From: a virus
Lineage: Duplodnaviria; Caudoviricetes
Length of the DNA: 64,000 nt
Reading direction: 5' to 3' (one strand)
IMG/VR virus record: IMGVR_UViG_3300010340_000989
Span: 100,997-164,996 of that record
Shown: piece by piece, positions 1-64,000 of the stretch
How positions within the stretch are numbered: the stretch's first letter is position 1
Layout of the letters: every line of letters begins with the position of its first letter
Notes under the pieces: generated by a model
The model's input: only the letters and a program-made list of their open reading frames with translations
What the model was told of the DNA's origin: nothing
Database searches by the model: none
Made by a program: the position numbers and the translations under genes

Positions 1-314
1 TCATCCATGAAAACTTTTATAAATCTTCCTTTTCCCTTACCTTTTTTAAAATAAGATTGAGCTTTATCAATATCATAATTACCTTCTGTATCAGTTATGT
101 TATCAATTGCGTCTTCTGGTTCAACCCAAACACCATCATCTTTCATTTTGTCAATCGTGACATTCTTATCCTTTATAGTAGTTATTGGCTCATGATTTTT
201 TAATTTTTTAATTAAAACATTCCCTCTAAATTGACCATCTTTGGTTTTACCAAGCTCAGCAAGAGTCAGTTCGGCTTCTTCAAAAAACTTATCAAATTTT
301 ATTATCTTAGGCAT
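1..314 (-). CDS. Hypothetical protein, truncated by window edge, with capsid-targeting-like N-terminus (MPKIIKFDKFFEE...)
   Basis: Manually translated open frame from ATG at 314 to the edge; TAATATATA at 319-327 (-) just upstream. Confidence 0.75.
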   Translation of the reverse strand, partial: MPKIIKFDKFFEEAELTLAELGKTKDGQFRGNVLIKKLKNHEPITTIKDKNVTIDKMKDDGVWVEPEDAIDNITDTEGNYDIDKAQSYFKKGKGKGRFIKVFMD

Positions 315-347
315 AATCTATATATTAAAGTCTATATCTACAAATAA

Positions 348-375
348 AAACTAAATTTAATTTGAAGACTATAAC
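348..375 (+). promoter_or_regulatory. Putative middle-class promoter AAAC-N18-TATAAC
   Basis: Same motif and 18-nt spacing recur at 9 operon starts. Confidence 0.65.
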
Positions 376-394
376 AATAAAATAAAAATATCTA

Positions 395-1363
395 ATGGTA
401 TTAAATTGCATAATTGACGGAAATTATATACTTTCAAGATTAGTATTCACACTACATAAAAATAATCTATTATATGGTGCGCTTACACAATCATTAGAAA
501 ATACTATAACAAACTACAAAAAACTATATCCATTTTCAAATGTCTATTTGGTTTCGGATTCAAAAGAAAAATCTTGGAGAAAATCTTTAAATTCTAATTA
601 CAAAGCTAATCGTAAGAAAGATTCAGATATTGACTGGGCTTTTGTTTATAAAGCTTATGATGAATTTAAACAGAATTTAAAAGGAACAAAATTACTTGAA
701 TCACCTACTATTGAAGGTGATGATTGGATATCATTTTTAGTTCAAAAAACTAATGATATGAATCAATCTAATTTTATTGTCTCAAATGATCATGATATTA
801 AACAACTTATAAAATTCAATCTCGATTCTGAGTGGATTAATTTTATGAGTAATGAAATGTATAATCAAGAAAAGATTTTTCTACCAAAAAATTATCAAAT
901 TTTTTTAAATAAAATTAGCCAAAAAAATAATAATGACATTTTTGATCTAAATGATAATAGTGAGTTTTTATCATTAATGAATCGATTTGTAAATAGATAT
1001 CAACTATCTGAGATTTCTAATTTAGAATCATTATTGATTAAAATTATTTCTGGAGATACTAGTGATAATATACAATCTGTATATCAGACAAATAAATCTG
1101 GTAAAGTTAGAGGAATAGGACCGAAAGGTGCTTATTCTATCTATGAATCATATATTTCAGAATTTGGAGACCCATCTTTACAGGATCCAGACCTTTTTGA
1201 AAATATTGCTGATTTAATTTGTGAAAAGAAAAAGATTTCTAAAACAAACATTGAAAATATAGTGGGTAGAATTCAAGATAATATGAAATTAATTGATTTA
1301 AGAATTGACAACTTTCCGGATGAAATTGTCAATACCATGATAAAAGTTTATAATAATATTTGA
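395..1363 (+). CDS. T4 RNase H-like 5'-3' exonuclease (FEN family)
   Basis: IIDGN, SWRK..YKANRK, EGDD, SNDHD and GDTSDNI...GIGPK motifs. Confidence 0.85.
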   Translation: MVLNCIIDGNYILSRLVFTLHKNNLLYGALTQSLENTITNYKKLYPFSNVYLVSDSKEKSWRKSLNSNYKANRKKDSDIDWAFVYKAYDEFKQNLKGTKLLESPTIEGDDWISFLVQKTNDMNQSNFIVSNDHDIKQLIKFNLDSEWINFMSNEMYNQEKIFLPKNYQIFLNKISQKNNNDIFDLNDNSEFLSLMNRFVNRYQLSEISNLESLLIKIISGDTSDNIQSVYQTNKSGKVRGIGPKGAYSIYESYISEFGDPSLQDPDLFENIADLICEKKKISKTNIENIVGRIQDNMKLIDLRIDNFPDEIVNTMIKVYNNI

Positions 1364-1364
1364 T

Positions 1365-1754
1365 ATGGCTGAACTCATAGATGTTGCGAATGCTATGTTT
1401 AGAAACAAGAAAAATTGGAAAAATATAACCGATTTAGATAAAGAAAAGTACTTTTTTATCTTTAATCGATATTTTTCCAAAAAATATCCAACAAAGTCAC
1501 AAATATTGAATAATAAGAATATAGATAAAAGTAGTGCCTTAGATTTATGGTATTATTTTATGTTGGATAAAGGATATCCTGATTGGTTTTGGTCTAAGAG
1601 TCCAAAATTTGAAAAATCCGATATATCAGATATCGATTTTAAATTACTTTTTCTTAAACTAGGACTTAATAAAGAACAAGATTTAATATATTTATTAGAG
1701 AAATATCCAGATATTATTCAAGAAGAATTGAAATTTTATAAAACAAAAAAATAA
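1365..1754 (+). CDS. Probable clamp-loader small subunit (gp62-like)
   Basis: Size and KEKYFFIFNRYFS segment resemble T4-like gp62; replication context. Confidence 0.5.
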   Translation: MAELIDVANAMFRNKKNWKNITDLDKEKYFFIFNRYFSKKYPTKSQILNNKNIDKSSALDLWYYFMLDKGYPDWFWSKSPKFEKSDISDIDFKLLFLKLGLNKEQDLIYLLEKYPDIIQEELKFYKTKK

Positions 1755-1757
1755 ATT

Positions 1758-2297
1758 ATGGCAGAATCAAAGCAATGGTACGCAATTAGAACACAAAATA
1801 ATAGAGAAAAAAGTGTTTTAGAAAAACTTAATCTTGAATTATCAAGATCAGGATTGACAGATATAATGGGAAGACATATTATTCCAACCGAAAAAGTCTA
1901 TAGTGTTAAAAATGGGAAAAGAATTGCTAAAGAAAAAATTCTTTATCCAGGATATATTTTTATTGAAATTTCACATATAGGTGAAATTAATAATTTTTTA
2001 AAAGGAATTAATGGATCAGCAGGGTTTGTAAGAACTAAAAGTGGTGATATAAATCCTCTTAAAGAATTTGAAGTAAAAAGAATGTTAAAGGATCAGGAAA
2101 GTAATGATAATATTATTACTTATGGTAATTTGTTTTCAGTTGGTGAAGAAATTAAAGTCATTGATGGAGCTTTTACCACATTCAAAGGTAGTGTAAAAAG
2201 TATTGACGAGGATAAGAAAAAAATTAAAGTTGAAGTCTTAATTTTTAGTAGACCAACAATGGTTGAATTAGATTTTCTTCAAGTAGAAAGGGTATAA
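1758..2297 (+). CDS. nusG: Transcription elongation factor NusG
   Basis: WYAIRT..NRE, LYPGYIFI (NGN domain) and C-terminal KOW GEEIKVIDGAF...VELDFLQVER. Confidence 0.9.
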   Translation: MAESKQWYAIRTQNNREKSVLEKLNLELSRSGLTDIMGRHIIPTEKVYSVKNGKRIAKEKILYPGYIFIEISHIGEINNFLKGINGSAGFVRTKSGDINPLKEFEVKRMLKDQESNDNIITYGNLFSVGEEIKVIDGAFTTFKGSVKSIDEDKKKIKVEVLIFSRPTMVELDFLQVERV

Positions 2298-2299
2298 AT

Positions 2300-3055
2300 A
2301 TGGGAAGTTTTGGAAATGTAATTCCAAAAGAAAGAAAAATATATGGAAACTGGCAAGTAAAATCACCAGAAGGAATTCTTATGTTTCGTTGTGGTGAAAA
2401 AAAAGCTATGTGGTATGTTAAGCGTGATTTAGGTGAGATAGTTCAAGATAATCCAAAAATTGTTCAACTAAAATTTCAACCTAATGGTCTCGGGAATCAC
2501 CAAAAAAAGTATGGTTTAACAGAAATGTTAAACAAATGTGTTGTCTGTGGTACAGATGAATACTTAACCAGACATCACGTTGTTCCATATTGCTATCGAA
2601 AATTCTTTCCAGAATCAATAAAGTCTCATAATTTTCACGATGTTCTTTCACTTTGTATTGATTGTCATGAAAATTATGAAAAAAAAGCAACTGATTTTAA
2701 AATAAAATTATCTGAAATTTATAATGCACCAATTAATGGAGACTTATTTGATAATAAAGACTTAATAAAAGTTAGAAAGTTAGCTAGTTGCTTAGTTAAT
2801 AATATACATCAAATGCCTAAGTATAGAATCACTGAAGTTAAAAATGAAATTAAAACATATTTTGGTTTAAAAAGACTTCATATAAAAAGACTTGAGAATT
2901 TAATGAACATAGAGTTTAAGATTATAAATAGAACACACGGTGAATTAGTTGTTAATAAAATTGATAATATCGATAGTTTTATGAAATCTTGGAGAAAACA
3001 TTTCATAGAAAATAATGAATGTAAATATTTACCAAAAAACTGGTCAGTAGAATGA
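2300..3055 (+). CDS. HNH nuclease homologous to the C-terminal domain of eukaryotic EXD2
   Basis: KKAMWY, LKFQP, CVVCG, TRHHVVPYCYRKFFP, HNFHDVLSLCIDCH. Confidence 0.75.
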   Translation: MGSFGNVIPKERKIYGNWQVKSPEGILMFRCGEKKAMWYVKRDLGEIVQDNPKIVQLKFQPNGLGNHQKKYGLTEMLNKCVVCGTDEYLTRHHVVPYCYRKFFPESIKSHNFHDVLSLCIDCHENYEKKATDFKIKLSEIYNAPINGDLFDNKDLIKVRKLASCLVNNIHQMPKYRITEVKNEIKTYFGLKRLHIKRLENLMNIEFKIINRTHGELVVNKIDNIDSFMKSWRKHFIENNECKYLPKNWSVE

Positions 3056-3666
3056 GAATGAGAGAAACGGATAAAAAAATTTTAGATAAAATAACTAAAG
3101 CATCTAATATAATTGCTTTAAAATCTAGAGGATCCGGTGCTAGTTGGATTATCGCTTCTGCAAAATTGACAGCAAAATTTGATGAAGTATTTAATAATAG
3201 TAAAATCAGAGAAGAACGAGATAAAAAAATAAACGACTTATTAAGTATGAGTGATAAACAATTAAGATATGATATTACATATTTAGAAATGGCTAAAACT
3301 TGGTCAAACTTATCACACTGTGATAGAAAAAAAGTAGGAGCTTTAATAGTTAAAAACGGGATGATTATTTCTGATGGGTATAATGGTACACCATCTGGAT
3401 ATGATAATTGTTGCGAAAATGACAATTGGGAAACACATTGGTATACTATACACGCCGAATCAAATGCGATTTTAAAATGTGCTAGATGGGGTCATTCTTG
3501 TGAAGGTGCTACTTTGTATTTAACTCACTCACCTTGTAAGGATTGTTCAAAATCCATATTGCAATCTGGAATAAAAAGGGTTGTATATGCTGAAAATTAT
3601 AAAGACCTTGAGGGTGTAGAATTTTTAATAAATTCTGGAGTTCAAGTAGAAAAAATAACAATTTAA
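3052..3666 (+). CDS. dCMP deaminase with ~65-aa N-terminal extension
   Basis: KVGA, GYNG, HAESNAI, SPCKDC zinc motifs; internal Met at 3247 may be an alternative start. Confidence 0.9.
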   Translation: MRMRETDKKILDKITKASNIIALKSRGSGASWIIASAKLTAKFDEVFNNSKIREERDKKINDLLSMSDKQLRYDITYLEMAKTWSNLSHCDRKKVGALIVKNGMIISDGYNGTPSGYDNCCENDNWETHWYTIHAESNAILKCARWGHSCEGATLYLTHSPCKDCSKSILQSGIKRVVYAENYKDLEGVEFLINSGVQVEKITI

Positions 3667-3667
3667 A

Positions 3668-4147
3668 ATGAAATTTGATGTCAGTTTATTTTCACAATTA
3701 GAGAAAAAAGAATTTCAGGCACATTTTAATAGTGAACTTGATATTTCATCAATGAAGCTATTCTATGATAACTGCATCAGAATGGGTGGGGATAGTAATA
3801 GTAATATTCAGATAGCAACTATACATCCAGATATTTGGTTCGGAGATCATTTTGAGCTTTTAAATAGTAAAATAAAAATGGTTGTTGAATCACCAGTTTT
3901 TCAATTAGTTAGAATTGAGGGTGGTCAATTAGTTTGTCAAAACTATTCATCAGATCAAATTACTTTTTCAACAGATCAAGATTTAATTAATTTTTTTGAA
4001 CATATGTCTGAATTTGGTTCTTTAGCAGTTTTTAGTCTTGTTAAATACTTAGATGTTAGAACTCTACAATCTTATTGGAACTTAAGATATAAAGATATAT
4101 CTACAAAAGAAGAGATAAGAGATAAAAAGATTAGTTCTATTATTTAA
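3668..4147 (+). CDS. Hypothetical protein with C-terminal RxxKIxxII tag
   Basis: Operon ORF ending EEIRDKKISSII. Confidence 0.75.
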   Translation: MKFDVSLFSQLEKKEFQAHFNSELDISSMKLFYDNCIRMGGDSNSNIQIATIHPDIWFGDHFELLNSKIKMVVESPVFQLVRIEGGQLVCQNYSSDQITFSTDQDLINFFEHMSEFGSLAVFSLVKYLDVRTLQSYWNLRYKDISTKEEIRDKKISSII

Positions 4148-4255
4148 TATATAAATCAATTAAAATCTAATCAAGTGTTTTTGATTTGTGAGTGAGAGGT
4201 TAGGTTTCAAAACTTAAAAAAATTATGGACTCTGAGAGTTGTTATAAAAGCGAAA

Positions 4256-4519
4256 ATGAAGGAGATAAACAGAAAGAAGCTGGCGACACTATTCCTACTT
4301 TTAGGAATGTTTTTTTCACCTCTAGGCTTCGACGCAGTTCAGTATATTCTAATAAAATTGACCGGTTCCTTATTTGGTGCGAATTTGGCGTTATATTGCC
4401 TTGCGGCATTTTGCTTTGGACTCTACTTTATATTTTCGGGATATAATCCCATTTCAGAAGTTCGAAATATAGTTTTGAGTATTTATAATGATAAAATAAA
4501 ACATTATTTCAAGAGGTAG
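4256..4519 (+). CDS. Small two-TM membrane protein
   Basis: Two hydrophobic segments around FSPLGFDA; TAATATATA at 4145-4153. Confidence 0.6.
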   Translation: MKEINRKKLATLFLLLGMFFSPLGFDAVQYILIKLTGSLFGANLALYCLAAFCFGLYFIFSGYNPISEVRNIVLSIYNDKIKHYFKR

Positions 4520-5303
4520 TTTCACATCTTAAATCTAAGATTTTAATATACAACTCATTATTTTCATCAATTTTATCAGATTTTATTATATTATCTTTTG
4601 ACCACATAGGTCTTAGATTGGAATAGTGACTTAACATTATTATTTCTTTTTCATTTTTTGCAAAAGATATTGGGATTATATGATCAACATGCCACAATTC
4701 TCTTTTTTCCCAACTCATTCCGTCTAAAAATTGAGATTCTATATATGTTCTTAATTCAGAAGCGCTGCATCCAACTATTTCATACCATTGACTATTAGTG
4801 CTGAATTTTTTCATTATCCTTTTTGATTTAAGTATTCTTCTTATACCACCACTTATTCTATTTTTTATTAAATATAAAGGATCGTTTTTAAGAACATCCT
4901 TTTTATATCTTTTAGCTCTTTGATTTATTTTTTCTCTGTTATTTTTTGAGTATTCACTATTTCTCTTTTTAATTTCTTCTTTATTTAATTCATATCTGAT
5001 TTTAGATTTTTGTGACTCAGATTCTTTTTTCTCTGAATATCTTTTTTTCAAATATTCTTTCTGACAAATAAAACATATTCTTTTACTTTTAACAAAGTCC
5101 TCGACTAACTTTTCGTTATTACAAACCCTACACACCTTAGTGGTTTTAGGTTCTAATTTATATGGATTATCTTTATTACCTTTCCTATATTCCCTCAAAT
5201 ATAAAATTCTACATCTTTTACAATCATTTCGATAATTTCCTTCTTTTCTAATTGAAAATTCAGACAATTTTTTTTCTATTTTACATATATTACAAGTTTT
5301 CAT
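4509..5303 (-). mobile_element. Free-standing HNH homing endonuclease with two N-terminal CxxC zinc modules
   Basis: WHVDHIIP...HYSNLRPMW..DNIIKSDK; KTCNIC and KVCRVC repeats; late motif 5308-5316. Confidence 0.8.
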
Positions 5304-5374
5304 ATTTTATATATTAAATCCATTTGGGTTCGTTATAAAAATGTTTTTCAATTAAGAATCTTAATATATAAGAA

Positions 5375-5944
5375 ATGAAAGTAATTAAATTTATTGATTT
5401 TATAAACGAGAATTTACACGACACACCAGAGGAATATATTAAAATTGCTCTAAGTAAATTAAAAAAGAAAATTGAATCTTTTTTTGAGGTTGCTAAACCA
5501 GAAGGTGAAGAAGAGGAAAAGTTTATAACTATGAGTGATGCCTTGAAAAAAGGAAAAGAAGAAGAAAAGAAAAAATCTGAAATATCTTTTGCAGAGTTAG
5601 GTTTAAAGTTAGAAAGCTCAGAATTAAGTAAATATTCATCTTTAAATGATAGTATTAAATTTATAATGTCTGATGAAGATTTTAGATATGATTTAACAAT
5701 TATAATTCCATTAGATGAGGCAAAAGTAACAGACACTGATAAAGATTTTACAGACACTGATATTAAAAAATGTTATATTAAATTTAAAAAATATGACATG
5801 AAAAATAATGTTGAATTAATTGGTCAAATTAATAAAAATGTGGAAATAAGTTCAATAGATGAAAATCTTTTAATTGATCTTAAAATTCAATTAGATGATG
5901 AATATGGTGATGGTGATGAAAAATTAGAAATAGAAACTGAATAG
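5375..5944 (+). CDS. Hypothetical acidic protein, capsid-targeting-like N-terminus
   Basis: MKVIKFIDFINE; TAATATATA at 5362-5370. Confidence 0.75.
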   Translation: MKVIKFIDFINENLHDTPEEYIKIALSKLKKKIESFFEVAKPEGEEEEKFITMSDALKKGKEEEKKKSEISFAELGLKLESSELSKYSSLNDSIKFIMSDEDFRYDLTIIIPLDEAKVTDTDKDFTDTDIKKCYIKFKKYDMKNNVELIGQINKNVEISSIDENLLIDLKIQLDDEYGDGDEKLEIETE

Positions 5945-5972
5945 GAAACATATTCACTCTAATAAATAGAGT

Positions 5973-6470
5973 ATGTATAATATTGTAACTAAACCATCAA
6001 TAATCAACGAGATTAAAAAGTCAAAATATTATAGACAAAGTCTCGGACTAGTAACAACCATAGAACATAATGGTCAAAGACGATATAACGAGAAAGATAA
6101 ATTCAGCTTTTTCTATAACACAACATATAAAACAAATATTCAAATGCAGGGTAATCTTGGAGACATTGTTGTCTATTTAGATTACTATATTCAGGAAGAA
6201 GTTTTGGCATTATATTATAATCAAGAAGAATTTGTATTTAATTTTGACCCTAATATGATCAAAGAAAAAGGTATAGAATTCTATCTAGGACACCTTTTAA
6301 AAACTGTCGAAACTCAATATGAGGAAAGAATTAAAGCAGCTGAAGAAAAGAAGATTGAAGTGAAAAAAGAAGGAAATGCTGATATTTTAAAAGAAAATCC
6401 AGGGATGGTATCTTATGAAGATCTTAAAGCGTATTTAGCTGAGAAAGCTAAAAATAGATATACTAGTTGA
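5973..6470 (+). CDS. Hypothetical protein
   Basis: 165-aa ORF with normal codon usage; TAATAAATA upstream. Confidence 0.7.
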   Translation: MYNIVTKPSIINEIKKSKYYRQSLGLVTTIEHNGQRRYNEKDKFSFFYNTTYKTNIQMQGNLGDIVVYLDYYIQEEVLALYYNQEEFVFNFDPNMIKEKGIEFYLGHLLKTVETQYEERIKAAEEKKIEVKKEGNADILKENPGMVSYEDLKAYLAEKAKNRYTS

Positions 6471-6708
6471 GAAAATTTCTCACAAGAAAATAATATATTT
6501 CTTTTTTAGTCTCATCATCAAAATCATCAAAATCAAATTGATAATCTAAATCATCAACAATTTTGTGAAGATAGATCTTATCTTTATCTTTTCTCCATTC
6601 AATTGTATTGAATAATAAACCATTAACCAGTTGAATATCTATAACAACTTCGAATAAATCTATCGCAAGCCACTTAACTATTGGTATAATACTGATTTTA
6701 TAATTCAT
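6463..6708 (-). CDS. Hypothetical protein
   Basis: 81-aa ORF; TAATATATA at 6713-6721 (-). Confidence 0.65.
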   Translation of the reverse strand: MNYKISIIPIVKWLAIDLFEVVIDIQLVNGLLFNTIEWRKDKDKIYLHKIVDDLDYQFDFDDFDDETKKEIYYFLVRNFLN

Positions 6709-6787
6709 ATATTATATATTAATGATAGGACTTAAATAAGATCACAATGCTTATTTATTTTAAAATTTATTTATAATATATAAAATA

Positions 6788-7429
6788 ATGAAAAAGATAA
6801 CAGAAGAATTATTAAAAGACGCATTTATTGATTTGATTGATAATGGATGGCTTTTAAGGCTTAATAAAACCATTTATGTTGTTCATAAAGATGGGAATGG
6901 TGAATCCGGAAATACAATCTCACAAGCTTTGAAAAGTTTTACAAATACTAATAAAGCGGAAGAAGCAAAATGTAATAAATTAATTACAATATCTATCAAT
7001 AAACCTAATAATGATATTTTAAATTTTAGAGAATATAAAGAATTTCAACAAGATTTTTTAGGATCGTTATCTAGCTTCTGTGATGAAATTGAAGTTGATG
7101 AAGATAAAGTCACTGTCGAAAATGGATTTGGAAGCGAACAAACAATTACAATTATTCAAGATGAATTTAATATTAAAAATATTGTAAAATTTACTAATAT
7201 TTGTAGAATATTTAATATTAAATTTAATGGTAAAATTTCTATCGGATTATATGATGATGGTATTAAATTAAATATGCCTAGTGATGTAAAAGGAATAGCA
7301 ACAAACGGATGGTATCAGTTTAAAAGAGAAGCATTGGAAATGATTAGTAAAGATTTTGATATAATTGAAAAAGATTTTTCCTTATATTTGCATCCAAAAT
7401 TTGAATTCATAGAAAATGAAAATATTTAA
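6788..7429 (+). CDS. Hypothetical protein of the repeated D-x-F-x-D-L-x-D family
   Basis: LLKDAFIDLIDNG matches paralogs at 18.7-23.6 kb; late motif 6774-6782. Confidence 0.7.
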   Translation: MKKITEELLKDAFIDLIDNGWLLRLNKTIYVVHKDGNGESGNTISQALKSFTNTNKAEEAKCNKLITISINKPNNDILNFREYKEFQQDFLGSLSSFCDEIEVDEDKVTVENGFGSEQTITIIQDEFNIKNIVKFTNICRIFNIKFNGKISIGLYDDGIKLNMPSDVKGIATNGWYQFKREALEMISKDFDIIEKDFSLYLHPKFEFIENENI

Positions 7430-8678
7430 CTACTTACAATTTATCACAGAATCTAACGATTTATCAACACATTATCTTCCATCTTATGAAGATTGTTTGG
7501 AAATGTGCACAAAAGAAGAATCTGCTTTCTATGAGTCAAAATTTACTATTGATGGTTATAACATCTCAGTATTTAACTATCGTCTCGCTCAATATAAAGA
7601 CTTTGTAACACCTTTAGAAAATAGACCAGAAGTCAAAGCATACGAAATGAGAGGATTGACATTTGTATTTAATGAAGATGGTTCATTATTTAAGAGATTT
7701 TTATTGCTTGAAAAGTTTTTCAACATTAATCAAGTTCCAGAATCCATGTATTCTATTGTCAAGGATTACAAAATTAAATTTGTCAATAATAAAGAAGATG
7801 GCTCTATTGCTTCTTATATAAAATTACCCAATGGTAAAATATTAGGTAAATCCAAAATGGGATTTGATAACGAACAAGCCAATGGTATAAATAGAATTTA
7901 TAGAACTAGAAAAGATATAAAAATATTTGTTGATTGGTGTTTGGATAATGATATTACATCTATTTTTGAGTATGTATCACCAGCAAATCGTATTGTTCTA
8001 AGATATTTAGAAGAAGATCTTATTCTTTTAAGAATGAGAGATAATAGAACTGGTAAACACCTAAACATCAAAGACTATTTAGATAAAATTGATACTATCA
8101 GAATCGCACCATTTGAAGATGATAACAAAGATTTAGACTCTTTGGTGGAAGTTATTGCTAAAGAAGTTGATAAAGAAGGCGTTATTGTTCAAACAGAAGA
8201 TAAATATGGTAGAGACTTTTTCTTTAAAATTAAAACTCCTTGGTACTGTGAACGTCACGGTCTATTGACTAATGATATTTATAGAGAACATATCATAATT
8301 GGTTATATCTTAGATGATAAAATTGATGATATTCTTGGACAAATACCAGAAGATGAAAAAGAAGCACACTTGAGAATAAATAAAATTATTCAAATTGTTA
8401 AAAAAGTAATTGATGAAAAAGTTGCTGATATTAAAAAATCATATCAAGTTTATCTAGATATGGGTTCTAATAATAAAGAATATTCTTTGAAGTATTATAG
8501 AAAAGAGCCAAACTTTTCTTATGTAATGGGTGTTGCTAAAGGTATGGATATTTACGAATTGGCTAAAGATTGGCTAAGAGATAATACTAAAAGATTAATG
8601 TTAGCTAGAGATTTTTTAAAGAAAAAAGATCCAAGTCTTTTCTTCCAAGAACCAAATGAGGAAAATTTAGATTCATAA
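7416..8678 (+). CDS. T4 Rnl1-type RNA ligase
   Basis: EKFFN, motif I KEDGS, FEY, EGVIV, FKIKTPWY; N-terminus MKIFNYLQFITE. Confidence 0.9.
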   Translation: MKIFNYLQFITESNDLSTHYLPSYEDCLEMCTKEESAFYESKFTIDGYNISVFNYRLAQYKDFVTPLENRPEVKAYEMRGLTFVFNEDGSLFKRFLLLEKFFNINQVPESMYSIVKDYKIKFVNNKEDGSIASYIKLPNGKILGKSKMGFDNEQANGINRIYRTRKDIKIFVDWCLDNDITSIFEYVSPANRIVLRYLEEDLILLRMRDNRTGKHLNIKDYLDKIDTIRIAPFEDDNKDLDSLVEVIAKEVDKEGVIVQTEDKYGRDFFFKIKTPWYCERHGLLTNDIYREHIIIGYILDDKIDDILGQIPEDEKEAHLRINKIIQIVKKVIDEKVADIKKSYQVYLDMGSNNKEYSLKYYRKEPNFSYVMGVAKGMDIYELAKDWLRDNTKRLMLARDFLKKKDPSLFFQEPNEENLDS

Positions 8679-8761
8679 AAACTTTTTATTTTTTATTAAT
8701 ACAATACTAATAAACCACATAAATGACAACTTGTCATTTAATATGTCAAATAATATATAGA

Positions 8762-8789
8762 AAACTATTTTAATATTTTGGCATACAAT
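8762..8789 (+). promoter_or_regulatory. Putative middle-class promoter AAAC-N18-TACAAT before dnaK (late motif also at 8751-8759)
   Basis: Motif and spacing match the recurrent class with one mismatch. Confidence 0.55.
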
Positions 8790-8821
8790 TTGTAAATATA
8801 ATTTTAAAAATAATATAATAT

Positions 8822-10687
8822 ATGAGCAAAAACGTAATAATTGGGATTGATCTAGGTACAACTAACTCAGCAGTTGCTGTTATAGAAAACGGAGAACCCA
8901 TTGTAATCACAAATTCAGAAGGTAAAAGAACAACACCTTCAATCGTTGGATTCACAGAAAATGATAGAAAAGTAGGTGATCCTGCTAAAAGACAAGCAGT
9001 TATAAATCCAACAAAAACAATCTATTCTATCAAAAGATTTATCGGTAAAGACTTTAGTAAGTGCTCTGATGAAATTACAAGAGTTCCTTACAAAGTTGTG
9101 AATAATGGATCAAATGTTCCATCAGTTCAGATAGATGATAGAAAATATACACCACAAGAAATTTCAGCAATGATTCTTCAAAAAATGAAAAAAACGGCTG
9201 AAGATTATCTTGGATATGAAGTAAAACGAGCTGTTATTACAGTACCAGCTTATTTTGGAGATGCTGAGAGAACCGCAACAATAGAAGCCGGTAAAATTGC
9301 CGGACTTGAAGTTGAACGTATTATTAATGAACCAACAGCAGCAGCTTTGGCATATGGACTTGATAAAAAAAATAAAGATGCTAAAATTTTAGTATTTGAC
9401 TGTGGTGGTGGTACACATGATGTATCAGTTCTTGAGATTGGAGATGGGGTTTTTGAAGTTAAATCTACTGATGGTGATGTTCATTTAGGTGGTGATGATT
9501 TTGATAATGCAATTATCACTTGGATGGTTAATGAGTTTAAATCAGAAAATTCTATGGATTTATCCAAAGATCCTATGGCTCTTCAAAGATTAAAAGAAGC
9601 TGCTGAAAAAGCTAAAATTGAATTGAGTTCAACAAGTGAGAGTGAGATTAATCTTCCTTATATAATTGCAAAAGATGGAATGCCATTACACTTTGTTAAA
9701 AAATTGACTCGTTCTAAATTTGATCAATTAACATCATCTCTTGTCGATAGAGCTATTGCCTGTGCTAAAACTGCATTAAAAAATGCTGGAATTAAAGCAT
9801 CAGATATTGATGAAATCATTTTAGTAGGTGGATCTACAAGAATTCCATCAATTCAAGAAGCAATTGAAAAGAATTTTAATAAAAAACCAAATAAATCAGT
9901 AAATCCGGATGAAGTTGTAGCTATAGGTGCAGCTATTCAAGGAGCTGTTTTAAATGGTAGTATTACAGACGTTTTACTTCTTGATGTTACCCCACTTTCA
10001 TTAGGTATTGAAACAATGGGTGGTGTATTCACAAAATTGATTGAAGCAAATACAACAATTCCAACAAGAAAATCAGAAACATTCTCAACTGCATCAGATA
10101 ACCAACCATCGGTTGAAATTCACGTTCTTCAAGGTGAAAGACCAATGGCTCGTGATAACAGATCACTTGGTAGATTCCATTTAGATGGTATTATGTCAGC
10201 ACCACGAGGAATTCCAAAAATTGAATGTACTATTGATATTGATGCTAATGGAATACTTTCAGTAACCGCTAAGGATCAAGCAACAGGGAAAGAAAATAAA
10301 ATACGAATTGAAGGAGGATCACAACTTTCTAAAGAAGAAATTGAAAGAATGAAAGCTGAAGCTGAAGCAAATGCTGAGTCTGATAAACTTGAAAAAGAAA
10401 AAGTAGATAAATTGAATCAAGCAGATAATATGATTTTTCAAACAGAAAAACAAATTAAAGAGTTTGATGAGAAATTAACTGAGGCTGATAAAACAGACCT
10501 AAATAATATTCTTAATGAATTAAGAACCGCTCATAAAGATCAAGAAATTGATAAAATTGATTCTGAAATGAATAAATTAAATGAAACTTGGTCACGAATT
10601 AGTACAAATTTATATTCACAAACTAATTCAGAAGAAGCTGGTGATGGTGCCCCGGCTGAAGATATTAACTTTGAAGAGGTTAAGTAA
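8822..10687 (+). CDS. dnaK: Chaperone DnaK (Hsp70)
   Basis: [36 protein letters not shown]; Bacteroidetes-style C-terminus FEEVK. Confidence 0.98.
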
Positions 10688-10688
10688 T

Positions 10689-10723
10689 AAAAAAACCCCA
10701 CTCAAATTGAGTGGGGTTTTTTT
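10689..10723. terminator. Bidirectional intrinsic terminator
   Basis: A7-CCCCACTCA-aat-TGAGTGGGG-T7 between convergent genes. Confidence 0.9.
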
Positions 10724-10725
10724 AT

Positions 10726-11976
10726 TTATTCATCGTAAGGATCAATCTCATCATACCCTCCACCAGTACTCTGAAGTTCATAATTGGCTTTAATTGCACT
10801 ACCTTTATTGGATAATTCACCAGTTTCAGAATTTAAATACATTAATGAATCTAAATATGGAAATTCATCTTCCCATTTTTGTAAATCAACTATAATAGTT
10901 TGATTATTTTTTGTATCCGATCCGTTTTCAATTGTAAAATCTGATCCATAATTTTTAGATTTTCTATACCACCATCCATTTTTTTCTGCAAATTTTCGGA
11001 ATAAATCAATATCATTATCTTTAGTTGTATAAATTCTATCCATAAAATAATAATCATCTCTTGTTTTCCAAAGTAATGCTCTTCCAACTATTTTATTTGA
11101 TGTGTATTTACCGTTTAAAATCTCACCATTTTCATCATATAATATAACTAATTGACAAACATCTGGATTAGCAGAATATATGTATAAATAACTACCAGGA
11201 ACTTCCGACATACAAGAATTTGCTAAAGTGCCATTGTCCTGATCATAATAATTATCTAAATTATACCAATAAGTTATATCATCACCTTTAACAATATTAA
11301 ATCTATTAAAAGAATCATTTATAATATCAATTGTAGATTTATATTGATTTACAAATTTCTCAATATCAGAATCATTAGCATTAATTTTAGTTGCCCTAAT
11401 AAGAGCTCTAATTATTCTTCCTATTTTTATTTTATTCCTATTAGTAGTCCAAACTTTTTGAAAAGAAGAATCATACTCTTCAAGAGCTTCCTTATTAATA
11501 ATAGTTCTTTTTCCTTTATCTTCTTCTTCCCCATGGATCGATAGAGTACATTCGAATAAACAGTATATCTTACCACTTGAACCTACTGTTGTCCCAAGTA
11601 TTTTACCAACTGTTCCAAATTCGGGTTGATAGACATCCTGAGTTCTTGTATGATTTAAATTATCATATATTCTTTGATTTCTTTCAGATCCTGTTAAATA
11701 TCTTCCACTATCAATAACTTTATATAATTCTTCTTTGTCACCTATCAACTCTTTAGCTTTTCTATCAGGTATAAAACTAACAGTATCATTTTCATCAGTT
11801 GTATCAATATAATTATATTGAGTATCAATATCTACATCTTGTAAAGACATAATTTGGTTAGAAAGAGGGGATTTTATAGAACTCAATGCACTATAAAATC
11901 TTTTAGAAAATCCAATTTTAGATTCAAATAGTTTTTCTAATTTTTTTTCTAATAAAAAATCAAAATAATTAAACAT
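10726..11976 (-). CDS. Conserved phage protein (SCM...GRALLW...MDRIY...FPYLDS family), function unknown
   Basis: Recognisable motif series; N-terminus MFNYFDFLLE; TTATATATA upstream. Confidence 0.7.
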   Translation of the reverse strand: MFNYFDFLLEKKLEKLFESKIGFSKRFYSALSSIKSPLSNQIMSLQDVDIDTQYNYIDTTDENDTVSFIPDRKAKELIGDKEELYKVIDSGRYLTGSERNQRIYDNLNHTRTQDVYQPEFGTVGKILGTTVGSSGKIYCLFECTLSIHGEEEDKGKRTIINKEALEEYDSSFQKVWTTNRNKIKIGRIIRALIRATKINANDSDIEKFVNQYKSTIDIINDSFNRFNIVKGDDITYWYNLDNYYDQDNGTLANSCMSEVPGSYLYIYSANPDVCQLVILYDENGEILNGKYTSNKIVGRALLWKTRDDYYFMDRIYTTKDNDIDLFRKFAEKNGWWYRKSKNYGSDFTIENGSDTKNNQTIIVDLQKWEDEFPYLDSLMYLNSETGELSNKGSAIKANYELQSTGGGYDEIDPYDE

Positions 11977-12024
11977 ATTGATAAATAATATTTATTCTTA
12001 TATATAAAATATAAGAATTAACAT

Positions 12025-12240
12025 TCAATCTTTATTTTTTTTTATCTTATAATCTCCCTTAGATTTTAAACCACTTCCATCAAGAAAATTATCTAATGAT
12101 GTTATTTTTTTATTTATCCAGATTCCTTTAGATCTGTAATAAATTTTAACCATCACATGTCCTAATTCAGTTATATAAATTTTTTCAAGGACACCGACAC
12201 CATTTGGTGTTTCAATTTCAGTTTGGATAAGATCTTTCAA
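12025..12240 (-). CDS. Hypothetical protein
   Basis: 71-aa ORF with TTG start, fills the gap. Confidence 0.55.
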   Translation of the reverse strand: MKDLIQTEIETPNGVGVLEKIYITELGHVMVKIYYRSKGIWINKKITSLDNFLDGSGLKSKGDYKIKKNKD

Positions 12241-12299
12241 TTCATTTAAAATTTAGTTTTTCGTATTAAAAAATATGTTTATATATAACTTTCGATTTT

Positions 12300-12327
12300 C
12301 AACTTTTTCATATTTTTAAGTTATAAC
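12300..12327 (+). promoter_or_regulatory. Putative middle-class promoter CAAC-N18-TATAAC
   Basis: Heads the grpE-containing operon. Confidence 0.6.
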
Positions 12328-12347
12328 TAATAAATTATAATTTTTTA

Positions 12348-12833
12348 ATGAGAATAACTGTAACACCAGAAGATTTAGTGCGTAGATGCCTTTGGGATCA
12401 CTATGTATATTACATAGTCGGATCGGATAAAGAGGCTGAGAAGATTTTAAAAGAAAATAAAGAGTTTGAAGTAACCGAAAAAGAAGCTCTTGTAATTGGA
12501 TTACTCAAAGTAATTGAGACAGATAATTTGATACACAAATATAATACCTATATAGTTGATTTCTTATCTAATAAATCAATAAATAATAATTCACAAGTTC
12601 TTATTAGAAAAAAGGCTTTGGAAATATGTGTTGATAAATTTCTGGATAAATTTCCAGACTATTGGATCCCCAATGCTGTTTATAAAAATTCTTTATCAGA
12701 ACTTGTTGATTATATTGAAGAATTTAAAATAAAAATTGAAAAATTAGAGATACATAAAGTATCTGATCAATTTGGAACCTATGAATTTGTAGTATCAAAC
12801 AATGTTAAAAAACAACTATCATTTAATTACTAA
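12348..12833 (+). CDS. Hypothetical protein
   Basis: 161-aa ORF, first in operon. Confidence 0.75.
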   Translation: MRITVTPEDLVRRCLWDHYVYYIVGSDKEAEKILKENKEFEVTEKEALVIGLLKVIETDNLIHKYNTYIVDFLSNKSINNNSQVLIRKKALEICVDKFLDKFPDYWIPNAVYKNSLSELVDYIEEFKIKIEKLEIHKVSDQFGTYEFVVSNNVKKQLSFNY

Positions 12834-12835
12834 TT

Positions 12836-13333
12836 ATGAATACAAAAAGATTTAATAACCCAACAGACTTTGAAAAAGTAAAAGAAGAACATCCTATGTC
12901 AGCTAAAAACTCATCGATTCAAACAACTGTCGAAACTTTAATTGAAAACAATATTGATTATAAAGATCAGTATTTAAGACTATATGCTGATTTTGAAAAT
13001 TATAAAAAAAGAAATCAAAAAGAAAAAGAAGAACTTGTTTTAAATACTAAAACTAAAATGTTGAATTCTATTCTAGATTTAGATAATGATTTACATATTG
13101 CTAAAAAATCAATCGGTGATTCAGAAGGAATAAACATTATTCTAAATAAAGTTCATAGTTTTTTAAAATCTCACGGTATTGAAGAGGTTCAAACAGAATC
13201 ATATGATTCTGATTTACATGAAGTTATTTCTGTTTTGGAAACAGGTGAAGAAAAAATAATAGATGTTATATCAAAAGGTTACTCTATAAATGGAAAACCA
13301 TTTAGATATCCTAAAATAATTCTATCTAAGTAA
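12836..13333 (+). CDS. grpE: Nucleotide exchange factor GrpE
   Basis: YLRLYADFENYKKR, YDSDLHEVI, KGY...RYPKI. Confidence 0.92.
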   Translation: MNTKRFNNPTDFEKVKEEHPMSAKNSSIQTTVETLIENNIDYKDQYLRLYADFENYKKRNQKEKEELVLNTKTKMLNSILDLDNDLHIAKKSIGDSEGINIILNKVHSFLKSHGIEEVQTESYDSDLHEVISVLETGEEKIIDVISKGYSINGKPFRYPKIILSK

Positions 13334-13875
13334 TGAATTATAAAGATGCTAAATCTCTTAAAGAACTTGATGATAATAATCTTTATGATATACTATGTAA
13401 AGGCATAAATCATCCAGATGATGTATCACATTTAAAAGATTTATTTAAAGATACAACCTGTTTACACTATCATCTTTTTGATGACCCAGTATTCACTGAA
13501 AAAAAGAATAAAAGTGATGATAATCCAGATGGGAATAATCTTTTAGAATATATTCTTCCAACTTTGAGAAGACTATATTCTAAATTTTTTATAGTTCCGC
13601 CAAGTATCTTTACAAGTTCAAAAGAGAATAGAAGACTTGAACTATATCAACTTCAATTCAATTTAGTTGAGTTCTTAACTATCTTATCTGAAAAGTATAA
13701 AAATAATCATAATAAATTAGATGATTTTAAAAATTTAGATACTGATGCTGAGATGCTTACGTTAATAGTTGAAGATTATATCGCATCTAAGGTTAGTTAT
13801 ATTGCATCAACAAATACATTTGATATTCCTACGGAGATAAGAGATATAAAATTGTCAAGACATCTTAATATTTGA
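13333..13875 (+). CDS. Hypothetical protein with C-terminal RxxKL tag
   Basis: Coupled to grpE; ends TEIRDIKLSRHLNI. Confidence 0.7.
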   Translation: MNYKDAKSLKELDDNNLYDILCKGINHPDDVSHLKDLFKDTTCLHYHLFDDPVFTEKKNKSDDNPDGNNLLEYILPTLRRLYSKFFIVPPSIFTSSKENRRLELYQLQFNLVEFLTILSEKYKNNHNKLDDFKNLDTDAEMLTLIVEDYIASKVSYIASTNTFDIPTEIRDIKLSRHLNI

Positions 13876-13924
13876 TGTGGTATGATATTTGTTATAAATA
13901 AAAATAAAAAGAATTTAAAATAAT

Positions 13925-14959
13925 ATGAGTAAAGATTATTATCAAATACTTGAGGTTGATAGAAATTCATCAGCCGATGAAATTAAAAAGTCATATAGAA
14001 AAATGGCTATGAAATATCATCCAGATAAAAATCCAGATAACCCACAAGCTGAGGAGAAATTTAAAGAATGTGCTGAAGCATTTGATGTTCTTTCAGATCC
14101 ACAGAAAAAACAACAATATGATCAATTCGGAACTGTTGGTGGTAATCAATTTAATGGTGGATTTAATATGGATGATATTTTTTCTAGATTTGGTGATTTT
14201 TTTGGAGGATTTGGAGGAAACCAAAGACAAGTCCGTAGAGGATCAGATTTAAGATTAAAAGTTAATGTCACCTTAAATGATATTATATATGGGGTTGATA
14301 AAAAAATAAAATATATTCGTCAAGTCAAATGTAATACTTGTGATGGATTTGGTGGAAAAGACTTGACAAATTGTGGAATTTGTCAAGGAACCGGACAAAG
14401 AAGAGTTGTTCAACAAACACCATTTGGGACTATTCAACAAGTTGTAAGTTGTAATTCTTGTGGTGGGCAAGGACAAATAACAAAAACAACTTGTAATAAT
14501 TGCAAAGGACATGGAACAACACCATATGAAGAAACAATAGATATTAGTATACCAAAAGGTGCTGTAAATGGTGTTAATCTTAATATGTCACAACATGGAA
14601 ATTGGATTAAAAATGGGCAACCAGGAGATTTGATTATTCTTATCGAAGAGATGCCGGATTTAAATTTTAAAAGAGAAAGTAATAATTTAGTTTATGAACA
14701 ATCTATTTCTATTATTGATGCAATTTTAGGAAAAGAAATACAACTAACTACACCACACGGTGATATTAAATTTATCGTAACACCAGGAACATCACATGGT
14801 AAAACACTAAGAATACAAGGAAAAGGAGTTCCAGATTTAAATCAAAATGGAAGGACAGGAGATTTATTTATAAAAATGAATATTAGAATTCCTCAAAATG
14901 TTACTAATGAAGAAAAAAAATTACTAAATACATTAAAAGAGTCTCCAAACTTTTTTTAA
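13925..14959 (+). CDS. dnaJ: Chaperone DnaJ (class A)
   Basis: J domain HPDKN, G/F region, four CxxCxGxG repeats. Confidence 0.97.
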
Positions 14960-14971
14960 ACAAAAAAATAG

Positions 14972-14979
14972 TATATTTG
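14972..14979 (+). promoter_or_regulatory. Bacteroidetes sigma-A -7 element TAnnTTTG (TATATTTG)
   Basis: Exact consensus in the gap just upstream of 14985. Confidence 0.5.
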
Positions 14980-14984
14980 TAATT

Positions 14985-15332
14985 ATGGAAAAGTTAAAAG
15001 TTGTAAAAGTTGATTCATACTCTATTGTTTTTGATAATGATGTCGTTTTAACATCAGAACATGATAAGGATTGTTGTGAAGAACACTATTTATCAATGTC
15101 TGACTTAACAATGTCTGACTTTGAAGGTTTAGAATTTGATTTAACAAATGATAATTTTTTCAAAAGAATTGAGGGATATGGTATAGAATTGGTCCCAATT
15201 ACTGGATACTCAGTAAAAATTCCAGGATATGCTTCAAATAATGGATATTATTCCTCTTACTTATCATTAGTTGTAATGAGTCCATCATTACCTGATAAAG
15301 TGTATGATATTACAGAGTGTCAGGATTATTAA
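14985..15332 (+). CDS. Conserved phage hypothetical protein (HxxDCCE...NGYYS)
   Basis: HDKDCCE and SNNGYYS motifs. Confidence 0.75.
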   Translation: MEKLKVVKVDSYSIVFDNDVVLTSEHDKDCCEEHYLSMSDLTMSDFEGLEFDLTNDNFFKRIEGYGIELVPITGYSVKIPGYASNNGYYSSYLSLVVMSPSLPDKVYDITECQDY

Positions 15333-15338
15333 TTAACT

Positions 15339-15572
15339 ATGAAATATAAAATTGGGAAAATCATTAAACCAAAAAAATTAGATTGGTTAACAGATGATAA
15401 AATTGAAGAATACTTAAAATCAATGGGGTGGGAAAATCTTCCCAATTCTGTGATAAATGGTAATATTTGGACACAATATTTAAATGAATATGATTATAAA
15501 AATGTATATTTAATTGATCCTGATAATTCAAAAGAATCAATTATTAAACAAATTTTAGAACAACTTCAATAA
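15339..15572 (+). CDS. Hypothetical protein
   Basis: 77-aa ORF in operon. Confidence 0.6.
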   Translation: MKYKIGKIIKPKKLDWLTDDKIEEYLKSMGWENLPNSVINGNIWTQYLNEYDYKNVYLIDPDNSKESIIKQILEQLQ

Positions 15573-16685
15573 TCAAATAAGTTTATCTATAGCAAATTGT
15601 AAATTAGATTTTACCCGGTCAATATAATGTCCGGGTATTTTATTTTCAGACAATAATCTTTCACAAGCAATTTTTGAATCTTCAAAATGTCCTGCCCAAT
15701 AAGCAACAATAGAAAATTCATCTAAAATACCATAATCATAAATCCATTTCTCTACAAATAAAGATCCACTTGGTAATCCAATTGTTATTGCGTGTTTACC
15801 AAGAATATAACCTTGTTGATTTAATCCATTAACTCTACAATAGTTTATAGCGGCATGTAAAGCTTCAGATCTATATGGTAGATTTTCTTGTGCCCTCATA
15901 AAAGTTTGTAAAATTTGCTCTTTAGGGTAATTTAATCCTTTCATCAAATTACCTGCGCTATATAAACTCATATAAACTTCCTCAGCCCAGAATCCTTGAT
16001 CAGCTCTTTCCAGGTATTTTTCTAATGATAATTCTGGTTTCCCACCATCTCGATATGATTGTGCTAAATAAAATGTGTATCTTGATCTAAACCAATCTGT
16101 TATATCACCCTTCAATGCTTCTTCTAATAGTTCTGCATCTTTTAAAAACTTATTATCACTTTTATTTCTAGCACTATCTTGAATTGGGAAATTATGAAAC
16201 CCTTTTGCAGTATCTCTACTACCACCATCAGCCATTGATAGAAATTCATGAATAACTCCTTCATATTTAGAGTCTCTTTTATTTGATGTTAAAGTGGGTC
16301 TATTATAAATAAATCCACCCATATTTGTAACTATATCATATATATCATCACATAAAGAATTTTTAAAATTTTCAACATTAAAATCATCTTCAAACACTAA
16401 TATTTCGTCAGCATCTATCATTAATGAATAATCAATAAAATCCTTTTCTTTTAATTTTTGAAGTGCAAATGTTCTATTATAAGCAAAATTTTTCCAAGGC
16501 TCTATAATAACCTCACCTGGGATATTATTTTTATTCAACCAATTATTAATTACTTGAGGGGTTCCATCATCTGAACCAGTATCAACAATTAAAACATAAT
16601 CTAAAAGCCTTTTTAGTGATTCCATACATCTCTCGATAACATGAGCCTCATTTTTTACTATCATACAAAGTCCAATTGTCTTCAT
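15573..16685 (-). CDS. GT2 glycosyltransferase with C-terminal TPR-like helices
   Basis: LCMIVKNE, VDTGSDDGT, NFAYNR, IDADE, IHE; FYLAQSYRD. Confidence 0.88.
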   Translation of the reverse strand: MKTIGLCMIVKNEAHVIERCMESLKRLLDYVLIVDTGSDDGTPQVINNWLNKNNIPGEVIIEPWKNFAYNRTFALQKLKEKDFIDYSLMIDADEILVFEDDFNVENFKNSLCDDIYDIVTNMGGFIYNRPTLTSNKRDSKYEGVIHEFLSMADGGSRDTAKGFHNFPIQDSARNKSDNKFLKDAELLEEALKGDITDWFRSRYTFYLAQSYRDGGKPELSLEKYLERADQGFWAEEVYMSLYSAGNLMKGLNYPKEQILQTFMRAQENLPYRSEALHAAINYCRVNGLNQQGYILGKHAITIGLPSGSLFVEKWIYDYGILDEFSIVAYWAGHFEDSKIACERLLSENKIPGHYIDRVKSNLQFAIDKLI

Positions 16686-16705
16686 TAAATAAATATATTT
16701 TATTA

Positions 16706-16733
16706 TTTATAGATTACTAATCTATATTGGTTT
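16706..16733 (-). promoter_or_regulatory. Putative middle-class promoter AAAC-N18-TATAAA
   Basis: Upstream of the GT2-TPR gene. Confidence 0.6.
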
Positions 16734-16769
16734 GTTCGATTTTATATATACTATAAAATAATATTAAAT

Positions 16770-17561
16770 ATGAATGGATATGGAGATGAATATGTGCCTG
16801 ACCAAAATGGTTTAACTATTGAAGAACTGATAGATTTTATTCAAAATGAAATAACAATTGGTTGTGCATTACCAAAAACTTTACCAGATTCTGAAATTAG
16901 AAGAATTATAGAAACAAGAGCTCTTCCATATTTTTATCGTAATTATCAATATGCTGTTCAAAAAATGTATTTCTTTATACATCAAGATGCTTTTCATACT
17001 GAAGAATTTACCAAATATAGATATGTTAATGTTCCATGTGAAATACAATCTGTCACATATTTATATGAAGTTCGAGGTGGTAGTCTTATGCAATTAGGAA
17101 TAAATACACCAAATTTATCAGTAAATCTAGGTGTTACAAATCAACCTTATTTATCATCATATGTTACTACAATTGGAGAATTGGGTGTTTATAAAACAAT
17201 TCTAGATTCTATGTCAGATATGTTAAATCAATTAAATAAATATACATTAAAATATCATTTTAATCAATTACATCATAGACTTCAAATAATGACTAATGTT
17301 AAACATAATGTGATTATAGAAGGTTATGCGAATATTCCACCAGAATATCTTTTTAAAGATGACCTTTTTGTTAAATATGTTACCGGATGGGCTAAAGTTC
17401 AATATGGTAATTTAACTGGAAGATATGACTGGACATTAGCCGGTGGCATAAAAATCAATTCCGCAGATATAACCGCACAGGGAAAAGAAGAAATAAAAGA
17501 AGCGGAGGAAGAGATCAAGGGACAATCGAACTCAAGTTTCTTCTACATGGTAAAACGCTAA
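16770..17561 (+). CDS. Neck/head-completion protein (T4 gp13-like)
   Basis: C-terminal FVKYVTGWAK...LAGGIKIN...GKEEIKEAEEEI resembles the gp13 end; TTATATATA at 16742-16750. Confidence 0.7.
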   Translation: MNGYGDEYVPDQNGLTIEELIDFIQNEITIGCALPKTLPDSEIRRIIETRALPYFYRNYQYAVQKMYFFIHQDAFHTEEFTKYRYVNVPCEIQSVTYLYEVRGGSLMQLGINTPNLSVNLGVTNQPYLSSYVTTIGELGVYKTILDSMSDMLNQLNKYTLKYHFNQLHHRLQIMTNVKHNVIIEGYANIPPEYLFKDDLFVKYVTGWAKVQYGNLTGRYDWTLAGGIKINSADITAQGKEEIKEAEEEIKGQSNSSFFYMVKR

Positions 17562-17566
17562 AAGTA

Positions 17567-17614
17567 ATATATTTAGAGAGTTTATTCTTAGGGAGCGGAA
17601 CTTTCTAAATATAT
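17567..17614 (+). promoter_or_regulatory. 16-bp hairpin covering the translation-initiation region and late motif of the GIY-YIG gene
   Basis: ATATATTTAGAGAGTT (17567-82) pairs with AACTTTCTAAATATAT (17599-614), one G-U. Confidence 0.7.
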
Positions 17615-17620
17615 ATTTTT

Positions 17621-18742
17621 ATGAAAACTTTTATTTATGGTTTATTAGACCCAGATACTAAATTAGTAAGATATATTGGTAAATCAAATAATCCAAATAA
17701 GCGGTTATATAATCATATTTTTAATTGTAGAAAATCACCAACCCATAAAAATAACTGGATTAAATCATTACTTGATAATAATAAAAAACCTTTAATAGAA
17801 ATAATAGATGAAGTTTTAATAGAGGAATGGCAAATATGGGAGATTTTTTATATTGATAAATATAAAAAAGATGGATTTGATCTTACAAATTTATCAAATG
17901 GTGGATCAGGTCCAACATTTCAAGAGTATTATGATAAGGCAAAAACTATTGAAAAAATGAAACTTCGTCATAAATTATTCCCAAACTATAATCGTTCTGG
18001 AAATAATTTAAAACAACCGATTGATAAAGATTTATTATATCAGTTATACATAGTTGATAATCTTTCTATACCAAAAATATCGGAAAAATTGCAATGCTCT
18101 GAGAAGAAGGTTTTTGATAATCTAAAAGATTATAGTATAAAAAAAGATAAGAGAGTATGGAAAAAGCAATGTGCATCCAGTGATAAAAAGATTGTTTTAC
18201 AATATGATTTATCAGGAGAACTTATAAAGGAGTGGAATAGTTTGAAATCTGTAAGTAAATTTTATAAAAACACAAATATCTCAAGTTGTTGTAGAGGAGA
18301 ATCAGTAACTGCATCCGGTTTTATTTGGAGATATAAAGATGAATTTATAGATATAGATTTAAATAAATTAAATTATCAAAAAAGAAAAGTATCACAATAT
18401 GATTTACAAGGAAATTTTATTAGATCTTTCGATTCAATTAAAGAAGCATCATTAAATGGATTTAACGAGGGTAATATTCAAGATTGTTGTGCTGGTAGAT
18501 TGAAATCATCTAAGGGGTTTATTTGGAGATATTTAGAAGATTCTCAACCGCTTATGTATAAGAAAAAAAATGTTAAATCAGTTTTACAATTTTCAATTTC
18601 TGGTGAATTTATTAAGGAATGGGATTCTATCGCAATGGTATCTAGAGAGTTAAAAATTGGAGGGAATAGTATAGTTACTTGTTGTAAGGGTAAATATAAA
18701 TCGGCGGGAGGTTTTATTTGGAAGTATAAAGATAATATATAA
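17621..18742 (+). mobile_element. Free-standing GIY-YIG homing endonuclease with three NUMOD1-type repeats
   Basis: FIYGL...RYIGKS...R..NH; 3x VLQYDL.G..IKEW.S...CC.G...AxGFIWRY. Confidence 0.88.
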
Positions 18743-18745
18743 TTA

Positions 18746-19144
18746 ATGATATATTTAAAATTATTTGAAAATTTTAGTAGGCATAAAGATTGGAAAAATC
18801 CTGATGAAAATGATAGAATATTTGAAATTATATTTATGTCTTTTTTAGATATTTCTGATAAATATAATTTTGAAAAAGTTGATGATGTTTATAAATCGGA
18901 TATTAATGGGACTATTTATCAAATAAAATACTCAACAAAACGAGAAGAATATAATTTAGAAATATTTCTAATAGATAATTTAGAAGGTGTATCTGATGAT
19001 GGTAGAAATCTAAAAAAAGATCTTTTATCTGATTTTAATAAATTTATTTCACATTTAGAATCATTCGGTTTAAAATGTATTATGAATAGAGAAAGAGGTA
19101 GTTTAATAATTGATTTTTACATCTCTAAAAACTCTAATATATAA
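18746..19144 (+). CDS. Putative internal head protein (tag plus DxD family)
   Basis: MIYLKLFENF; TAATATATA 18733-18741. Confidence 0.65.
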   Translation: MIYLKLFENFSRHKDWKNPDENDRIFEIIFMSFLDISDKYNFEKVDDVYKSDINGTIYQIKYSTKREEYNLEIFLIDNLEGVSDDGRNLKKDLLSDFNKFISHLESFGLKCIMNRERGSLIIDFYISKNSNI

Positions 19145-19147
19145 CTT

Positions 19148-20026
19148 ATGAAACATATTAAACCATATAAATTATTTGAATCTTCAAATAGATTTGTTGA
19201 AGAGATTGGTATAACATTAGATCAAGTTCAAGATATTTTCATAGATGTTAAAGATTCTGGATTAGAAGTTGATGATATTTATATAGGAAATGCTTTATCA
19301 TTAGGAAATAATGAAATAGTAACAGATCATAATGATTTAGTATTTATTGACTCATATAGAAGTTTTTCAATTAGATTAAAATCTACCAATCGTCATAATT
19401 TTCATATAGAAAATGATTTATTTGATGAATTAAAATCATCAATTGGACATATTGAGTCTGAATTTAATTTACAATTAGGTAATATTTACCTAAGAACATT
19501 TGATGGAGTTTGGTTTAATAATGTAGATACGATGGAAAAGTATATTAATGAATTACCATTTGCTAAAAAAGTATCTTTAAAATGGATTAGTTATTTGGAT
19601 TTAACTTTTAAAATTAAAGCGAATTCAAATGAATATTTAACAGAAAAATATAAAAATCAATATTCTTTACTGAAATCAATATTAAATGATGTTAAAGATA
19701 TACTTATTGATTTAACGGATGATAATGATTATTTAAGTTATAATATTGATTTTAATGAGTATTATAAAATTAAGGGAACTGAACTTGGCCAGGCGATGTA
19801 TGCAGATTCAATTGATATTCATTTACTAAATGAAGAAGATATATTTTATATCTTTAATGAAGATATTCTACCTACTTTAAAAAAGTTAGAATCATTTTTG
19901 AAACAATATGATTTAAATATTGATATTGAATTGGTAAATAAAGATATAACTTATTCATTAGATGATTTTGTTAATGAGCATGGTGATAAAAAATCTAATG
20001 AATTAATAATAATAATTATATACTAA
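19148..20026 (+). CDS. Putative internal head protein, two tandem DxD-family domains
   Basis: MKHIKPYKLFES; QDIFIDVKD and KDILIDLTD; TAATATATA 19135-19143. Confidence 0.65.
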   Translation: MKHIKPYKLFESSNRFVEEIGITLDQVQDIFIDVKDSGLEVDDIYIGNALSLGNNEIVTDHNDLVFIDSYRSFSIRLKSTNRHNFHIENDLFDELKSSIGHIESEFNLQLGNIYLRTFDGVWFNNVDTMEKYINELPFAKKVSLKWISYLDLTFKIKANSNEYLTEKYKNQYSLLKSILNDVKDILIDLTDDNDYLSYNIDFNEYYKIKGTELGQAMYADSIDIHLLNEEDIFYIFNEDILPTLKKLESFLKQYDLNIDIELVNKDITYSLDDFVNEHGDKKSNELIIIIIY

Positions 20027-20040
20027 AAATAAATATAACT

Positions 20041-20391
20041 ATGAGAATAAAAAAATTTGAAAATTTTAGTCAAGAAGAGGAATATGATGGATTAAATTCA
20101 TCACAAGAAGAAGAGCTTTTTGAAATATTTAATGAGTGGGTAGATAAAAAATATCCGGATTTATCAAAAGAAGATTTGATAGAGAAATTTACACCAGGCA
20201 CTGATGAGTTTGTAGAGTTTTTATCAGAATTAGAAAATGAAACAGATTGGTTTGATTATACTCAAATTGATAAAATATATCAAGAAATATCTATATATAT
20301 AAATGATTTATATGAGGATGATACTGAATGGGATGATACTGAGTATGAAGATGGTGAAAACGATGATGATGGTGAAAACGATGAAGATTAA
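20041..20391 (+). CDS. Very acidic putative internal head protein
   Basis: MRIKKFENF; D/E-rich tail. Confidence 0.65.
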   Translation: MRIKKFENFSQEEEYDGLNSSQEEELFEIFNEWVDKKYPDLSKEDLIEKFTPGTDEFVEFLSELENETDWFDYTQIDKIYQEISIYINDLYEDDTEWDDTEYEDGENDDDGENDED

Positions 20392-20399
20392 TAATTATT

Positions 20400-20789
20400 A
20401 TGAAATATTTAAAAAGATTTGAAAGTGTAATTGATGATAATATCATTTCATCTTTAAAGGATATCTTTAAAGATTTAAGTGATGATATTTTTGATGTTTA
20501 TATTGAATATAAAACTTTTTTTGGTGAAAAAAAACCATTTTTAACCATATCTATTTATAAAAATTCTTCTGGTAAGGAAAATGCACCAGCAGAAGATATT
20601 TATTTATATGAAATAAAAGATTATATTAAAAGATCAATCGAATATCTAAGATCTGAGGGACTTGAACTCTCTACTGTGATTCCATATGGTAGTAGAAATT
20701 CCTTTATAGGAAGACGTGAGGAGGATGTAGAAAATTGGAATCCAGATGATATAGTAATGGCAATGAATGTATATTTTAAAGAAATATGA
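20400..20789 (+). CDS. Putative internal head protein, paralog 1
   Basis: MKYLKRFES; LKDIFKDLSDD; EIKDYIKR. Confidence 0.7.
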   Translation: MKYLKRFESVIDDNIISSLKDIFKDLSDDIFDVYIEYKTFFGEKKPFLTISIYKNSSGKENAPAEDIYLYEIKDYIKRSIEYLRSEGLELSTVIPYGSRNSFIGRREEDVENWNPDDIVMAMNVYFKEI

Positions 20790-21175
20790 AATATTTAAAA
20801 AGATTTGAGAATTTAAAAGAAGATAATTCAGAAATACTATCTGATTTAAAAGATATTTTATCTGATTTAACAGATGATGATTTTGATATAGAAATTATTG
20901 ATAAAGAAAAAAGAAAAAACCAGAGTGGTGATTGGGATAATATCCGTATTCGTTTTATTAAGATAAATGGTAGATACTGTACTGAATTTGAATTATCCGA
21001 AATAAAGGATTATGTTAAAAGAATCATTGTTTATATGAGAAATAATGATTTTAAACTTAAGTATATTTATGCTTTTAAACAGCAGAACATGTCCAAAGAT
21101 TTTAATCTAACAATTGATATTGATCAATGGGACTTAAATATGAAAGTTTTCGGTATTAATTTTTACTTCGATTAA
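20786..21175 (+). CDS. Putative internal head protein, paralog 2
   Basis: MKYLKRFEN; LKDILSDLTDD; EIKDYVKR. Confidence 0.7.
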   Translation: MKYLKRFENLKEDNSEILSDLKDILSDLTDDDFDIEIIDKEKRKNQSGDWDNIRIRFIKINGRYCTEFELSEIKDYVKRIIVYMRNNDFKLKYIYAFKQQNMSKDFNLTIDIDQWDLNMKVFGINFYFD

Positions 21176-21189
21176 ATAATAAATAGTTT

Positions 21190-21597
21190 ATGAAATATTT
21201 AAAAAGATTTGAGAAGTTAGAAGATAATTCAGAAATATTATCTGATTTACAGGATATTTTATCTGATTTAAAAGATGAATATTTTGACATTTCTATTTTA
21301 CCAGGAACTTGGAAGAACAATTATTGTATTATGATTGGATTTCTAAAAGATACAACAGGTGGAGTAGCTAAGGAATTTAAATTATCTGAAATAAAAGAAT
21401 ATATTGATAGATTAATAGAATATCTTCAATCTAATGGATATTATATTGAAGATATTGACGCTTTTGACTTATCCAAAAGTCTTAAATTTCCGGGTGATAA
21501 AGGATCAAACTTTGATTGTGTGGGTGCTTGGCCATGTATAAATGAGTGGGATTTAGATACTAAGGTTATTGGTATCAATTTTTATTTTAATAATTAA
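21190..21597 (+). CDS. Putative internal head protein, paralog 3
   Basis: MKYLKRFEK; LQDILSDLKD; first ~80 nt nearly identical to the gene at 20786. Confidence 0.7.
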   Translation: MKYLKRFEKLEDNSEILSDLQDILSDLKDEYFDISILPGTWKNNYCIMIGFLKDTTGGVAKEFKLSEIKEYIDRLIEYLQSNGYYIEDIDAFDLSKSLKFPGDKGSNFDCVGAWPCINEWDLDTKVIGINFYFNN

Positions 21598-21607
21598 TAT
21601 ATAAATT

Positions 21608-22108
21608 ATGAAACATTTAAAATCATTTAAACAGATATCAGAAGCAATTCGACCAGGATACATAAGTCAGAAGTCATTAGATAGAAACACAAAACCACCT
21701 AAATTTATAGGAGATATTAAACAACCTGTTGAAATAAGAATTGATGTTGAAGCTGTTGGTCATGCTCTTTCTAGACAATATAGACATGGTGTGACTGATA
21801 CTGATGGTAAAATTGAAGCTGGAATATCAAAAGATGAGATATTAGATACTATTGAGGCATCAGTTGAGGAAATAACAATTGCTCTTATGCAAGATAAATT
21901 TGATATCTATCAAAATGAGGATGATTATCCTACTCGTGGTGTTAGAGAAGGAGAACCAAATAGATTTGTTATTCGTAAAAAAAGTAATAATTTAAATATT
22001 GTTTGTCAATTAGAACCAGGTGATAATGAATTCACATTAACTGTTATTACGGTTATGAAAAAAGAGGATTTTAAACCATATAGAGGTCAATTTGTATTGG
22101 AAGTATGA
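21608..22108 (+). CDS. Tagged protein with possible DUF4258/RelE-like RNase fold
   Basis: MKHLKSFKQISE; HALSRQYRHG...ISKDEI...LTVITVM pattern; TAATATATA 21595-21603. Confidence 0.5.
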   Translation: MKHLKSFKQISEAIRPGYISQKSLDRNTKPPKFIGDIKQPVEIRIDVEAVGHALSRQYRHGVTDTDGKIEAGISKDEILDTIEASVEEITIALMQDKFDIYQNEDDYPTRGVREGEPNRFVIRKKSNNLNIVCQLEPGDNEFTLTVITVMKKEDFKPYRGQFVLEV

Positions 22109-22896
22109 AGCATTTAAAAAGATATAATTCAGTAAATGAAAACTCTGTAAGATTGGCAGCTGATATTTTTTTTAGTGGAAAGGATGGTGATTGGATGTCT
22201 GGAATAAATGAACCATTTTTAATAAAAGAATGTAGTATTATATTTCCAGATTCTACAATCATGGTCTTCAACGTTCTAAAAGAAGACTTTGACTCTGAAT
22301 TTTTGAATTTAAAAATTTCACCTAAACAGGACTATACTAATATAAATTCTGTATTCTATCTATCGATTTATGGTGATAATATTCAATTTGAAAGTTTAAA
22401 TGAATATAAATTTGTCAGAAAATATCTTACAAAAGCTGACATATTAGAACACACGTTTGATGCATATATCTATTCTGACAACCATAATGGTGCATTCGAA
22501 ATAAAATTAAATATTCTTTCACCGATTGATATAGGTTCAATGATAATGAGACCAGGGATAATTGGATTTCATAATAATTTAATGAAATCCAATACTAAAA
22601 CATTTGTTGAAAAAAATAAAAATTGGAAATCCGATATTACAAATTTCTTTGATGATTATACAAAAATTCAAGCTCTATATAGTATGATTGAAAATAAAAT
22701 AGATTCTGAATCTATTTTTGAAATTAAACCATGTGATATTAAAATAATAGATAATTTAACAATAGATGGTGCATTATATCTTAAAAATATACTTAGTGGA
22801 ATAAAAAATATTGAAATTTTAAAAGAAATTTTAAGAGATTGCAACTCAAATATTGAATCAAATAAATATTTAAAATTAATTGAAGAATTTTTATGA
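22105..22896 (+). CDS. Putative internal head protein
   Basis: MKHLKRYNSVNE; ATGA coupling. Confidence 0.65.
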   Translation: MKHLKRYNSVNENSVRLAADIFFSGKDGDWMSGINEPFLIKECSIIFPDSTIMVFNVLKEDFDSEFLNLKISPKQDYTNINSVFYLSIYGDNIQFESLNEYKFVRKYLTKADILEHTFDAYIYSDNHNGAFEIKLNILSPIDIGSMIMRPGIIGFHNNLMKSNTKTFVEKNKNWKSDITNFFDDYTKIQALYSMIENKIDSESIFEIKPCDIKIIDNLTIDGALYLKNILSGIKNIEILKEILRDCNSNIESNKYLKLIEEFL

Positions 22897-23576
22897 AACA
22901 CTTAAAAAGATTTAATCTAATTAAAGAGTCACATTCTCAAGAAAATGACGTGGATATTATTATTGATTCTGTGCAAGATTTTTTAGATGATGATAGAAAT
23001 ATATTATTTAAATCATCAATTGATGATATGACACATCAAGACTATATTGATAAGAATTCAAACTATTTAGGGTTTAAACCAATTGTAAATACTGGAAGTT
23101 TGATTAGAGGTCATTTTATTATGGTATTTCGAGATATAAAAGATTATTCAGATTTCTTATTAATTAATAACCAAATGCAATCAGTTTTTGGTAGATTAAA
23201 AGATGAAGATTGGACAATGTATGATATGAAACTTAGAACTTCTCCTCCACTAAATAATCAAGGTGATGCTAGATTCATATACTTAGCTTTTTATTTTTCA
23301 AAACCTGATCAGAAATTAGATGAAAAATTTAAATGGCCAGATGAAAAAGATTTGAAAGAAATTTTTGAAAAATATGGATTAATTAATCTATATTTTGATT
23401 ATTATAAACCTTCTCGTTCAGACGGTCCAGTTGAAGTAACAATAGAATTTGATTCTACAAGCTACGATGGTAAAGTTACTGAAAACGCTGAAGAGCTTTT
23501 TGAATTAGTTTGTAATAGATTTGGATTTAGTAGTTATAATTATAGTTTTGGTGATTATAGAGTGACTTTGGTTTAA
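22893..23576 (+). CDS. Putative internal head protein (DxD family)
   Basis: MKHLKRFNLIKE; IDSVQDFLDD; ATGA coupling. Confidence 0.65.
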   Translation: MKHLKRFNLIKESHSQENDVDIIIDSVQDFLDDDRNILFKSSIDDMTHQDYIDKNSNYLGFKPIVNTGSLIRGHFIMVFRDIKDYSDFLLINNQMQSVFGRLKDEDWTMYDMKLRTSPPLNNQGDARFIYLAFYFSKPDQKLDEKFKWPDEKDLKEIFEKYGLINLYFDYYKPSRSDGPVEVTIEFDSTSYDGKVTENAEELFELVCNRFGFSSYNYSFGDYRVTLV

Positions 23577-24118
23577 ATCCATTTAACTTGATTAAAACAA
23601 CTTAAATCAGTTCCACCACCATAAGATATAGAACTTTGAATACACTCTTCCAGATACTTCATTTCGTCTAAAATAGAACGATCTTTATAGTCGATTAGTA
23701 ATTTAGTTCCCTCAATCCGGTTAGATTTCCCAGATTGAAACTGTGAGGCAGATCCCCAGAATTCTTTTTTATTCTTTCCATCAACATTAACAAGATGCCC
23801 AGGTGAATCTTTAAAACCTGATAACATTCCACCAACCATAACCATGGTTGCTCCTAAAACTAAACTTTTTGAAATATCACCAGGTACTCTAATACCACCA
23901 TCTGCGATAATAGGTTTTTTAGCCACCCTAGAACAATCTTGAATAGTTGATGCTTGACAATTTCTTGATCCGAATCCAGTAGATGGCCAAGTTGTGCATG
24001 CTGAATTATGAACAATTACACATTCTATATTATATGATTCATCATCTTCAACACTTAAATCAATAACTTCTCCAATATAATTTATTTTTTCAATACTTTC
24101 TATTTCAATAAATTCCAT
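23573..24118 (-). CDS. guaC: Split intein C-fragment (38 aa, ends VVHN-like IVHN) fused to the C-terminal half of GMP reductase
   Basis: VIDLSVEDDESYN..VIVHN|SACTT; KPIIADGGIR, GATMVMVG, GSAS, SSISYGGG. Confidence 0.9.
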   Translation of the reverse strand: MEFIEIESIEKINYIGEVIDLSVEDDESYNIECVIVHNSACTTWPSTGFGSRNCQASTIQDCSRVAKKPIIADGGIRVPGDISKSLVLGATMVMVGGMLSGFKDSPGHLVNVDGKNKKEFWGSASQFQSGKSNRIEGTKLLIDYKDRSILDEMKYLEECIQSSISYGGGTDLSCFNQVKWI

Positions 24119-25031
24119 AATTTTTTAATATTTTTTTATAATTATTATTTTTAATATCTGTTTCCCAGATACACAAAATATTATATCCATTATCAATGGA
24201 ATATTTTGATTTTAGTTCATCAAGATTAACTTTATATCTTTGAGTCTCATTTAGTTTTCTTTTTGAAGAATCATCATCTGAATAATATAATGGATTGGCA
24301 TGCCAATAATCACCGTGTGTCTCTATTATTAATTTTATATCTTTTATAAAAAAATCAAATTGATATAGATTATTTAAAATAAAATTATATTTAAAGTCAA
24401 TATTTATTTCCTTTAAATATTGTTCAACTTTTTTTTCTATTGATGTTTTTCTATATTTTTTTAGATGTGAATTTATTATCATATTTCGATGATGCTCTGG
24501 ATGTTCTGATAACCATTTTGACTTATTTAATCTAAATTCTATAAGTTTTTTATCTGCTATAATTTTACCATATTTATCTAACCAAATATTATAAAATGAT
24601 TTACCAAACATTCCATTTTCTTGTCCTATTTTTTTTGATTTATTCTTATGTTCCTCTAAAAGTTTAAGTGACTCTTCCTCACCATATTTCTCTAACCAAA
24701 CATCATAAAATGATTTACCAAACATATAGTTTTTTTTACCTGACATTTGATTACTTCTTTTAATTTTTCTATCTTCTTTCCATTTTTTACCAAATTGATT
24801 ATTTTTCTCACCAATTTGGCGACAGGATCTACATAAAAATTCTTTCTTAATTAAATATTCCTTAGCTGGAATTGAATTCCAAATTGATGATTTTTTACAT
24901 GAATTACACACAATCTCAACTTTACATTTGGACCTTTTAACTTTTAAACCATCAATAAAAAATAATCCACCACTTTCATTTATTTCTGAAATTATTTTTC
25001 CATCTACTCTAATTTCTATTAGTATTCTCAT
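24105..25031 (-). mobile_element. Free-standing Vsr/DUF559-like (PD-D/ExK) homing endonuclease between the split-intein halves
   Basis: TSIEKKV, QFDF, IIETHGDYWH, IWETDI; two NxMFGKSFYxxWLxKYG repeats; late motif 25036-25044. Confidence 0.8.
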
Positions 25032-25059
25032 ATTTTATATATTAAGAACACCATTCTTC

Positions 25060-25881
25060 CTATTCACACTTTATCAAAAGGTGTTTATTTTTATCCAAGT
25101 CTTTTGATTTAACCCAAAATGCAAATTCTGATAAATTTTCATCATTTACTAATTCTCTTTTTGATTTTTCAATAACATAAAATTCATGTGTTTCAGTGCA
25201 AGGTGGTAAATTATTAATTTTTAATAATTCTTGTTCTCCATAATAAATATGTTTATCTATAACTTTCTTATATCTATTTTTATGTGTTAGAACTGAATCC
25301 CCGATTAAAATATTTTGTAAAGACTTTAATCCTTCGATTGTTTTAACTTCTGATGTCGGAATAAAACATCCCGGGCCGATCCCCACTTTAACTGCATCAG
25401 CTCCCCAAATTTCAAGTTCCATTACAGCGGTACTAGATGAAACATTTCCTGCAATTACAAAAGTGTTTGGTAGATTTTCTTTAATATATCTTATCATTTT
25501 CTCCATTTTTACGGAATGGCCATGAGCAATATCAATTGTTATAAAATCTGGTTCTAGAAAAGTGGATTTAAATTCATCTACAATTTTATATGAATCTTCA
25601 TTAACACCAAGTGATATTGATGATACTAATCCCAGTGTTTTCATCTGGAAAGTGAAAATGACAGGATTAATTTTAAATCTATGAATTATATAGAAGTAAC
25701 CATTTTCTGCTAGTTTTATAGCTACATTTTCATCGATAACACATTCCATATTAGCTGGAATAACCGGAATTTTAAATTTAAAATTTCCAAGTTTTACTGA
25801 AGTGTCGCATTCACTTCTTGAATTAACAACACACTTCCGTGGAACAAGATTTATTTGTTCAAAATCAAATTTCTGATACAT
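25060..25881 (-). CDS. guaC: GMP reductase N-terminal half fused to split intein N-fragment (102 aa)
   Basis: [33 protein letters not shown]|CFIPTSEV...CTETHEF; start moved to ATG 25881. Confidence 0.9.
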
Positions 25882-25882
25882 C

Positions 25883-26197
25883 TTAGTAGAAAATATATTT
25901 TTTATTATCATCAACGATACAATACATGGATATTGGATAAATTTTAGGATTTTCACCAGTATCATCAACTATGAATCTACATGAACCATCGATTAAATCA
26001 TTATTCATGATTTTAATAGTGGCATTATTAAGTCCTTTAACAACAGTATAAAGTATGTCATCCACTTCAGGAGTAATTTCAACATAATTATGTTGTGTTA
26101 GTAACTTACCAAGATACCCTTCTTCAAAATAAGCCTTTTGAATAACTTTCTTTAGTTCTTTATTATTTGAGAATTCAATTTTAATTTCGCTTTTCAT
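25883..26197 (-). CDS. Hypothetical protein
   Basis: 104-aa ORF directly upstream of guaC-N. Confidence 0.7.
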
Positions 26198-26219
26198 AGT
26201 TTTTTAATAGTTAGACACA

Positions 26220-26247
26220 TTTATAATGTAAATAAGTCAGAAAGTTT
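26220..26247 (-). promoter_or_regulatory. Putative middle-class promoter AAAC-N18-TATAAA for the guaC operon
   Basis: Motif embedded in the last codons of the upstream gene. Confidence 0.55.
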
Positions 26248-26577
26248 TAAGTCTCTTAAAATCATCTGAGATTTAATCTCAGTCACTTCTAACGCATCTA
26301 CCTCAAGTTTAATAATTTTATGGTCTCTATTATCAGATAATCCTCTTATAGAAGAAATAGAAAATTTTGCGTTATAAAAAACATTATCTATCTTATAGAT
26401 AACGTCTTTGAATTTTTTACCTTTCAATCCAATAAAATGTATATTAGATGGACATTTTATTTTAATAGAATAATAATATGTAGAGTAGCTTGACCATTTA
26501 TTTCTTACTTCTTTAAAATTTTTAAATTTTTCCAAAACTTCAAATTTTTCAAATCCAGAAAATTGTATCCAGTTCAT
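26221..26577 (-). CDS. Hypothetical protein with C-terminal RxxKL tag
   Basis: Ends MILRDLKLSDLFTL. Confidence 0.7.
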   Translation of the reverse strand: MNWIQFSGFEKFEVLEKFKNFKEVRNKWSSYSTYYYSIKIKCPSNIHFIGLKGKKFKDVIYKIDNVFYNAKFSISSIRGLSDNRDHKIIKLEVDALEVTEIKSQMILRDLKLSDLFTL

Positions 26578-26781
26578 AATATTTTACTTAGTTTATATTC
26601 ACGAATATATTGAGTAACAACAGTTTTAAAATCTTTATGCTTTAAAGATATCTCAATTAAAGCTGTTATGCTTCTTTAACGTTTGCTGCATATAATGGCG
26701 CAACTCATCCAATCTATCGTTTTCAATAGCTCCAAATATTAGTGAATTTAGATGTTCTATATTTCTATGCTTTTTTATCAT
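26574..26781 (-). pseudogene. Frameshifted small gene (42-aa N part, C part ends IREYKLSKIL)
   Basis: ATG 26781 to TGA 26653; the +1 frame continues to a TGA overlapping the next ATG; TAnnTTTG at 26790-26797. Confidence 0.55.
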
Positions 26782-26904
26782 AATCAAAGCAAAAATACAA
26801 AATATTTCTCACAAATAAAAATATTACTATTTAATAATAAAATATATAGTATATGATGGAAATTGTATATTATACAAGGCTTTCAATAAAAATTAAGAAT
26901 ACCT

Positions 26905-27828
26905 ATGAAAAATATTCTAATACTAATATTATCTTTGTTTAGTCTAGCTTCATATTCACAAACCTTTTATGGGTATGAGGTATGTGATTTTAACCAAGGT
27001 TTAACAAATATTGGAACATCTGTTCCAATAAATAGATCAAATGTAAATAATGCTTTAGGTATGCCACAAAATACTGATATTGAAACTGGTATTATTAACT
27101 TTTTATCTTTAGGATTTGGTGGTGAGATTACTTTGAAAATTTCAAATAAAATTGAGATAACACCTATAACAACATTAAATATCTATGAAACAACTTATGG
27201 ATATACAAGTTGTGGAGTCTATAATGAAGAAGCAAATGTTTATATATCAAAAGATAATGTAAATTTTTTTCTATTAGGTGAAACGTGTTTAAATAATAAT
27301 ACAGTATTTAATCTGTCAGAAACTGGATTAGATTCTATGATGTATGTAAAAATCGTAGATATAAGTGATGTATCTAAATTTTCAGATTTTAATTTCATAA
27401 GTGATGGATATGATTTAGATGGTATAGTTATCCTAGATATAGGGCCCTTACCAATTGTTCTTAAATATTTTGATGTTAATTATAATGATAATAATTTACA
27501 TGTTAAATTTACTACATCATCAGAATCAAATACTGATAAATTTATCATTCAATCATCTATTGATGCTGATATATTTGAAGATATTTGTGATTTAAAAGCC
27601 GCTGGATATTCATCATTTGATAGATATTATGATAGAAAATTAATCTTCGAACCCAAAAGTAACATAACATATTTCAGACTTGTTGAATTAGATTATAATG
27701 GTGAATATTATTATTTTGATATTATACCAGTAAATACTGAGAAATCTATAATTGACAACTATTATTATGACCTATTAGGAAGAAGAGTTACTGACGATTC
27801 TGTATTTAAAATAAAAAGTAAATTTTAA
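26905..27828 (+). CDS. Secreted Bacteroidetes-type surface protein
   Basis: Signal peptide; SLGFGG...DGYDLDG domain; PLPIVLKYF beta-sandwich; YYDLLGR tail. Confidence 0.7.
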   Translation: MKNILILILSLFSLASYSQTFYGYEVCDFNQGLTNIGTSVPINRSNVNNALGMPQNTDIETGIINFLSLGFGGEITLKISNKIEITPITTLNIYETTYGYTSCGVYNEEANVYISKDNVNFFLLGETCLNNNTVFNLSETGLDSMMYVKIVDISDVSKFSDFNFISDGYDLDGIVILDIGPLPIVLKYFDVNYNDNNLHVKFTTSSESNTDKFIIQSSIDADIFEDICDLKAAGYSSFDRYYDRKLIFEPKSNITYFRLVELDYNGEYYYFDIIPVNTEKSIIDNYYYDLLGRRVTDDSVFKIKSKF

Positions 27829-27858
27829 TATATAGAGGATATAAATTAATAATTAATT

Positions 27859-28440
27859 ATGGAAATAACAGGATGTAGAGTAAATTACGGATCAAGTGCA
27901 AAAAAGGAGCTTTTTGAACTCTTACCAAGATCAATAGAAAGAATGATAAATGGTAATGTTGGTCAAAGTTTTGATTTCAGAATATCATTATCTATTAACG
28001 GTAGAAATACATCTGCTGTTAAATCATTTGGACCTGATTTTGAGGAAACTGATGATTTTGAAATGTTAAAAGGGAAAACCATTCCTGTAACTGGTAATCG
28101 TAAAGTTGTTGCTTTTGGTCTTAAATTTAATGAGGATGGTACAATAAATGTTGTATCAGCTGATGAAATTCCAAGTAATGAAGGAGCTTTACCGAGAGAA
28201 TCAACTGTTAAGCAATTAGAAAAGATTAGAAAAGCAACTAAATCAACAACAATTGATGATAGAGTTCCAAAGCTTAAAGGTGCTAATTTAGGATCTGAAA
28301 AGAATTTTGTTGATTCGGGAATCGAATCATATGAAGATTTTCAAAAGAAAAATAAGTCTTTTGTTCCATCTTGGAATTTGAAACACTTAAAAAGTCCTTT
28401 TAAAGTATCAGTTAAAAATATAAAATTTCAAAATAAATAA
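27859..28440 (+). CDS. Hypothetical late protein
   Basis: 193-aa ORF; TAATATATA 27826-27834. Confidence 0.7.
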   Translation: MEITGCRVNYGSSAKKELFELLPRSIERMINGNVGQSFDFRISLSINGRNTSAVKSFGPDFEETDDFEMLKGKTIPVTGNRKVVAFGLKFNEDGTINVVSADEIPSNEGALPRESTVKQLEKIRKATKSTTIDDRVPKLKGANLGSEKNFVDSGIESYEDFQKKNKSFVPSWNLKHLKSPFKVSVKNIKFQNK

Positions 28441-28785
28441 TTACTTCCAAAAAGATTGAATTAAAACAATTAAAAAACACAATCCTAAACAGATTGTGTT
28501 TTTTGTATTTATACCCTCTCCTATAAGATAGTAATTTAATGTAGTAAATATAATAATACCCATTACAAATTGTAGAATTCTTAAAGACCAAAAATTTCCG
28601 AATCCTTCAACTCCAAATTTTGTAGAATAATAATACATCAAAGTAATAGGAATGCCTGTTAAACAAACTAGAAAAATATTATTTTTAAAAAAATCATATT
28701 TAAATTGACCAAACATTTGAAACCAAGTAATTATTTGCGCAAGAAATAGAATACCGATACATAAAAATATTTTAGATAAATTCAC
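28441..28785 (-). CDS. Small four-TM membrane protein (DMT/SMR-like topology)
   Basis: Four hydrophobic segments; GTG start. Confidence 0.65.
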   Translation of the reverse strand: MNLSKIFLCIGILFLAQIITWFQMFGQFKYDFFKNNIFLVCLTGIPITLMYYYSTKFGVEGFGNFWSLRILQFVMGIIIFTTLNYYLIGEGINTKNTICLGLCFLIVLIQSFWK

Positions 28786-28817
28786 AATCTTTCTATTTAA
28801 AATTTAATAAATAGTTT

Positions 28818-29357
28818 ATGATGAAAACGTATTTAGAATTTATTAAAGAATCTAAAAAATATACCGGTGCAGGGTGTGTTATGATAGATTTCAATTTTGA
28901 AAATTGGGATGAGTTATTAGAATCAATTGTTGAAGATGACATCTATGAAGAAGATGGTAAAAACTACGGATTACAACCACGACCACATTTAACATTACTA
29001 TATGGTATTCTACCTGAAGTCACCGATGAACAAATTTTAGAATGTTTTAAGGGATTTACAGAAGATGATTTTAAAATTGAGATTAATGGAATTTCTATAT
29101 TTGATACAAATAATAATTTTGATGTTGTTAAGTTAGGTGTTAAATTAACTCAACAACTGAAAGAAATAAATAAAAGATTATCAGATCTTCCAAACTCTAA
29201 TCAATATTCAGAGTATATACCACACATCACTTTATCTTTTATTAAAAAGGGTAAAGGTGGGAAATATATTGACCCTGATTATAAATATAATGTTAAAGAA
29301 ATAAAAAGCATAATCTATTCAAGACCGGATGGAAGTGAATTTAAAATAAATCTCTAA
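28818..29357 (+). CDS. 2H phosphoesterase, Acb1/T4 gp57B-like, with capsid-targeting-like N-terminus
   Basis: Two HxT motifs PHLTLLYG and YIPHITLSF; starts MMKTYLEFIKE. Confidence 0.8.
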   Translation: MMKTYLEFIKESKKYTGAGCVMIDFNFENWDELLESIVEDDIYEEDGKNYGLQPRPHLTLLYGILPEVTDEQILECFKGFTEDDFKIEINGISIFDTNNNFDVVKLGVKLTQQLKEINKRLSDLPNSNQYSEYIPHITLSFIKKGKGGKYIDPDYKYNVKEIKSIIYSRPDGSEFKINL

Positions 29358-29363
29358 TTAAAT

Positions 29364-29391
29364 AAACTTTTTAAACCTATAAAGATATAAT
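29364..29391 (+). promoter_or_regulatory. Putative middle-class promoter AAAC-N18-TATAAT
   Basis: Upstream of the SSB gene. Confidence 0.65.
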
Positions 29392-29445
29392 ATTTAATTG
29401 AATTATCCAAAAGGTAGTTCAATAATAAAAAAATTAAATGAAATT

Positions 29446-30405
29446 ATGGGCGAATTAAATGATGATTTATTTGGCAATTTAGATTCAAAAATGGATTTTT
29501 TGAACGAACAAACAAAAACCAATACAGATGGTATTTATCGTATTGATTTAACAAAAGTAAAAGATAAGAAAAAAGGATACCGTTCGGTAGTTCGTTTTCT
29601 TCCTAATTTAACAAAAGATGGTAAAGTAGGTCAATCAGCTATTGAGAAAATAGCTCACTATGTTGATATTAAAAATCAAAAAGAACTTTCAGGATATTTT
29701 GATAGTCCGAAAAATTTTGGTGAGAAATGCGCATTAAGTGATCTATATTATCAAATGACAAATTCTAAAAATGCAATTCTTCAAGAAAGAGCTAAAATGT
29801 TAAAGTATTCTAAGAAATACTATTCTTATGTTCTAGTATTAGAAGATGAACAACAACCAGAATTGGTAGGTAGAATTATGACTTTCCAATATGGTAAAAC
29901 TATTAAAGATAAAATTTCAGCTGAAAAGAATGGTGAAATTTCTGGTGTAAGTTGTAATGTATTTGACCTTTCAGCAGGTAAAGATTTTGTTTTACTTGTA
30001 AAAGAAATTCAAACTGGTGATGAAACATATCCAGACTATAAAATGTCAATGTTTAGACCTGAAACTACCTCACTTCCGATCTACTTTAAAGACAAAGGTG
30101 TTTTCAAAAATGCTCCTCTTGTGGATGGTAAAATTGATCCAAAGGCTCAAACAACTGTTAAAGAATTCTTAATGGATCGTGAGCATAATTTAGAAGACTT
30201 TGGTCCTAAAAAGTTAGATGATACACAACAAGGTAAAATTAATGAAATTATTGGTTTTATGACTGGTAAATCTTCACAGAGTTTTTTATCATCAAAATCT
30301 GAATCAAAACCAACATCCGAAGATTTTGACCTTGAAGAGTCAATAACCACAACAAAATCACCATCAACTGAAGGTGAAGACGATGACTTCTTTTCCGATT
30401 TTTAA
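29446..30405 (+). CDS. Single-stranded DNA-binding protein (T4 gp32-like)
   Basis: YRSVVRFLP, YYSYVLV.ED..PE..G.I..F.YGK.I.DKI, GKDF.L, acidic DDDFFSDF tail; ATG 29446 preferred over TTG 29398. Confidence 0.85.
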   Translation: MGELNDDLFGNLDSKMDFLNEQTKTNTDGIYRIDLTKVKDKKKGYRSVVRFLPNLTKDGKVGQSAIEKIAHYVDIKNQKELSGYFDSPKNFGEKCALSDLYYQMTNSKNAILQERAKMLKYSKKYYSYVLVLEDEQQPELVGRIMTFQYGKTIKDKISAEKNGEISGVSCNVFDLSAGKDFVLLVKEIQTGDETYPDYKMSMFRPETTSLPIYFKDKGVFKNAPLVDGKIDPKAQTTVKEFLMDREHNLEDFGPKKLDDTQQGKINEIIGFMTGKSSQSFLSSKSESKPTSEDFDLEESITTTKSPSTEGEDDDFFSDF

Positions 30406-30422
30406 TTAGTATATTAAATAAT

Positions 30423-30450
30423 AAAAAACCCACCTAATGTGGGTTTTTTT
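30423..30450 (+). terminator. Intrinsic terminator
   Basis: AAAAAACCCAC-ctaat-GTGGG-T7. Confidence 0.85.
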
Positions 30451-30454
30451 ATTT

Positions 30455-30482
30455 AAACTTTTTAAAATACATAGTATATAAA
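30455..30482 (+). promoter_or_regulatory. Putative middle-class promoter AAAC-N18-TATAAA
   Basis: Directly after the terminator, before 30505. Confidence 0.6.
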
Positions 30483-30504
30483 ATTATAAAACATAAAGAT
30501 AAAT

Positions 30505-31566
30505 ATGGATTTTTCAAACAAAACTTTCAAAAATAGATTAACAGGCGAGTTATTTACAATAATTGATCAATATCAGAATATTGCTATCACATCAAATAAA
30601 CAAAAAATAGATGTAAATTTATTAGCAAATGATAAATTATTTATTCCAGTTAATAATTCTTTAAATGAAAGCTTTTCACCAAAAAATACAAAAGAAGATA
30701 TAGTAGATCCAAATAAATTTTTTAATGATCAATATACATATAATGCTTTTGCTGATAAAATAAAAAATGTAGATTTGAGTAAATTACCTGATGATAATAG
30801 AAATTTAGATGTTAGTTCGTCTTATAATAATAACAATTTACCTCTCTCAAGTGAGAGTGCAATAATTATTGATGACCCGATAGATGAAGTTGAAGAATTG
30901 AAAAGAAAATATGGTGCTACATCAGTTGATGAGAGTGTGAGAATTCAAAATGAAAAATTTTCTAGAATTTTGGACCCTCAACCAGAAAAACAAATTGATA
31001 ACTTAACTGTTAATAATGTTCAACAAGTAGAAGCAAGTAGAGAATATGTTAAACCTAATCAAACATATTCTGAGCCAGTTCAAAGATTTGAAGTTCAAGA
31101 TCCAGTTATAACAATGTTTAGAAATGTTAAAAGAAATACGGAATTTAAAATAAATTTAAAAATTGATGGTAAAATACCAAGACTTGATTTTATAGAAATG
31201 ATGGAAGATTCTTATGAGATTTCTATTATCGAATATCTTGCGGATGAATTTACCAATAGTATTTTAAGAAATCCATCTATTATTCGAGATAGAATAATTG
31301 AAGAGATTAAATCAATGATTGATAAAAAAAATGGAGTAAGTAAAACGGAAGTTAAAAAATCAACAAAAGATTCTAAAGATAGAGAAATACCAGAAGTTAA
31401 AAAAGAAGATAGAGAAGTTTTAAATGAAGGATTACCAACACCGGTAAAAAGTAAAAGGAAACCTACCGTTAAAAAAACAATACCTCCACCACCATCACCT
31501 CCAAAAAATAGGATGTTAAAAGAAGGTAAGGAACCAGAGCCTCCAAAAAATATGTCTATAGAATGA
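30505..31566 (+). CDS. Hypothetical protein with Lys/Pro-rich disordered tail
   Basis: 353-aa ORF. Confidence 0.75.
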   Translation: MDFSNKTFKNRLTGELFTIIDQYQNIAITSNKQKIDVNLLANDKLFIPVNNSLNESFSPKNTKEDIVDPNKFFNDQYTYNAFADKIKNVDLSKLPDDNRNLDVSSSYNNNNLPLSSESAIIIDDPIDEVEELKRKYGATSVDESVRIQNEKFSRILDPQPEKQIDNLTVNNVQQVEASREYVKPNQTYSEPVQRFEVQDPVITMFRNVKRNTEFKINLKIDGKIPRLDFIEMMEDSYEISIIEYLADEFTNSILRNPSIIRDRIIEEIKSMIDKKNGVSKTEVKKSTKDSKDREIPEVKKEDREVLNEGLPTPVKSKRKPTVKKTIPPPPSPPKNRMLKEGKEPEPPKNMSIE

Positions 31567-31961
31567 TTCAAGAAATTTTCTTAAAAAGAGCTTTAAATAT
31601 TAGAAAAGAATATTTATCAATTAAATATAATATTTCATCATATGAGAAAAATATTAGAGATATTTTAACGATTTTAGAAGAAAAATCAGTTGATTTAAAT
31701 GAACTAAAAACAAAGCTAGATGAAAACAAGATAAATGATCCAGAAATGGCAAAGTCTCAACTTCTAAAAATTATGATGGAGTTAGAATCAGAAATAAATA
31801 ATAGCGAAACTTTTATTAATAACCTCAATAAAAATATTGACAAATTGAAAGAGGATGAAACTCAATTGTTCAGAGATATAAAACAAAGATATCCGGAAAT
31901 GAATGAATCTGAAATAAAGAATGAAGTTCAAGAATATATTAAAAAATTAAACCTCTCATAA
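31563..31961 (+). CDS. Coiled-coil hypothetical protein
   Basis: Heptad-rich; ATGA coupling. Confidence 0.7.
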   Translation: MIQEIFLKRALNIRKEYLSIKYNISSYEKNIRDILTILEEKSVDLNELKTKLDENKINDPEMAKSQLLKIMMELESEINNSETFINNLNKNIDKLKEDETQLFRDIKQRYPEMNESEIKNEVQEYIKKLNLS

Positions 31962-31973
31962 GAGAGGTTTTTT
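31949..31973 (+). terminator. Intrinsic terminator
   Basis: AAACCTCTC-ataa-GAGAGG-T6. Confidence 0.8.
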
Positions 31974-31999
31974 AATATATATCCAAAAAAAGTTCTTGG

Positions 32000-34594
32000 A
32001 TGAAAATTTCAAAGTATTTTAATATAGATCCTACTATATTAATAGAGTATATTTATGACGACTCTAATCTTATTGGAGAATCATATAACATCTTATATAA
32101 CACTAAAACTAATATTAAATGTTTTGTATCAGGTGATGAAATTAGACCTACTCCAAGAGGTTATAAACAAACAAATAACGACTTATACAATCAACTTTAT
32201 CAAATTGATAATATTCAAGGTAGATATGGTAAGATCCCATTAAGTACTTTACCAAACACCGTTAGTGAAAGTCACTCATTTTTACAAGTTAGAAATTTTG
32301 CAACATCTATTCCGATTAGATATGATATTATCAAAGTTCATATACCAATAGATTATACATTTGAAAATTATAAAGGATTCTATTTAAGAGTTTTTACTTA
32401 TGACTATGATAATACAAAAATAATTGAGCTTACAAACTTTTTTTTCAATATAACAGATATAGAGCAAAATTATAAATTAGAATATTCATCACCCATTCAA
32501 ATAATAAATCAAAAACAATGGGGTAAATATGTTAAAGTTCAAATACCTTCAGTTACTAAAGTTTCAGATCAACGAGTAAATAATCTAACTAAAGAAAATT
32601 CAATTAATTATAATCTAACTGATGGATTAGGATTATCTAAAAACTCACCAATATTTATTGATTTTAATTTTATTAATAGTATTGACACTGTTAATGGTAG
32701 TAAATTTTTTAATCTTTCATCAAAAAAAACAGTGGTTGTTCCACAAACTCCAGAGTTTGAAAAACTTGGAGTTAAAATTGAAGAATCAACACAAGGTGAT
32801 TTTTTCCTAATTTATGGAACATATAATGGTAATATTGCTGAATATGAGAATTTTATAGATGAATCATATTATGCTGGTAATAGATATTATGCGGAATTTC
32901 AAGTTGATTTATATGAAAAAAATGTTAAAACAAAAAGTAATGTTTTTATAATCAATGAAGATTTTGGAGATGAAATCGAATATAGACCTATTTTAAAATT
33001 TACAACTACTACTGCTGTAATTGATGTAACACTTAGATTAATAGATAATTCTGATGGATCTTTCATTGAAAGAAAAGCATCTTATGGTATGTTACAAGGT
33101 GGTGGCTCTAAGATGGGAAGTGAGCCAAATGATAGATTAAATATTGCTAATGGTTCTGGTGGTGGAGGAGATATATCTAAATATTCAAAGAGTTCTACAA
33201 AAATAAATTTAAAAGGTTCTAAAAAACAAGAGGTTATTAATGTTAAATCTACTATTCTTCCAAACACAGGAACAGATCCTTTTGGTACAAAACCAATTTT
33301 AACATTGAAAAAATTACCATTTAATTTATTTTCAAATAATTATTATTTTACAAATAATAATGCTGAAATTATGTATAATAAAATACCACATATACCATCT
33401 AATAAATCAGTAATTTATATTTATCCATTTGATAATATAATAAAAATAGAAATAACAAAAGTTAGTGACAAAGATCCATTTCCATACGATTTAACAACAT
33501 TAGAAAATATAAAAATGGTAATAAAAAATGATAAAAAAACTTTAGAGTTTGATATCTATAAAGATTCATCAGAAAATGATCTAGAGAATGGTAATATTGT
33601 TTTTAAAATTGGTAGTGGTAAGTATTTTGATATTAAAGAAATATCTAATTCAGGATTTGATCTATTTTATATAACAGGTATTGATGCTGATGGTTTGAAA
33701 CAAATCATTTATAGCTCTTTCTTTTTACCTTGGGATTCATTAACTAATAATAATAAAATTGAGAATGAATATACACAAAAACAAAAAGTTTTAGAACAAA
33801 TTGAGATTAAACCACCAATAGATATAACAGAATCAGTTAAAGAAACTTTAAATGATAATTCAAATATTCCTAAAGGAGTTAATACAAACCCAATTGATAG
33901 TGCGTCAAATCAACAAATTAAAAATGGATCAGGATTTTCTGGATCATCATTTTCATTTAAACCTAGATGGTTATCATCTCAAATTGCAATAGAATTAGGT
34001 AGTGATAAGAAAGATTATAAAAGTCCTAAAGATTTAAAGCCATTAGAGATTCTTTTATTAAAGTATGGTATTATTAAAACAGAAAAAATAGTAAATAAAT
34101 TAAAGGATATAAAAGATTTAAAATCTACAAATCCAGTAATGCCAAAATCTTCTCCAAATTTAAATATAGATAAAATTAACCTTGTATTAGGTTATTTCAA
34201 AGGACTTAATATGGAACCAATTAATGCTATACAATTGTATTATACAACACAACCAAGTAAAAATGATCCATTGTATAAATTTACAAAAAAATTAACAATA
34301 GATCTTAAATATTATGAGGAATTAAGAAAAGATTTATCTGATTATATAAATTCAGGTCTTTCAAATAAAAGAGATGTTAAAGGTATTGGCCTATCTGAAA
34401 AAGATGTATCTATTGGTGAATTTTTACCAAAAAATAAAGATATTGATTTAATAAAAAAGAATAAGATTTATAAAACTAATACAAAAAATAACACATTGAA
34501 ATCAAATATTATTCAAAATAATAATACTACACCTGGAGACTCATCAATTAAATATCCATCTAATAATGAGGTAACCAAAGGTGGTAAAAAATAA
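32000..34594 (+). CDS. Large putative virion structural protein, paralog A
   Basis: Late motif 31973-31981; collinear similarity with the next ORF. Confidence 0.6.
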   Translation: MKISKYFNIDPTILIEYIYDDSNLIGESYNILYNTKTNIKCFVSGDEIRPTPRGYKQTNNDLYNQLYQIDNIQGRYGKIPLSTLPNTVSESHSFLQVRNFATSIPIRYDIIKVHIPIDYTFENYKGFYLRVFTYDYDNTKIIELTNFFFNITDIEQNYKLEYSSPIQIINQKQWGKYVKVQIPSVTKVSDQRVNNLTKENSINYNLTDGLGLSKNSPIFIDFNFINSIDTVNGSKFFNLSSKKTVVVPQTPEFEKLGVKIEESTQGDFFLIYGTYNGNIAEYENFIDESYYAGNRYYAEFQVDLYEKNVKTKSNVFIINEDFGDEIEYRPILKFTTTTAVIDVTLRLIDNSDGSFIERKASYGMLQGGGSKMGSEPNDRLNIANGSGGGGDISKYSKSSTKINLKGSKKQEVINVKSTILPNTGTDPFGTKPILTLKKLPFNLFSNNYYFTNNNAEIMYNKIPHIPSNKSVIYIYPFDNIIKIEITKVSDKDPFPYDLTTLENIKMVIKNDKKTLEFDIYKDSSENDLENGNIVFKIGSGKYFDIKEISNSGFDLFYITGIDADGLKQIIYSSFFLPWDSLTNNNKIENEYTQKQKVLEQIEIKPPIDITESVKETLNDNSNIPKGVNTNPIDSASNQQIKNGSGFSGSSFSFKPRWLSSQIAIELGSDKKDYKSPKDLKPLEILLLKYGIIKTEKIVNKLKDIKDLKSTNPVMPKSSPNLNIDKINLVLGYFKGLNMEPINAIQLYYTTQPSKNDPLYKFTKKLTIDLKYYEELRKDLSDYINSGLSNKRDVKGIGLSEKDVSIGEFLPKNKDIDLIKKNKIYKTNTKNNTLKSNIIQNNNTTPGDSSIKYPSNNEVTKGGKK

Positions 34595-34606
34595 TAAATA
34601 ATTTAG

Positions 34607-36445
34607 ATGAAATCAGAATTTAAAAAATTACATAGAGATATTCTTTTAGAATGGTCTTATGACTCCACTAATGTAATTTTAGAACCATATAAGATATTAA
34701 AGAACTCTAAGGATTTAATTAATTCTTATATGGCTTCAGATTCATCTATTACTAATAATATACAAGACTATCAATTATTTAGTATTGATTCTTCAATGAA
34801 TAAATATGCCAAAATTGATACAAATAAATATAACTTTCTTAGTGTTAATCAATATGTTTCACCAGCTGTTAGACATGATAGATTAAAAATTTATTTTCCA
34901 ACGAATTATATATTTGGTGAATATCAAGGAATATATTTAAGACTCTATACTTACAACTATAGAAATAATAAATTTTTTGAAATTTCTAATTTCTTCTTTG
35001 ATGCAACAGATTCTACAACATCAAATTTATTACAAACATTTGTCTCACCACTACTTTACGAGGATAAAACTTGGAATAAGTATATTGAATTAAATATTCC
35101 ATCAGTTTATTCGGTTGCATTACAAAGAGAGGATGGATATGCTGAGCCAGGAAGTTTAAATTATTATTTAACTGATGGTGATGGGTTATCTCAAACATCT
35201 CCTATTTTTATAGATTTTAGATTTATTACTAAAATAACACAAATAGGATCTACTAAAAATTATTTAACAACTCAGAAAAATACTTTACAAATACCACAAA
35301 TACCTCAATTAGAGGCATTAGGAATTTATATTCAGGAATCTAAAAATGGTGACTATTTTGAGATAAACGCAACATATAATAATAGTTTTGAAGAATTTGT
35401 AGAATTTATTGATAGTTCATTAAAAATTGGAAAATATTATTACCTAGAATTTACAATAACCGTTTTTGAAGAAAATATAAAAGGTAAAAGTCTAACATAT
35501 CGAGTAGAAAATGATTTCACTGAAATAATAGAATATCGTCCAATAATTAAATATTCAACAACAACATCTATTATTGATGTTGAAATGAAATTAATTAATA
35601 AAAGTGACGGTAATGTAGTAATCAGAAAAGGTGCATATGGCATGGGACCTGATCAACTTTCTAAATATTTAATTAATAGGAAAAAAATAAATATTAGAAA
35701 CGCGTTTAAGCCAAAAATATATTCTAAAAATCAATATGATAAATATCATATTGATCAATTAGGAAAATCAGCAATGCCTGAAAATTCAATTGAAGTCCCA
35801 GTACCAGAATTATTATCCTTAGGTAACTATAAAAAATCACCAGTGGTTTATTATAGTATTTCTTGTTATTCTAACCAATCTTTAAACAAGGTTTTAAAAA
35901 ATAAAATAGAAAACTATCATTATATAGGTGGTTTAAAAATAGGAATCAAACCATTTGATAATATCTATAAATTCATTATAGCATATAGATATGCAAATGG
36001 TAATCAATTAGAACCATTAGATTTAACTAATTGTAACGATTTAAAATTAGTATTTAAAAATACTGATTCTGTTATTGAATTTACACAATATTTTTCAAAT
36101 GAAACTGTTGCTAGACTAGGAATGTGTCAATTTAGAGTCAATGAAAATAAATTTCAAGATTTAAAAAAAATATATAAATCAGGAAATACAATATTTTATA
36201 TAACAACAACTAATCAAGGAATAACAAATGTTATATATACTGGACTTTATACAATACTTGATAAATCTACTAGTCTAGGAGATGGTAATTTATCAGACTT
36301 GATAGGTACTGGAGTTCTAAATATACAATCAAATGATGTTATTAATCCAGAGATTATAGATCCACCAAAAGAACAAGAAATAGCAATAGTTACTAGAAAA
36401 AAAGTCCCTATTACTACTGAATCATCGGCTAAAAGAAAAAAATAA
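34607..36445 (+). CDS. Large putative virion structural protein, paralog B
   Basis: Shares LTDGxGLSxxSPIFIDF and IEYRPIxKxxTTTxxIDV with paralog A. Confidence 0.6.
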   Translation: MKSEFKKLHRDILLEWSYDSTNVILEPYKILKNSKDLINSYMASDSSITNNIQDYQLFSIDSSMNKYAKIDTNKYNFLSVNQYVSPAVRHDRLKIYFPTNYIFGEYQGIYLRLYTYNYRNNKFFEISNFFFDATDSTTSNLLQTFVSPLLYEDKTWNKYIELNIPSVYSVALQREDGYAEPGSLNYYLTDGDGLSQTSPIFIDFRFITKITQIGSTKNYLTTQKNTLQIPQIPQLEALGIYIQESKNGDYFEINATYNNSFEEFVEFIDSSLKIGKYYYLEFTITVFEENIKGKSLTYRVENDFTEIIEYRPIIKYSTTTSIIDVEMKLINKSDGNVVIRKGAYGMGPDQLSKYLINRKKINIRNAFKPKIYSKNQYDKYHIDQLGKSAMPENSIEVPVPELLSLGNYKKSPVVYYSISCYSNQSLNKVLKNKIENYHYIGGLKIGIKPFDNIYKFIIAYRYANGNQLEPLDLTNCNDLKLVFKNTDSVIEFTQYFSNETVARLGMCQFRVNENKFQDLKKIYKSGNTIFYITTTNQGITNVIYTGLYTILDKSTSLGDGNLSDLIGTGVLNIQSNDVINPEIIDPPKEQEIAIVTRKKVPITTESSAKRKK

Positions 36446-36455
36446 TATATAGAAC

Positions 36456-37052
36456 ATGAGATTAAGTAGTCAATCTAGTCAATTTGTATTTAATTTACCC
36501 CCTGATTTTATACCAGCGGAAATAATAGAATCATATAATCCAATACTCGAGAAAAATTGGATTCAATATGAAAACGTTTTAGATTATCTTAATTCTACAA
36601 TAAAAGCTGTTAGCTTTCCAGGTATTAGTTTCGATTTACCTATGCAGTTTCTTATAAGAGGTAAGGAAAGAATGTATAAACCAGCTAAAAATATTCAGGA
36701 CATTGTTGGTCATGAAATATCTATAACATTTGCATCAGTTGATGCTGATATTAACTACTGGATAATATTTGATATTCTATCTAAACATTATTTAGATGTA
36801 GATCATTTATATGTTAATCCATTTACAATAACTGCAGTGGATATACATAGAGATGGAATTTATAGAATATCATTTAGAGAAATAGTATTGAAAAATCTAA
36901 GTGAAAATAAATTTGACTATGCTCAGCAAAAAGTTAGTTCAAAGGAATTTACAATGACTTTTCACTTTAATTTCTACGATATAGAATTCTTATTAGATAA
37001 AAGTAAAGTTCTTGAATTGGGTTCAGTACCTACAATTATTCAAAAGATTTAA
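36456..37052 (+). CDS. Tail-tube-fold protein (T4 gp3 tail terminator-like)
   Basis: VSFPGISF, ISITF...NY, ISFRE...LS...FTMTFHFNFYDI pattern; late motif 36443-36451. Confidence 0.6.
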   Translation: MRLSSQSSQFVFNLPPDFIPAEIIESYNPILEKNWIQYENVLDYLNSTIKAVSFPGISFDLPMQFLIRGKERMYKPAKNIQDIVGHEISITFASVDADINYWIIFDILSKHYLDVDHLYVNPFTITAVDIHRDGIYRISFREIVLKNLSENKFDYAQQKVSSKEFTMTFHFNFYDIEFLLDKSKVLELGSVPTIIQKI

Positions 37053-37080
37053 CAACTAAATATTCATAATAATGTATAAT
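37053..37080 (+). promoter_or_regulatory. Putative middle-class promoter CAAC-N18-TATAAT heading the glycosylation operon
   Basis: Motif and spacing. Confidence 0.6.
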
Positions 37081-37101
37081 TATTAAAATTAGTCAATTTT
37101 A

Positions 37102-37791
37102 ATGATTCATATACTCTGGTGCACTATAAGACCAGATGCATTTAAACAAATGCATCCCTATTGGATTGGTAGATCTAAAAATCCAAGTAATATTAAAACA
37201 CATATCGCTGTTAATATCGAGTCACACTCCGATATTATAAAAGAATATTTTAAATCTAATAATCAAGAATTTCGTATTATCACAGTTAATACTGATAAAA
37301 TTGGCGTTTGTTATCCATCTTATCAACTATCTTCTACAACTGAAGGTCAATCTGGTGATATTGTTGTTTTCGCCTCAGATGACTTCTTACCTCCACAAAA
37401 TTGGGATGAGTATCTAACTTCTAAATTAGAAAATAGAGAAGGTGGTTTAATGGTTAGAGATGGGTATCAATTACCAGATTCTTCTAACATGCAATATCCG
37501 GCTATTACTATTCCAATTATGACTTGGGGGTGTTTTGAGAAATTAAATAAAACAATCTATAGCCCGGTATATACTCATATGTATTCTGACTGTGAGTTAT
37601 ACATAAATTTAAAAGATATGAATCTATTAATTGATGAGAGAATGACCGATACAATTGTATTCGAACACTTACATCATGCGGCTGGTAAAAGAAGAGCTGA
37701 CCAATTAGATGTTCAATATCATGCTAAATGGAAAGAAGATGAAGATACTTGGAATAAGAGAAAAAATATGCCAGTTTTAGAAAGAATATGA
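37102..37791 (+). CDS. GT-A fold glycosyltransferase (GT2-like)
   Basis: GDIVVFASDDF, YSDCEL, FEHLH. Confidence 0.7.
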   Translation: MIHILWCTIRPDAFKQMHPYWIGRSKNPSNIKTHIAVNIESHSDIIKEYFKSNNQEFRIITVNTDKIGVCYPSYQLSSTTEGQSGDIVVFASDDFLPPQNWDEYLTSKLENREGGLMVRDGYQLPDSSNMQYPAITIPIMTWGCFEKLNKTIYSPVYTHMYSDCELYINLKDMNLLIDERMTDTIVFEHLHHAAGKRRADQLDVQYHAKWKEDEDTWNKRKNMPVLERI

Positions 37792-38615
37792 AAAAGAAAA
37801 TTAAAATAGATTTTTCCGATTTTTGGGGTGGGTTTAATAAAACAGATAATTACTTTTATAATCTTCTAAAAGAGGAATTTGATGTTGAGATATCCGATAA
37901 ACCTGATTATTTATTCTTTTCGGTATTTGGAAATCACCATCAAAGTTATCGATGTACCAAGATATTTTATACTGGTGAAAATATTGCACCAACTTTAGGA
38001 TATTGTCAATGGTCGTTTTCATTTGACTATTTAAATGATCCGAGAAATTATAGACTACCACATTATTTATTATATGATGGATATTATGAATTGATAAGAC
38101 CTAAAGTTATAGATGAATCTTTAGCTAAAAGAAAGTTTTGCAACTTTGTAGCTTCAAATGGAAATTGTAGTGAACGAAATACCTTTGTTCAACAATTATC
38201 TAAATATAAAAAAGTAGATTCTGGTGGAAGATGGATGAATAATATTGGATATATTGTTGATGATAAATTAAAATTTCAATCAGAATATAAATTTTCAATA
38301 GCTTTTGAAAATAATGCTTATCGACCTCAACACCCAGGATACACAACTGAGAAGATAATGCAACCAATGACTGTTAATTCAATTCCGGTATATTGGGGTA
38401 ATCCACTAATTGGTAAGGAGTTTAATACTAAATCATTTATTAATTTCTATGATTTTGGATATACTGGTAATATGATTGAATATATTATCGAATTAGATAA
38501 TAATGATGATAAATATTTAGAAATGTTGAAAACAGATTGGTTACCTGGTAATATAATACCAGAAGAGAATAAGTTAGATAATATAAAGTCTTTCTTATAT
38601 AAAATATTTGAATAA
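37788..38615 (+). CDS. GT10 alpha-1,3/4-fucosyltransferase
   Basis: FYTGEN, FCNFVASN, YKFSIAFEN...GYTTEKI, IPVYWG. Confidence 0.88.
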   Translation: MKKKIKIDFSDFWGGFNKTDNYFYNLLKEEFDVEISDKPDYLFFSVFGNHHQSYRCTKIFYTGENIAPTLGYCQWSFSFDYLNDPRNYRLPHYLLYDGYYELIRPKVIDESLAKRKFCNFVASNGNCSERNTFVQQLSKYKKVDSGGRWMNNIGYIVDDKLKFQSEYKFSIAFENNAYRPQHPGYTTEKIMQPMTVNSIPVYWGNPLIGKEFNTKSFINFYDFGYTGNMIEYIIELDNNDDKYLEMLKTDWLPGNIIPEENKLDNIKSFLYKIFE

Positions 38616-39333
38616 TGTGAAAAAGTATCATATTAATTACGCAAACGGTAGATATCTACAAGCACAGAAATATTGTTCAGACTCTGCTAAACAATTTGGA
38701 TTTGATGAGGTTATCTCATATTCGCTTGGTGATATTGATCCTGATTTTTATTATAAAAATAAAAATATCTTATCTCAATCAAGAGGTGCTGGATTTTGGT
38801 TATGGAAACCATACTTTATTTCCAAAACATTAGAAAGAATGGAAAATGGAGACCTATTAGTTTATTCTGATTCTGGTTCATTTTATCAAAACTCACCACA
38901 ACCACTAATCGATTTAATCTTAAAAGATCCAAATGGGATATTATCTTTTGAGTTAAAAGGACTTATAGAAAGTGTATATACCAAAAGAGATACATTTGTA
39001 TTAATGGATCTTGATGAGCCAAAATATACAGAATCTTCTCAAAGAGAAGCTACTTATATTTGGATAATAAAAAATAATTTCACAGTTAGTCTTGTTAAAG
39101 AGTATTTAGAATATGCTCAAGATGAAAGAATAATAACTGATTTAATTAGTGAAAATAAAAATTATGATGTATTTAAAGATCATAGACACGATCAGTCTAT
39201 ATGGTCACTATTATGTAAAAAATATAATATAGAACCACATAAACTAATATCACAATGGGGAGATGGTATGAAAAATGATTTTCCTAATGATACCTATGGT
39301 CAAATAACACTACATCACAGAAATCCAATTTAA
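38608..39333 (+). CDS. Putative glycosyltransferase
   Basis: GAGFWLWKPY, YSDSG, DHRHDQSIWSLL. Confidence 0.65.
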   Translation: MNNVKKYHINYANGRYLQAQKYCSDSAKQFGFDEVISYSLGDIDPDFYYKNKNILSQSRGAGFWLWKPYFISKTLERMENGDLLVYSDSGSFYQNSPQPLIDLILKDPNGILSFELKGLIESVYTKRDTFVLMDLDEPKYTESSQREATYIWIIKNNFTVSLVKEYLEYAQDERIITDLISENKNYDVFKDHRHDQSIWSLLCKKYNIEPHKLISQWGDGMKNDFPNDTYGQITLHHRNPI

Positions 39334-39336
39334 TAA

Positions 39337-40221
39337 ATGAAACATTTCACAACACTATCAGACTATAATTATTTACCTCTTGGATTATCATTATATGAAT
39401 CTCTTAAAAAAACATCTAAAGAAGATTTTATATTATATTATTTATGTTTAGATGATAAAACACATGATAAAATATCTGAAATTAATGAGTATAATATTTA
39501 TCCAATAAGTTTAGAAAACTTAATGAACGAAAACTCCGATTTATCTGAATATAGAAAAGTAGAATATAGAGAATTTGTTTGGATGCTAGCTTCGTATTTT
39601 ACATACTATATTTTAATCAATAAAAAACCTAAAAATCTATCATATATAGATGCTGATATATATTTATATGACGATATACAAATTATGTATGATGAAATTG
39701 GTGAAAATTCTGTTGGTATAATAAGACATCGTCACATACCAGAGAACTCAAATACAATAGATGGTAGATATAATGTTGGTATTGTTTATTTCAAAAATGA
39801 CGTTATAGGTAGACATTGCTTGGATTGGTGGCATGATGCTGTTTTTTACAAAAAATATCCACATTTAGCAACTTGTTACGATCAGAAATATTTAGAGGCA
39901 TTTTCTATGATGTACCCGAATAATATTTGTGTTGCTGATAAGACATTTGCACATTCCGCACCTTGGCATCATAGACTTTATGATTGGTCAAATTTGGATA
40001 CAAAAAATATAATAATTTGGGAGGGGAATCTACAGAAATTATTATTTAATCATTTTTCAAGAATATCATTTAACGTTTCTGATAATAGTTATTTACCAAG
40101 TGGTGGTAATTATCCAGACCATACTTTAAACTTTAAGGTATTTGATATACCACAGGTGAAAAGAATACATGATGAATACTTTGAAGAAATAAAAAATGTT
40201 ACAAAAAAATATAAATTATGA
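39337..40221 (+). CDS. GT-A glycosyltransferase (GT8-like)
   Basis: YIDAD, YNVG, DQKYLE. Confidence 0.7.
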   Translation: MKHFTTLSDYNYLPLGLSLYESLKKTSKEDFILYYLCLDDKTHDKISEINEYNIYPISLENLMNENSDLSEYRKVEYREFVWMLASYFTYYILINKKPKNLSYIDADIYLYDDIQIMYDEIGENSVGIIRHRHIPENSNTIDGRYNVGIVYFKNDVIGRHCLDWWHDAVFYKKYPHLATCYDQKYLEAFSMMYPNNICVADKTFAHSAPWHHRLYDWSNLDTKNIIIWEGNLQKLLFNHFSRISFNVSDNSYLPSGGNYPDHTLNFKVFDIPQVKRIHDEYFEEIKNVTKKYKL

Positions 40222-41123
40222 AAATAGCTTTTGGAATGATTGTCTTTGAGGGTGATTATGTTTTAAAACAATGCTTAGAGCAAGTATATCCCTTTGCAGA
40301 ACAAATTCTTATATCAGAAGGACCAGTTGAATATTGGCAACAAAGAGGAAAATTATCCTCGGAAGATAATACCAATAATATTTTAAATTCATTTCCTGAT
40401 CCGGATAATAAAATAATAATTGTACATGGTCAATTCAAAGAAAAAGATGACCAATGTAAGGCATATATGCCTTATTTAAAAGAAGATATAGATTATATCT
40501 GGAATTTGGACTCGGATGAGATATATAAAACGGAGGATATTAAAAAAATTATAGAATTTCTAAAAGTTGAAAAACCAACATCCGTTGGTATACAAAGCTG
40601 TAGTTTCTATGGTGGATTTGATAACTATCTAACAGGATTTGAGTTAAATAGAGATAATTTTCTTAGAATTTTTAGAATTCTACCAGGATCAACTTGGGCA
40701 ACACATAGACCACCTACAATAATGTACCCCAAAGGAGCTAATATCATTAACAAACATGTTCCATCTGATTGGATATATAAAAATTTAGGAGTACAAATGT
40801 ATCACTATTCTTATGTTTTTCCAAGGCAAGTAGAGACAAAGATATCTTACTATAAAGCAAAAATAAGTAGAGATAATTGCATAGATGATTATTATGATGA
40901 AGTTTATTTACCATGGGTTACTGGTAATGATGATGTTAAAAAACAAATTGAGAATAAATATATGGGTGTTCATGAGTTTAAACCAAATGTAAGAGGTGAG
41001 TGTTATACTACTAAATTTACACTTACACATCCAGAGTCAATAGAGAATGATTTGGAAAGCTTAAAAAATGATTTTAACGATCAATTGAGTAAAAGTTTAG
41101 ATAAAAATAACCTTGTAAAATAG
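40218..41123 (+). CDS. GT2-like glycosyltransferase
   Basis: MIVFEG, LDSDEIY, MYHYSYV. Confidence 0.75.
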   Translation: MKIAFGMIVFEGDYVLKQCLEQVYPFAEQILISEGPVEYWQQRGKLSSEDNTNNILNSFPDPDNKIIIVHGQFKEKDDQCKAYMPYLKEDIDYIWNLDSDEIYKTEDIKKIIEFLKVEKPTSVGIQSCSFYGGFDNYLTGFELNRDNFLRIFRILPGSTWATHRPPTIMYPKGANIINKHVPSDWIYKNLGVQMYHYSYVFPRQVETKISYYKAKISRDNCIDDYYDEVYLPWVTGNDDVKKQIENKYMGVHEFKPNVRGECYTTKFTLTHPESIENDLESLKNDFNDQLSKSLDKNNLVK

Positions 41124-41145
41124 GTAGATAAAAAATAAATTTAAT

Positions 41146-41670
41146 ATGTTTATGAGTACAGAAGAGTCACTTTTTTTACTTTCTAGTATTCGAGCTTTTC
41201 TTGCCGCTCACAAAAACAATGGAAAAGATGACAGAGTTCTTGAATATGGTTCGGGTTATTCAACATTGGAAATATCTAAAAATTGCAAATTTATTTTATC
41301 AATAGAACATGATGAAGAATGGTATAAAAATGTTAGAGATATGAGTAAAAGTTTTAAAAATGTTGATGTCGTTTTAAAAAAACCAAACCTACCTTATATA
41401 GAAGGTAATTATAATTGTGGTACTTATGATGAGTTTAAAGACTATATAAATGCGCCATTTGAATATGAAAAATTCGATTTTGTTTTCATAGATGGTAGGG
41501 CAAGAGTTGAGTGTTCAAAGTATGTTAATAATTTTATTAATGATGGTTCTTTGATTTTTGTGCATGACTTTTCATCTAGATTAGACAACCATAATTATAA
41601 AGAAATATATAAATATCTCGAATTGATTGAATCAGTTGGTGATATGTCAAAATTTAAAATAAAAAAATGA
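41146..41670 (+). CDS. Class I SAM methyltransferase
   Basis: LEYGSGYST, SIEHD..W, FIDGRAR, VHD. Confidence 0.8.
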   Translation: MFMSTEESLFLLSSIRAFLAAHKNNGKDDRVLEYGSGYSTLEISKNCKFILSIEHDEEWYKNVRDMSKSFKNVDVVLKKPNLPYIEGNYNCGTYDEFKDYINAPFEYEKFDFVFIDGRARVECSKYVNNFINDGSLIFVHDFSSRLDNHNYKEIYKYLELIESVGDMSKFKIKK

Positions 41671-42590
41671 TAAATCTTTTTCAGTTAGAAAATTATAATA
41701 TAGATACATCTATATTCAGTAATCTGTTACACGATAAAGTAGTAACAGAGTTTGAGGAATCATTTGCATCATATGTTGGGGCAAAATATTCTTGCACTAT
41801 AAATAGTGCGACTAATGCTATATTTCTTTTATTTTTAAATAGAAATATAACTGTTAATGTACCAAGTATGATACCACCGGTGGTTTTAAATGCTTTAATA
41901 ACATCTGGCAATAAAATAAATTTTATTGATGATACTAATTGGATTGGTGGATCATATATACTACATGACTTTGGTGATTATAAAGTAATAGACTCAGCAC
42001 AAAGAGTTGATAAAGATCAATTTAAAAATGAGGCAAATCCAAATGATATAATGTTTTTTAGTCATTATCCAACAAAGCCAGTTGGTAGTTGCGATGGAGG
42101 TACAATTGTATCAAATGATTATAATAAAATTAAGTGGATAAAAGAGGCGGTAATGAATGGTATGTCATTCGCGGAGAACAATTGGGACAGAGTAATTAAA
42201 TTTCCCGGGTATAAAATGTACATGAACTCAATACAATGTTATATAGCAAATGAGAACCTCAAAAAGATTGATAATAATAAATTATCACTAATGAAAATTA
42301 GAAACTATTATAATGAGAGATTGAATCTGTCTAATACAAGTGATCATCTATATAGAATTATGGTAGATGATAATAAAAAATTTGTAGAATATATGAAAAA
42401 ATTCGGAATTACGTGTGGTATACATTATAGCTGTCAGCACACTAATTCTATTTACAATCGAGGAGTAAAATTTAACTGCACACATTCGGAGGAGATTAGT
42501 AGTAAAACAGTTAGTATACCATTTCACACTAATTTAAATGATATGAATATAGATCTAATAGTAAATAAAATAATTGATTATGGGAAATAA
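41667..42590 (+). CDS. DegT/DnrJ/EryC1-family sugar aminotransferase
   Basis: FEESFA, NSATNA, DSAQ, SHYPTKPV..DGG, GIHY, VSIP. Confidence 0.85.
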   Translation: MINLFQLENYNIDTSIFSNLLHDKVVTEFEESFASYVGAKYSCTINSATNAIFLLFLNRNITVNVPSMIPPVVLNALITSGNKINFIDDTNWIGGSYILHDFGDYKVIDSAQRVDKDQFKNEANPNDIMFFSHYPTKPVGSCDGGTIVSNDYNKIKWIKEAVMNGMSFAENNWDRVIKFPGYKMYMNSIQCYIANENLKKIDNNKLSLMKIRNYYNERLNLSNTSDHLYRIMVDDNKKFVEYMKKFGITCGIHYSCQHTNSIYNRGVKFNCTHSEEISSKTVSIPFHTNLNDMNIDLIVNKIIDYGK

Positions 42591-42969
42591 GTTAAATATT
42601 TTTAATGATGATAGAGGTGGATATTTAATTCCATTTGAATTTATTGATCTTCCATTTTTACCTAAGAGAATTTTCACAGTAACGGACGTACCAAAAGATG
42701 GATTAAGAGGAGAGCATGCACACTATAATACACAACAAATTCTAATTTGTATTAAAGGAGAAATAATGGTCTATTTAGATCATGGTTATAAAAATGAGGA
42801 AATACTTTTAAGAAAAGGAGAACATGTTTTTATAGATAAAATGGTTTGGGACTCACAGCGGTTTTTAACTGGGGATGATTTTATGGTTGTTATTTCATCT
42901 ACACATTATGATATAAATGATTATATTCTCACCAAAAAAGAATTTTATAAAAAAATAAATAAAAAATGA
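42574..42969 (+). CDS. FdtA/QdtA-type sugar 3,4-ketoisomerase (cupin)
   Basis: DDRGG.L, PKRIF, RGEHAH, YD..DY. Confidence 0.88.
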   Translation: MIMGNKLNIFNDDRGGYLIPFEFIDLPFLPKRIFTVTDVPKDGLRGEHAHYNTQQILICIKGEIMVYLDHGYKNEEILLRKGEHVFIDKMVWDSQRFLTGDDFMVVISSTHYDINDYILTKKEFYKKINKK

Positions 42970-43775
42970 TACCAGTAATATTAGTACATATGGGTGTTTC
43001 CGACTATTTACAATATAGTCTTAAAAAAGCATTAGAGAAAAATAATGTCATTTTAATTGGAGATAAAAATCCTAATATAGAAAATAATAAATTTAAATTC
43101 TATAAAATTGATGACTACATTAATGAAGATTTTAAAAAATTCACATCACTATATGAGCATCTAAGCACAAATCCATATAATTTTGAACTATTTTGTTTTT
43201 TAAGATGGTTTTTAATAAAAGAATTCATGCATAGAGAAAATATAGATGTTTCATTTTATATAGACTCTGATGTTATGTTATATGTTGATGTGAATGATGA
43301 GTATCAGAAGAAGTTTAAACAGTATGACTTTACATTATTACACAGAACTGCTGCTATATCATCCTTTATAACAATTAATGGAATTAATAATTTTTGCAAT
43401 CTTTTATTGGATACATATTCGGATAAAAATTCATATAAATATCAAAAAATAAAATCACATTTTACTATAAGACAACAATATAGATTAGGAGGTGGGGTCT
43501 GTGATATGACACTATTAGAATTATTTCATTATAATGCGGATGATGGTGGTGGTCCTGGTAGAGTTGGTGAGATGATGGTTATTATCGATGATTCAACATA
43601 TGATCATAATGTTAATGTGCCTGATCAAGATTTCGATTTTAAAAATGGTATAAAAAATATTCAAATGATAGACGGAATACCATATGTCTATAGTAATAAA
43701 TTGAATAAGTTGATCAAATTTAACTCAATACACTTCAATAGCGGTGCAAAAACATTAATGTTTAATTATTTTTAA
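42966..43775 (+). CDS. Putative glycosyltransferase
   Basis: CFLRWF, YIDSDV, VCDMTLL, IHFN. Confidence 0.65.
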   Translation: MIPVILVHMGVSDYLQYSLKKALEKNNVILIGDKNPNIENNKFKFYKIDDYINEDFKKFTSLYEHLSTNPYNFELFCFLRWFLIKEFMHRENIDVSFYIDSDVMLYVDVNDEYQKKFKQYDFTLLHRTAAISSFITINGINNFCNLLLDTYSDKNSYKYQKIKSHFTIRQQYRLGGGVCDMTLLELFHYNADDGGGPGRVGEMMVIIDDSTYDHNVNVPDQDFDFKNGIKNIQMIDGIPYVYSNKLNKLIKFNSIHFNSGAKTLMFNYF

Positions 43776-43777
43776 AT

Positions 43778-44383
43778 ATGGAATATATAAATAGTTGGAA
43801 ATCTAAAGAAGTTTTCAAAAAACAATTAGAATTAAATATAAGTGAATTGAATGGAAACTACCCACCACATTGGTATTCATTTATAAAATTGATAAATACA
43901 TTAAATATCAATGATAATTTTAATATACTTGATATAGGATGTGGTGTTGGCGTTTATTCAGAGCTATGTAATCGACATCTAAAAAATGTATATTATACGG
44001 GAATTGATTATTCCGAAGAAGCAATTTTAACAGCTAAAAATACTTGGAGTGAAAGATACACTTTTATTAATAAGGATATTAATGATATAGACTATGATTT
44101 TATATCAAAATATGATTTAGTACACATGGGGGCTTTATTAGATGTTTTACCAAATGCTGATGATATTTTAGACTTTATATTAAAATTTTCAATAAAATAT
44201 ATCCTAATATCTAGAATAGAGATTGGTGATATTGAGAATTGCTATACTTATAAAGCATATGATGAAATAACTACATATAAATATATTCATAGTAAAGATA
44301 ATTTGTTAAAAACAATTTATAATAATAAGTATAAAATACTAAGTATGGATGGTAATAATCTACTCTTAGAAAAATTAAAATAA
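43778..44383 (+). CDS. Class I SAM methyltransferase
   Basis: ILDIGCGVG, YTGIDYSE. Confidence 0.85.
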   Translation: MEYINSWKSKEVFKKQLELNISELNGNYPPHWYSFIKLINTLNINDNFNILDIGCGVGVYSELCNRHLKNVYYTGIDYSEEAILTAKNTWSERYTFINKDINDIDYDFISKYDLVHMGALLDVLPNADDILDFILKFSIKYILISRIEIGDIENCYTYKAYDEITTYKYIHSKDNLLKTIYNNKYKILSMDGNNLLLEKLK

Positions 44384-44390
44384 TTAAAAA

Positions 44391-45146
44391 ATGAATATTG
44401 TTAAAATTTGGGATAAAGATGATATGAAATCTTATCTAAATGAATTTTGGGATCTTTATAAAGAAAGACCTATTAAAGATAATGATGGCGGCATGAAATC
44501 ACCACATATGTTTGCATCTTGGTATATAATAAAAAAAATGAAGCCAAAGTATATAATTGAGAGTGGTGTTTGGAAAGGTTTAGGAACTTGGTTTTTTGAA
44601 AAAGCTTCACCTGAATCTAAAATAATATGTTTAGATCCTAATCCTTTTTATAGGGTTTATACATCACCCACTGCTAAATACTCAACACAAGATTTATCTA
44701 AAATTGAATGGTCAAAAGTCTTGGACGTAAATGAAACACTGGTTTTTATAGATGATCATCAAAATTCATTAGAACGTGTCAAACAATGTGATCTATTTGG
44801 ATTTAAAAAAGTGATTTTTGAGGATAACTATCCTTATGATCAAGGAGATTGTTATAGTATAAAAAAGATACTATCAGGTAAAGATTATTGCATTGATAAT
44901 GCTGGAATTAGAACGTATCATAAAGCCAATCTAAATGATAAGTTATATTTGGAAAATATAATAGAAAATTATCAAGAAATGCCTCCGATATTTAAAGAGG
45001 AATATACTAGGTGGAAAAATAAATGGGAATATGAAACGCCAGATTCAATTCTATTAAAAGAAGAATTAAATCTTTTTCCGGAATTTATAAAAGAGACTTT
45101 AGATTATACTTGGATATGTTATTTAGAATTAAAAAATAAATCGTAA
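44391..45146 (+). CDS. Methyltransferase-like protein
   Basis: IESGVWKGLGT, FIDDHQN, FEDNY. Confidence 0.6.
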   Translation: MNIVKIWDKDDMKSYLNEFWDLYKERPIKDNDGGMKSPHMFASWYIIKKMKPKYIIESGVWKGLGTWFFEKASPESKIICLDPNPFYRVYTSPTAKYSTQDLSKIEWSKVLDVNETLVFIDDHQNSLERVKQCDLFGFKKVIFEDNYPYDQGDCYSIKKILSGKDYCIDNAGIRTYHKANLNDKLYLENIIENYQEMPPIFKEEYTRWKNKWEYETPDSILLKEELNLFPEFIKETLDYTWICYLELKNKS

Positions 45147-45148
45147 AA

Positions 45149-46084
45149 ATGATAAATATTACAATAGAAGACAACTTAGAATTATATAAAAACTATGAAG
45201 AATCATTAGATTTTTTATCTAAAATAGATGATAATGATTATGAATATCCTAAAGATATAACTTACTTCCATGTTTATTCTGAGATAAAAAATGATAAAGA
45301 ACTTCTATGTATAGAGTCATATTTAGCTACTCAAAATTTAGACAAGACCAAGTTGATTCTATGGTCAGACTATGATATATCAGATAATGAACTAGTTAGT
45401 CCTTACAAACATTTAATAGAAATGAGAATATATGATTTTGTTAAAGAATCTAAGGGTACCATTTTAGAAGGTAATACCGATTTAGAAAATGCTAATGATA
45501 GCAAACATTATATGAAAAGTGGAATATTAAGATTTTTAGTAACTTATAAGTATGGTGGTGTTTGGTTAGATATGGACATGGTATTATTAAGAGATTTTAA
45601 GCCATTATTAGATCAAGAATGGGCTTATATGTGGGGTGCTGAGATGGATTTTAGTAATTTTGGACCATGTGCAGCAATTATGAATATACACAAAGAAAGC
45701 AAGCATGCTCAAATATGTTTGGAGGAAATGAATACTACTAAAATGGTACCAGATAGTACTGTTTTAGACCATATGTTATTAGCGAAAGTTTACTCTATAA
45801 GAAAATTTAGTGTATTCCCATCAGCCTTTTTTAATACTGAATGGCAGATGAATGTCAAATGGATTGATGGTATTAGAAAATATGATCCAAATGGAATAGG
45901 TACAAAAACTGAAAGTGGATGGTTTATTAAAAATGAATATAGTACATCTCTTTTTGAAAATGCTTTTTCTTGGCATTGGCATAATTCCTCTTATAAGAAT
46001 AAGGAAATACTGGAAGGTAGTAAATTTGATTTATTACAAAAAAAAACTAAAAGAATTTTAAAAACCAAAAAAATTATTAAATGA
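45149..46084 (+). CDS. GT32 (DXD sugar-binding) glycosyltransferase
   Basis: LRFLVTYKYGGVWLDMD, WHWHN. Confidence 0.8.
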   Translation: MINITIEDNLELYKNYEESLDFLSKIDDNDYEYPKDITYFHVYSEIKNDKELLCIESYLATQNLDKTKLILWSDYDISDNELVSPYKHLIEMRIYDFVKESKGTILEGNTDLENANDSKHYMKSGILRFLVTYKYGGVWLDMDMVLLRDFKPLLDQEWAYMWGAEMDFSNFGPCAAIMNIHKESKHAQICLEEMNTTKMVPDSTVLDHMLLAKVYSIRKFSVFPSAFFNTEWQMNVKWIDGIRKYDPNGIGTKTESGWFIKNEYSTSLFENAFSWHWHNSSYKNKEILEGSKFDLLQKKTKRILKTKKIIK

Positions 46085-47025
46085 AAAAGGCATTAATAAT
46101 AGGTATATCTGGACAGGATGGAACCTTATTGGCAAAATATCTCATAGATAATAACTATGAAGTATATGGCACTTCTAGAGATTTTGAAATCACATCCTTT
46201 GAGGGATTAAAGAAGTTAAATATATTTAATGGTATTAAAATTTACTCCATGATATTAAACGACTTTAGAAGTGTTATTAAAGTAATTGATAGTGTCAGAC
46301 CAACTGAGATATATAATCTAGCTGGACAAACTTCAGTTGGATATTCATTTTTGCAACCTGTTGAGACAATTGAAAGTATAATAAACGGTTGTCTAAATGT
46401 ATTAGAAGCTGTTAAATTTCTTAAATTGAATTGTAAAATTTTTAATCCTTGTTCCTCAGAATGTTATGGCAATTCGTTAGATATATCTAACGAATTAACA
46501 CCATTTAATCCACTATCACCATATGCGGTTGCTAAAACATCATCATACTGGTTGACATCAAATTATCGAAATTCTTATGGAATATATACGTGCTCTGGAA
46601 TATTAAGTAATCATGAATCTTTTTTAAGGAGTGAAAGATTTGTAACGATGAAAATAATAAACACTGCAAAAAGAATTAGTAATGGTAAACAAGATAAATT
46701 AGAATTAGGAGATATTTCAATTATAAGAGATTGGGGATGTGCTGAAGAATATGTTAAAGGTATGCATTTAATGTTGCAACAAGAAAATCCTGAGGATTTA
46801 ATAATTTCAACTGAGAAATCAATAAGCTTAGAAGATTTTGTAAAATACACATTTGAAAAATATAATTTAGATTATAAAAAATATTTAATTATCAATGATA
46901 ATCTAAAGAGACCAAGTGATATTAAGGTTAGTAATTTATCAAGTAGTAAACTATTTGATAAGTTAAATTGGAAGCCAAAATATAATGTTTATGATGTAAT
47001 AGATAAAATAATAGATTCAATATGA
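46081..47025 (+). CDS. gmd: GDP-mannose 4,6-dehydratase
   Basis: GISGQDG, YNLAGQTSV, SSE, PLSPYAVAK, NHES, RDWG. Confidence 0.9.
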   Translation: MKKALIIGISGQDGTLLAKYLIDNNYEVYGTSRDFEITSFEGLKKLNIFNGIKIYSMILNDFRSVIKVIDSVRPTEIYNLAGQTSVGYSFLQPVETIESIINGCLNVLEAVKFLKLNCKIFNPCSSECYGNSLDISNELTPFNPLSPYAVAKTSSYWLTSNYRNSYGIYTCSGILSNHESFLRSERFVTMKIINTAKRISNGKQDKLELGDISIIRDWGCAEEYVKGMHLMLQQENPEDLIISTEKSISLEDFVKYTFEKYNLDYKKYLIINDNLKRPSDIKVSNLSSSKLFDKLNWKPKYNVYDVIDKIIDSI

Positions 47026-47975
47026 AAATAAAAGTTATCTCTTTAGAGGAAATTAATAATGATATACCTAATAATCCAATAAAAATCGAAAACTTAAAAG
47101 AATATCTAGAAGGAGGTAGAAAGGATGTTTTAATTAATCCAGATATTTTTTTTGAAAATGTGAGAACTATAAACAGGAAAGATAAGAATTTTTCATTGTT
47201 TGAAAGGACCAATTATATATCTGATAATGTTATATTAGTATTTTCTATTTATTTAGAATTATTTGAATATTTCAATAAATCTAATGATATGTTATCTATT
47301 ATTAGATTTTATTCTGAAAAATATTCAAATAATACAGTCATATTTTACTGGAATCATGATATCGATTTTAGTAAGTATAATTTTTTTATTGAAAATTTAA
47401 ATAATGTTTGTATTATAAACTATAACACAAGTAAAAAAAGTAAAAATGATATTATAGTTCCATTTTGGACATACTCTGATAAAGTTGATATAGTTGATAT
47501 TGAAAAAAATATTATCTGTAATTTTATAGGAACTATAAATAATGAATTGAGGTTAAAAATATTTAAAACTTTTAAAAATAAAAACGGTTATTATATTGAA
47601 CAAAAAATAGATTATAATTCATTTGTTAATGTGGTATCTAAAAGTAATTTTACATTTTGTCCAAGAGGACTAGGACTATCATCATATAGATTTTTTGAAT
47701 GTATGTTTTTGGGATCAATTCCAGTACTCTTTGCCGATGATGTAATATTACCATATGAAGATATAATCAACTATGATGATATGATAATTAGAATACCTGA
47801 ATCAAAAATTTTGGACTTTGAGTTTATAAATGACAAATTATCTAATATTAATATCTCAGATATGAAGAAAAAAATACATGATAATATAAAACATTTCAGA
47901 TTAGATGGAATTCAAGAATATGTTTATCAAAAAATAAAAGTAAAATATGCAAATAGATTGGGATCAATTAATTAA
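47022..47975 (+). CDS. Exostosin/GT47-like glycosyltransferase
   Basis: SNFTFCPRG.G.SSYRFFE...GSIPV..ADD..LPY. Confidence 0.8.
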   Translation: MKIKVISLEEINNDIPNNPIKIENLKEYLEGGRKDVLINPDIFFENVRTINRKDKNFSLFERTNYISDNVILVFSIYLELFEYFNKSNDMLSIIRFYSEKYSNNTVIFYWNHDIDFSKYNFFIENLNNVCIINYNTSKKSKNDIIVPFWTYSDKVDIVDIEKNIICNFIGTINNELRLKIFKTFKNKNGYYIEQKIDYNSFVNVVSKSNFTFCPRGLGLSSYRFFECMFLGSIPVLFADDVILPYEDIINYDDMIIRIPESKILDFEFINDKLSNINISDMKKKIHDNIKHFRLDGIQEYVYQKIKVKYANRLGSIN

Positions 47976-48588
47976 AAATAAATTTTTGGAAAACATAAAT
48001 GCAGGATCAATATGTTGTGATGTCGGATCCTGTAATGGTATATTCACCGAATTTTTTAAAAATATTACAGGTATCAACGGAATGGTATATTCTTTTGAGT
48101 TGAATATATTTAATTATAATAATCTTTTAAGACTAAAGTCGGATAATTGCATATGTGAGAACTTAGCAATATCTGATAAAAATGAAATGATAGATGTCTA
48201 TTCAGACAATGAACAATCAGGAAATCATATATCTAATATAGTTGGACATGATACATCATTTAGGAAAATGAAAAGTATAGGTAAAGTAAAATCTATATCA
48301 CTTGATGAGTATTTTAAAAATAAAAATGTTGATTATATGAAAATAGATGTCGAAGGAGCGGAATTAAAAGTAATAAAAGGTGGAATAGAAACATTAAAAA
48401 AATGTAAATTAGTAATAATCGAGTGCCATTATGATGAAGATTGGATGGATATATCTCAATTTTTAATTGATAATAATTTACAATTTAAAAATTTAGTAAA
48501 TGATGAAGTCGTTACATACGGTGAATATATACCAATTCCTGGACGTTCTTCAATTGGAAGACCATATCAAATGTATTTAATACAATAA
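47947..48588 (+). CDS. FkbM-family methyltransferase
   Basis: DVGSCNG, SLDEY, MKIDVEGAE. Confidence 0.88.
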   Translation: MQIDWDQLIKNKFLENINAGSICCDVGSCNGIFTEFFKNITGINGMVYSFELNIFNYNNLLRLKSDNCICENLAISDKNEMIDVYSDNEQSGNHISNIVGHDTSFRKMKSIGKVKSISLDEYFKNKNVDYMKIDVEGAELKVIKGGIETLKKCKLVIIECHYDEDWMDISQFLIDNNLQFKNLVNDEVVTYGEYIPIPGRSSIGRPYQMYLIQ

Positions 48589-48617
48589 AAAAACCCACTC
48601 ATTTGAGTGGGTTTTTT
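48587..48617. terminator. Bidirectional intrinsic terminator
   Basis: A7-CCCACTCA-tt-TGAGTGGG-T6; stem nearly identical to the dnaK terminator. Confidence 0.9.
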
Positions 48618-48618
48618 G

Positions 48619-50733
48619 TTATTCCTCTGTTTTCTTTTTCTTTGAAGGCTTTTTGATTTGAACAATCATCTTATCATCTTCTTTATTATAGTCAAGGATA
48701 AGTTTAGATCCTTTCTCAGGGTTATTTGCAATAATCTCTTCAGTTAAAACATCTTCAACATATCGTTGAATTGCTCTTTTTAAAGGTCTTGCTCCATATT
48801 GAGGATCGAATCCATTCTCAACAATCACATCTAATGCACCTTGTGTTAATTCTAATTCATATTCAAGATCTTTAACACGAGTCTTTAGTTTATCAACTTC
48901 AAGAGTGATAATCTTAGTGATTTCTTCTCTCTCAAGTGAGTTAAATGTGATCACATCATCAATACGATTTAAGAATTCAGGAGCGAAAGTCTTTTTCAAT
49001 TCTTTCTCAACTACACTCTTTTCTTCAACTGACTTAGAACCTTCACGACTTTTAGTATTGAATCCAACACCTGTTCCAAAATCTTTCAATTTTCTTGAAC
49101 CAGTATTTGATGTCATAATGATAATAGTATTTTTAAAATTAACTTTACGACCCATTGAGTCTGTTAATTGACCATCATCAAGAACTTGTAAAAGTATGTT
49201 AAATACTTCTGGGTGAGCTTTTTCAATTTCATCAAGAAGGATTACAGAGTAAGGTTTACGTCTAACTTTTTCAGTTAACTGACCACCTTCATCGTGACCA
49301 ACATATCCTGGAGGTGCACCGATCAAACGAGATACTGCGAATTTCTCCATGAACTCTGACATATCAACACGAATCAAAGAATCTTCTGAATCGAATAGAT
49401 ATTTAGCCAATTGTTTAGCCAATTCTGTTTTACCAACACCAGTTGGTCCTAAAAAGATAAATGAACCAATTGGTCGATTAGGATCTTTCAAACCAACACG
49501 ACCTCTTTGAATAGCTTTAACAACTTTGTTAATAGCATCATCTTGTCCAATAACTTTACCCTGCATCATTTCTTGCATCATTGCAAGTTTCTTGTTCTCG
49601 TTTTGAGATACTTTTTGAAGAGGAATACCAGTCATCATCGAAACAACTTCGGCAACATTATCCTCGGTTACAGTTTGACGATTTTCTTTTGTATCTTCAT
49701 CCCATTTTTTACGAGCATCTTCAAGTTGCTTTTGTAATTGTTTCTCAACATCACGTAGTTTAGCAGCTTCTTCATATCTTTGACCTTTAACAACTTCTGT
49801 TTTTTTGTCTTTAATATCAGATAACTTTTGCTCAATATCTGTAACTTCTTTTGGAACTACAATATTAGAAATATGAACACGAGATCCTGCTTCATCTAAA
49901 GCATCAATTGCTTTATCTGGAAGGAAACGGTCTGACATATAACGAGATGTTAAGTCAACACAAGCTTTGATTGCTTCGTCAGTGTAATTAACATTGTGGT
50001 GATCCTCATATTTATCTTTGATATTCCCAAGTATTTCTAATGTTTCATCAACAGATGCTGGTTCAACCATTACTTTTTGGAAACGTCTCTCAAGAGCACC
50101 ATCTTTCTCAATATGTTTACGATATTCATCGATTGTTGTTGCTCCGATGATTTGAATCTCACCACGTGCCAAAGCTGGTTTAAACATATTAGAAGCATCT
50201 AATGACCCAGAAGCACCACCAGCACCAATCATTGTATGAATTTCATCAATGAAAAGAATAACATCAGGATTTTTTTCTAACTCACCCATAAGTGCTTTAA
50301 TTCTTTCTTCAAATTGACCACGGTACTTGGTACCTGCAACCATTGAAGCTAAGTCTAATGTAACGATTCTTTTATTAAAAAGAACTCGAGAACATTTTCT
50401 TTGAATGATTTTAATTGCTAGTCCTTCAGCAATTGCTGATTTACCAACACCTGGTTCACCAATAAGAATTGGATTATTCTTTTTTCGTCTTGATAGAATC
50501 TGAGAAACACGCTCAATTTCTTTTAAACGACCAACGATAGGATCTAATTTTCCTTCTTCGGCGAGTTTAGTCAAGTCACGACTATATGAATCTAGAATTG
50601 GAGTTTTTGAAGTTCCAGTTTGATTCTTTTTTTGTTTAAAACTATCATCCATATCATCCTCATCATCATGCAAAGCATTTTTGATGTCATAATTTTCTTT
50701 GATGTAATTTTCTTCAGAAATCTGTTTTTCCAT
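48619..50733 (-). CDS. clpC: ClpC-type AAA+ unfoldase lacking the N-terminal Clp-repeat domain
   Basis: Walker A GEPGVGKS and [11 protein letters not shown]-like YEEAAKLRD middle domain, VGF loop, GARPLKR. Confidence 0.92.
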
Positions 50734-50739
50734 AATTTA

Positions 50740-51105
50740 TTACTCTTTTGTATTATATTTTATATCTTCGTTGTTATTAAAAGTTTTATCAAGTATTTCA
50801 TTGATTACATCTTCTCTACGAATAGATGCGTCAGTTGAGTTTAAAACATCACAATGAAATGAAACATTAAGTCTTTTATTATTGAAATCAAAGTCTAAAG
50901 TTTTAATATTTGTTCCATTTGTTTCAAATTTTTGAGAAATAATTCGAAAAACTCGACCAGACTCATATAGTTTAATGAAAAATTTTTCGTATAAAGGATT
51001 CTTATCAAGATCTAAATTGATAACAATACTCGCATGTGTTCCAAGTGATAATTGAACAGATCCGTCTATACAATCAAATATTTCATTATCTATCTTTATC
51101 TGCAT
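50740..51105 (-). CDS. Hypothetical protein (degenerate C-terminal tag RREDVINEIL)
   Basis: 121-aa ORF. Confidence 0.7.
   Translation of the reverse strand: MQIKIDNEIFDCIDGSVQLSLGTHASIVINLDLDKNPLYEKFFIKLYESGRVFRIISQKFETNGTNIKTLDFDFNNKRLNVSFHCDVLNSTDASIRREDVINEILDKTFNNNEDIKYNTKE
50759..50786 (-). promoter_or_regulatory. Putative middle-class promoter AAAC-N18-TATAAA for clpC
   Basis: Motif and spacing, inside the end of the upstream ORF. Confidence 0.55.
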
Positions 51106-51106
51106 A

Positions 51107-51721
51107 TTAAGCCATTCTAAAATCTTTAAGAAAGTCTCTCAAGAAAACATTCTTTTCTCCTCCCATATAATCAACCCATTTATTGTAATAGTCTACTAAA
51201 TCTTTAGATTCTTTACAAGTTTTTCTAAGAGATTTAATAAACCATCTATCATTACGATTATTTACAGAAATATAAGGATTTGGATTGTTCCAAATCCAAT
51301 CTTCAAAATCTAAATAAACATATTTTTTATTTTCATCTTTTAGAAAAACTCTTTCATCTACAATAAAAACTACTCCTGTTAATTGATCACCTAAATCTGG
51401 TTCGTTAAAACCAACATTAAAAATACCATTCTTATCAAGTGTTTCTTTATGGTTGTTTAATGATCCAACATATTTATGATCCACAATTCGATTATTTGTA
51501 GTACCACCATTTAAAACGATATAAGTTTTCCAGTTTTCTAACCAATCAACATATCGTTCAATATCTTCTTTAGGTATATCATTGCCTTTACCCATAAGAG
51601 ATTTAATAACTTTTAATGCAAATTCATCGGTTGCGTGTCCATATTGAATTCCAGATTGTATTCCACTTAACTGATAAGGTGTTAATCCATACATCCTTAA
51701 TTCTAATCTTTTAGTTTCCAT
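51107..51721 (-). CDS. PTH2-like peptidyl-tRNA hydrolase-fold protein
   Basis: LS.IQ.GIQ.GHA, KT.IVLNGG, F.EPDL..QLT. Confidence 0.55.
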   Translation of the reverse strand: METKRLELRMYGLTPYQLSGIQSGIQYGHATDEFALKVIKSLMGKGNDIPKEDIERYVDWLENWKTYIVLNGGTTNNRIVDHKYVGSLNNHKETLDKNGIFNVGFNEPDLGDQLTGVVFIVDERVFLKDENKKYVYLDFEDWIWNNPNPYISVNNRNDRWFIKSLRKTCKESKDLVDYYNKWVDYMGGEKNVFLRDFLKDFRMA

Positions 51722-52575
51722 CCTATTGTATTTTTTGCAAAAATTTTATTACCAATAACCATATCTTGTGTTATTGTATTATTTTTATATTTTTTTAAAA
51801 CATGAAGTTGTAACTTACTTTCTTTACAAAATAATTGTAGTTTATTATTACCATATATTATAAATTCATCTAAAGATGGAGATATTAAAAAATATATTTT
51901 TATATCAGATCTTATATTAGAATTTTTCTTACCTTTTCTTAATGAAGAAGATTTCTTTATTGAATTTCTACCTTTTTCAGATAAAATAATCTTACCATCT
52001 TTGTGAGCTTTGCGAACTGATTCTTTTTGTTTTTCGCTAGTTTTTTTACCATACATGCAATTTTTTTCACCCATTTGCCTATCCGAGACTTTTTTCCTAT
52101 TTTCTTCATTAGAATAATAATCTTTCTTAATATTAGAAATTTTTTTAGAAAATTCTTCGGATTTCATTTTATACAACCATTCTTTATTATTTTTAATAGA
52201 ATTTTTTTGTTTATTAATAGACAACTCACTTCTTTTAATACCTAAAGATCCATCTCCTCCTTTTGTCATATTTGTTAATGGTCCATTTGGATATCTACCT
52301 ATTTTTTTAATTACTTCAATTTCAATTCTTTTAGCATAATCATCATCTATATTTTCATATAAAAAAACTATTTTTGGTAGAAGACCAAAATTCTTAATTT
52401 TTTCAATTTTACCTGATTTATGAGTATTAATAACTTTTTTTTCATTAAGATGTTCATATGCTCTATATCCATATCCTTTACCAACATAGAAAGGTTCATA
52501 ATCAAATTCTAAATCATCGTATATAAAAATTCCAGGCTTTCTTACATCTAAATAAACATAAACATAACTATTCAT
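51703..52575 (-). mobile_element. Free-standing GIY-YIG homing endonuclease with NUMOD3 motifs
   Basis: YVYVY...PFYVGKG..R..EH, GPLTN.TKGGDG, GEKNCMYGK; TTATATATA upstream. Confidence 0.82.
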
Positions 52576-52622
52576 ATATTATATATAAAAAAATAAATCT
52601 ACCCTATTGAATATGTAATAAA

Positions 52623-53132
52623 TTATATGGTACTAGTTATATTTTTAATTTTAAGTGAAAGACTTCTATTACTAAATGGTTTCATACCAGTTACTTCAAT
52701 AAGAACTAAGTCTTTAATATAGTCTGGTAAAACTACTTCATAATCTTCGGTAGGAATTTCGATTTCAGCAATGATTAATTGATAACCACTATTAAATTCA
52801 TCAACTTCCCACTTTAGATCACCATCTTTATAGATGTGTCTTGTTTTCTTTATATACTTTGAATCATTTGGAGTTTTATAACATTTATCCTTAAAAGCAT
52901 TGAATTCTTTCAAAGAAAGAAAATGTTCATCTTCCATATTTGCAATCTTAGAAACAGATTTTTTAATGGTGTGAATGTATTTCACATCACCATTAGAGGA
53001 AGACCAGCTTCTAGCTCGTTCCCAAATTCCTGCTTGATTTTTAAAATAAAACTGATGTATTTCTACAATCTGTTCTGGTTGAATCCCTGGTAGAGATTTT
53101 AAGAGAAATTTGCGTTCAATTTCTAGATTCAT
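52623..53132 (-). CDS. CYTH-domain (triphosphate tunnel) protein
   Basis: EIERKFL, IKKTR, WEVDEF, AEIE, EVTG. Confidence 0.88.
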   Translation of the reverse strand: MNLEIERKFLLKSLPGIQPEQIVEIHQFYFKNQAGIWERARSWSSSNGDVKYIHTIKKSVSKIANMEDEHFLSLKEFNAFKDKCYKTPNDSKYIKKTRHIYKDGDLKWEVDEFNSGYQLIIAEIEIPTEDYEVVLPDYIKDLVLIEVTGMKPFSNRSLSLKIKNITSTI

Positions 53133-53584
53133 TATTGATTTCTATTTTTTATATAAGTTTCTACTTTTTCAAATATACGGCTAATTATTAAAAGTCCAAA
53201 TGTTAAAATTATTGGAAGTAAAAAAGAATTTATCGTGCCGATCAATATACCAATTGCTGATACTATCCATATAAATGCTGCAGTTGTTACTCCTACTATC
53301 TTATCATCATTTTTCATGATAACACCAGCACCAAGAAATCCAATTCCAGTTACAATCTGTCCAATAATTCTGGTTGGATCAATATTTGGATTACCTTTTG
53401 ATAGGTAAAATGATAGCGCGGTTAGTATAGTACACCCAACACATATTAAAATGTTTGTTCGTATACCAGCAACTTTTTGTTTAATCTCTCGGTCATACCC
53501 AATTATCAATCCACATATAGTTGCTATAAGGACTTTAGGGAGTAAAAATGTTGCTAGTGGAATAAATTCTGGATCTATAATCAT
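53132..53584 (-). CDS. mgtC: MgtC/SapB-family membrane protein
   Basis: IGYDRE..K.AGIRT, DPTRIIGQIVTGIGFLGAG, GVTTAA; TATAAATA at 53591-53598 (-). Confidence 0.9.
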   Translation of the reverse strand: MIIDPEFIPLATFLLPKVLIATICGLIIGYDREIKQKVAGIRTNILICVGCTILTALSFYLSKGNPNIDPTRIIGQIVTGIGFLGAGVIMKNDDKIVGVTTAAFIWIVSAIGILIGTINSFLLPIILTFGLLIISRIFEKVETYIKNRNQ

Positions 53585-53599
53585 ATTAACTATTTATAA

Positions 53600-53696
53600 A
53601 ATAAAAATCCCCTCATAGGAGGGGATTTTTGTGAGTTTAATTCTTTTGAGAAGAAGATAACAACAACGATATCAATTAAACTCACAAACAACACCC
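53600..53696 (-). ncRNA. Candidate ~95-nt structured small RNA
   Basis: AAAC-N17-TATAAT (53699-53725), perfect 15-bp inverted repeat 53628-42/53674-88, then terminator. Confidence 0.4.
53603..53630 (-). terminator. Intrinsic terminator
   Basis: 12-bp stem AAAAATCCCCTC-atag-GAGGGGATTTTT. Confidence 0.85.
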
Positions 53697-53713
53697 TTAT
53701 TATATTCTAATTT

Positions 53714-53896
53714 TTAGAAAAGTTTTCTTTTAGACCTTGAAATATAAATACCAAGTCCAAAAAGGAAAAGTGATAATACATCTAATCCCAACTCAGCTGG
53801 CGATTCTGGGAAAAAATTACCACCAAATGACTTAGTTATAAAAAACTGTGCAAGAATGGTAAGGATTATAATTGAGTTTCCTATAAATCGATTCAT
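53714..53896 (-). CDS. Small two-TM membrane protein
   Basis: Start moved to ATG 53896, downstream of TATATTTG at 53916-53923. Confidence 0.6.
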   Translation of the reverse strand: MNRFIGNSIIILTILAQFFITKSFGGNFFPESPAELGLDVLSLFLFGLGIYISRSKRKLF

Positions 53897-53969
53897 ATCT
53901 CTTTGTTTTGTTTTACAAATATACGAAAAATAAGATACAAAAAATAATATATAAAAGAAAAATTCATCC

Positions 53970-54323
53970 ATGAAAAACATCAAATCTTTTGGAAGTTTTA
54001 AAATAAACGAAAATACTGAAAATATTGAAAACTCAGAAAAACTAACTGGAGAAGTAACTCTTTACAGACTAACATCACATCCTGTTGTTGATTTATCTCA
54101 ACCAGGAGAATTCTATTTTTCAGATTCATCAAAGGTAAATCCTGATTTTTTAGAAAATAAAGAATCTAACGATCTTTATCTAATTACAGTAAAATGTGAT
54201 TCTAGTAATATTGATGATGAAAAATCTGAACTAGAGTGTGCTAAATTAGATTGTGATTGTATTGTTGCTGTTAAGGATGATACTAAATGTGAGGTTATTT
54301 CAGTAGAACCATATAAAGGATAA
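53970..54323 (+). CDS. Tagged protein, possible degenerate ADP-ribosyltransferase-like fold
   Basis: MKNIKSFGSFKINE; TLYR...G.FYFS pattern; TAATATATA 53945-53953. Confidence 0.5.
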   Translation: MKNIKSFGSFKINENTENIENSEKLTGEVTLYRLTSHPVVDLSQPGEFYFSDSSKVNPDFLENKESNDLYLITVKCDSSNIDDEKSELECAKLDCDCIVAVKDDTKCEVISVEPYKG

Positions 54324-54327
54324 TAAT

Positions 54328-54498
54328 ATGAAATATTTAAAAACATTTGAAAGTCTAGATAAAGTAAAATCAATTCATGTATCAACACACGAATTGGATG
54401 AGTATGATCAACCAGTTCTTAATATTGAAACAGAAAATGGTCGAAAATACTACCTAAATTTAAAATCATGGAATGATTTTGATGATACTGAAGATTAA
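54328..54498 (+). CDS. 56-aa tagged protein missed by the ORF track (MKYLKTFESLDK...)
   Basis: Manual translation; same N-terminal tag as neighbours. Confidence 0.75.
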   Translation: MKYLKTFESLDKVKSIHVSTHELDEYDQPVLNIETENGRKYYLNLKSWNDFDDTED

Positions 54499-54530
54499 AG
54501 AAATTTTAAAAAGAAAATATATTCTTACTA

Positions 54531-54842
54531 ATGAAATACTTAAAAATATACGAAGAGTTTGACTCTCAAGGATACCAATCACATTGGGATAAATTTACAA
54601 AATGGTTGTCTGATAAAGATTTTGATCTATATGACGGTTTAGAAGATTTAAAATCTAAATTTATGGAAATTGCTAATGATGATAGTTTAGCAGTTGAAGA
54701 AAAGTCAAATGAAATTGCAGGTTATCTAGACGAGAAATGGGGTCTTTATGACGGATATATGGATGTGGTTGATTACCTTGAATCACTATTTATGGATGAG
54801 GATGAATATCATGATGGTGAATATGATGATGAAAATTACTAA
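54531..54842 (+). CDS. Very acidic putative internal head protein
   Basis: MKYLKIYEEF; D/E-rich. Confidence 0.7.
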   Translation: MKYLKIYEEFDSQGYQSHWDKFTKWLSDKDFDLYDGLEDLKSKFMEIANDDSLAVEEKSNEIAGYLDEKWGLYDGYMDVVDYLESLFMDEDEYHDGEYDDENY

Positions 54843-54844
54843 CT

Positions 54845-55324
54845 ATGAGATACTTAAAAAAGTTTAATGAGAGTGAATCTAAGGATTATGACTTTTATAT
54901 GTCAATATATGATCCACTTGATAAGTTTGTTGTTGGTGCTTATATGATAATTGAAGATTCTGAAAAAACAATAACAGTTTTAAACCTTCAAGAGAAAGAA
55001 GACACAAGAGGATTTTTCGCAGATGGTAAGACACCATATACATTTATGCCGTTTAAAGTTAGATTACCCAAATCACAAATAGAAGTTTTAGATTCAGTAG
55101 ATAACATGGATGGATTTAACTGGATTAAGATACCTTATTGGTTAATTAAAAATAATCCAGGTTTAAAAATACAAAGAATTAAAAAGTCAAAAAGATTTTC
55201 TAACAACTCAACATTACATAAGTTATTGAAGCCTGAAATGGTTGATGATGATGTTAGAAAATATTTAAGTATTACTGATAAAGATCCTAGAACTATAATT
55301 AATCTGAATTTTATTAAAAAATAA
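54845..55324 (+). CDS. Putative internal head protein
   Basis: MRYLKKFNESE. Confidence 0.7.
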   Translation: MRYLKKFNESESKDYDFYMSIYDPLDKFVVGAYMIIEDSEKTITVLNLQEKEDTRGFFADGKTPYTFMPFKVRLPKSQIEVLDSVDNMDGFNWIKIPYWLIKNNPGLKIQRIKKSKRFSNNSTLHKLLKPEMVDDDVRKYLSITDKDPRTIINLNFIKK

Positions 55325-56216
55325 TTTCACCATCAAAACCCAATCTAACATTTTTACCATCAAATACTATAGTCTCTCTAATATCAGAAGGTTTAAATGT
55401 GTTTTTATGATAAACACGAATAGGTCTCCTAAATTGGTCTTCAGGTGGCATATAAACATAGTTAAAACATTCACAAGCGCCACCATATCTTTTCCAAGAT
55501 TTAGTTAATAGAAAGTTCTCGCCAATTAATTCTTTTATGTGAAAGTATATAAATTTTTCTTTTGAGTATTCATTGACAGGCATTAAAGATACAAGACCTA
55601 TGTCATTAACATTTACTGAATTAGACCAATCGAGATATTTAAATACTTCTTCTTTACTATCGATATATCCTTTTATTAGATTACATCTAAATTGAATTTG
55701 ATGTTGATCTCTTGCATTATTTTTGACAATATCTAATATCTCTTCGGATGAAGGGGTTTTAGTTCCAAAAATCTCATCATTTAACTTATCATCATAGTGA
55801 TGTCGAGATAATTGTATATAATCGTAAAGTTTAGAAACCGGATCTTCCATTAATTGTCTCCATCTAAATCCATCCGTGTTCATAGATAGTTCGGCATTTG
55901 GTGCCCATTCTTTTGCTAAATTTGAGATACTTAAAAAATTATCCCAATATAAGGTCGGTTCGCCACCTGAAACAGCAACTTTGCTAATTTTTATTTTAGA
56001 TGTTATTTCTTTGAATACCTCAATAAGTTTCTTTTCATCATATTTATTAGCATCATCAGCATATGTGCAAAATTTACATTTTGCATTGCAAAATTTTGTT
56101 CTTATATAAAGATGAACGTATGGTTCTTGTACCTCTTGAGCATCTTGTTCAAAAAGATGACAAACATGGGTTTTTAATGGAATGTTTTTACCAAATAATT
56201 CAATACTTTCTATCAT
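55314..56216 (-). CDS. Radical SAM enzyme
   Basis: CNAKCKFC, SGGEPT, MNTDG, QLSRHHYDD; start moved to ATG 56216. Confidence 0.9.
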   Translation of the reverse strand: MIESIELFGKNIPLKTHVCHLFEQDAQEVQEPYVHLYIRTKFCNAKCKFCTYADDANKYDEKKLIEVFKEITSKIKISKVAVSGGEPTLYWDNFLSISNLAKEWAPNAELSMNTDGFRWRQLMEDPVSKLYDYIQLSRHHYDDKLNDEIFGTKTPSSEEILDIVKNNARDQHQIQFRCNLIKGYIDSKEEVFKYLDWSNSVNVNDIGLVSLMPVNEYSKEKFIYFHIKELIGENFLLTKSWKRYGGACECFNYVYMPPEDQFRRPIRVYHKNTFKPSDIRETIVFDGKNVRLGFDGEIIF

Positions 56217-56229
56217 AAACTTACTATTG

Positions 56230-56514
56230 TTAACAACGTGATGAAGAATATCCACCACCACCACAACCACTACTTGTGTAATTTGACGAAGAGGAAGAAC
56301 TAGAAGGTTTTTTCTTTTTAATTTTAGGCTCTATATCATTTTCAGTACAAAAAGTTAGATATACTGTCCTTTCAACGTCCCCTGTATCAATTAAATCTTC
56401 AGCAGCATCATTGAATTTCATTTCAAAATCTGATTGTTTAGTGTATCGTTTTTTATAAAAACTTGCTAATTTCGTTAGCAATTCTTCTTGTTGACTATCA
56501 TGTAGTTTTCCCAT
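56230..56514 (-). CDS. Small protein with Ser/Gly/Cys tail; candidate radical SAM substrate
   Basis: Ends KKKKPSSSSSSSNYTSSGCGGGGYSSSRC; 13 nt from the rSAM start; TAATATATA 56534-56542. Confidence 0.7.
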   Translation of the reverse strand: MGKLHDSQQEELLTKLASFYKKRYTKQSDFEMKFNDAAEDLIDTGDVERTVYLTFCTENDIEPKIKKKKPSSSSSSSNYTSSGCGGGGYSSSRC

Positions 56515-56550
56515 AATAAGTAATATTTTTTATTATATATTAAAAACTAT

Positions 56551-56832
56551 CTAATGATTTAATATATTCTTTAATTTCTTTTGTCTTATTTCCTTTAATG
56601 TTAATTTATCTGTATCTTCCCATAAAACAGTAGTACCAAAATCAATTATAAGTCTTCTTTGTTTTTTAAAACAACATTGGCAAATCCTTGAAGGAAATGA
56701 ACCCTGATATTGTCTTTCTAGTAAATTAGATATAGTATTATATACATAATATTTATCAACCTCATCCTTCCAAGAAGAATATTCCCAGTCATGATATCCA
56801 AAAAAACATTTTATTTTATTTTTATAACTCAC
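56551..56832 (-). CDS. Zinc-binding hypothetical protein (DUF1660-like) with C-terminal tag
   Basis: KCFFGYHDW...RICQCC; ends KEIRQKKLKNILNH. Confidence 0.7.
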   Translation of the reverse strand: MSYKNKIKCFFGYHDWEYSSWKDEVDKYYVYNTISNLLERQYQGSFPSRICQCCFKKQRRLIIDFGTTVLWEDTDKLTLKEIRQKKLKNILNH

Positions 56833-57820
56833 TGATTAAATTTAATGATTTTTTATATCTTTCATTCCAATCACCACCAATTTCTACGAAATTACACCCA
56901 TAGTTTATAAGATATGATTTAATAACTTCATAATGATTCCATCTCTCCTCTAAGAATTTTCTTGTACCATCTTGAACACCTTCACAATCTGGTTTTAATA
57001 AGATGTAAAGATCATATTTAGGTTTGGTTTTAAGAACATTTAAGAAGTATGGTTCAACTTTTTGGTATTCATCAGGACAATACATCTTTGAAAAAAGATA
57101 TGTTGTTATATCTTCTGTATCACATATTAGATATTTTTTAGAAAATTTTATCATCCAATCTTCTATTTCTTGACGACCTTTTGAGATAGGAATAAAATCA
57201 TCAATAGTTATTGAATTATTAATCTCATATATCAATCTACCATATTCAGTAACAAAATTAGTTCCTAAATTATTAGATACATTTTTAGTTAATGTAGATT
57301 TACCAACTGACTCAGGCCCCATGATTGCAATCCTTTTTACAAAAAATGGCTTCATAGAATCTGGTATAAAATTCCAATTTTTAAATGGATCATTTCTAAC
57401 CATAGTTCCTGAAATAGGTACAATTTTTCTTTCTTTATCAACTAATACATGTTCAACACCAAGATATCGAGCAAAATCATCCCCATAGTTTTCAGATGTA
57501 AATACAGCATCTAAACTATCGATTTGTGAATAAACAAGTGGTATCCAATATGAATAAAATTCATCCAAAGTTTCACAATCATAATCATAAGCTGGTAGAC
57601 CTTCATCCGAAACACAATAGATTTTAATGTTAGGGACTTTATCATAACACGATTTAAGTGCATCAAATCTAACTTCACCAGGAATAGATTGTGATGAATT
57701 ATGTGTTATAATTACATGTACCATCTCAGATTGAGATAAAGCGGTATTAATTAGATATAAATGTCCAAGATGTAATCCATAGAATTTACCTAAAACTAAT
57801 ACATTTTTATATTTTTTCAT
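56822..57820 (-). CDS. nadR: Bifunctional NMN adenylyltransferase / ribosylnicotinamide kinase (NadR, no HTH)
   Basis: GKFYGLHLGH, VFTSENYG, PISGT.VR, GPESVGKST, EYGR, CDTE, QDGTR. Confidence 0.9.
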   Translation of the reverse strand: MKKYKNVLVLGKFYGLHLGHLYLINTALSQSEMVHVIITHNSSQSIPGEVRFDALKSCYDKVPNIKIYCVSDEGLPAYDYDCETLDEFYSYWIPLVYSQIDSLDAVFTSENYGDDFARYLGVEHVLVDKERKIVPISGTMVRNDPFKNWNFIPDSMKPFFVKRIAIMGPESVGKSTLTKNVSNNLGTNFVTEYGRLIYEINNSITIDDFIPISKGRQEIEDWMIKFSKKYLICDTEDITTYLFSKMYCPDEYQKVEPYFLNVLKTKPKYDLYILLKPDCEGVQDGTRKFLEERWNHYEVIKSYLINYGCNFVEIGGDWNERYKKSLNLISEL

Positions 57821-58652
57821 CTTCTATTAATTTATCAATTTCTTTAAAATTATTATCCATTATTAAATAAAAATCATATATTTTTGAGGCAGTTTCTTTT
57901 TTTATGATATTTATTTCTTTGTTCTTTTCCCAATAGTACCAAGATTTTATCTCAAATATTATATTTGTATTTTTTATTTTGAAATCAACAAAATAAATAT
58001 GTTCTTTACCATTCATATCAAAATAAGGAATTGTTGGTCCCTTTTCAATAATATCAAACTTACCTTTGTATTCTAAATATTCTATAAACTTTAATTCATA
58101 TTTACTTTGATAATTCAATCCTTTATATTCTTTTGTATGAATTTTTGCCCATCCACTACCTGGGCTTCTACGACCTTCTTTGAAAGCGAGAATTGCAGAT
58201 TTACTCATTTTAGTTTTAACATCTTCACTTCTTTTACTTCCAGTATTTACTTTATGTGCTTTTTTCCAAGGTTTTGCCTCTCTTATCTTTATTTTACTAC
58301 TTTCCCAAGTAAACGGATTGCCATTTAGTTCCATATATTTCCTTGTAGCCTCTTTTGAATTTTCTGAACAAGGTTTACCAAAGTGAATATTTCTATTTCC
58401 TTTATTTACACATTTTTTACAATAATGAACATTATTATTAATATCTAAATCTCTTATACGTCTTTTATGAATTATACTACAATCATCACATATTAAATTT
58501 ATAGATATAGTTCTAAATGTTGATCCTTTTAAAAATGTCCAATGTACTTCAATCTCATTTCCTTCAATTTGTTTACCTATTTTTCTCTCCCACTTTGTTT
58601 TACTTTTATCAGATATTTTAATTTTGACAAATTCACCTTCTTTTATATACAT
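57807..58652 (-). mobile_element. Free-standing TnsA-like PD-(D/E)xK endonuclease with NUMOD3-like motifs
   Basis: YQSKYELKF, IPY, YFVDF...EIKS, K; late motif 58672-58680. Confidence 0.72.
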
Positions 58653-58697
58653 TTTATAATTTATTTTTATGTATATATTACAATTATTCCCTCTACT

Positions 58698-58919
58698 TTA
58701 AGGACATATTTCATCTTCTATTAGTTTAAACCTAACTTCACCATCTGTACTTAATTCATTCCAAATATCTAGTGGTCTTGAATAATAAGATCCAAACAAT
58801 AAAGATTGATAATTTACAAAAATTTCTTGTGTTTCTGTATGTTTAGATAGGAAAAGAACTCTATAAAGACCACCTTTATAATGTCTATATTTTTTACCGG
58901 GTTCTGGATATTTTATCAT
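58698..58919 (-). CDS. DUF1653-family protein
   Basis: YRHYKGGLY.V...HTET.E..V.Y......RP. Confidence 0.85.
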   Translation of the reverse strand: MIKYPEPGKKYRHYKGGLYRVLFLSKHTETQEIFVNYQSLLFGSYYSRPLDIWNELSTDGEVRFKLIEDEICP

Positions 58920-59155
58920 TGTAATGTTTTATTAATATATTCCAATTTTTCAATAGGACATTCAATATGATTAAGAGATTTTATTAGTTCTCCTAACTCA
59001 TTTGAAGATTCTTTTATAATATCCTTTAAATATCTTGATTCCTTCACTGATTTAGATTTTAAAAATTTCTTCACTGTGCCATTAACTATAGATCTCTTAA
59101 CAAATAACTTAATTTGTTGTTCATCTAATCCATTTATTTTTTTTTTAAATCCCAT
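58916..59155 (-). CDS. Hypothetical basic protein
   Basis: 79-aa ORF, ATGA-coupled. Confidence 0.65.
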   Translation of the reverse strand: MGFKKKINGLDEQQIKLFVKRSIVNGTVKKFLKSKSVKESRYLKDIIKESSNELGELIKSLNHIECPIEKLEYINKTLQ

Positions 59156-59158
59156 ATA

Positions 59159-59677
59159 TTATTTTTTAATTTTATTCCAATTTATTAATCCTTGTATAGA
59201 TAATATCAAAAACACTAAATATATAAATGATGATAAATATAGTTGATTTTGAATAAAAAGTATTATGTATAAAATGTCTGCCACTATCCAAAAATACCAA
59301 GCCTCTATCTTTTTAAACAATAATAGAAACATCCCAAAAATACTAAGTGTTGTAGTTATTGTGTCTAAAATAGGATGAGTACTTTCAATGGTTAAATATG
59401 AAACTATAAGTAAAGTGGGTGCTAAATAAGATAATATCTCAAAGAATTCTGTTTTTTTAAGAGATTTTATTTCGTTATTCTTATTCCAATTTATCCAAGC
59501 ATAAATAGATTGAGCTAAAAATAATCCTTGTAACCAAAAATTTGCAAATTCACTTTTTGTGTAAAATAAATATGCGAACGCCAAAATACCAATAATACCC
59601 GTTGGCCAACACCAAATTTTATTTTTTGATGTTAACCAAACTGATATAAGACTAAATAATACTGCTATTATCTCCAT
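59159..59677 (-). CDS. pnuC: PnuC-family vitamin (nicotinamide riboside) transporter
   Basis: WCWPTGI, YAWINW, LDT, KKIEAWYFWIVAD, GLINW; multi-TM. Confidence 0.88.
   Translation of the reverse strand: MEIIAVLFSLISVWLTSKNKIWCWPTGIIGILAFAYLFYTKSEFANFWLQGLFLAQSIYAWINWNKNNEIKSLKKTEFFEILSYLAPTLLIVSYLTIESTHPILDTITTTLSIFGMFLLLFKKIEAWYFWIVADILYIILFIQNQLYLSSFIYLVFLILSIQGLINWNKIKK

Positions 59678-64000: not shown

Follow-up and report, generated by a model that had tools for sequence, protein, structure and literature searches.

An N-terminal peptide shared by many proteins of an uncultured giant phage as a probable counterpart of the T4 capsid targeting sequence

Tagged genes and promoter elements in the window

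The stretch of DNA analysed (the window) comprises 64,000 nucleotides of a giant uncultured phage, positions 100,997 to 164,996 of the IMG/VR record IMGVR_UViG_3300010340_000989, a contig of 165 kb. An earlier note had named 18 ORFs of the window as starting with a related peptide, and all of these were found where it had placed them, with the N-termini it had given, and all were tagged. Two forms of the tag were distinguished: variant A, M-K-[YH]-[LI]-K-x-[FY]-[EN] (in short MKYLKxFE), which is the majority form, and variant B, [YF]-x-x-F-[ILV]-x-E-[SNA]. Features below are on the plus strand unless the minus strand is given. The first ORF (1..314, minus strand) is the N-terminal part of a protein of 522 aa (genome 99742-101310); it starts with the variant-B-like peptide MPKIIKFDKFFEE, gave no family in a Pfam search, and is preceded by a phage-type promoter element, TAATATATA (319..327, minus strand), whose start lies 13 nt ahead of that of the ORF (position 314). 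The same spacing of 13 nt separates the start of the element at 5362..5370 from a 189 aa ORF (5375..5944), whose variant B tag, MKVIKFIDFINEN, has the INEN end also found at the conserved capsid-protein site described below. An element at 6774..6782 heads a two-gene unit (6788-7429 and 7416-8678), the second gene of which encodes a tagged T4-type RNA ligase 1 of 420 aa (7416..8678; MKIFNYLQFITES, variant B; Pfam PF09511, 69.5 bits). Upstream of a 416 aa ORF on the minus strand (10726..11976; MFNYFDFLLEKK, variant B) there is a one-base variant of the element, TTATATATA (11999..12007, minus strand).

The largest group is an array of nine tagged genes (18746-23576) headed by an element at 18733..18741. 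It begins with ORFs of 132 aa (18746..19144; MIYLKLFENF, variant A) and 292 aa (19148..20026; MKHIKPYKLFES, a long variant A with an L-F-E-S end), the latter having its own element (19135..19143) that starts 13 nt upstream. These are followed by an ORF of 116 aa with a very acidic body (20041..20391; MRIKKFENF) and by three paralogues, of 129 aa (20400..20789; MKYLKRFES), 129 aa (20786..21175; MKYLKRFEN) and 135 aa (21190..21597; MKYLKRFEK). A further element (21595..21603) starts 13 nt upstream of a 166 aa ORF (21608..22108; MKHLKSFKQ), and the array ends with ORFs of 263 aa (22105..22896; MKHLKRYNS) and 227 aa (22893..23576; MKHLKRFNLIKES). A tagged 2H phosphoesterase of 179 aa (LigT/Acb1-like; 28818..29357; MMKTYLEFIKES; Pfam PF13563, 35.1 bits) stands apart from the arrays. 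The last element of the window (53945..53953) heads a four-gene array (53970-55324) with ORFs of 117 aa (53970..54323; MKNIKSFGSFKINEN), 56 aa (54328..54498; MKYLKTFES), 103 aa (54531..54842; MKYLKIYEEF) and 159 aa (54845..55324; MRYLKKFNES). In all, eight promoter sites of this type were located in the window, ahead of tagged genes or arrays as the earlier note had described. A few neighbours in the tandem arrays are detectable paralogues of each other. The window also encodes DnaK and DnaJ.

Frequency of the tag

The earlier estimate of about 18 tagged genes stands in that all 18 are real, but the true set proved far bigger: the tag was found on 38/246 ORFs of the contig, roughly one-sixth of the genes in this fragment, and on 112/956 ORFs of its 634 kb relative LR745206. 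A PSSM was built from the tags and applied with a cut-off score of at least 8. At this cut-off it matched 25/246 ORF starts of the contig against 14/44,456 internal windows and 0/821 internal Met positions, an N-terminal enrichment of more than 200-fold, and cross-validation with separate training and test halves gave 10/90 N-termini against 8/17,213 internal windows. The contig-derived PSSM performed similarly on the independent genome LR745206 (85/956 ORF starts against 17/165,658 internal windows, several of these 17 being true starts within over-extended ORF calls). Shuffling the pool of N-terminal residues gave a mean of only 0.11 matches, and PTm1, a Bacteroidota phage as AT-rich as the contig (30% GC), had the tag on 0/315 ORFs. 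All the cultured relatives that were checked (PTm1, MaF61, pT24 and MA9V-2) lacked it. Per-position analysis showed that the information content is limited to residues 1-10 and is at background level beyond them.

The core of variant B, [YFW]xxF[ILV]xE, was N-terminal in 8/246 ORFs of the contig, 19/956 of LR745206 and 21/550 of a further set, compared with an expectation of about 0.001-0.002 per ORF, and it was followed by S, A or N in 29/50 cases. The motif [ILVM]xE[SNA] occurred in 33% of variant A tags, and the relaxed form [ILVMFY]xE[SNA] in 57%, compared with 5-7% of untagged N-termini. The two variants exchange on orthologous bodies, and variant A has the same promoter class as variant B and the same exclusivity towards the C-terminal tag described below; we regard variant A as a derived version of one and the same signal.

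Proteins that carry the tag

The claim that the tag is borne by otherwise unrelated proteins was confirmed by BLAST, in which 36 tagged proteins, trimmed of their first 20 residues, formed 32 components; the bodies are thus mostly unrelated. Most are small acidic proteins with no assigned function, and the net charge per residue of the tagged bodies was -0.066 / -0.053, compared with -0.004 / -0.013 for untagged proteins (p 7e-7 / 2e-9). Four known folds were recognised, Rnl1, 2H, GIY-YIG and Toprim, represented by RNA ligase 1, the 2H phosphoesterase, a GIY-YIG endonuclease and a Toprim fragment. In the ligase (ORF 7416), alignment to the PDB structure of T4 Rnl1, which has no tag, showed that tag and linker form an extension of about 19 residues. 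The tag is conserved as strongly as the catalytic residues in an alignment of the 2H family, in which one distant homologue is untagged, and in both enzymes the catalytic motifs are conserved alongside it. In the AF2 model of ORF 28818 the tag helix had a pLDDT of 54-64 and the domain behind it a pLDDT above 90. One homologue pair differs in the presence or absence of the tag. The LR745206 orthologues of ORFs 5375 and 54531 retain it. Substitutions within the tag are mostly conservative (K/R, Y/H, L/I, F/Y). Synonymous codons vary at all tag positions just as they do genome-wide, with Leu encoded both as TTR and as CTN, so that selection acts on the peptide and not on the RNA. The tag is therefore portable and under protein-level selection.

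Promoter class and a second, C-terminal tag

In LR745206 the TAATATATA element was found before 47/48 N-tagged genes having an upstream gap, and a host-type TAnnTTTG promoter before 0/48. The element or a one-base variant also precedes the portal, protease, capsid, head-decoration and sheath-like genes; it was not found before PolB, DnaB or other replication genes. It does occur before UvsX and, in this contig, before dnaK, and 'late' is therefore used here as the label of a promoter class and carries no measured time. Judged by promoter class only, the tagged proteins would be made together with the head proteins. In many tagged genes the element lies just 4 nt ahead of the ATG, which suggests leaderless mRNAs in which the first codons could matter; array-internal tagged genes with no promoter of their own nevertheless retain the tag. 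A second tag, at the C-terminus, is carried by early-class genes of the same genome, and it never occurs together with the N-terminal one.

The tag core is repeated in the prohead scaffold of relatives

A gp20/gp21/gp23-type head module was looked for on the 165 kb contig and was absent, so the module was analysed in relatives. T4-type head modules are present in LR745206, in LR756500/01/02/04 and in a complete 482 kb IMG/VR genome, with matches to Portal_T4 (Gp20; 195 bits), the Gp23 capsid protein (94 bits) and a head maturation protease (phrog_207, 4e-30; profile match to the T4 gp21 structure 5JBL, E 2.5e-5), and we infer a module of this type in the contig's own phage. In the relatives, the gp21-type protease forms one fusion protein with a probably helical scaffold of tandem 14-residue repeats, Y-S-E-Y-[IL]-A-E-N, and this repeat is the core motif of the tag. 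The repeat is also the likely protease site. In five phages the scaffold part of the fusion had 11-19 [ILVM]xE[SNA] sites, where 2000 composition-matched shuffles averaged 2-4.5 and reached at most 8-13, and the scaffold had the highest density of the motif among 171 long proteins. Of 28 internal occurrences of the tag's core motif in LR745206, 8 fell within the protease-scaffold (rank 1 of 956); in a 735 kb phage the corresponding protein had 6/19 (again rank 1). The bodies of tagged proteins are not enriched in the periodic cleavage motif, and apart from the scaffold the list of motif-rich proteins contained just two small ones. The N-terminal region of the capsid protein has a conserved Y-x-x-F..[ILM]-x-E-N site. 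The counterparts in T4 are the gp23 site, FGSFLTE followed by A, and the start of gp22, MLKEQLIAEA. For variant A, no internal template resembling the scaffold was found.

Comparison with known targeting signals

In T4 the capsid targeting sequence (CTS) is present on the internal proteins IPI-III and on Alt, and is removed by the prohead protease gp21 (Mullaney & Black 1996; PMC8442874, PMC7411985, PMC3012670); its published sequence is MKTYQEFIAE (PMC8442874). Like the tag, it is some 10 residues long and stands at the very N-terminus of proteins that are otherwise unrelated. The pattern of variant B is the same, K-x-Y-x-x-F-I-x-E and then a small residue, the CTS itself fits the variant-B core, and ORF 28818 agrees with it at 8/10 positions. 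Homologues of gp20, gp21 and gp23 exist in the megaphage lineage, and in both systems the signal resembles the phage's own scaffold sequence and capsid-protein cleavage site. The T4 prohead protease cuts after the Glu of [L/I]-x-E. Variant A appears to fit this rule only partly. It has M-K, a hydrophobic position 4, F at position 7 and an acidic residue at 8/9 in common with the CTS, but lacks the F-I-x-E end. T4 has no dominant second variant comparable to MKYLKxFE, and only a handful of CTS proteins, against the numbers found here. It also differs in that the megaphage protease is fused to its repeat scaffold and the megaphage host phylum is Bacteroidota. In contrast to the highly basic internal proteins of T4 (PMC8442874), the megaphage cargo is acidic, so that, as judged from sequence, the tagged bodies do not belong to the small, highly basic, DNA-associated class of IPI-III.

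The ejection proteins of phiKZ, 201phi2-1 and SPN3US have propeptides that are cut by a gp21-like protease (PMC5694885, PMC7411985). The likeness is that these too are giant phages with many head-loaded proteins, cut after Glu, whose propeptides are thought to target the prohead. Most of these propeptides, however, exceed 100 residues, and they have no single short motif in common and are cleaved at A/S/G-x-E (PMC5694885), unlike the tag, which is 8-13 residues long and shared, with the candidate site [ILV]-x-E-[SNA]. About 8-19 proteins are processed in these three phages, compared with more than 100 tagged here. Encapsulin cargo-loading peptides and the encapsulation peptides of bacterial microcompartments are likewise short and portable helices at a protein terminus, which anchor unrelated enzymes to the inner face or core of a shell, but they belong to cellular compartments, are not known to be cleaved, bind the shell and not a disposable scaffold, and are not known to resemble the tag in sequence. 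We know of no precedent for more than 100 cargo species per genome.

A probable capsid-targeting role for the tag

The tag, a portable N-terminal motif that is predicted to be helical and is shared by a large number of unrelated late-class genes, is probably the megaphage lineage's version of the T4 CTS, with head loading, cleavage and delivery as its presumed consequences. This reading is supported in that each of its computationally testable predictions agreed with the sequences, and the late-class tagged proteins are thus probably packed into the virus head. The load would be small, since one copy of every tagged protein would amount to 2.55 MDa, compared with 413 MDa for the DNA. The tag would in effect be one copy of the scaffold repeat, so that tagged proteins would be built into the scaffold core during formation of the surrounding capsid shell. 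Cleavage by the protease would follow, after the Glu of [ILV]-x-E-[SNA], in the scaffold repeats as well as where the tag ends; scaffold peptides and tag would exit the head, and the cargo would remain inside and enter the next host along with the DNA. Acidic proteins are, however, not an obvious match for packed DNA, and a homing endonuclease and a primase fragment would be odd as virion cargo.

In an alternative that we consider unlikely, the tag serves as a docking helix that binds a different partner of the late stage, outside the capsid interior (the phage's own DnaK/DnaJ chaperones, a different virion component, or a factory for replication or assembly), and resembles the T4 CTS by chance. 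The predicted helix of the tag is short and amphipathic and contains basic and aromatic residues, as docking motifs commonly do; both chaperone genes lie in the window, the acidic cargo includes enzymes with intracellular roles, and the C-terminal tag indicates that the lineage uses address peptides more widely. Such a partner would not explain why the core of the tag recurs as the prohead scaffold's repeat unit and has the scaffold-enriched motif at its end, nor why the CTS pattern is matched in a lineage with T4-type head genes, and the Glu found within residues 8-14 of 289/290 pooled tags would be unneeded in a chaperone-binding site.

It is also rather improbable that the tag sends proteins to the prohead core as auxiliary core or scaffold parts, degraded or expelled at maturation, with no injected payload. 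RNA ligase 1 and the 2H phosphoesterase are folded enzymes that keep their catalytic motifs beside the tag, which makes no sense for disposable filler, and the bodies show none of the scaffold-like enrichment in the periodic cleavage motif. Mimicry of the scaffold repeats would fit such a role, as would acidity, which is shared with the T4 core proteins gp67, gp68 and gp22, and T4 core proteins are indeed cut and then exit the head (PMC7411985); the diversity and turnover of the set, on the other hand, are like those of the hypervariable T4 internal-protein loci (PMC3012670).

Descent of all tagged genes from one old, fast-evolving family, with the shared start as its last remnant and no addressing function, is very doubtful. 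Tandem arrays are common and include the few paralogous neighbours, but the idea is largely refuted by the presence of four different folds, and it sits badly with untagged T4 Rnl1 and the untagged distant 2H homologue, with a tag as conserved as catalytic residues, and with information content that falls to background beyond residue 10. Conservation at the nucleic-acid level, as a translation-initiation or repressor site or as a recombination cassette of promoter and first codons, could be suspected from the element 4 nt before the ATG and the leaderless mRNAs that this suggests, but is hardly credible and for practical purposes refuted by the genome-like synonymous codon variation, the conservative replacements and the tagged array genes that have no promoter of their own.

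A wider possibility, which we advance tentatively, is that Mahaphage-type megaphages sort their accessory proteome by two mutually exclusive address peptides. The N-terminal copy of the scaffold repeat, present on about 12% of genes (more than 100 late-made proteins in each genome), may direct these proteins into the head, a very large effector set made in advance and delivered together with the DNA, and the C-terminal tag may address early-class proteins to a different partner. Were this true, the packaged proteome of uncultured giant phages could be read directly from sequence.

An N-terminal peptide is shared by unrelated phage proteins

The window forms the last 64 kb of a linear 164,996 bp IMG/VR viral contig, which has a GC content of 26% and is about 52% complete according to CheckV. 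The closest relatives of this contig are the 'uncultured phage' genomes LR745206, LR756502, LR756504 and LR756501 (634-735 kb), which have been placed in the Mahaphage clade with Bacteroidetes as predicted hosts (PMC7162821); LR745206 (634 kb) served as the independent genome. The earlier note had named 18 otherwise unrelated ORFs that begin with a common short peptide, and all of these were found, with the N-termini it gave. The proposed excess of the tag at N-termini was also borne out: a PSSM whose seed peptides were taken from the ORF set by regular expression scored at least 8 at 25 of 246 ORF starts, against a shuffle mean of 0.11, and its scores split the contig ORF starts into two distinct groups. 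Elsewhere in the contig proteins this threshold was reached in 14 of 44,456 internal windows and at none of 821 internal Met positions, and with training and test halves kept apart the tag was detected at 10/90 ORF starts versus 8/17,213 internal windows. With a second regular expression for a T4-like variant, the contig total was 38 tagged ORFs out of 246. The contig-trained PSSM alone picked out 85 of the 956 ORF starts of LR745206 (17 of 165,658 internal windows), and addition of the T4-like variant raised this to 112. Once the first 20 residues had been removed, 36 tagged proteins fell into 32 BLAST components. Six LR745206 ORFs (514145, 621678, 496511, 425401, 379809 and 472106) seemed to have internal tags, with Met before the tag at residues 19-24, 50 or 89; these are genuine starts in ORFs made too long by the longest-ATG rule, and the tag could mark start sites in the annotation of these genomes.

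Most of the information content of the tag lies in residues 1-8; it is weak at residues 9-10 and at background from about residue 11. The majority variant A reads M-K-[YH]-[LI]-K-x-[FY]-[EN] and also has a longer form that ends in Y-K-[LI]-F-E-S, and the T4-like variant B reads x-K-x-[YF]-x-x-F-[ILV]-x-E-[SNA]; a Glu is present within residues 8-14 in 289 of 290 pooled tags. Where the fold is recognisable, the tag is an addition to it. Residue 1 of T4 Rnl1 aligns with about residue 20 of the tagged RNA ligase 1 (ORF 7416), and in the family of the tagged 2H phosphoesterase (ORF 28818) tag residues Y5 and F8 are conserved as strongly as the H-x-T motifs; the most distant homologue in this family begins at the domain itself and has no tag. 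An AF2 model of the phosphoesterase placed a tag helix at residues 5-14 (pLDDT 54-64) ahead of a domain with pLDDT >90. LR745206 orthologues keep the tag at a body identity of 28-45%, one orthologous body has variant A exchanged for variant B between the contig and LR745206, and in one homologue pair the tag is on one member and missing from the other. The LR745206 homologue of ORF 28818 (448257 onward) has 438 aa compared with 179 aa in the window (28818-29357), and therefore has a further domain fused to it or in frame behind it.

Tagged genes lie behind a putative late promoter

LR745206 contains 191 exact copies of the 9-mer TAATATATA, whose extended consensus is TTAATATATAA; about 149 of these copies are within 80 nt 5' of ORFs, in two sharp position modes. 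For genes with an upstream gap of at least 25 nt, a loose version of TAATATATA was found ahead of 47 of 48 N-tagged genes, 1 of 31 genes with a separate C-terminal tag and 112 of 363 remaining genes; the corresponding counts for the Bacteroidota host-type element TAnnTTTG were 0/48, 10/31 and 40/363. At a distance of 28-40 nt, TAATATATA or a version of it that differs by one base precedes the genes for the portal, protease-scaffold, capsid and head-decoration proteins, the sheath-like genes and UvsX. It is missing in front of two PolB genes and DnaB, and likewise of the clamp loader, ThyA and DnaK genes, which were identified by eye. We therefore treat it as the putative promoter of a late or structural class. 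Ligase-like and RNase H-like genes have the host-type element upstream. When ten large genes that follow TAATATATA were annotated with PHROG, nothing was recognised beyond a head-decoration protein and UvsX, and searches with Terminase_6C and Baseplate_J gave no match.

Within the window, TAATATATA-type sites are present at 319, 4145, 5308, 5362, 6713, 6774, 8751, 18733, 19135, 21595, 25036, 27826, 31973, 36443, 53945, 56534 and 58672, and eight such sites stand ahead of tagged genes or arrays, in agreement with the arrangement first proposed. Genome-wide, LR745206 has a phage-type (TTAATATATAA) and a host-type (TAnnTTTG) promoter class, and both show a sharp mode in which the element starts 11-15 nt before the ATG, with a second mode at -26 to -35. 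In the former mode the start codon follows the element after only about 4-5 nt, which suggests leaderless or near-leaderless mRNAs. The phage DnaK (8822-10687, +) is 83% identical to the LR745206 copy; its gene has an exact TAATATATA 71 nt upstream in the contig and none within 90 nt in LR745206. A protein that resembles DnaJ, judged by its N-terminus, is encoded at 13925-14959 (+).

The tag matches the repeat of a protease-scaffold protein

LR745206 encodes, in this order, Portal_T4 (195 bits), a protease-scaffold protein of 707 aa and the capsid protein Gp23 (94 bits). The first ~265 residues of the 707-aa ORF match a head maturation protease (phrog_207, 4e-30), with a weak match to PF03420; a profile built from the ORF together with its relatives matches the structure of the T4 prohead protease gp21 (5JBL, E 2.5e-5) over blocks with invariant His and Ser, and in cultured relatives the gene is annotated 'prohead core scaffolding protein and protease'. 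The C-terminal part holds about eleven tandem 14-residue repeats, N-I-A-Y-S-E-Y-[LI]-A-E-N-[LV]-D-K, which are predicted, with modest confidence, to form one long helix; the AF2 model was poor (mean pLDDT 52.6), and its use was limited to the secondary structure of this region. The scaffold part contains 19 copies of [ILVM]xE[SNA], compared with a proteome-based expectation of 1.5 and a mean of 4.5 (maximum 13) in 2000 composition-matched shuffles, and its density of this motif is the highest of 171 proteins of at least 300 aa; the protease-scaffolds of four other megaphages have 11-18. These sites are likely to be cleavage sites, since T4 gp21 cleaves its scaffold after Glu, giving small peptides (PMC5694885, PMC7411985).

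The core of the repeat is Y-S-E-Y-[IL]-A-E-N, a pattern that recurs in variant B (Y-x-x-F-[ILV]-x-E-[SN]) and in the T4 capsid targeting sequence (CTS; Y-Q-E-F-I-A-E). Inside proteins, LR745206 has 28 matches to the tag core; the protease-scaffold accounts for 8 and ranks first among 956 proteins. Of 19 such matches in the 735 kb phage LR756501, 6 fall in its protease-scaffold, which again ranks first. For variant A no scaffold-like internal template was found, most apparent internal matches being over-extended ORF starts. An N-terminal block W-M-S-E-Y-A-E-F-H-x-I-N-E-N is common to 5/5 capsid proteins, and [ILM]-x-E-N lies about 50 residues ahead of their conserved shell block. Similar relationships were apparent in the T4 sequences (NC_000866, 95000-125000): the gp23 maturation site F-G-S-F-L-T-E/A (propeptide of 65 residues, PMC5694885) shares an [arom]xxF[IL]xE core with the CTS, and the gp22 scaffold, with 21 [ILVM]xE sites in 269 residues, starts M-L-K-E-Q-L-I-A-E-A, which resembles the CTS MKTYQEFIAE. 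Thus, likeness to the scaffold and an end in a protease site are features of the CTS in T4 too. The T4 gp23 N-terminus KWKPLLEG is also recognisably like the megaphage capsid N-terminus KWSPVLEN.

The best-supported reading is that the tag is probably a T4-type CTS in use at very large scale. It would consist of one scaffold repeat plus its protease site, and the tagged proteins would dock to the scaffold, be cleaved, stay in the head and be injected. A copied scaffold repeat with its protease site would give a simple mechanistic idea of CTS origin that fits T4 as well. The main alternative, that the tag is a docking peptide for another late partner, is weakened by these links to scaffold and protease site and appears rather unlikely. 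An RNA-level element is ruled out, as synonymous codons vary at every tag position in the proportions of the genome, which points to selection on the peptide. A compositional artefact is excluded by the internal-window, internal-Met and shuffle controls and by PTm1 (30% GC, Bacteroidota host, T4-type head), in which 0/315 ORFs are tagged despite the similar GC content, so that the tag is not a by-product of AT-rich coding.

The head module of the phage itself was not found on the 165 kb contig, nor could it be identified among the best 120 protease-scaffold homologues. A far more complete assembly of this phage, expected to include that module, probably exists, because proteins nearly or fully identical to those of ORFs 28818 (P0001) and 7416 (P0070) recur on a 479,895 bp contig.

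Distribution among phages

When genomes were searched for variant A with a strict DNA pattern, there were 47 matches in LR745206, 51 in LR756502, 25 in LR756504 and 11 in LR756500, and none in LR756501, Lak-B5, PTm1, MaF61, pT24 or MA9V-2; reversed-pattern controls were zero throughout. LR756501 uses variant B (21/550 ORFs within the first 400 kb). With 0 matches against 47 in the positive control LR745206, the cultured relatives PTm1, MaF61, pT24, MA9V-2 and Lak-B5 were rejected as a source for virion proteomics. A scan of IMG/VR returned more than 119 tag stretches on contigs of 5-500 kb. Small complete phages were rejected as tag users, as the tagged contigs of 27-42 kb that were tested are fragments (4-15% complete); the single complete tagged genome tested has 482 kb and a Gp23 capsid gene (148 bits). 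A search of the accessible paper library returned no description of the motif.

Candidate cargo

Among the tagged proteins are the RNA ligase 1 of ORF 7416, the 2H phosphoesterase of ORF 28818 (a LigT match and a weak Acb1 match) and an LR745206 protein with weak DHH/wHTH matches. A tagged stand-alone Toprim primase fragment (L001, genome 3875-4471, +; phrog_849, 1.7e-35, profile positions 147-340 of 435) and a tagged GIY-YIG/NUMOD3 homing endonuclease (L004, genome 70708-71547, +), both encoded on the contig outside the window, are unusual candidates for virion cargo. The remaining tagged proteins had no family match. The bodies of the tagged proteins are acidic, whereas T4 internal proteins are basic (PMC8442874). 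One copy each of the 112 tagged LR745206 proteins amounts to 2.55 MDa compared with 413 MDa of DNA, and head capacity is therefore no obstacle.

If tagged proteins are indeed packaged and injected, the range of ready-made proteins that Bacteroidota giant phages bring into the cell would be about 10x that of any phage studied so far. Among them would be RNA-repair enzymes and cyclic-nucleotide-phosphodiesterase-like enzymes, which could weaken host defences ahead of phage gene expression. The tag would then also allow the injected proteome of uncultured phages to be listed from sequence alone, and the pair of tag and scaffold could be put to use as a compact and portable means of encapsidating proteins.

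A second tag at C-termini

Small proteins other than the N-tagged ones bear a C-terminal tag, R-[DENQ]-x-[KQRL]-[ILV]-x-x-[ILVF]-[ILVFG], or in a narrower form R-[DE]-x-K-[IL]-x-x-[IL]-[LF]. The contig has 38 N-tagged and 28 C-tagged proteins and none with both (p 0.011), and LR745206 has 112 and 113, again with none carrying both (p 5e-7). C-tagged ORFs of the window lie at 3668-4147 (+), 26221-26577 (-), 62638-63027 (-) and 63419-63958 (-). As C-tagged genes are on host-type or other promoters, the C-terminal tag marks a different expression class. An 83-aa LR745206 protein (460435-460686, -) consists of 14-residue repeats of the scaffold type, three to four in number (YEDYIAES, YSEYISEN, YCDYLCEN), and has an end, ...RKKKIKNLFN, that conforms to the C-terminal tag. 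No other protein was seen to join the two elements; this one could be an adaptor or mini-scaffold.

What the first reader, a model, noticed from the sequence alone, without database searches (positions are those of the whole stretch)
55314..56542. Phage radical SAM enzyme paired with a RiPP-like Ser/Gly/Cys-tailed protein
Seen: a two-gene unit behind its own TAATATATA motif. The first gene encodes 94 aa with a helical body, KKKK linker, S7 run and core TSSGCGGGGYSSSRC ending in Cys. A CxxxCxxC radical SAM enzyme follows 13 nt later and has no obvious full SPASM Cys set (only a CEC near the end). Established: rSAM maturases are usually encoded next to their precursors and form Cys-thioether or aromatic cross-links (sactipeptides, ranthipeptides). 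Inference: a phage-encoded peptide/protein modification system with the two Cys and the Tyr as likely cross-link sites; product function is unknown.
Basis: partly seen in the sequence, partly recalled or inferred. Interest (0 to 1): 0.82.

Follow-up and report, generated by a model that had tools for sequence, protein, structure and literature searches.

The report
Phage radical-SAM enzyme with Cys-ended partner
A huge uncultured phage encodes an iron-sulfur radical enzyme right after a small three-helix protein whose floppy tail ends in cysteine; the pairing recurs across many distantly related giant phages, so the two are probably an undescribed enzyme and its protein target.

Summary
On the minus strand, a 94-aa protein (56230-56514) ends ...GCGGGGYSSSRC. 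Thirteen nt later comes a 300-aa radical SAM enzyme (55314-56216).

The enzyme has a CxxxCxxC motif and no SPASM or RRE domain. It carries three more invariant Cys (C19, C248, C250).

The pairing is not chance. Of 57 distinct family enzymes with enough upstream DNA, 43 have a 60-200-aa ORF ending in Cys within 800 nt, and 36 have it immediately upstream. All 56 close homologs of the small protein end in Cys.

- The Tyr is Phe in near relatives and absent from over half of the tails.
- The first Cys is missing in 5 of 41 tails.

The enzyme's fold is closest to MoaA, GDGT-MAS and viperin, but no invariant basic residue exists to bind a nucleotide triphosphate. The family is almost entirely viral.

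Two context features stand out. The pair repeatedly sits inside a TonB-receptor/PnuC/NadR NAD-salvage module. In another clade it sits beside a short RlmN-like second radical SAM enzyme.

Best reading (0.55): the enzyme modifies the Cys-bearing tail; the chemistry is unknown. This scan noted the same pair earlier on other DNA. I found no paper describing it.

The parts
56230..56514 (-). Small partner protein, 94 aa: three-helix bundle (residues 3-58) followed by a disordered tail (60-94) that ends in Cys94
   Evidence: Translation. AlphaFold2 model with helices 3-23, 27-44 and 49-58, and tail pLDDT about 50. 56 of 56 homologs end in Cys.
56233..56337 (-). Coding region of the flexible tail: KKKK, Ser7 run, then GCGGGGYSSSRC. 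Terminal Cys codon at 56233-56235.
   Evidence: The Ser-run length varies between near-identical homologs while the last ~12 residues are kept.
55314..56216 (-). Radical SAM enzyme, 300 aa, member of a virus-dominated family with no name
   Evidence: Pfam Radical_SAM 57 bits. No NCBIfam model near its cutoff. 192 clusters at E<1e-30. Model pLDDT 90.
56067..56090 (-). CxxxCxxC (C43, C47, C50), the radical SAM [4Fe-4S] cluster motif
   Evidence: Invariant in A1 and A3.
56160..56162 (-). Cys19, invariant, in the N-terminal beta-hairpin region
   Evidence: A role as ligand of an auxiliary cluster is inferred, not shown.
55797..55808 (-). SRHH motif (residues 137-140) at the end of core strand 4; S137 and H139 are invariant
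55467..55475 (-). C248-E-C250 (CxC), invariant, in the C-terminal beta-sheet extension
   Evidence: Candidate ligands, with C19, of an auxiliary cluster (inference).
56533..56542 (-). TAATATATAA motif 19 nt upstream of the small gene's ATG
   Evidence: 11 exact copies against 3.3 expected in the window. Function not shown.
56822..57820 (-). NadR-like NMN adenylyltransferase / ribosylnicotinamide kinase; recurrent neighbour of the pair
   Evidence: TIGR01526 220.8 bits, below its 341 cutoff but aligned over the full length. Synteny.
59159..59677 (-). PnuC nicotinamide riboside transporter; recurrent neighbour
   Evidence: PF04973 at 3e-42. TIGR01528 75.9 bits against a cutoff of 42.45. Synteny.
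59950..61686 (-). TonB-dependent receptor; head of the co-directional gene run
   Evidence: Plug and beta-barrel domains. Kept in L001, L002, L007-L011, L102 and L105.

Best explanation
The two genes form an enzyme-substrate module that is found almost only in very large phages. The 300-aa radical SAM enzyme has a MoaA-like overall fold and no SPASM or RRE domain. It cleaves SAM at the C43/C47/C50 cluster to make a 5'-deoxyadenosyl radical. I infer that it uses this radical to modify the disordered, Cys-bearing C-terminal tail of the adjacent three-helix protein.

The most likely target is the terminal Cys and the few residues before it (consensus [R/N]-[S/G]-x-Cys-COOH). The invariant C19/C248/C250 trio probably holds a second Fe-S cluster that positions the thiolate. 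This is how auxiliary clusters serve thioether-forming and Cys-oxidising radical SAM enzymes.

My preferred chemistry, with low confidence, is a thioether or another oxidative change at Cys. One alternative is oxidative decarboxylation of the last residue.

Shown: the gene pair, the conserved motifs, the fold and the co-occurrence. Inferred: the binding, the auxiliary cluster and the reaction. The purpose of the product is unknown. Its repeated placement inside a TonB-receptor/PnuC/NadR NAD-salvage gene set suggests a role in host takeover or counter-defence.
For: (1) Conserved adjacency. Of 57 distinct family enzymes with at least 450 nt of upstream DNA, 36 have a same-strand 60-200-aa ORF ending in Cys immediately upstream, and 43 have one within 800 nt. 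This holds down to about 30% enzyme identity.
(2) The pair survives rearrangement. It is convergent in L005, and a GIY-YIG endonuclease gene is inserted between the two genes in L006.
(3) All 56 close homologs of the small protein end in Cys. The last ~12 residues are kept while the Ser-linker length drifts.
(4) The 41 distinct tails share a C-terminal signature. Cys is at -1 in 41 of 41, a basic residue lies at -2 to -5 in 36 of 41, and a second Cys lies 7-13 residues upstream in 32 of 41. Some tails carry 3-5 Cys at a similar spacing, like multi-site precursors.
(5) The small protein is a three-helix domain plus a disordered tail, which suits a tethered substrate.
(6) The enzyme keeps C19, C248 and C250 invariant and C178 nearly so across 25-60% identity. 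No Arg or Lys is invariant, which argues against a nucleoside-triphosphate substrate.
(7) Full-length structural neighbours include peptide-modifying enzymes: SuiB (Z 15.7), CteB (14.9), SkfB (14.8) and anSME (14.2).
(8) In another clade a second, RlmN-like radical SAM gene flanks the same small gene, a layout typical of multi-step maturation clusters.
Against: - No experiment and no supported docking model link the two proteins.
- The top structural and sequence neighbours, MoaA and viperin, act on nucleotides.
- Two enzyme clades have no Cys-tailed neighbour. The complete 735-kb genome LR756501 has the enzyme but no detectable homolog of the small protein anywhere.
- A few homologous partners do not end in Cys (L125, L128, L133, L083).
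- No recognition domain, protease or exporter was seen next to the pair.
Confidence: 0.55

Rival explanations
1. The enzyme acts on a nucleotide or small molecule tied to the neighbouring NAD-salvage genes (NR, NMN, NAD, ADP-ribose or an NTP). The small protein would then be a helper, carrier or regulator rather than the substrate.
For: The closest solved relatives by sequence profile and fold are MoaA (E 1.4e-15; Z 17.0) and viperin-like enzymes (E 5e-15; Z 16.5), which act on GTP and CTP. The pair lies within or next to TonB-receptor/PnuC/NadR in clade A and in a separate sub-clade of clade B. In L133 and L102 it sits between pnuC and nadR or right after pnuC. In the P0233 contig it lies between NadR and a CinA-family gene.
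Against: No invariant Arg or Lys exists to bind a triphosphate. No Mob_synth_C domain is found, and the viperin model scores 43 bits against a 180 cutoff. Most clade B loci have no NAD genes nearby. This reading does not explain the conserved Cys-ended tail.
Confidence: 0.15
2. The small protein is a stable subunit of the enzyme rather than a substrate. For example, its terminal Cys could supply the fourth ligand of an auxiliary Fe-S cluster or deliver sulfur or iron.
For: Three invariant extra Cys (C19, C248, C250) would leave one open iron site. The terminal position of the Cys is nearly universal.
Against: Near-invariant C178 could be the fourth ligand. Tails vary widely in length, Cys number and spacing. 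Some enzyme clades manage without any such partner.
Confidence: 0.1
3. The enzyme is an activase that installs a stable glycyl or thiyl radical on the small protein, like PFL-AE acting on PFL or YfiD.
For: There are weak matches to PFL-AE and NrdG models (44 and 38 bits) and to the PFL-AE fold (Z 13.9). The window's tail is Gly-rich with GGGGY.
Against: Scores are far below the cutoffs (231 and 131). Tails such as ...RNDDSSYSRSSC in L007-L010 contain no Gly, so no glycyl site is conserved. No glycyl-radical enzyme fold is present in a 94-aa three-helix protein.
Confidence: 0.04
4. The adjacency is inherited gene order among related phages and carries no functional link.
For: Many loci come from related giant phages with broad synteny.
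Against: The pair persists at about 30% enzyme identity, in different surroundings (NAD genes, an RlmN-like gene, or neither), and through inversions and insertions.
Confidence: 0.03

Closest known systems
Thioether-forming radical SAM maturases and their Cys-bearing precursors (CteB/SCIFF, PapB ranthipeptides, NxxcB, SkfB, AlbA) and the protein-level case CrpC/CrpA (PMC13692751)
   Same: A radical SAM gene sits directly next to a small gene whose C-terminal region carries Cys at regular spacing. The core fold is similar (CteB Z 14.9, SkfB Z 14.8). Extra conserved Cys are available for a second cluster.
   Different: No SPASM motif or domain. No RRE domain: only about 30 residues precede the core. 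The 'leader' is a folded three-helix domain. The key residue is the very last one. No protease or exporter was seen. The family is almost wholly viral.
MoaA (GTP 3',8-cyclase)
   Same: It is among the best full-length structural matches (TMq 0.62-0.64, Z 17.0) and the best PDB sequence-profile match (1.4e-15). In MoaA, three Cys in a C-terminal extension hold an auxiliary cluster with an open iron site (from my own knowledge of the MoaA structure papers).
   Different: NCBIfam MoaA models score 34-44 bits against cutoffs of 231-325. No Mob_synth_C domain is found. No invariant basic residues are available for GTP. One of the three extra Cys is N-terminal.
MftC/MftA (mycofactocin) and scaffold-peptide 'pearlin' pathways such as TglA-Cys (PMC9016710)
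   Same: In both, chemistry is done on the last residue of a ribosomal peptide that serves as a handle. TglA carries a C-terminal Cys that is modified in place.
   Different: MftC has SPASM and needs the RRE protein MftB. TglHI is not a radical SAM enzyme, and its Cys is added by a tRNA-dependent ligase. Here the Cys is encoded. No release protease was seen.
HxsC (His-Xaa-Ser system radical SAM maturase without SPASM)
   Same: It is the best NCBIfam hit (49 bits), of similar size, and lacks SPASM.
   Different: The cutoff is 268 bits and only the core aligns. The partner has no His-Xaa-Ser repeats.

Membership tests
Radical SAM superfamily | CxxxCxxC cluster motif, GGE SAM-binding motif and partial TIM-barrel core | tested here: met
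   PF04055 57 bits against a 29.5 cutoff. C43/C47/C50 and GGEP 84-87 are invariant. The modelled fold matches many radical SAM structures at Z>14.
SPASM/twitch radical SAM peptide maturases | C-terminal SPASM domain with the 7-Cys motif (or a twitch half-domain) holding auxiliary clusters | tested here: not met
   No PF13186 hit at E<=0.01. Only CxC (C248, C250) lies in the C-terminal part. A twitch-like single cluster built from C19/C248/C250 remains possible but was not testable.
SPASM/twitch radical SAM peptide maturases | N-terminal RRE (PqqD-like) domain or separate RRE protein for leader binding | tested here: not met
   Only about 30 residues (a beta-hairpin) precede the core. No PqqD hit in the enzyme or its neighbours.
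RiPP biosynthetic system | Precursor with a leader and core that is cleaved and released, with a protease and/or exporter in the cluster | tested here: inconclusive
   Window neighbours gave no peptidase or transporter family except PnuC and the TonB receptor. Cleavage cannot be tested in silico.
MoaA (GTP 3',8-cyclase) | Score above the family cutoff, Mob_synth_C domain and conserved Arg/Lys that bind GTP | tested here: not met
   34-44 bits against cutoffs of 231-325. No PF06463 hit. No invariant Arg or Lys in A3.
Viperin / prokaryotic viperins | Score above the family cutoff and a C-terminal NTP-binding extension | tested here: not met
   NF038283 43 bits against a 180 cutoff. The structural match covers the core only.
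Glycyl-radical enzyme activases | Family-level score, and a partner with a conserved Gly radical site | tested here: not met
   PFLA 44 bits against 231.75, and NrdG2 38 bits against 131. Some partner tails have no Gly.
anSME (formylglycine-forming) | SPASM domain, and the substrate motif C/S-x-P/A-x-R | tested here: not met
   No SPASM. The tails lack this motif.
HxsC | TIGR03977 score above cutoff, and a His-Xaa-Ser repeat partner | tested here: not met
   49.2 bits against 267.9. The partner has no HxS repeats.

The most novel reading that the evidence does not exclude
A virus-specific radical SAM enzyme without SPASM or RRE works on the genetically encoded last residue (Cys) of a folded carrier protein. 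The module is functionally coupled to phage NAD+ salvage (TonB receptor, PnuC, NadR). It might build a small molecule or cofactor on a protein C-terminus, or it might make a modified protein that counters NAD-depleting host defences.
Probability: 0.15. Interest if true: 0.85.

Novelty: new variant of a known kind. Interest (0 to 1): 0.64.

Why it matters
If the pairing is enzyme and substrate, it defines a new radical SAM subfamily of at least 192 clusters at 50% identity. The subfamily would recognise a protein's extreme C-terminus without the usual SPASM and RRE equipment, and it appears to have diversified inside giant phages rather than in cells.

That would add a new post-translational chemistry to phage biology. 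It would also give a compact 300-aa enzyme plus a short tag, which could be of interest for protein engineering.

The repeated embedding in a phage-encoded route from outside the cell to NAD+ raises a testable question: is the modified protein part of host takeover or counter-defence?

Tried and rejected
- Complex prediction with the enzyme, two 4Fe-4S clusters, SAM and the small protein gave no verdict (scores 0.33, 0.08, 0.08). It counts neither for nor against binding.
- Foldseek of the small-protein model against the PDB gave nothing below E=5. The ESM Atlas feature search gave no usable hit.
- Pfam, NCBIfam and PHROGs gave the small protein only sub-threshold hits (fulvocin-related E 0.027; phrog_4982 E 0.009). 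I do not rely on them.
- The search for related loci with the 40-sequence alignment A3 failed for lack of a conserved stretch. The 12-sequence alignment A5 worked.
- Four literature searches found no description of this pair.
- Glycyl-radical idea: rejected because some tails have no Gly.
- Cys-Tyr cross-link as the universal reaction: rejected because Tyr is replaced by Phe or absent.
- The sigma-70 and terminator scan was uninformative (56 promoter-like sites against 58.7 expected).
- I could not measure distances between C19, C248 and C250, because model coordinates are not exposed.
- The careful tree did not finish. Only the quick tree is used, and only for the broad two-clade picture.

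Full report
**What is there**

Both genes lie on the minus strand. The small gene (56230-56514) encodes 94 aa. Its tail has a KKKK stretch, seven Ser, and then TSSGCGGGGYSSSRC followed by the stop. Thirteen nt later, an ATG at 56216 opens a 300-aa radical SAM protein that ends at 55314. Homologs start at the same Met, so the longer GTG-started ORF listed is not the real start.

Pfam finds Radical_SAM (57 bits) and Fer4_12, with no SPASM domain. NCBIfam gives only weak, core-only hits, all far below their cutoffs: HxsC 49, MoaA 44, PFL-AE 44 and viperin 43 bits.

The motif TAATATATAA sits 19 nt before the small gene's ATG and is enriched in the window, with 11 copies against 3.3 expected. Most copies lie 4-5 nt before start codons, so its role is open. 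No terminator-like hairpin separates the pair from the upstream co-directional genes.

**Where the window comes from**

The window has about 26% GC and no tRNA genes. It is part of a 165-kb viral record judged about half complete. Its nearest database relatives are uncultured phages of 635-735 kb: LR745206, LR756502 and LR756501/3. An identical small protein occurs on contigs of up to 480 kb.

**The enzyme family**

A search of 5.8 billion proteins gave 230 hits at E<1e-5, nearly all unnamed and about 295-300 aa long. A profile search of 1.84 billion representatives gave 192 clusters at E<1e-30.

The following residues are invariant across 40 members at 25-60% identity:
- C19
- C43, C47 and C50
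- G84, G85, E86 and P87
- S137 and H139 (the SRHH motif)
- C248, C250 and F294

C178 is nearly invariant. No Arg or Lys is invariant.

The AlphaFold2 model is confident (pLDDT 90). Its best full-length matches are GDGT-MAS (Z 17.4), MoaA (Z 17.0; Foldseek TMq 0.62-0.64) and viperin (Z 16.5). Next come SuiB, BlsE, CteB, SkfB and anSME at Z 14-16. A sequence profile against the PDB ranks MoaA and viperin-like enzymes first, over the core only.

In the ESM Atlas the nearest structural cluster (TM 0.87) is 70% viral. A pattern scan of 185,579 species genomes found only two full-length members. One lies on a 425-kb, phage-like contig binned into an archaeal MAG, and the other on a 1.3-kb contig. 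That scan used a single peptide pattern, so its sensitivity is limited.

**The pairing**

I pooled loci from three complete megaphage genomes, IMG/VR, JGI metagenomes and other public assemblies. These hold 66 distinct family enzymes, of which 57 have at least 450 nt of upstream DNA.
- 36 have a same-strand ORF of 60-200 aa ending in Cys immediately upstream.
- 43 have such an ORF within 800 nt.

The pair also survives rearrangement. It is convergent in L005, and a GIY-YIG endonuclease gene is inserted between the two genes in L006.

All 56 close homologs of the small protein end in Cys. Their Ser-run length varies while the last dozen residues stay fixed.

The 41 distinct tails break down as follows:

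| Feature | Count |
|---|---|
| Cys at -1 | 41 of 41 |
| Arg or Asn at -4 | 26 of 41 |
| Basic residue at -2 to -5 | 36 of 41 |
| Second Cys 7-13 residues upstream | 32 of 41 |
| No second Cys in the last 30 residues | 5 of 41 |
| Aromatic residue at -2 to -8 | 18 of 41 |

Position -3 is mostly Ser or Gly. Several tails carry 3-5 Cys at similar spacing. The small protein models as a three-helix bundle with a disordered tail, and it has no significant fold match.

**Exceptions**

Two enzyme clades have no Cys-tailed neighbour: L003/L015, and L137/L141-L144/L150/L151. The complete 735-kb genome LR756501 has the enzyme at 47% identity but no detectable homolog of the small protein anywhere. In L125 and L128 the homologous partner has a Cys-rich tail that does not end in Cys. 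The L133 and L083 partners end ...GGCS and ...GYGRSS.

**Context**

In the window the co-directional order is TonB-dependent receptor, PnuC, several small ORFs, NadR, a 93-aa ORF, the small protein and then the enzyme. The same module flanks the pair in L001, L002 (inverted), L004-L011, L094-L096, L102, L105 and L114.

A quick tree splits the family into two clades. Clade A includes the window and is linked to NadR and PnuC. Clade B is mostly linked to a roughly 262-aa RlmN/Cfr-like radical SAM gene directly upstream of the small gene (TIGR00048 78-82 bits against a 290 cutoff).

A sub-clade of B (L136/L138, L147) is again next to PnuC and/or NadR. So are L133 and the P0233 contig, neither of which is on the tree; the P0233 contig also carries a CinA-family gene. 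In L133 the pair sits between pnuC and nadR.

The RlmN-like gene is absent from the window's record and from the three complete megaphage genomes. The NAD link is therefore recurrent but not universal. It may reflect function or old synteny, and I leave it unexplained.

**Interpretation**

Three observations together are most simply explained if the tail is the enzyme's substrate: the tight, rearrangement-resistant pairing; purifying selection on a short C-terminal motif behind a drifting linker; and tails with variable numbers of Cys.

The extra invariant Cys trio, together with the MoaA-like C-terminal extension, suggests a second Fe-S cluster. This is an inference, because I could not inspect model coordinates. 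The lack of conserved basic residues argues against a nucleoside-triphosphate substrate, despite the MoaA and viperin resemblance.

The only near-universal substrate feature is the terminal Cys. The chemistry remains open: a thioether, oxidative decarboxylation, or another change at Cys.

**Comparison with known systems**

The pair works like a radical SAM maturase with its precursor. It fails the tested membership features of SPASM/RRE maturases, MoaA, viperin, glycyl-radical activases, anSME and HxsC.

I found no paper describing it. The nearest published analogy is protein thioether installation by the SPASM enzyme CrpC (PMC13692751).

Earlier notes of this scan recorded the same pair in two other genomes and reached a similar reading. 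The NAD-salvage run in this window was also noted before.

**Verdict**

It is a new variant of a known kind of system, and its chemistry and purpose are unknown.

Noticed in passing
window 56822-61686 (-): A phage-encoded TonB-dependent receptor, PnuC and NadR form one co-directional run. This looks like a complete route from outside a Gram-negative cell to NAD+. The Cys-tail/radical SAM pair is attached to it in many related and some distant phages.
   Followed up: partly
L012, L088, L097, L113, L124, L141, L173 and about 20 more loci: A short (~262 aa) RlmN/Cfr-like radical SAM gene lies directly upstream of the small Cys-tailed gene in another clade. Where the small gene is missing, it lies directly upstream of the family enzyme. 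It is absent from the window's record and from three complete megaphage genomes.
   Followed up: partly
window 53970-55324 (+); also L001, L004-L006: Several small acidic proteins start with MK[YHN][LI]K.F.E-like N-termini (MKYLKTFESL, MKYLKIYEEF, MRYLKKFNES). These resemble the T4 capsid-targeting peptide, so they may be virion-packaged proteins. The 117-aa member (53970-54323) is a conserved neighbour of the pair in clade A.
   Followed up: no
window, 11 sites including 5307, 6774, 18733, 19135, 21595, 25035, 53945, 56533: TAATATATAA is over-represented (11 copies against 3.3 expected). It usually lies 4-19 nt before a start codon, so it may be a promoter or a translation-initiation element of this phage.
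   Followed up: partly
L006:2295-2996; window 51703-52575 (-): In L006 a GIY-YIG homing-endonuclease-like gene is inserted exactly between the small gene and the radical SAM gene. A similar GIY-YIG gene lies at 51703-52575 in the window.
   Followed up: no
L083:916-3129: A 737-aa fusion joins a HemN/HemW-like radical SAM domain to a member of this family, and the fusion itself ends ...QKSIC. The upstream ORF has a similar Ser/Gly/Cys/Tyr tail but ends ...GYGRSS.
   Followed up: no
L088:2010-2168; L089:1098-1235: A conserved 45-52-aa ORF (motif GY.YAVAIAT...GAACGQL) lies directly downstream of the family enzyme in two distant loci.
   Followed up: no
P0272-P0326 (homologs of window 56230-56514): The poly-Ser linker varies in length, and in some homologs is partly replaced, between otherwise >85%-identical homologs. 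This suggests slippage-prone coding repeats.
   Followed up: no
window 52623-53584 (-); L004:5723-6678: MgtC-like (150 aa) and CYTH-like (169 aa) genes lie just beyond the pair and are conserved in the closest relative. Both names are my reading of the translations, not family-search results. Only the conservation in L004 was measured (85% and 79% identity).
   Followed up: no
L102:4468-5454: A 3-dehydroquinate synthase (AroB, 334 bits, above its cutoff) lies directly downstream of the family enzyme on a phage-like contig.
   Followed up: no
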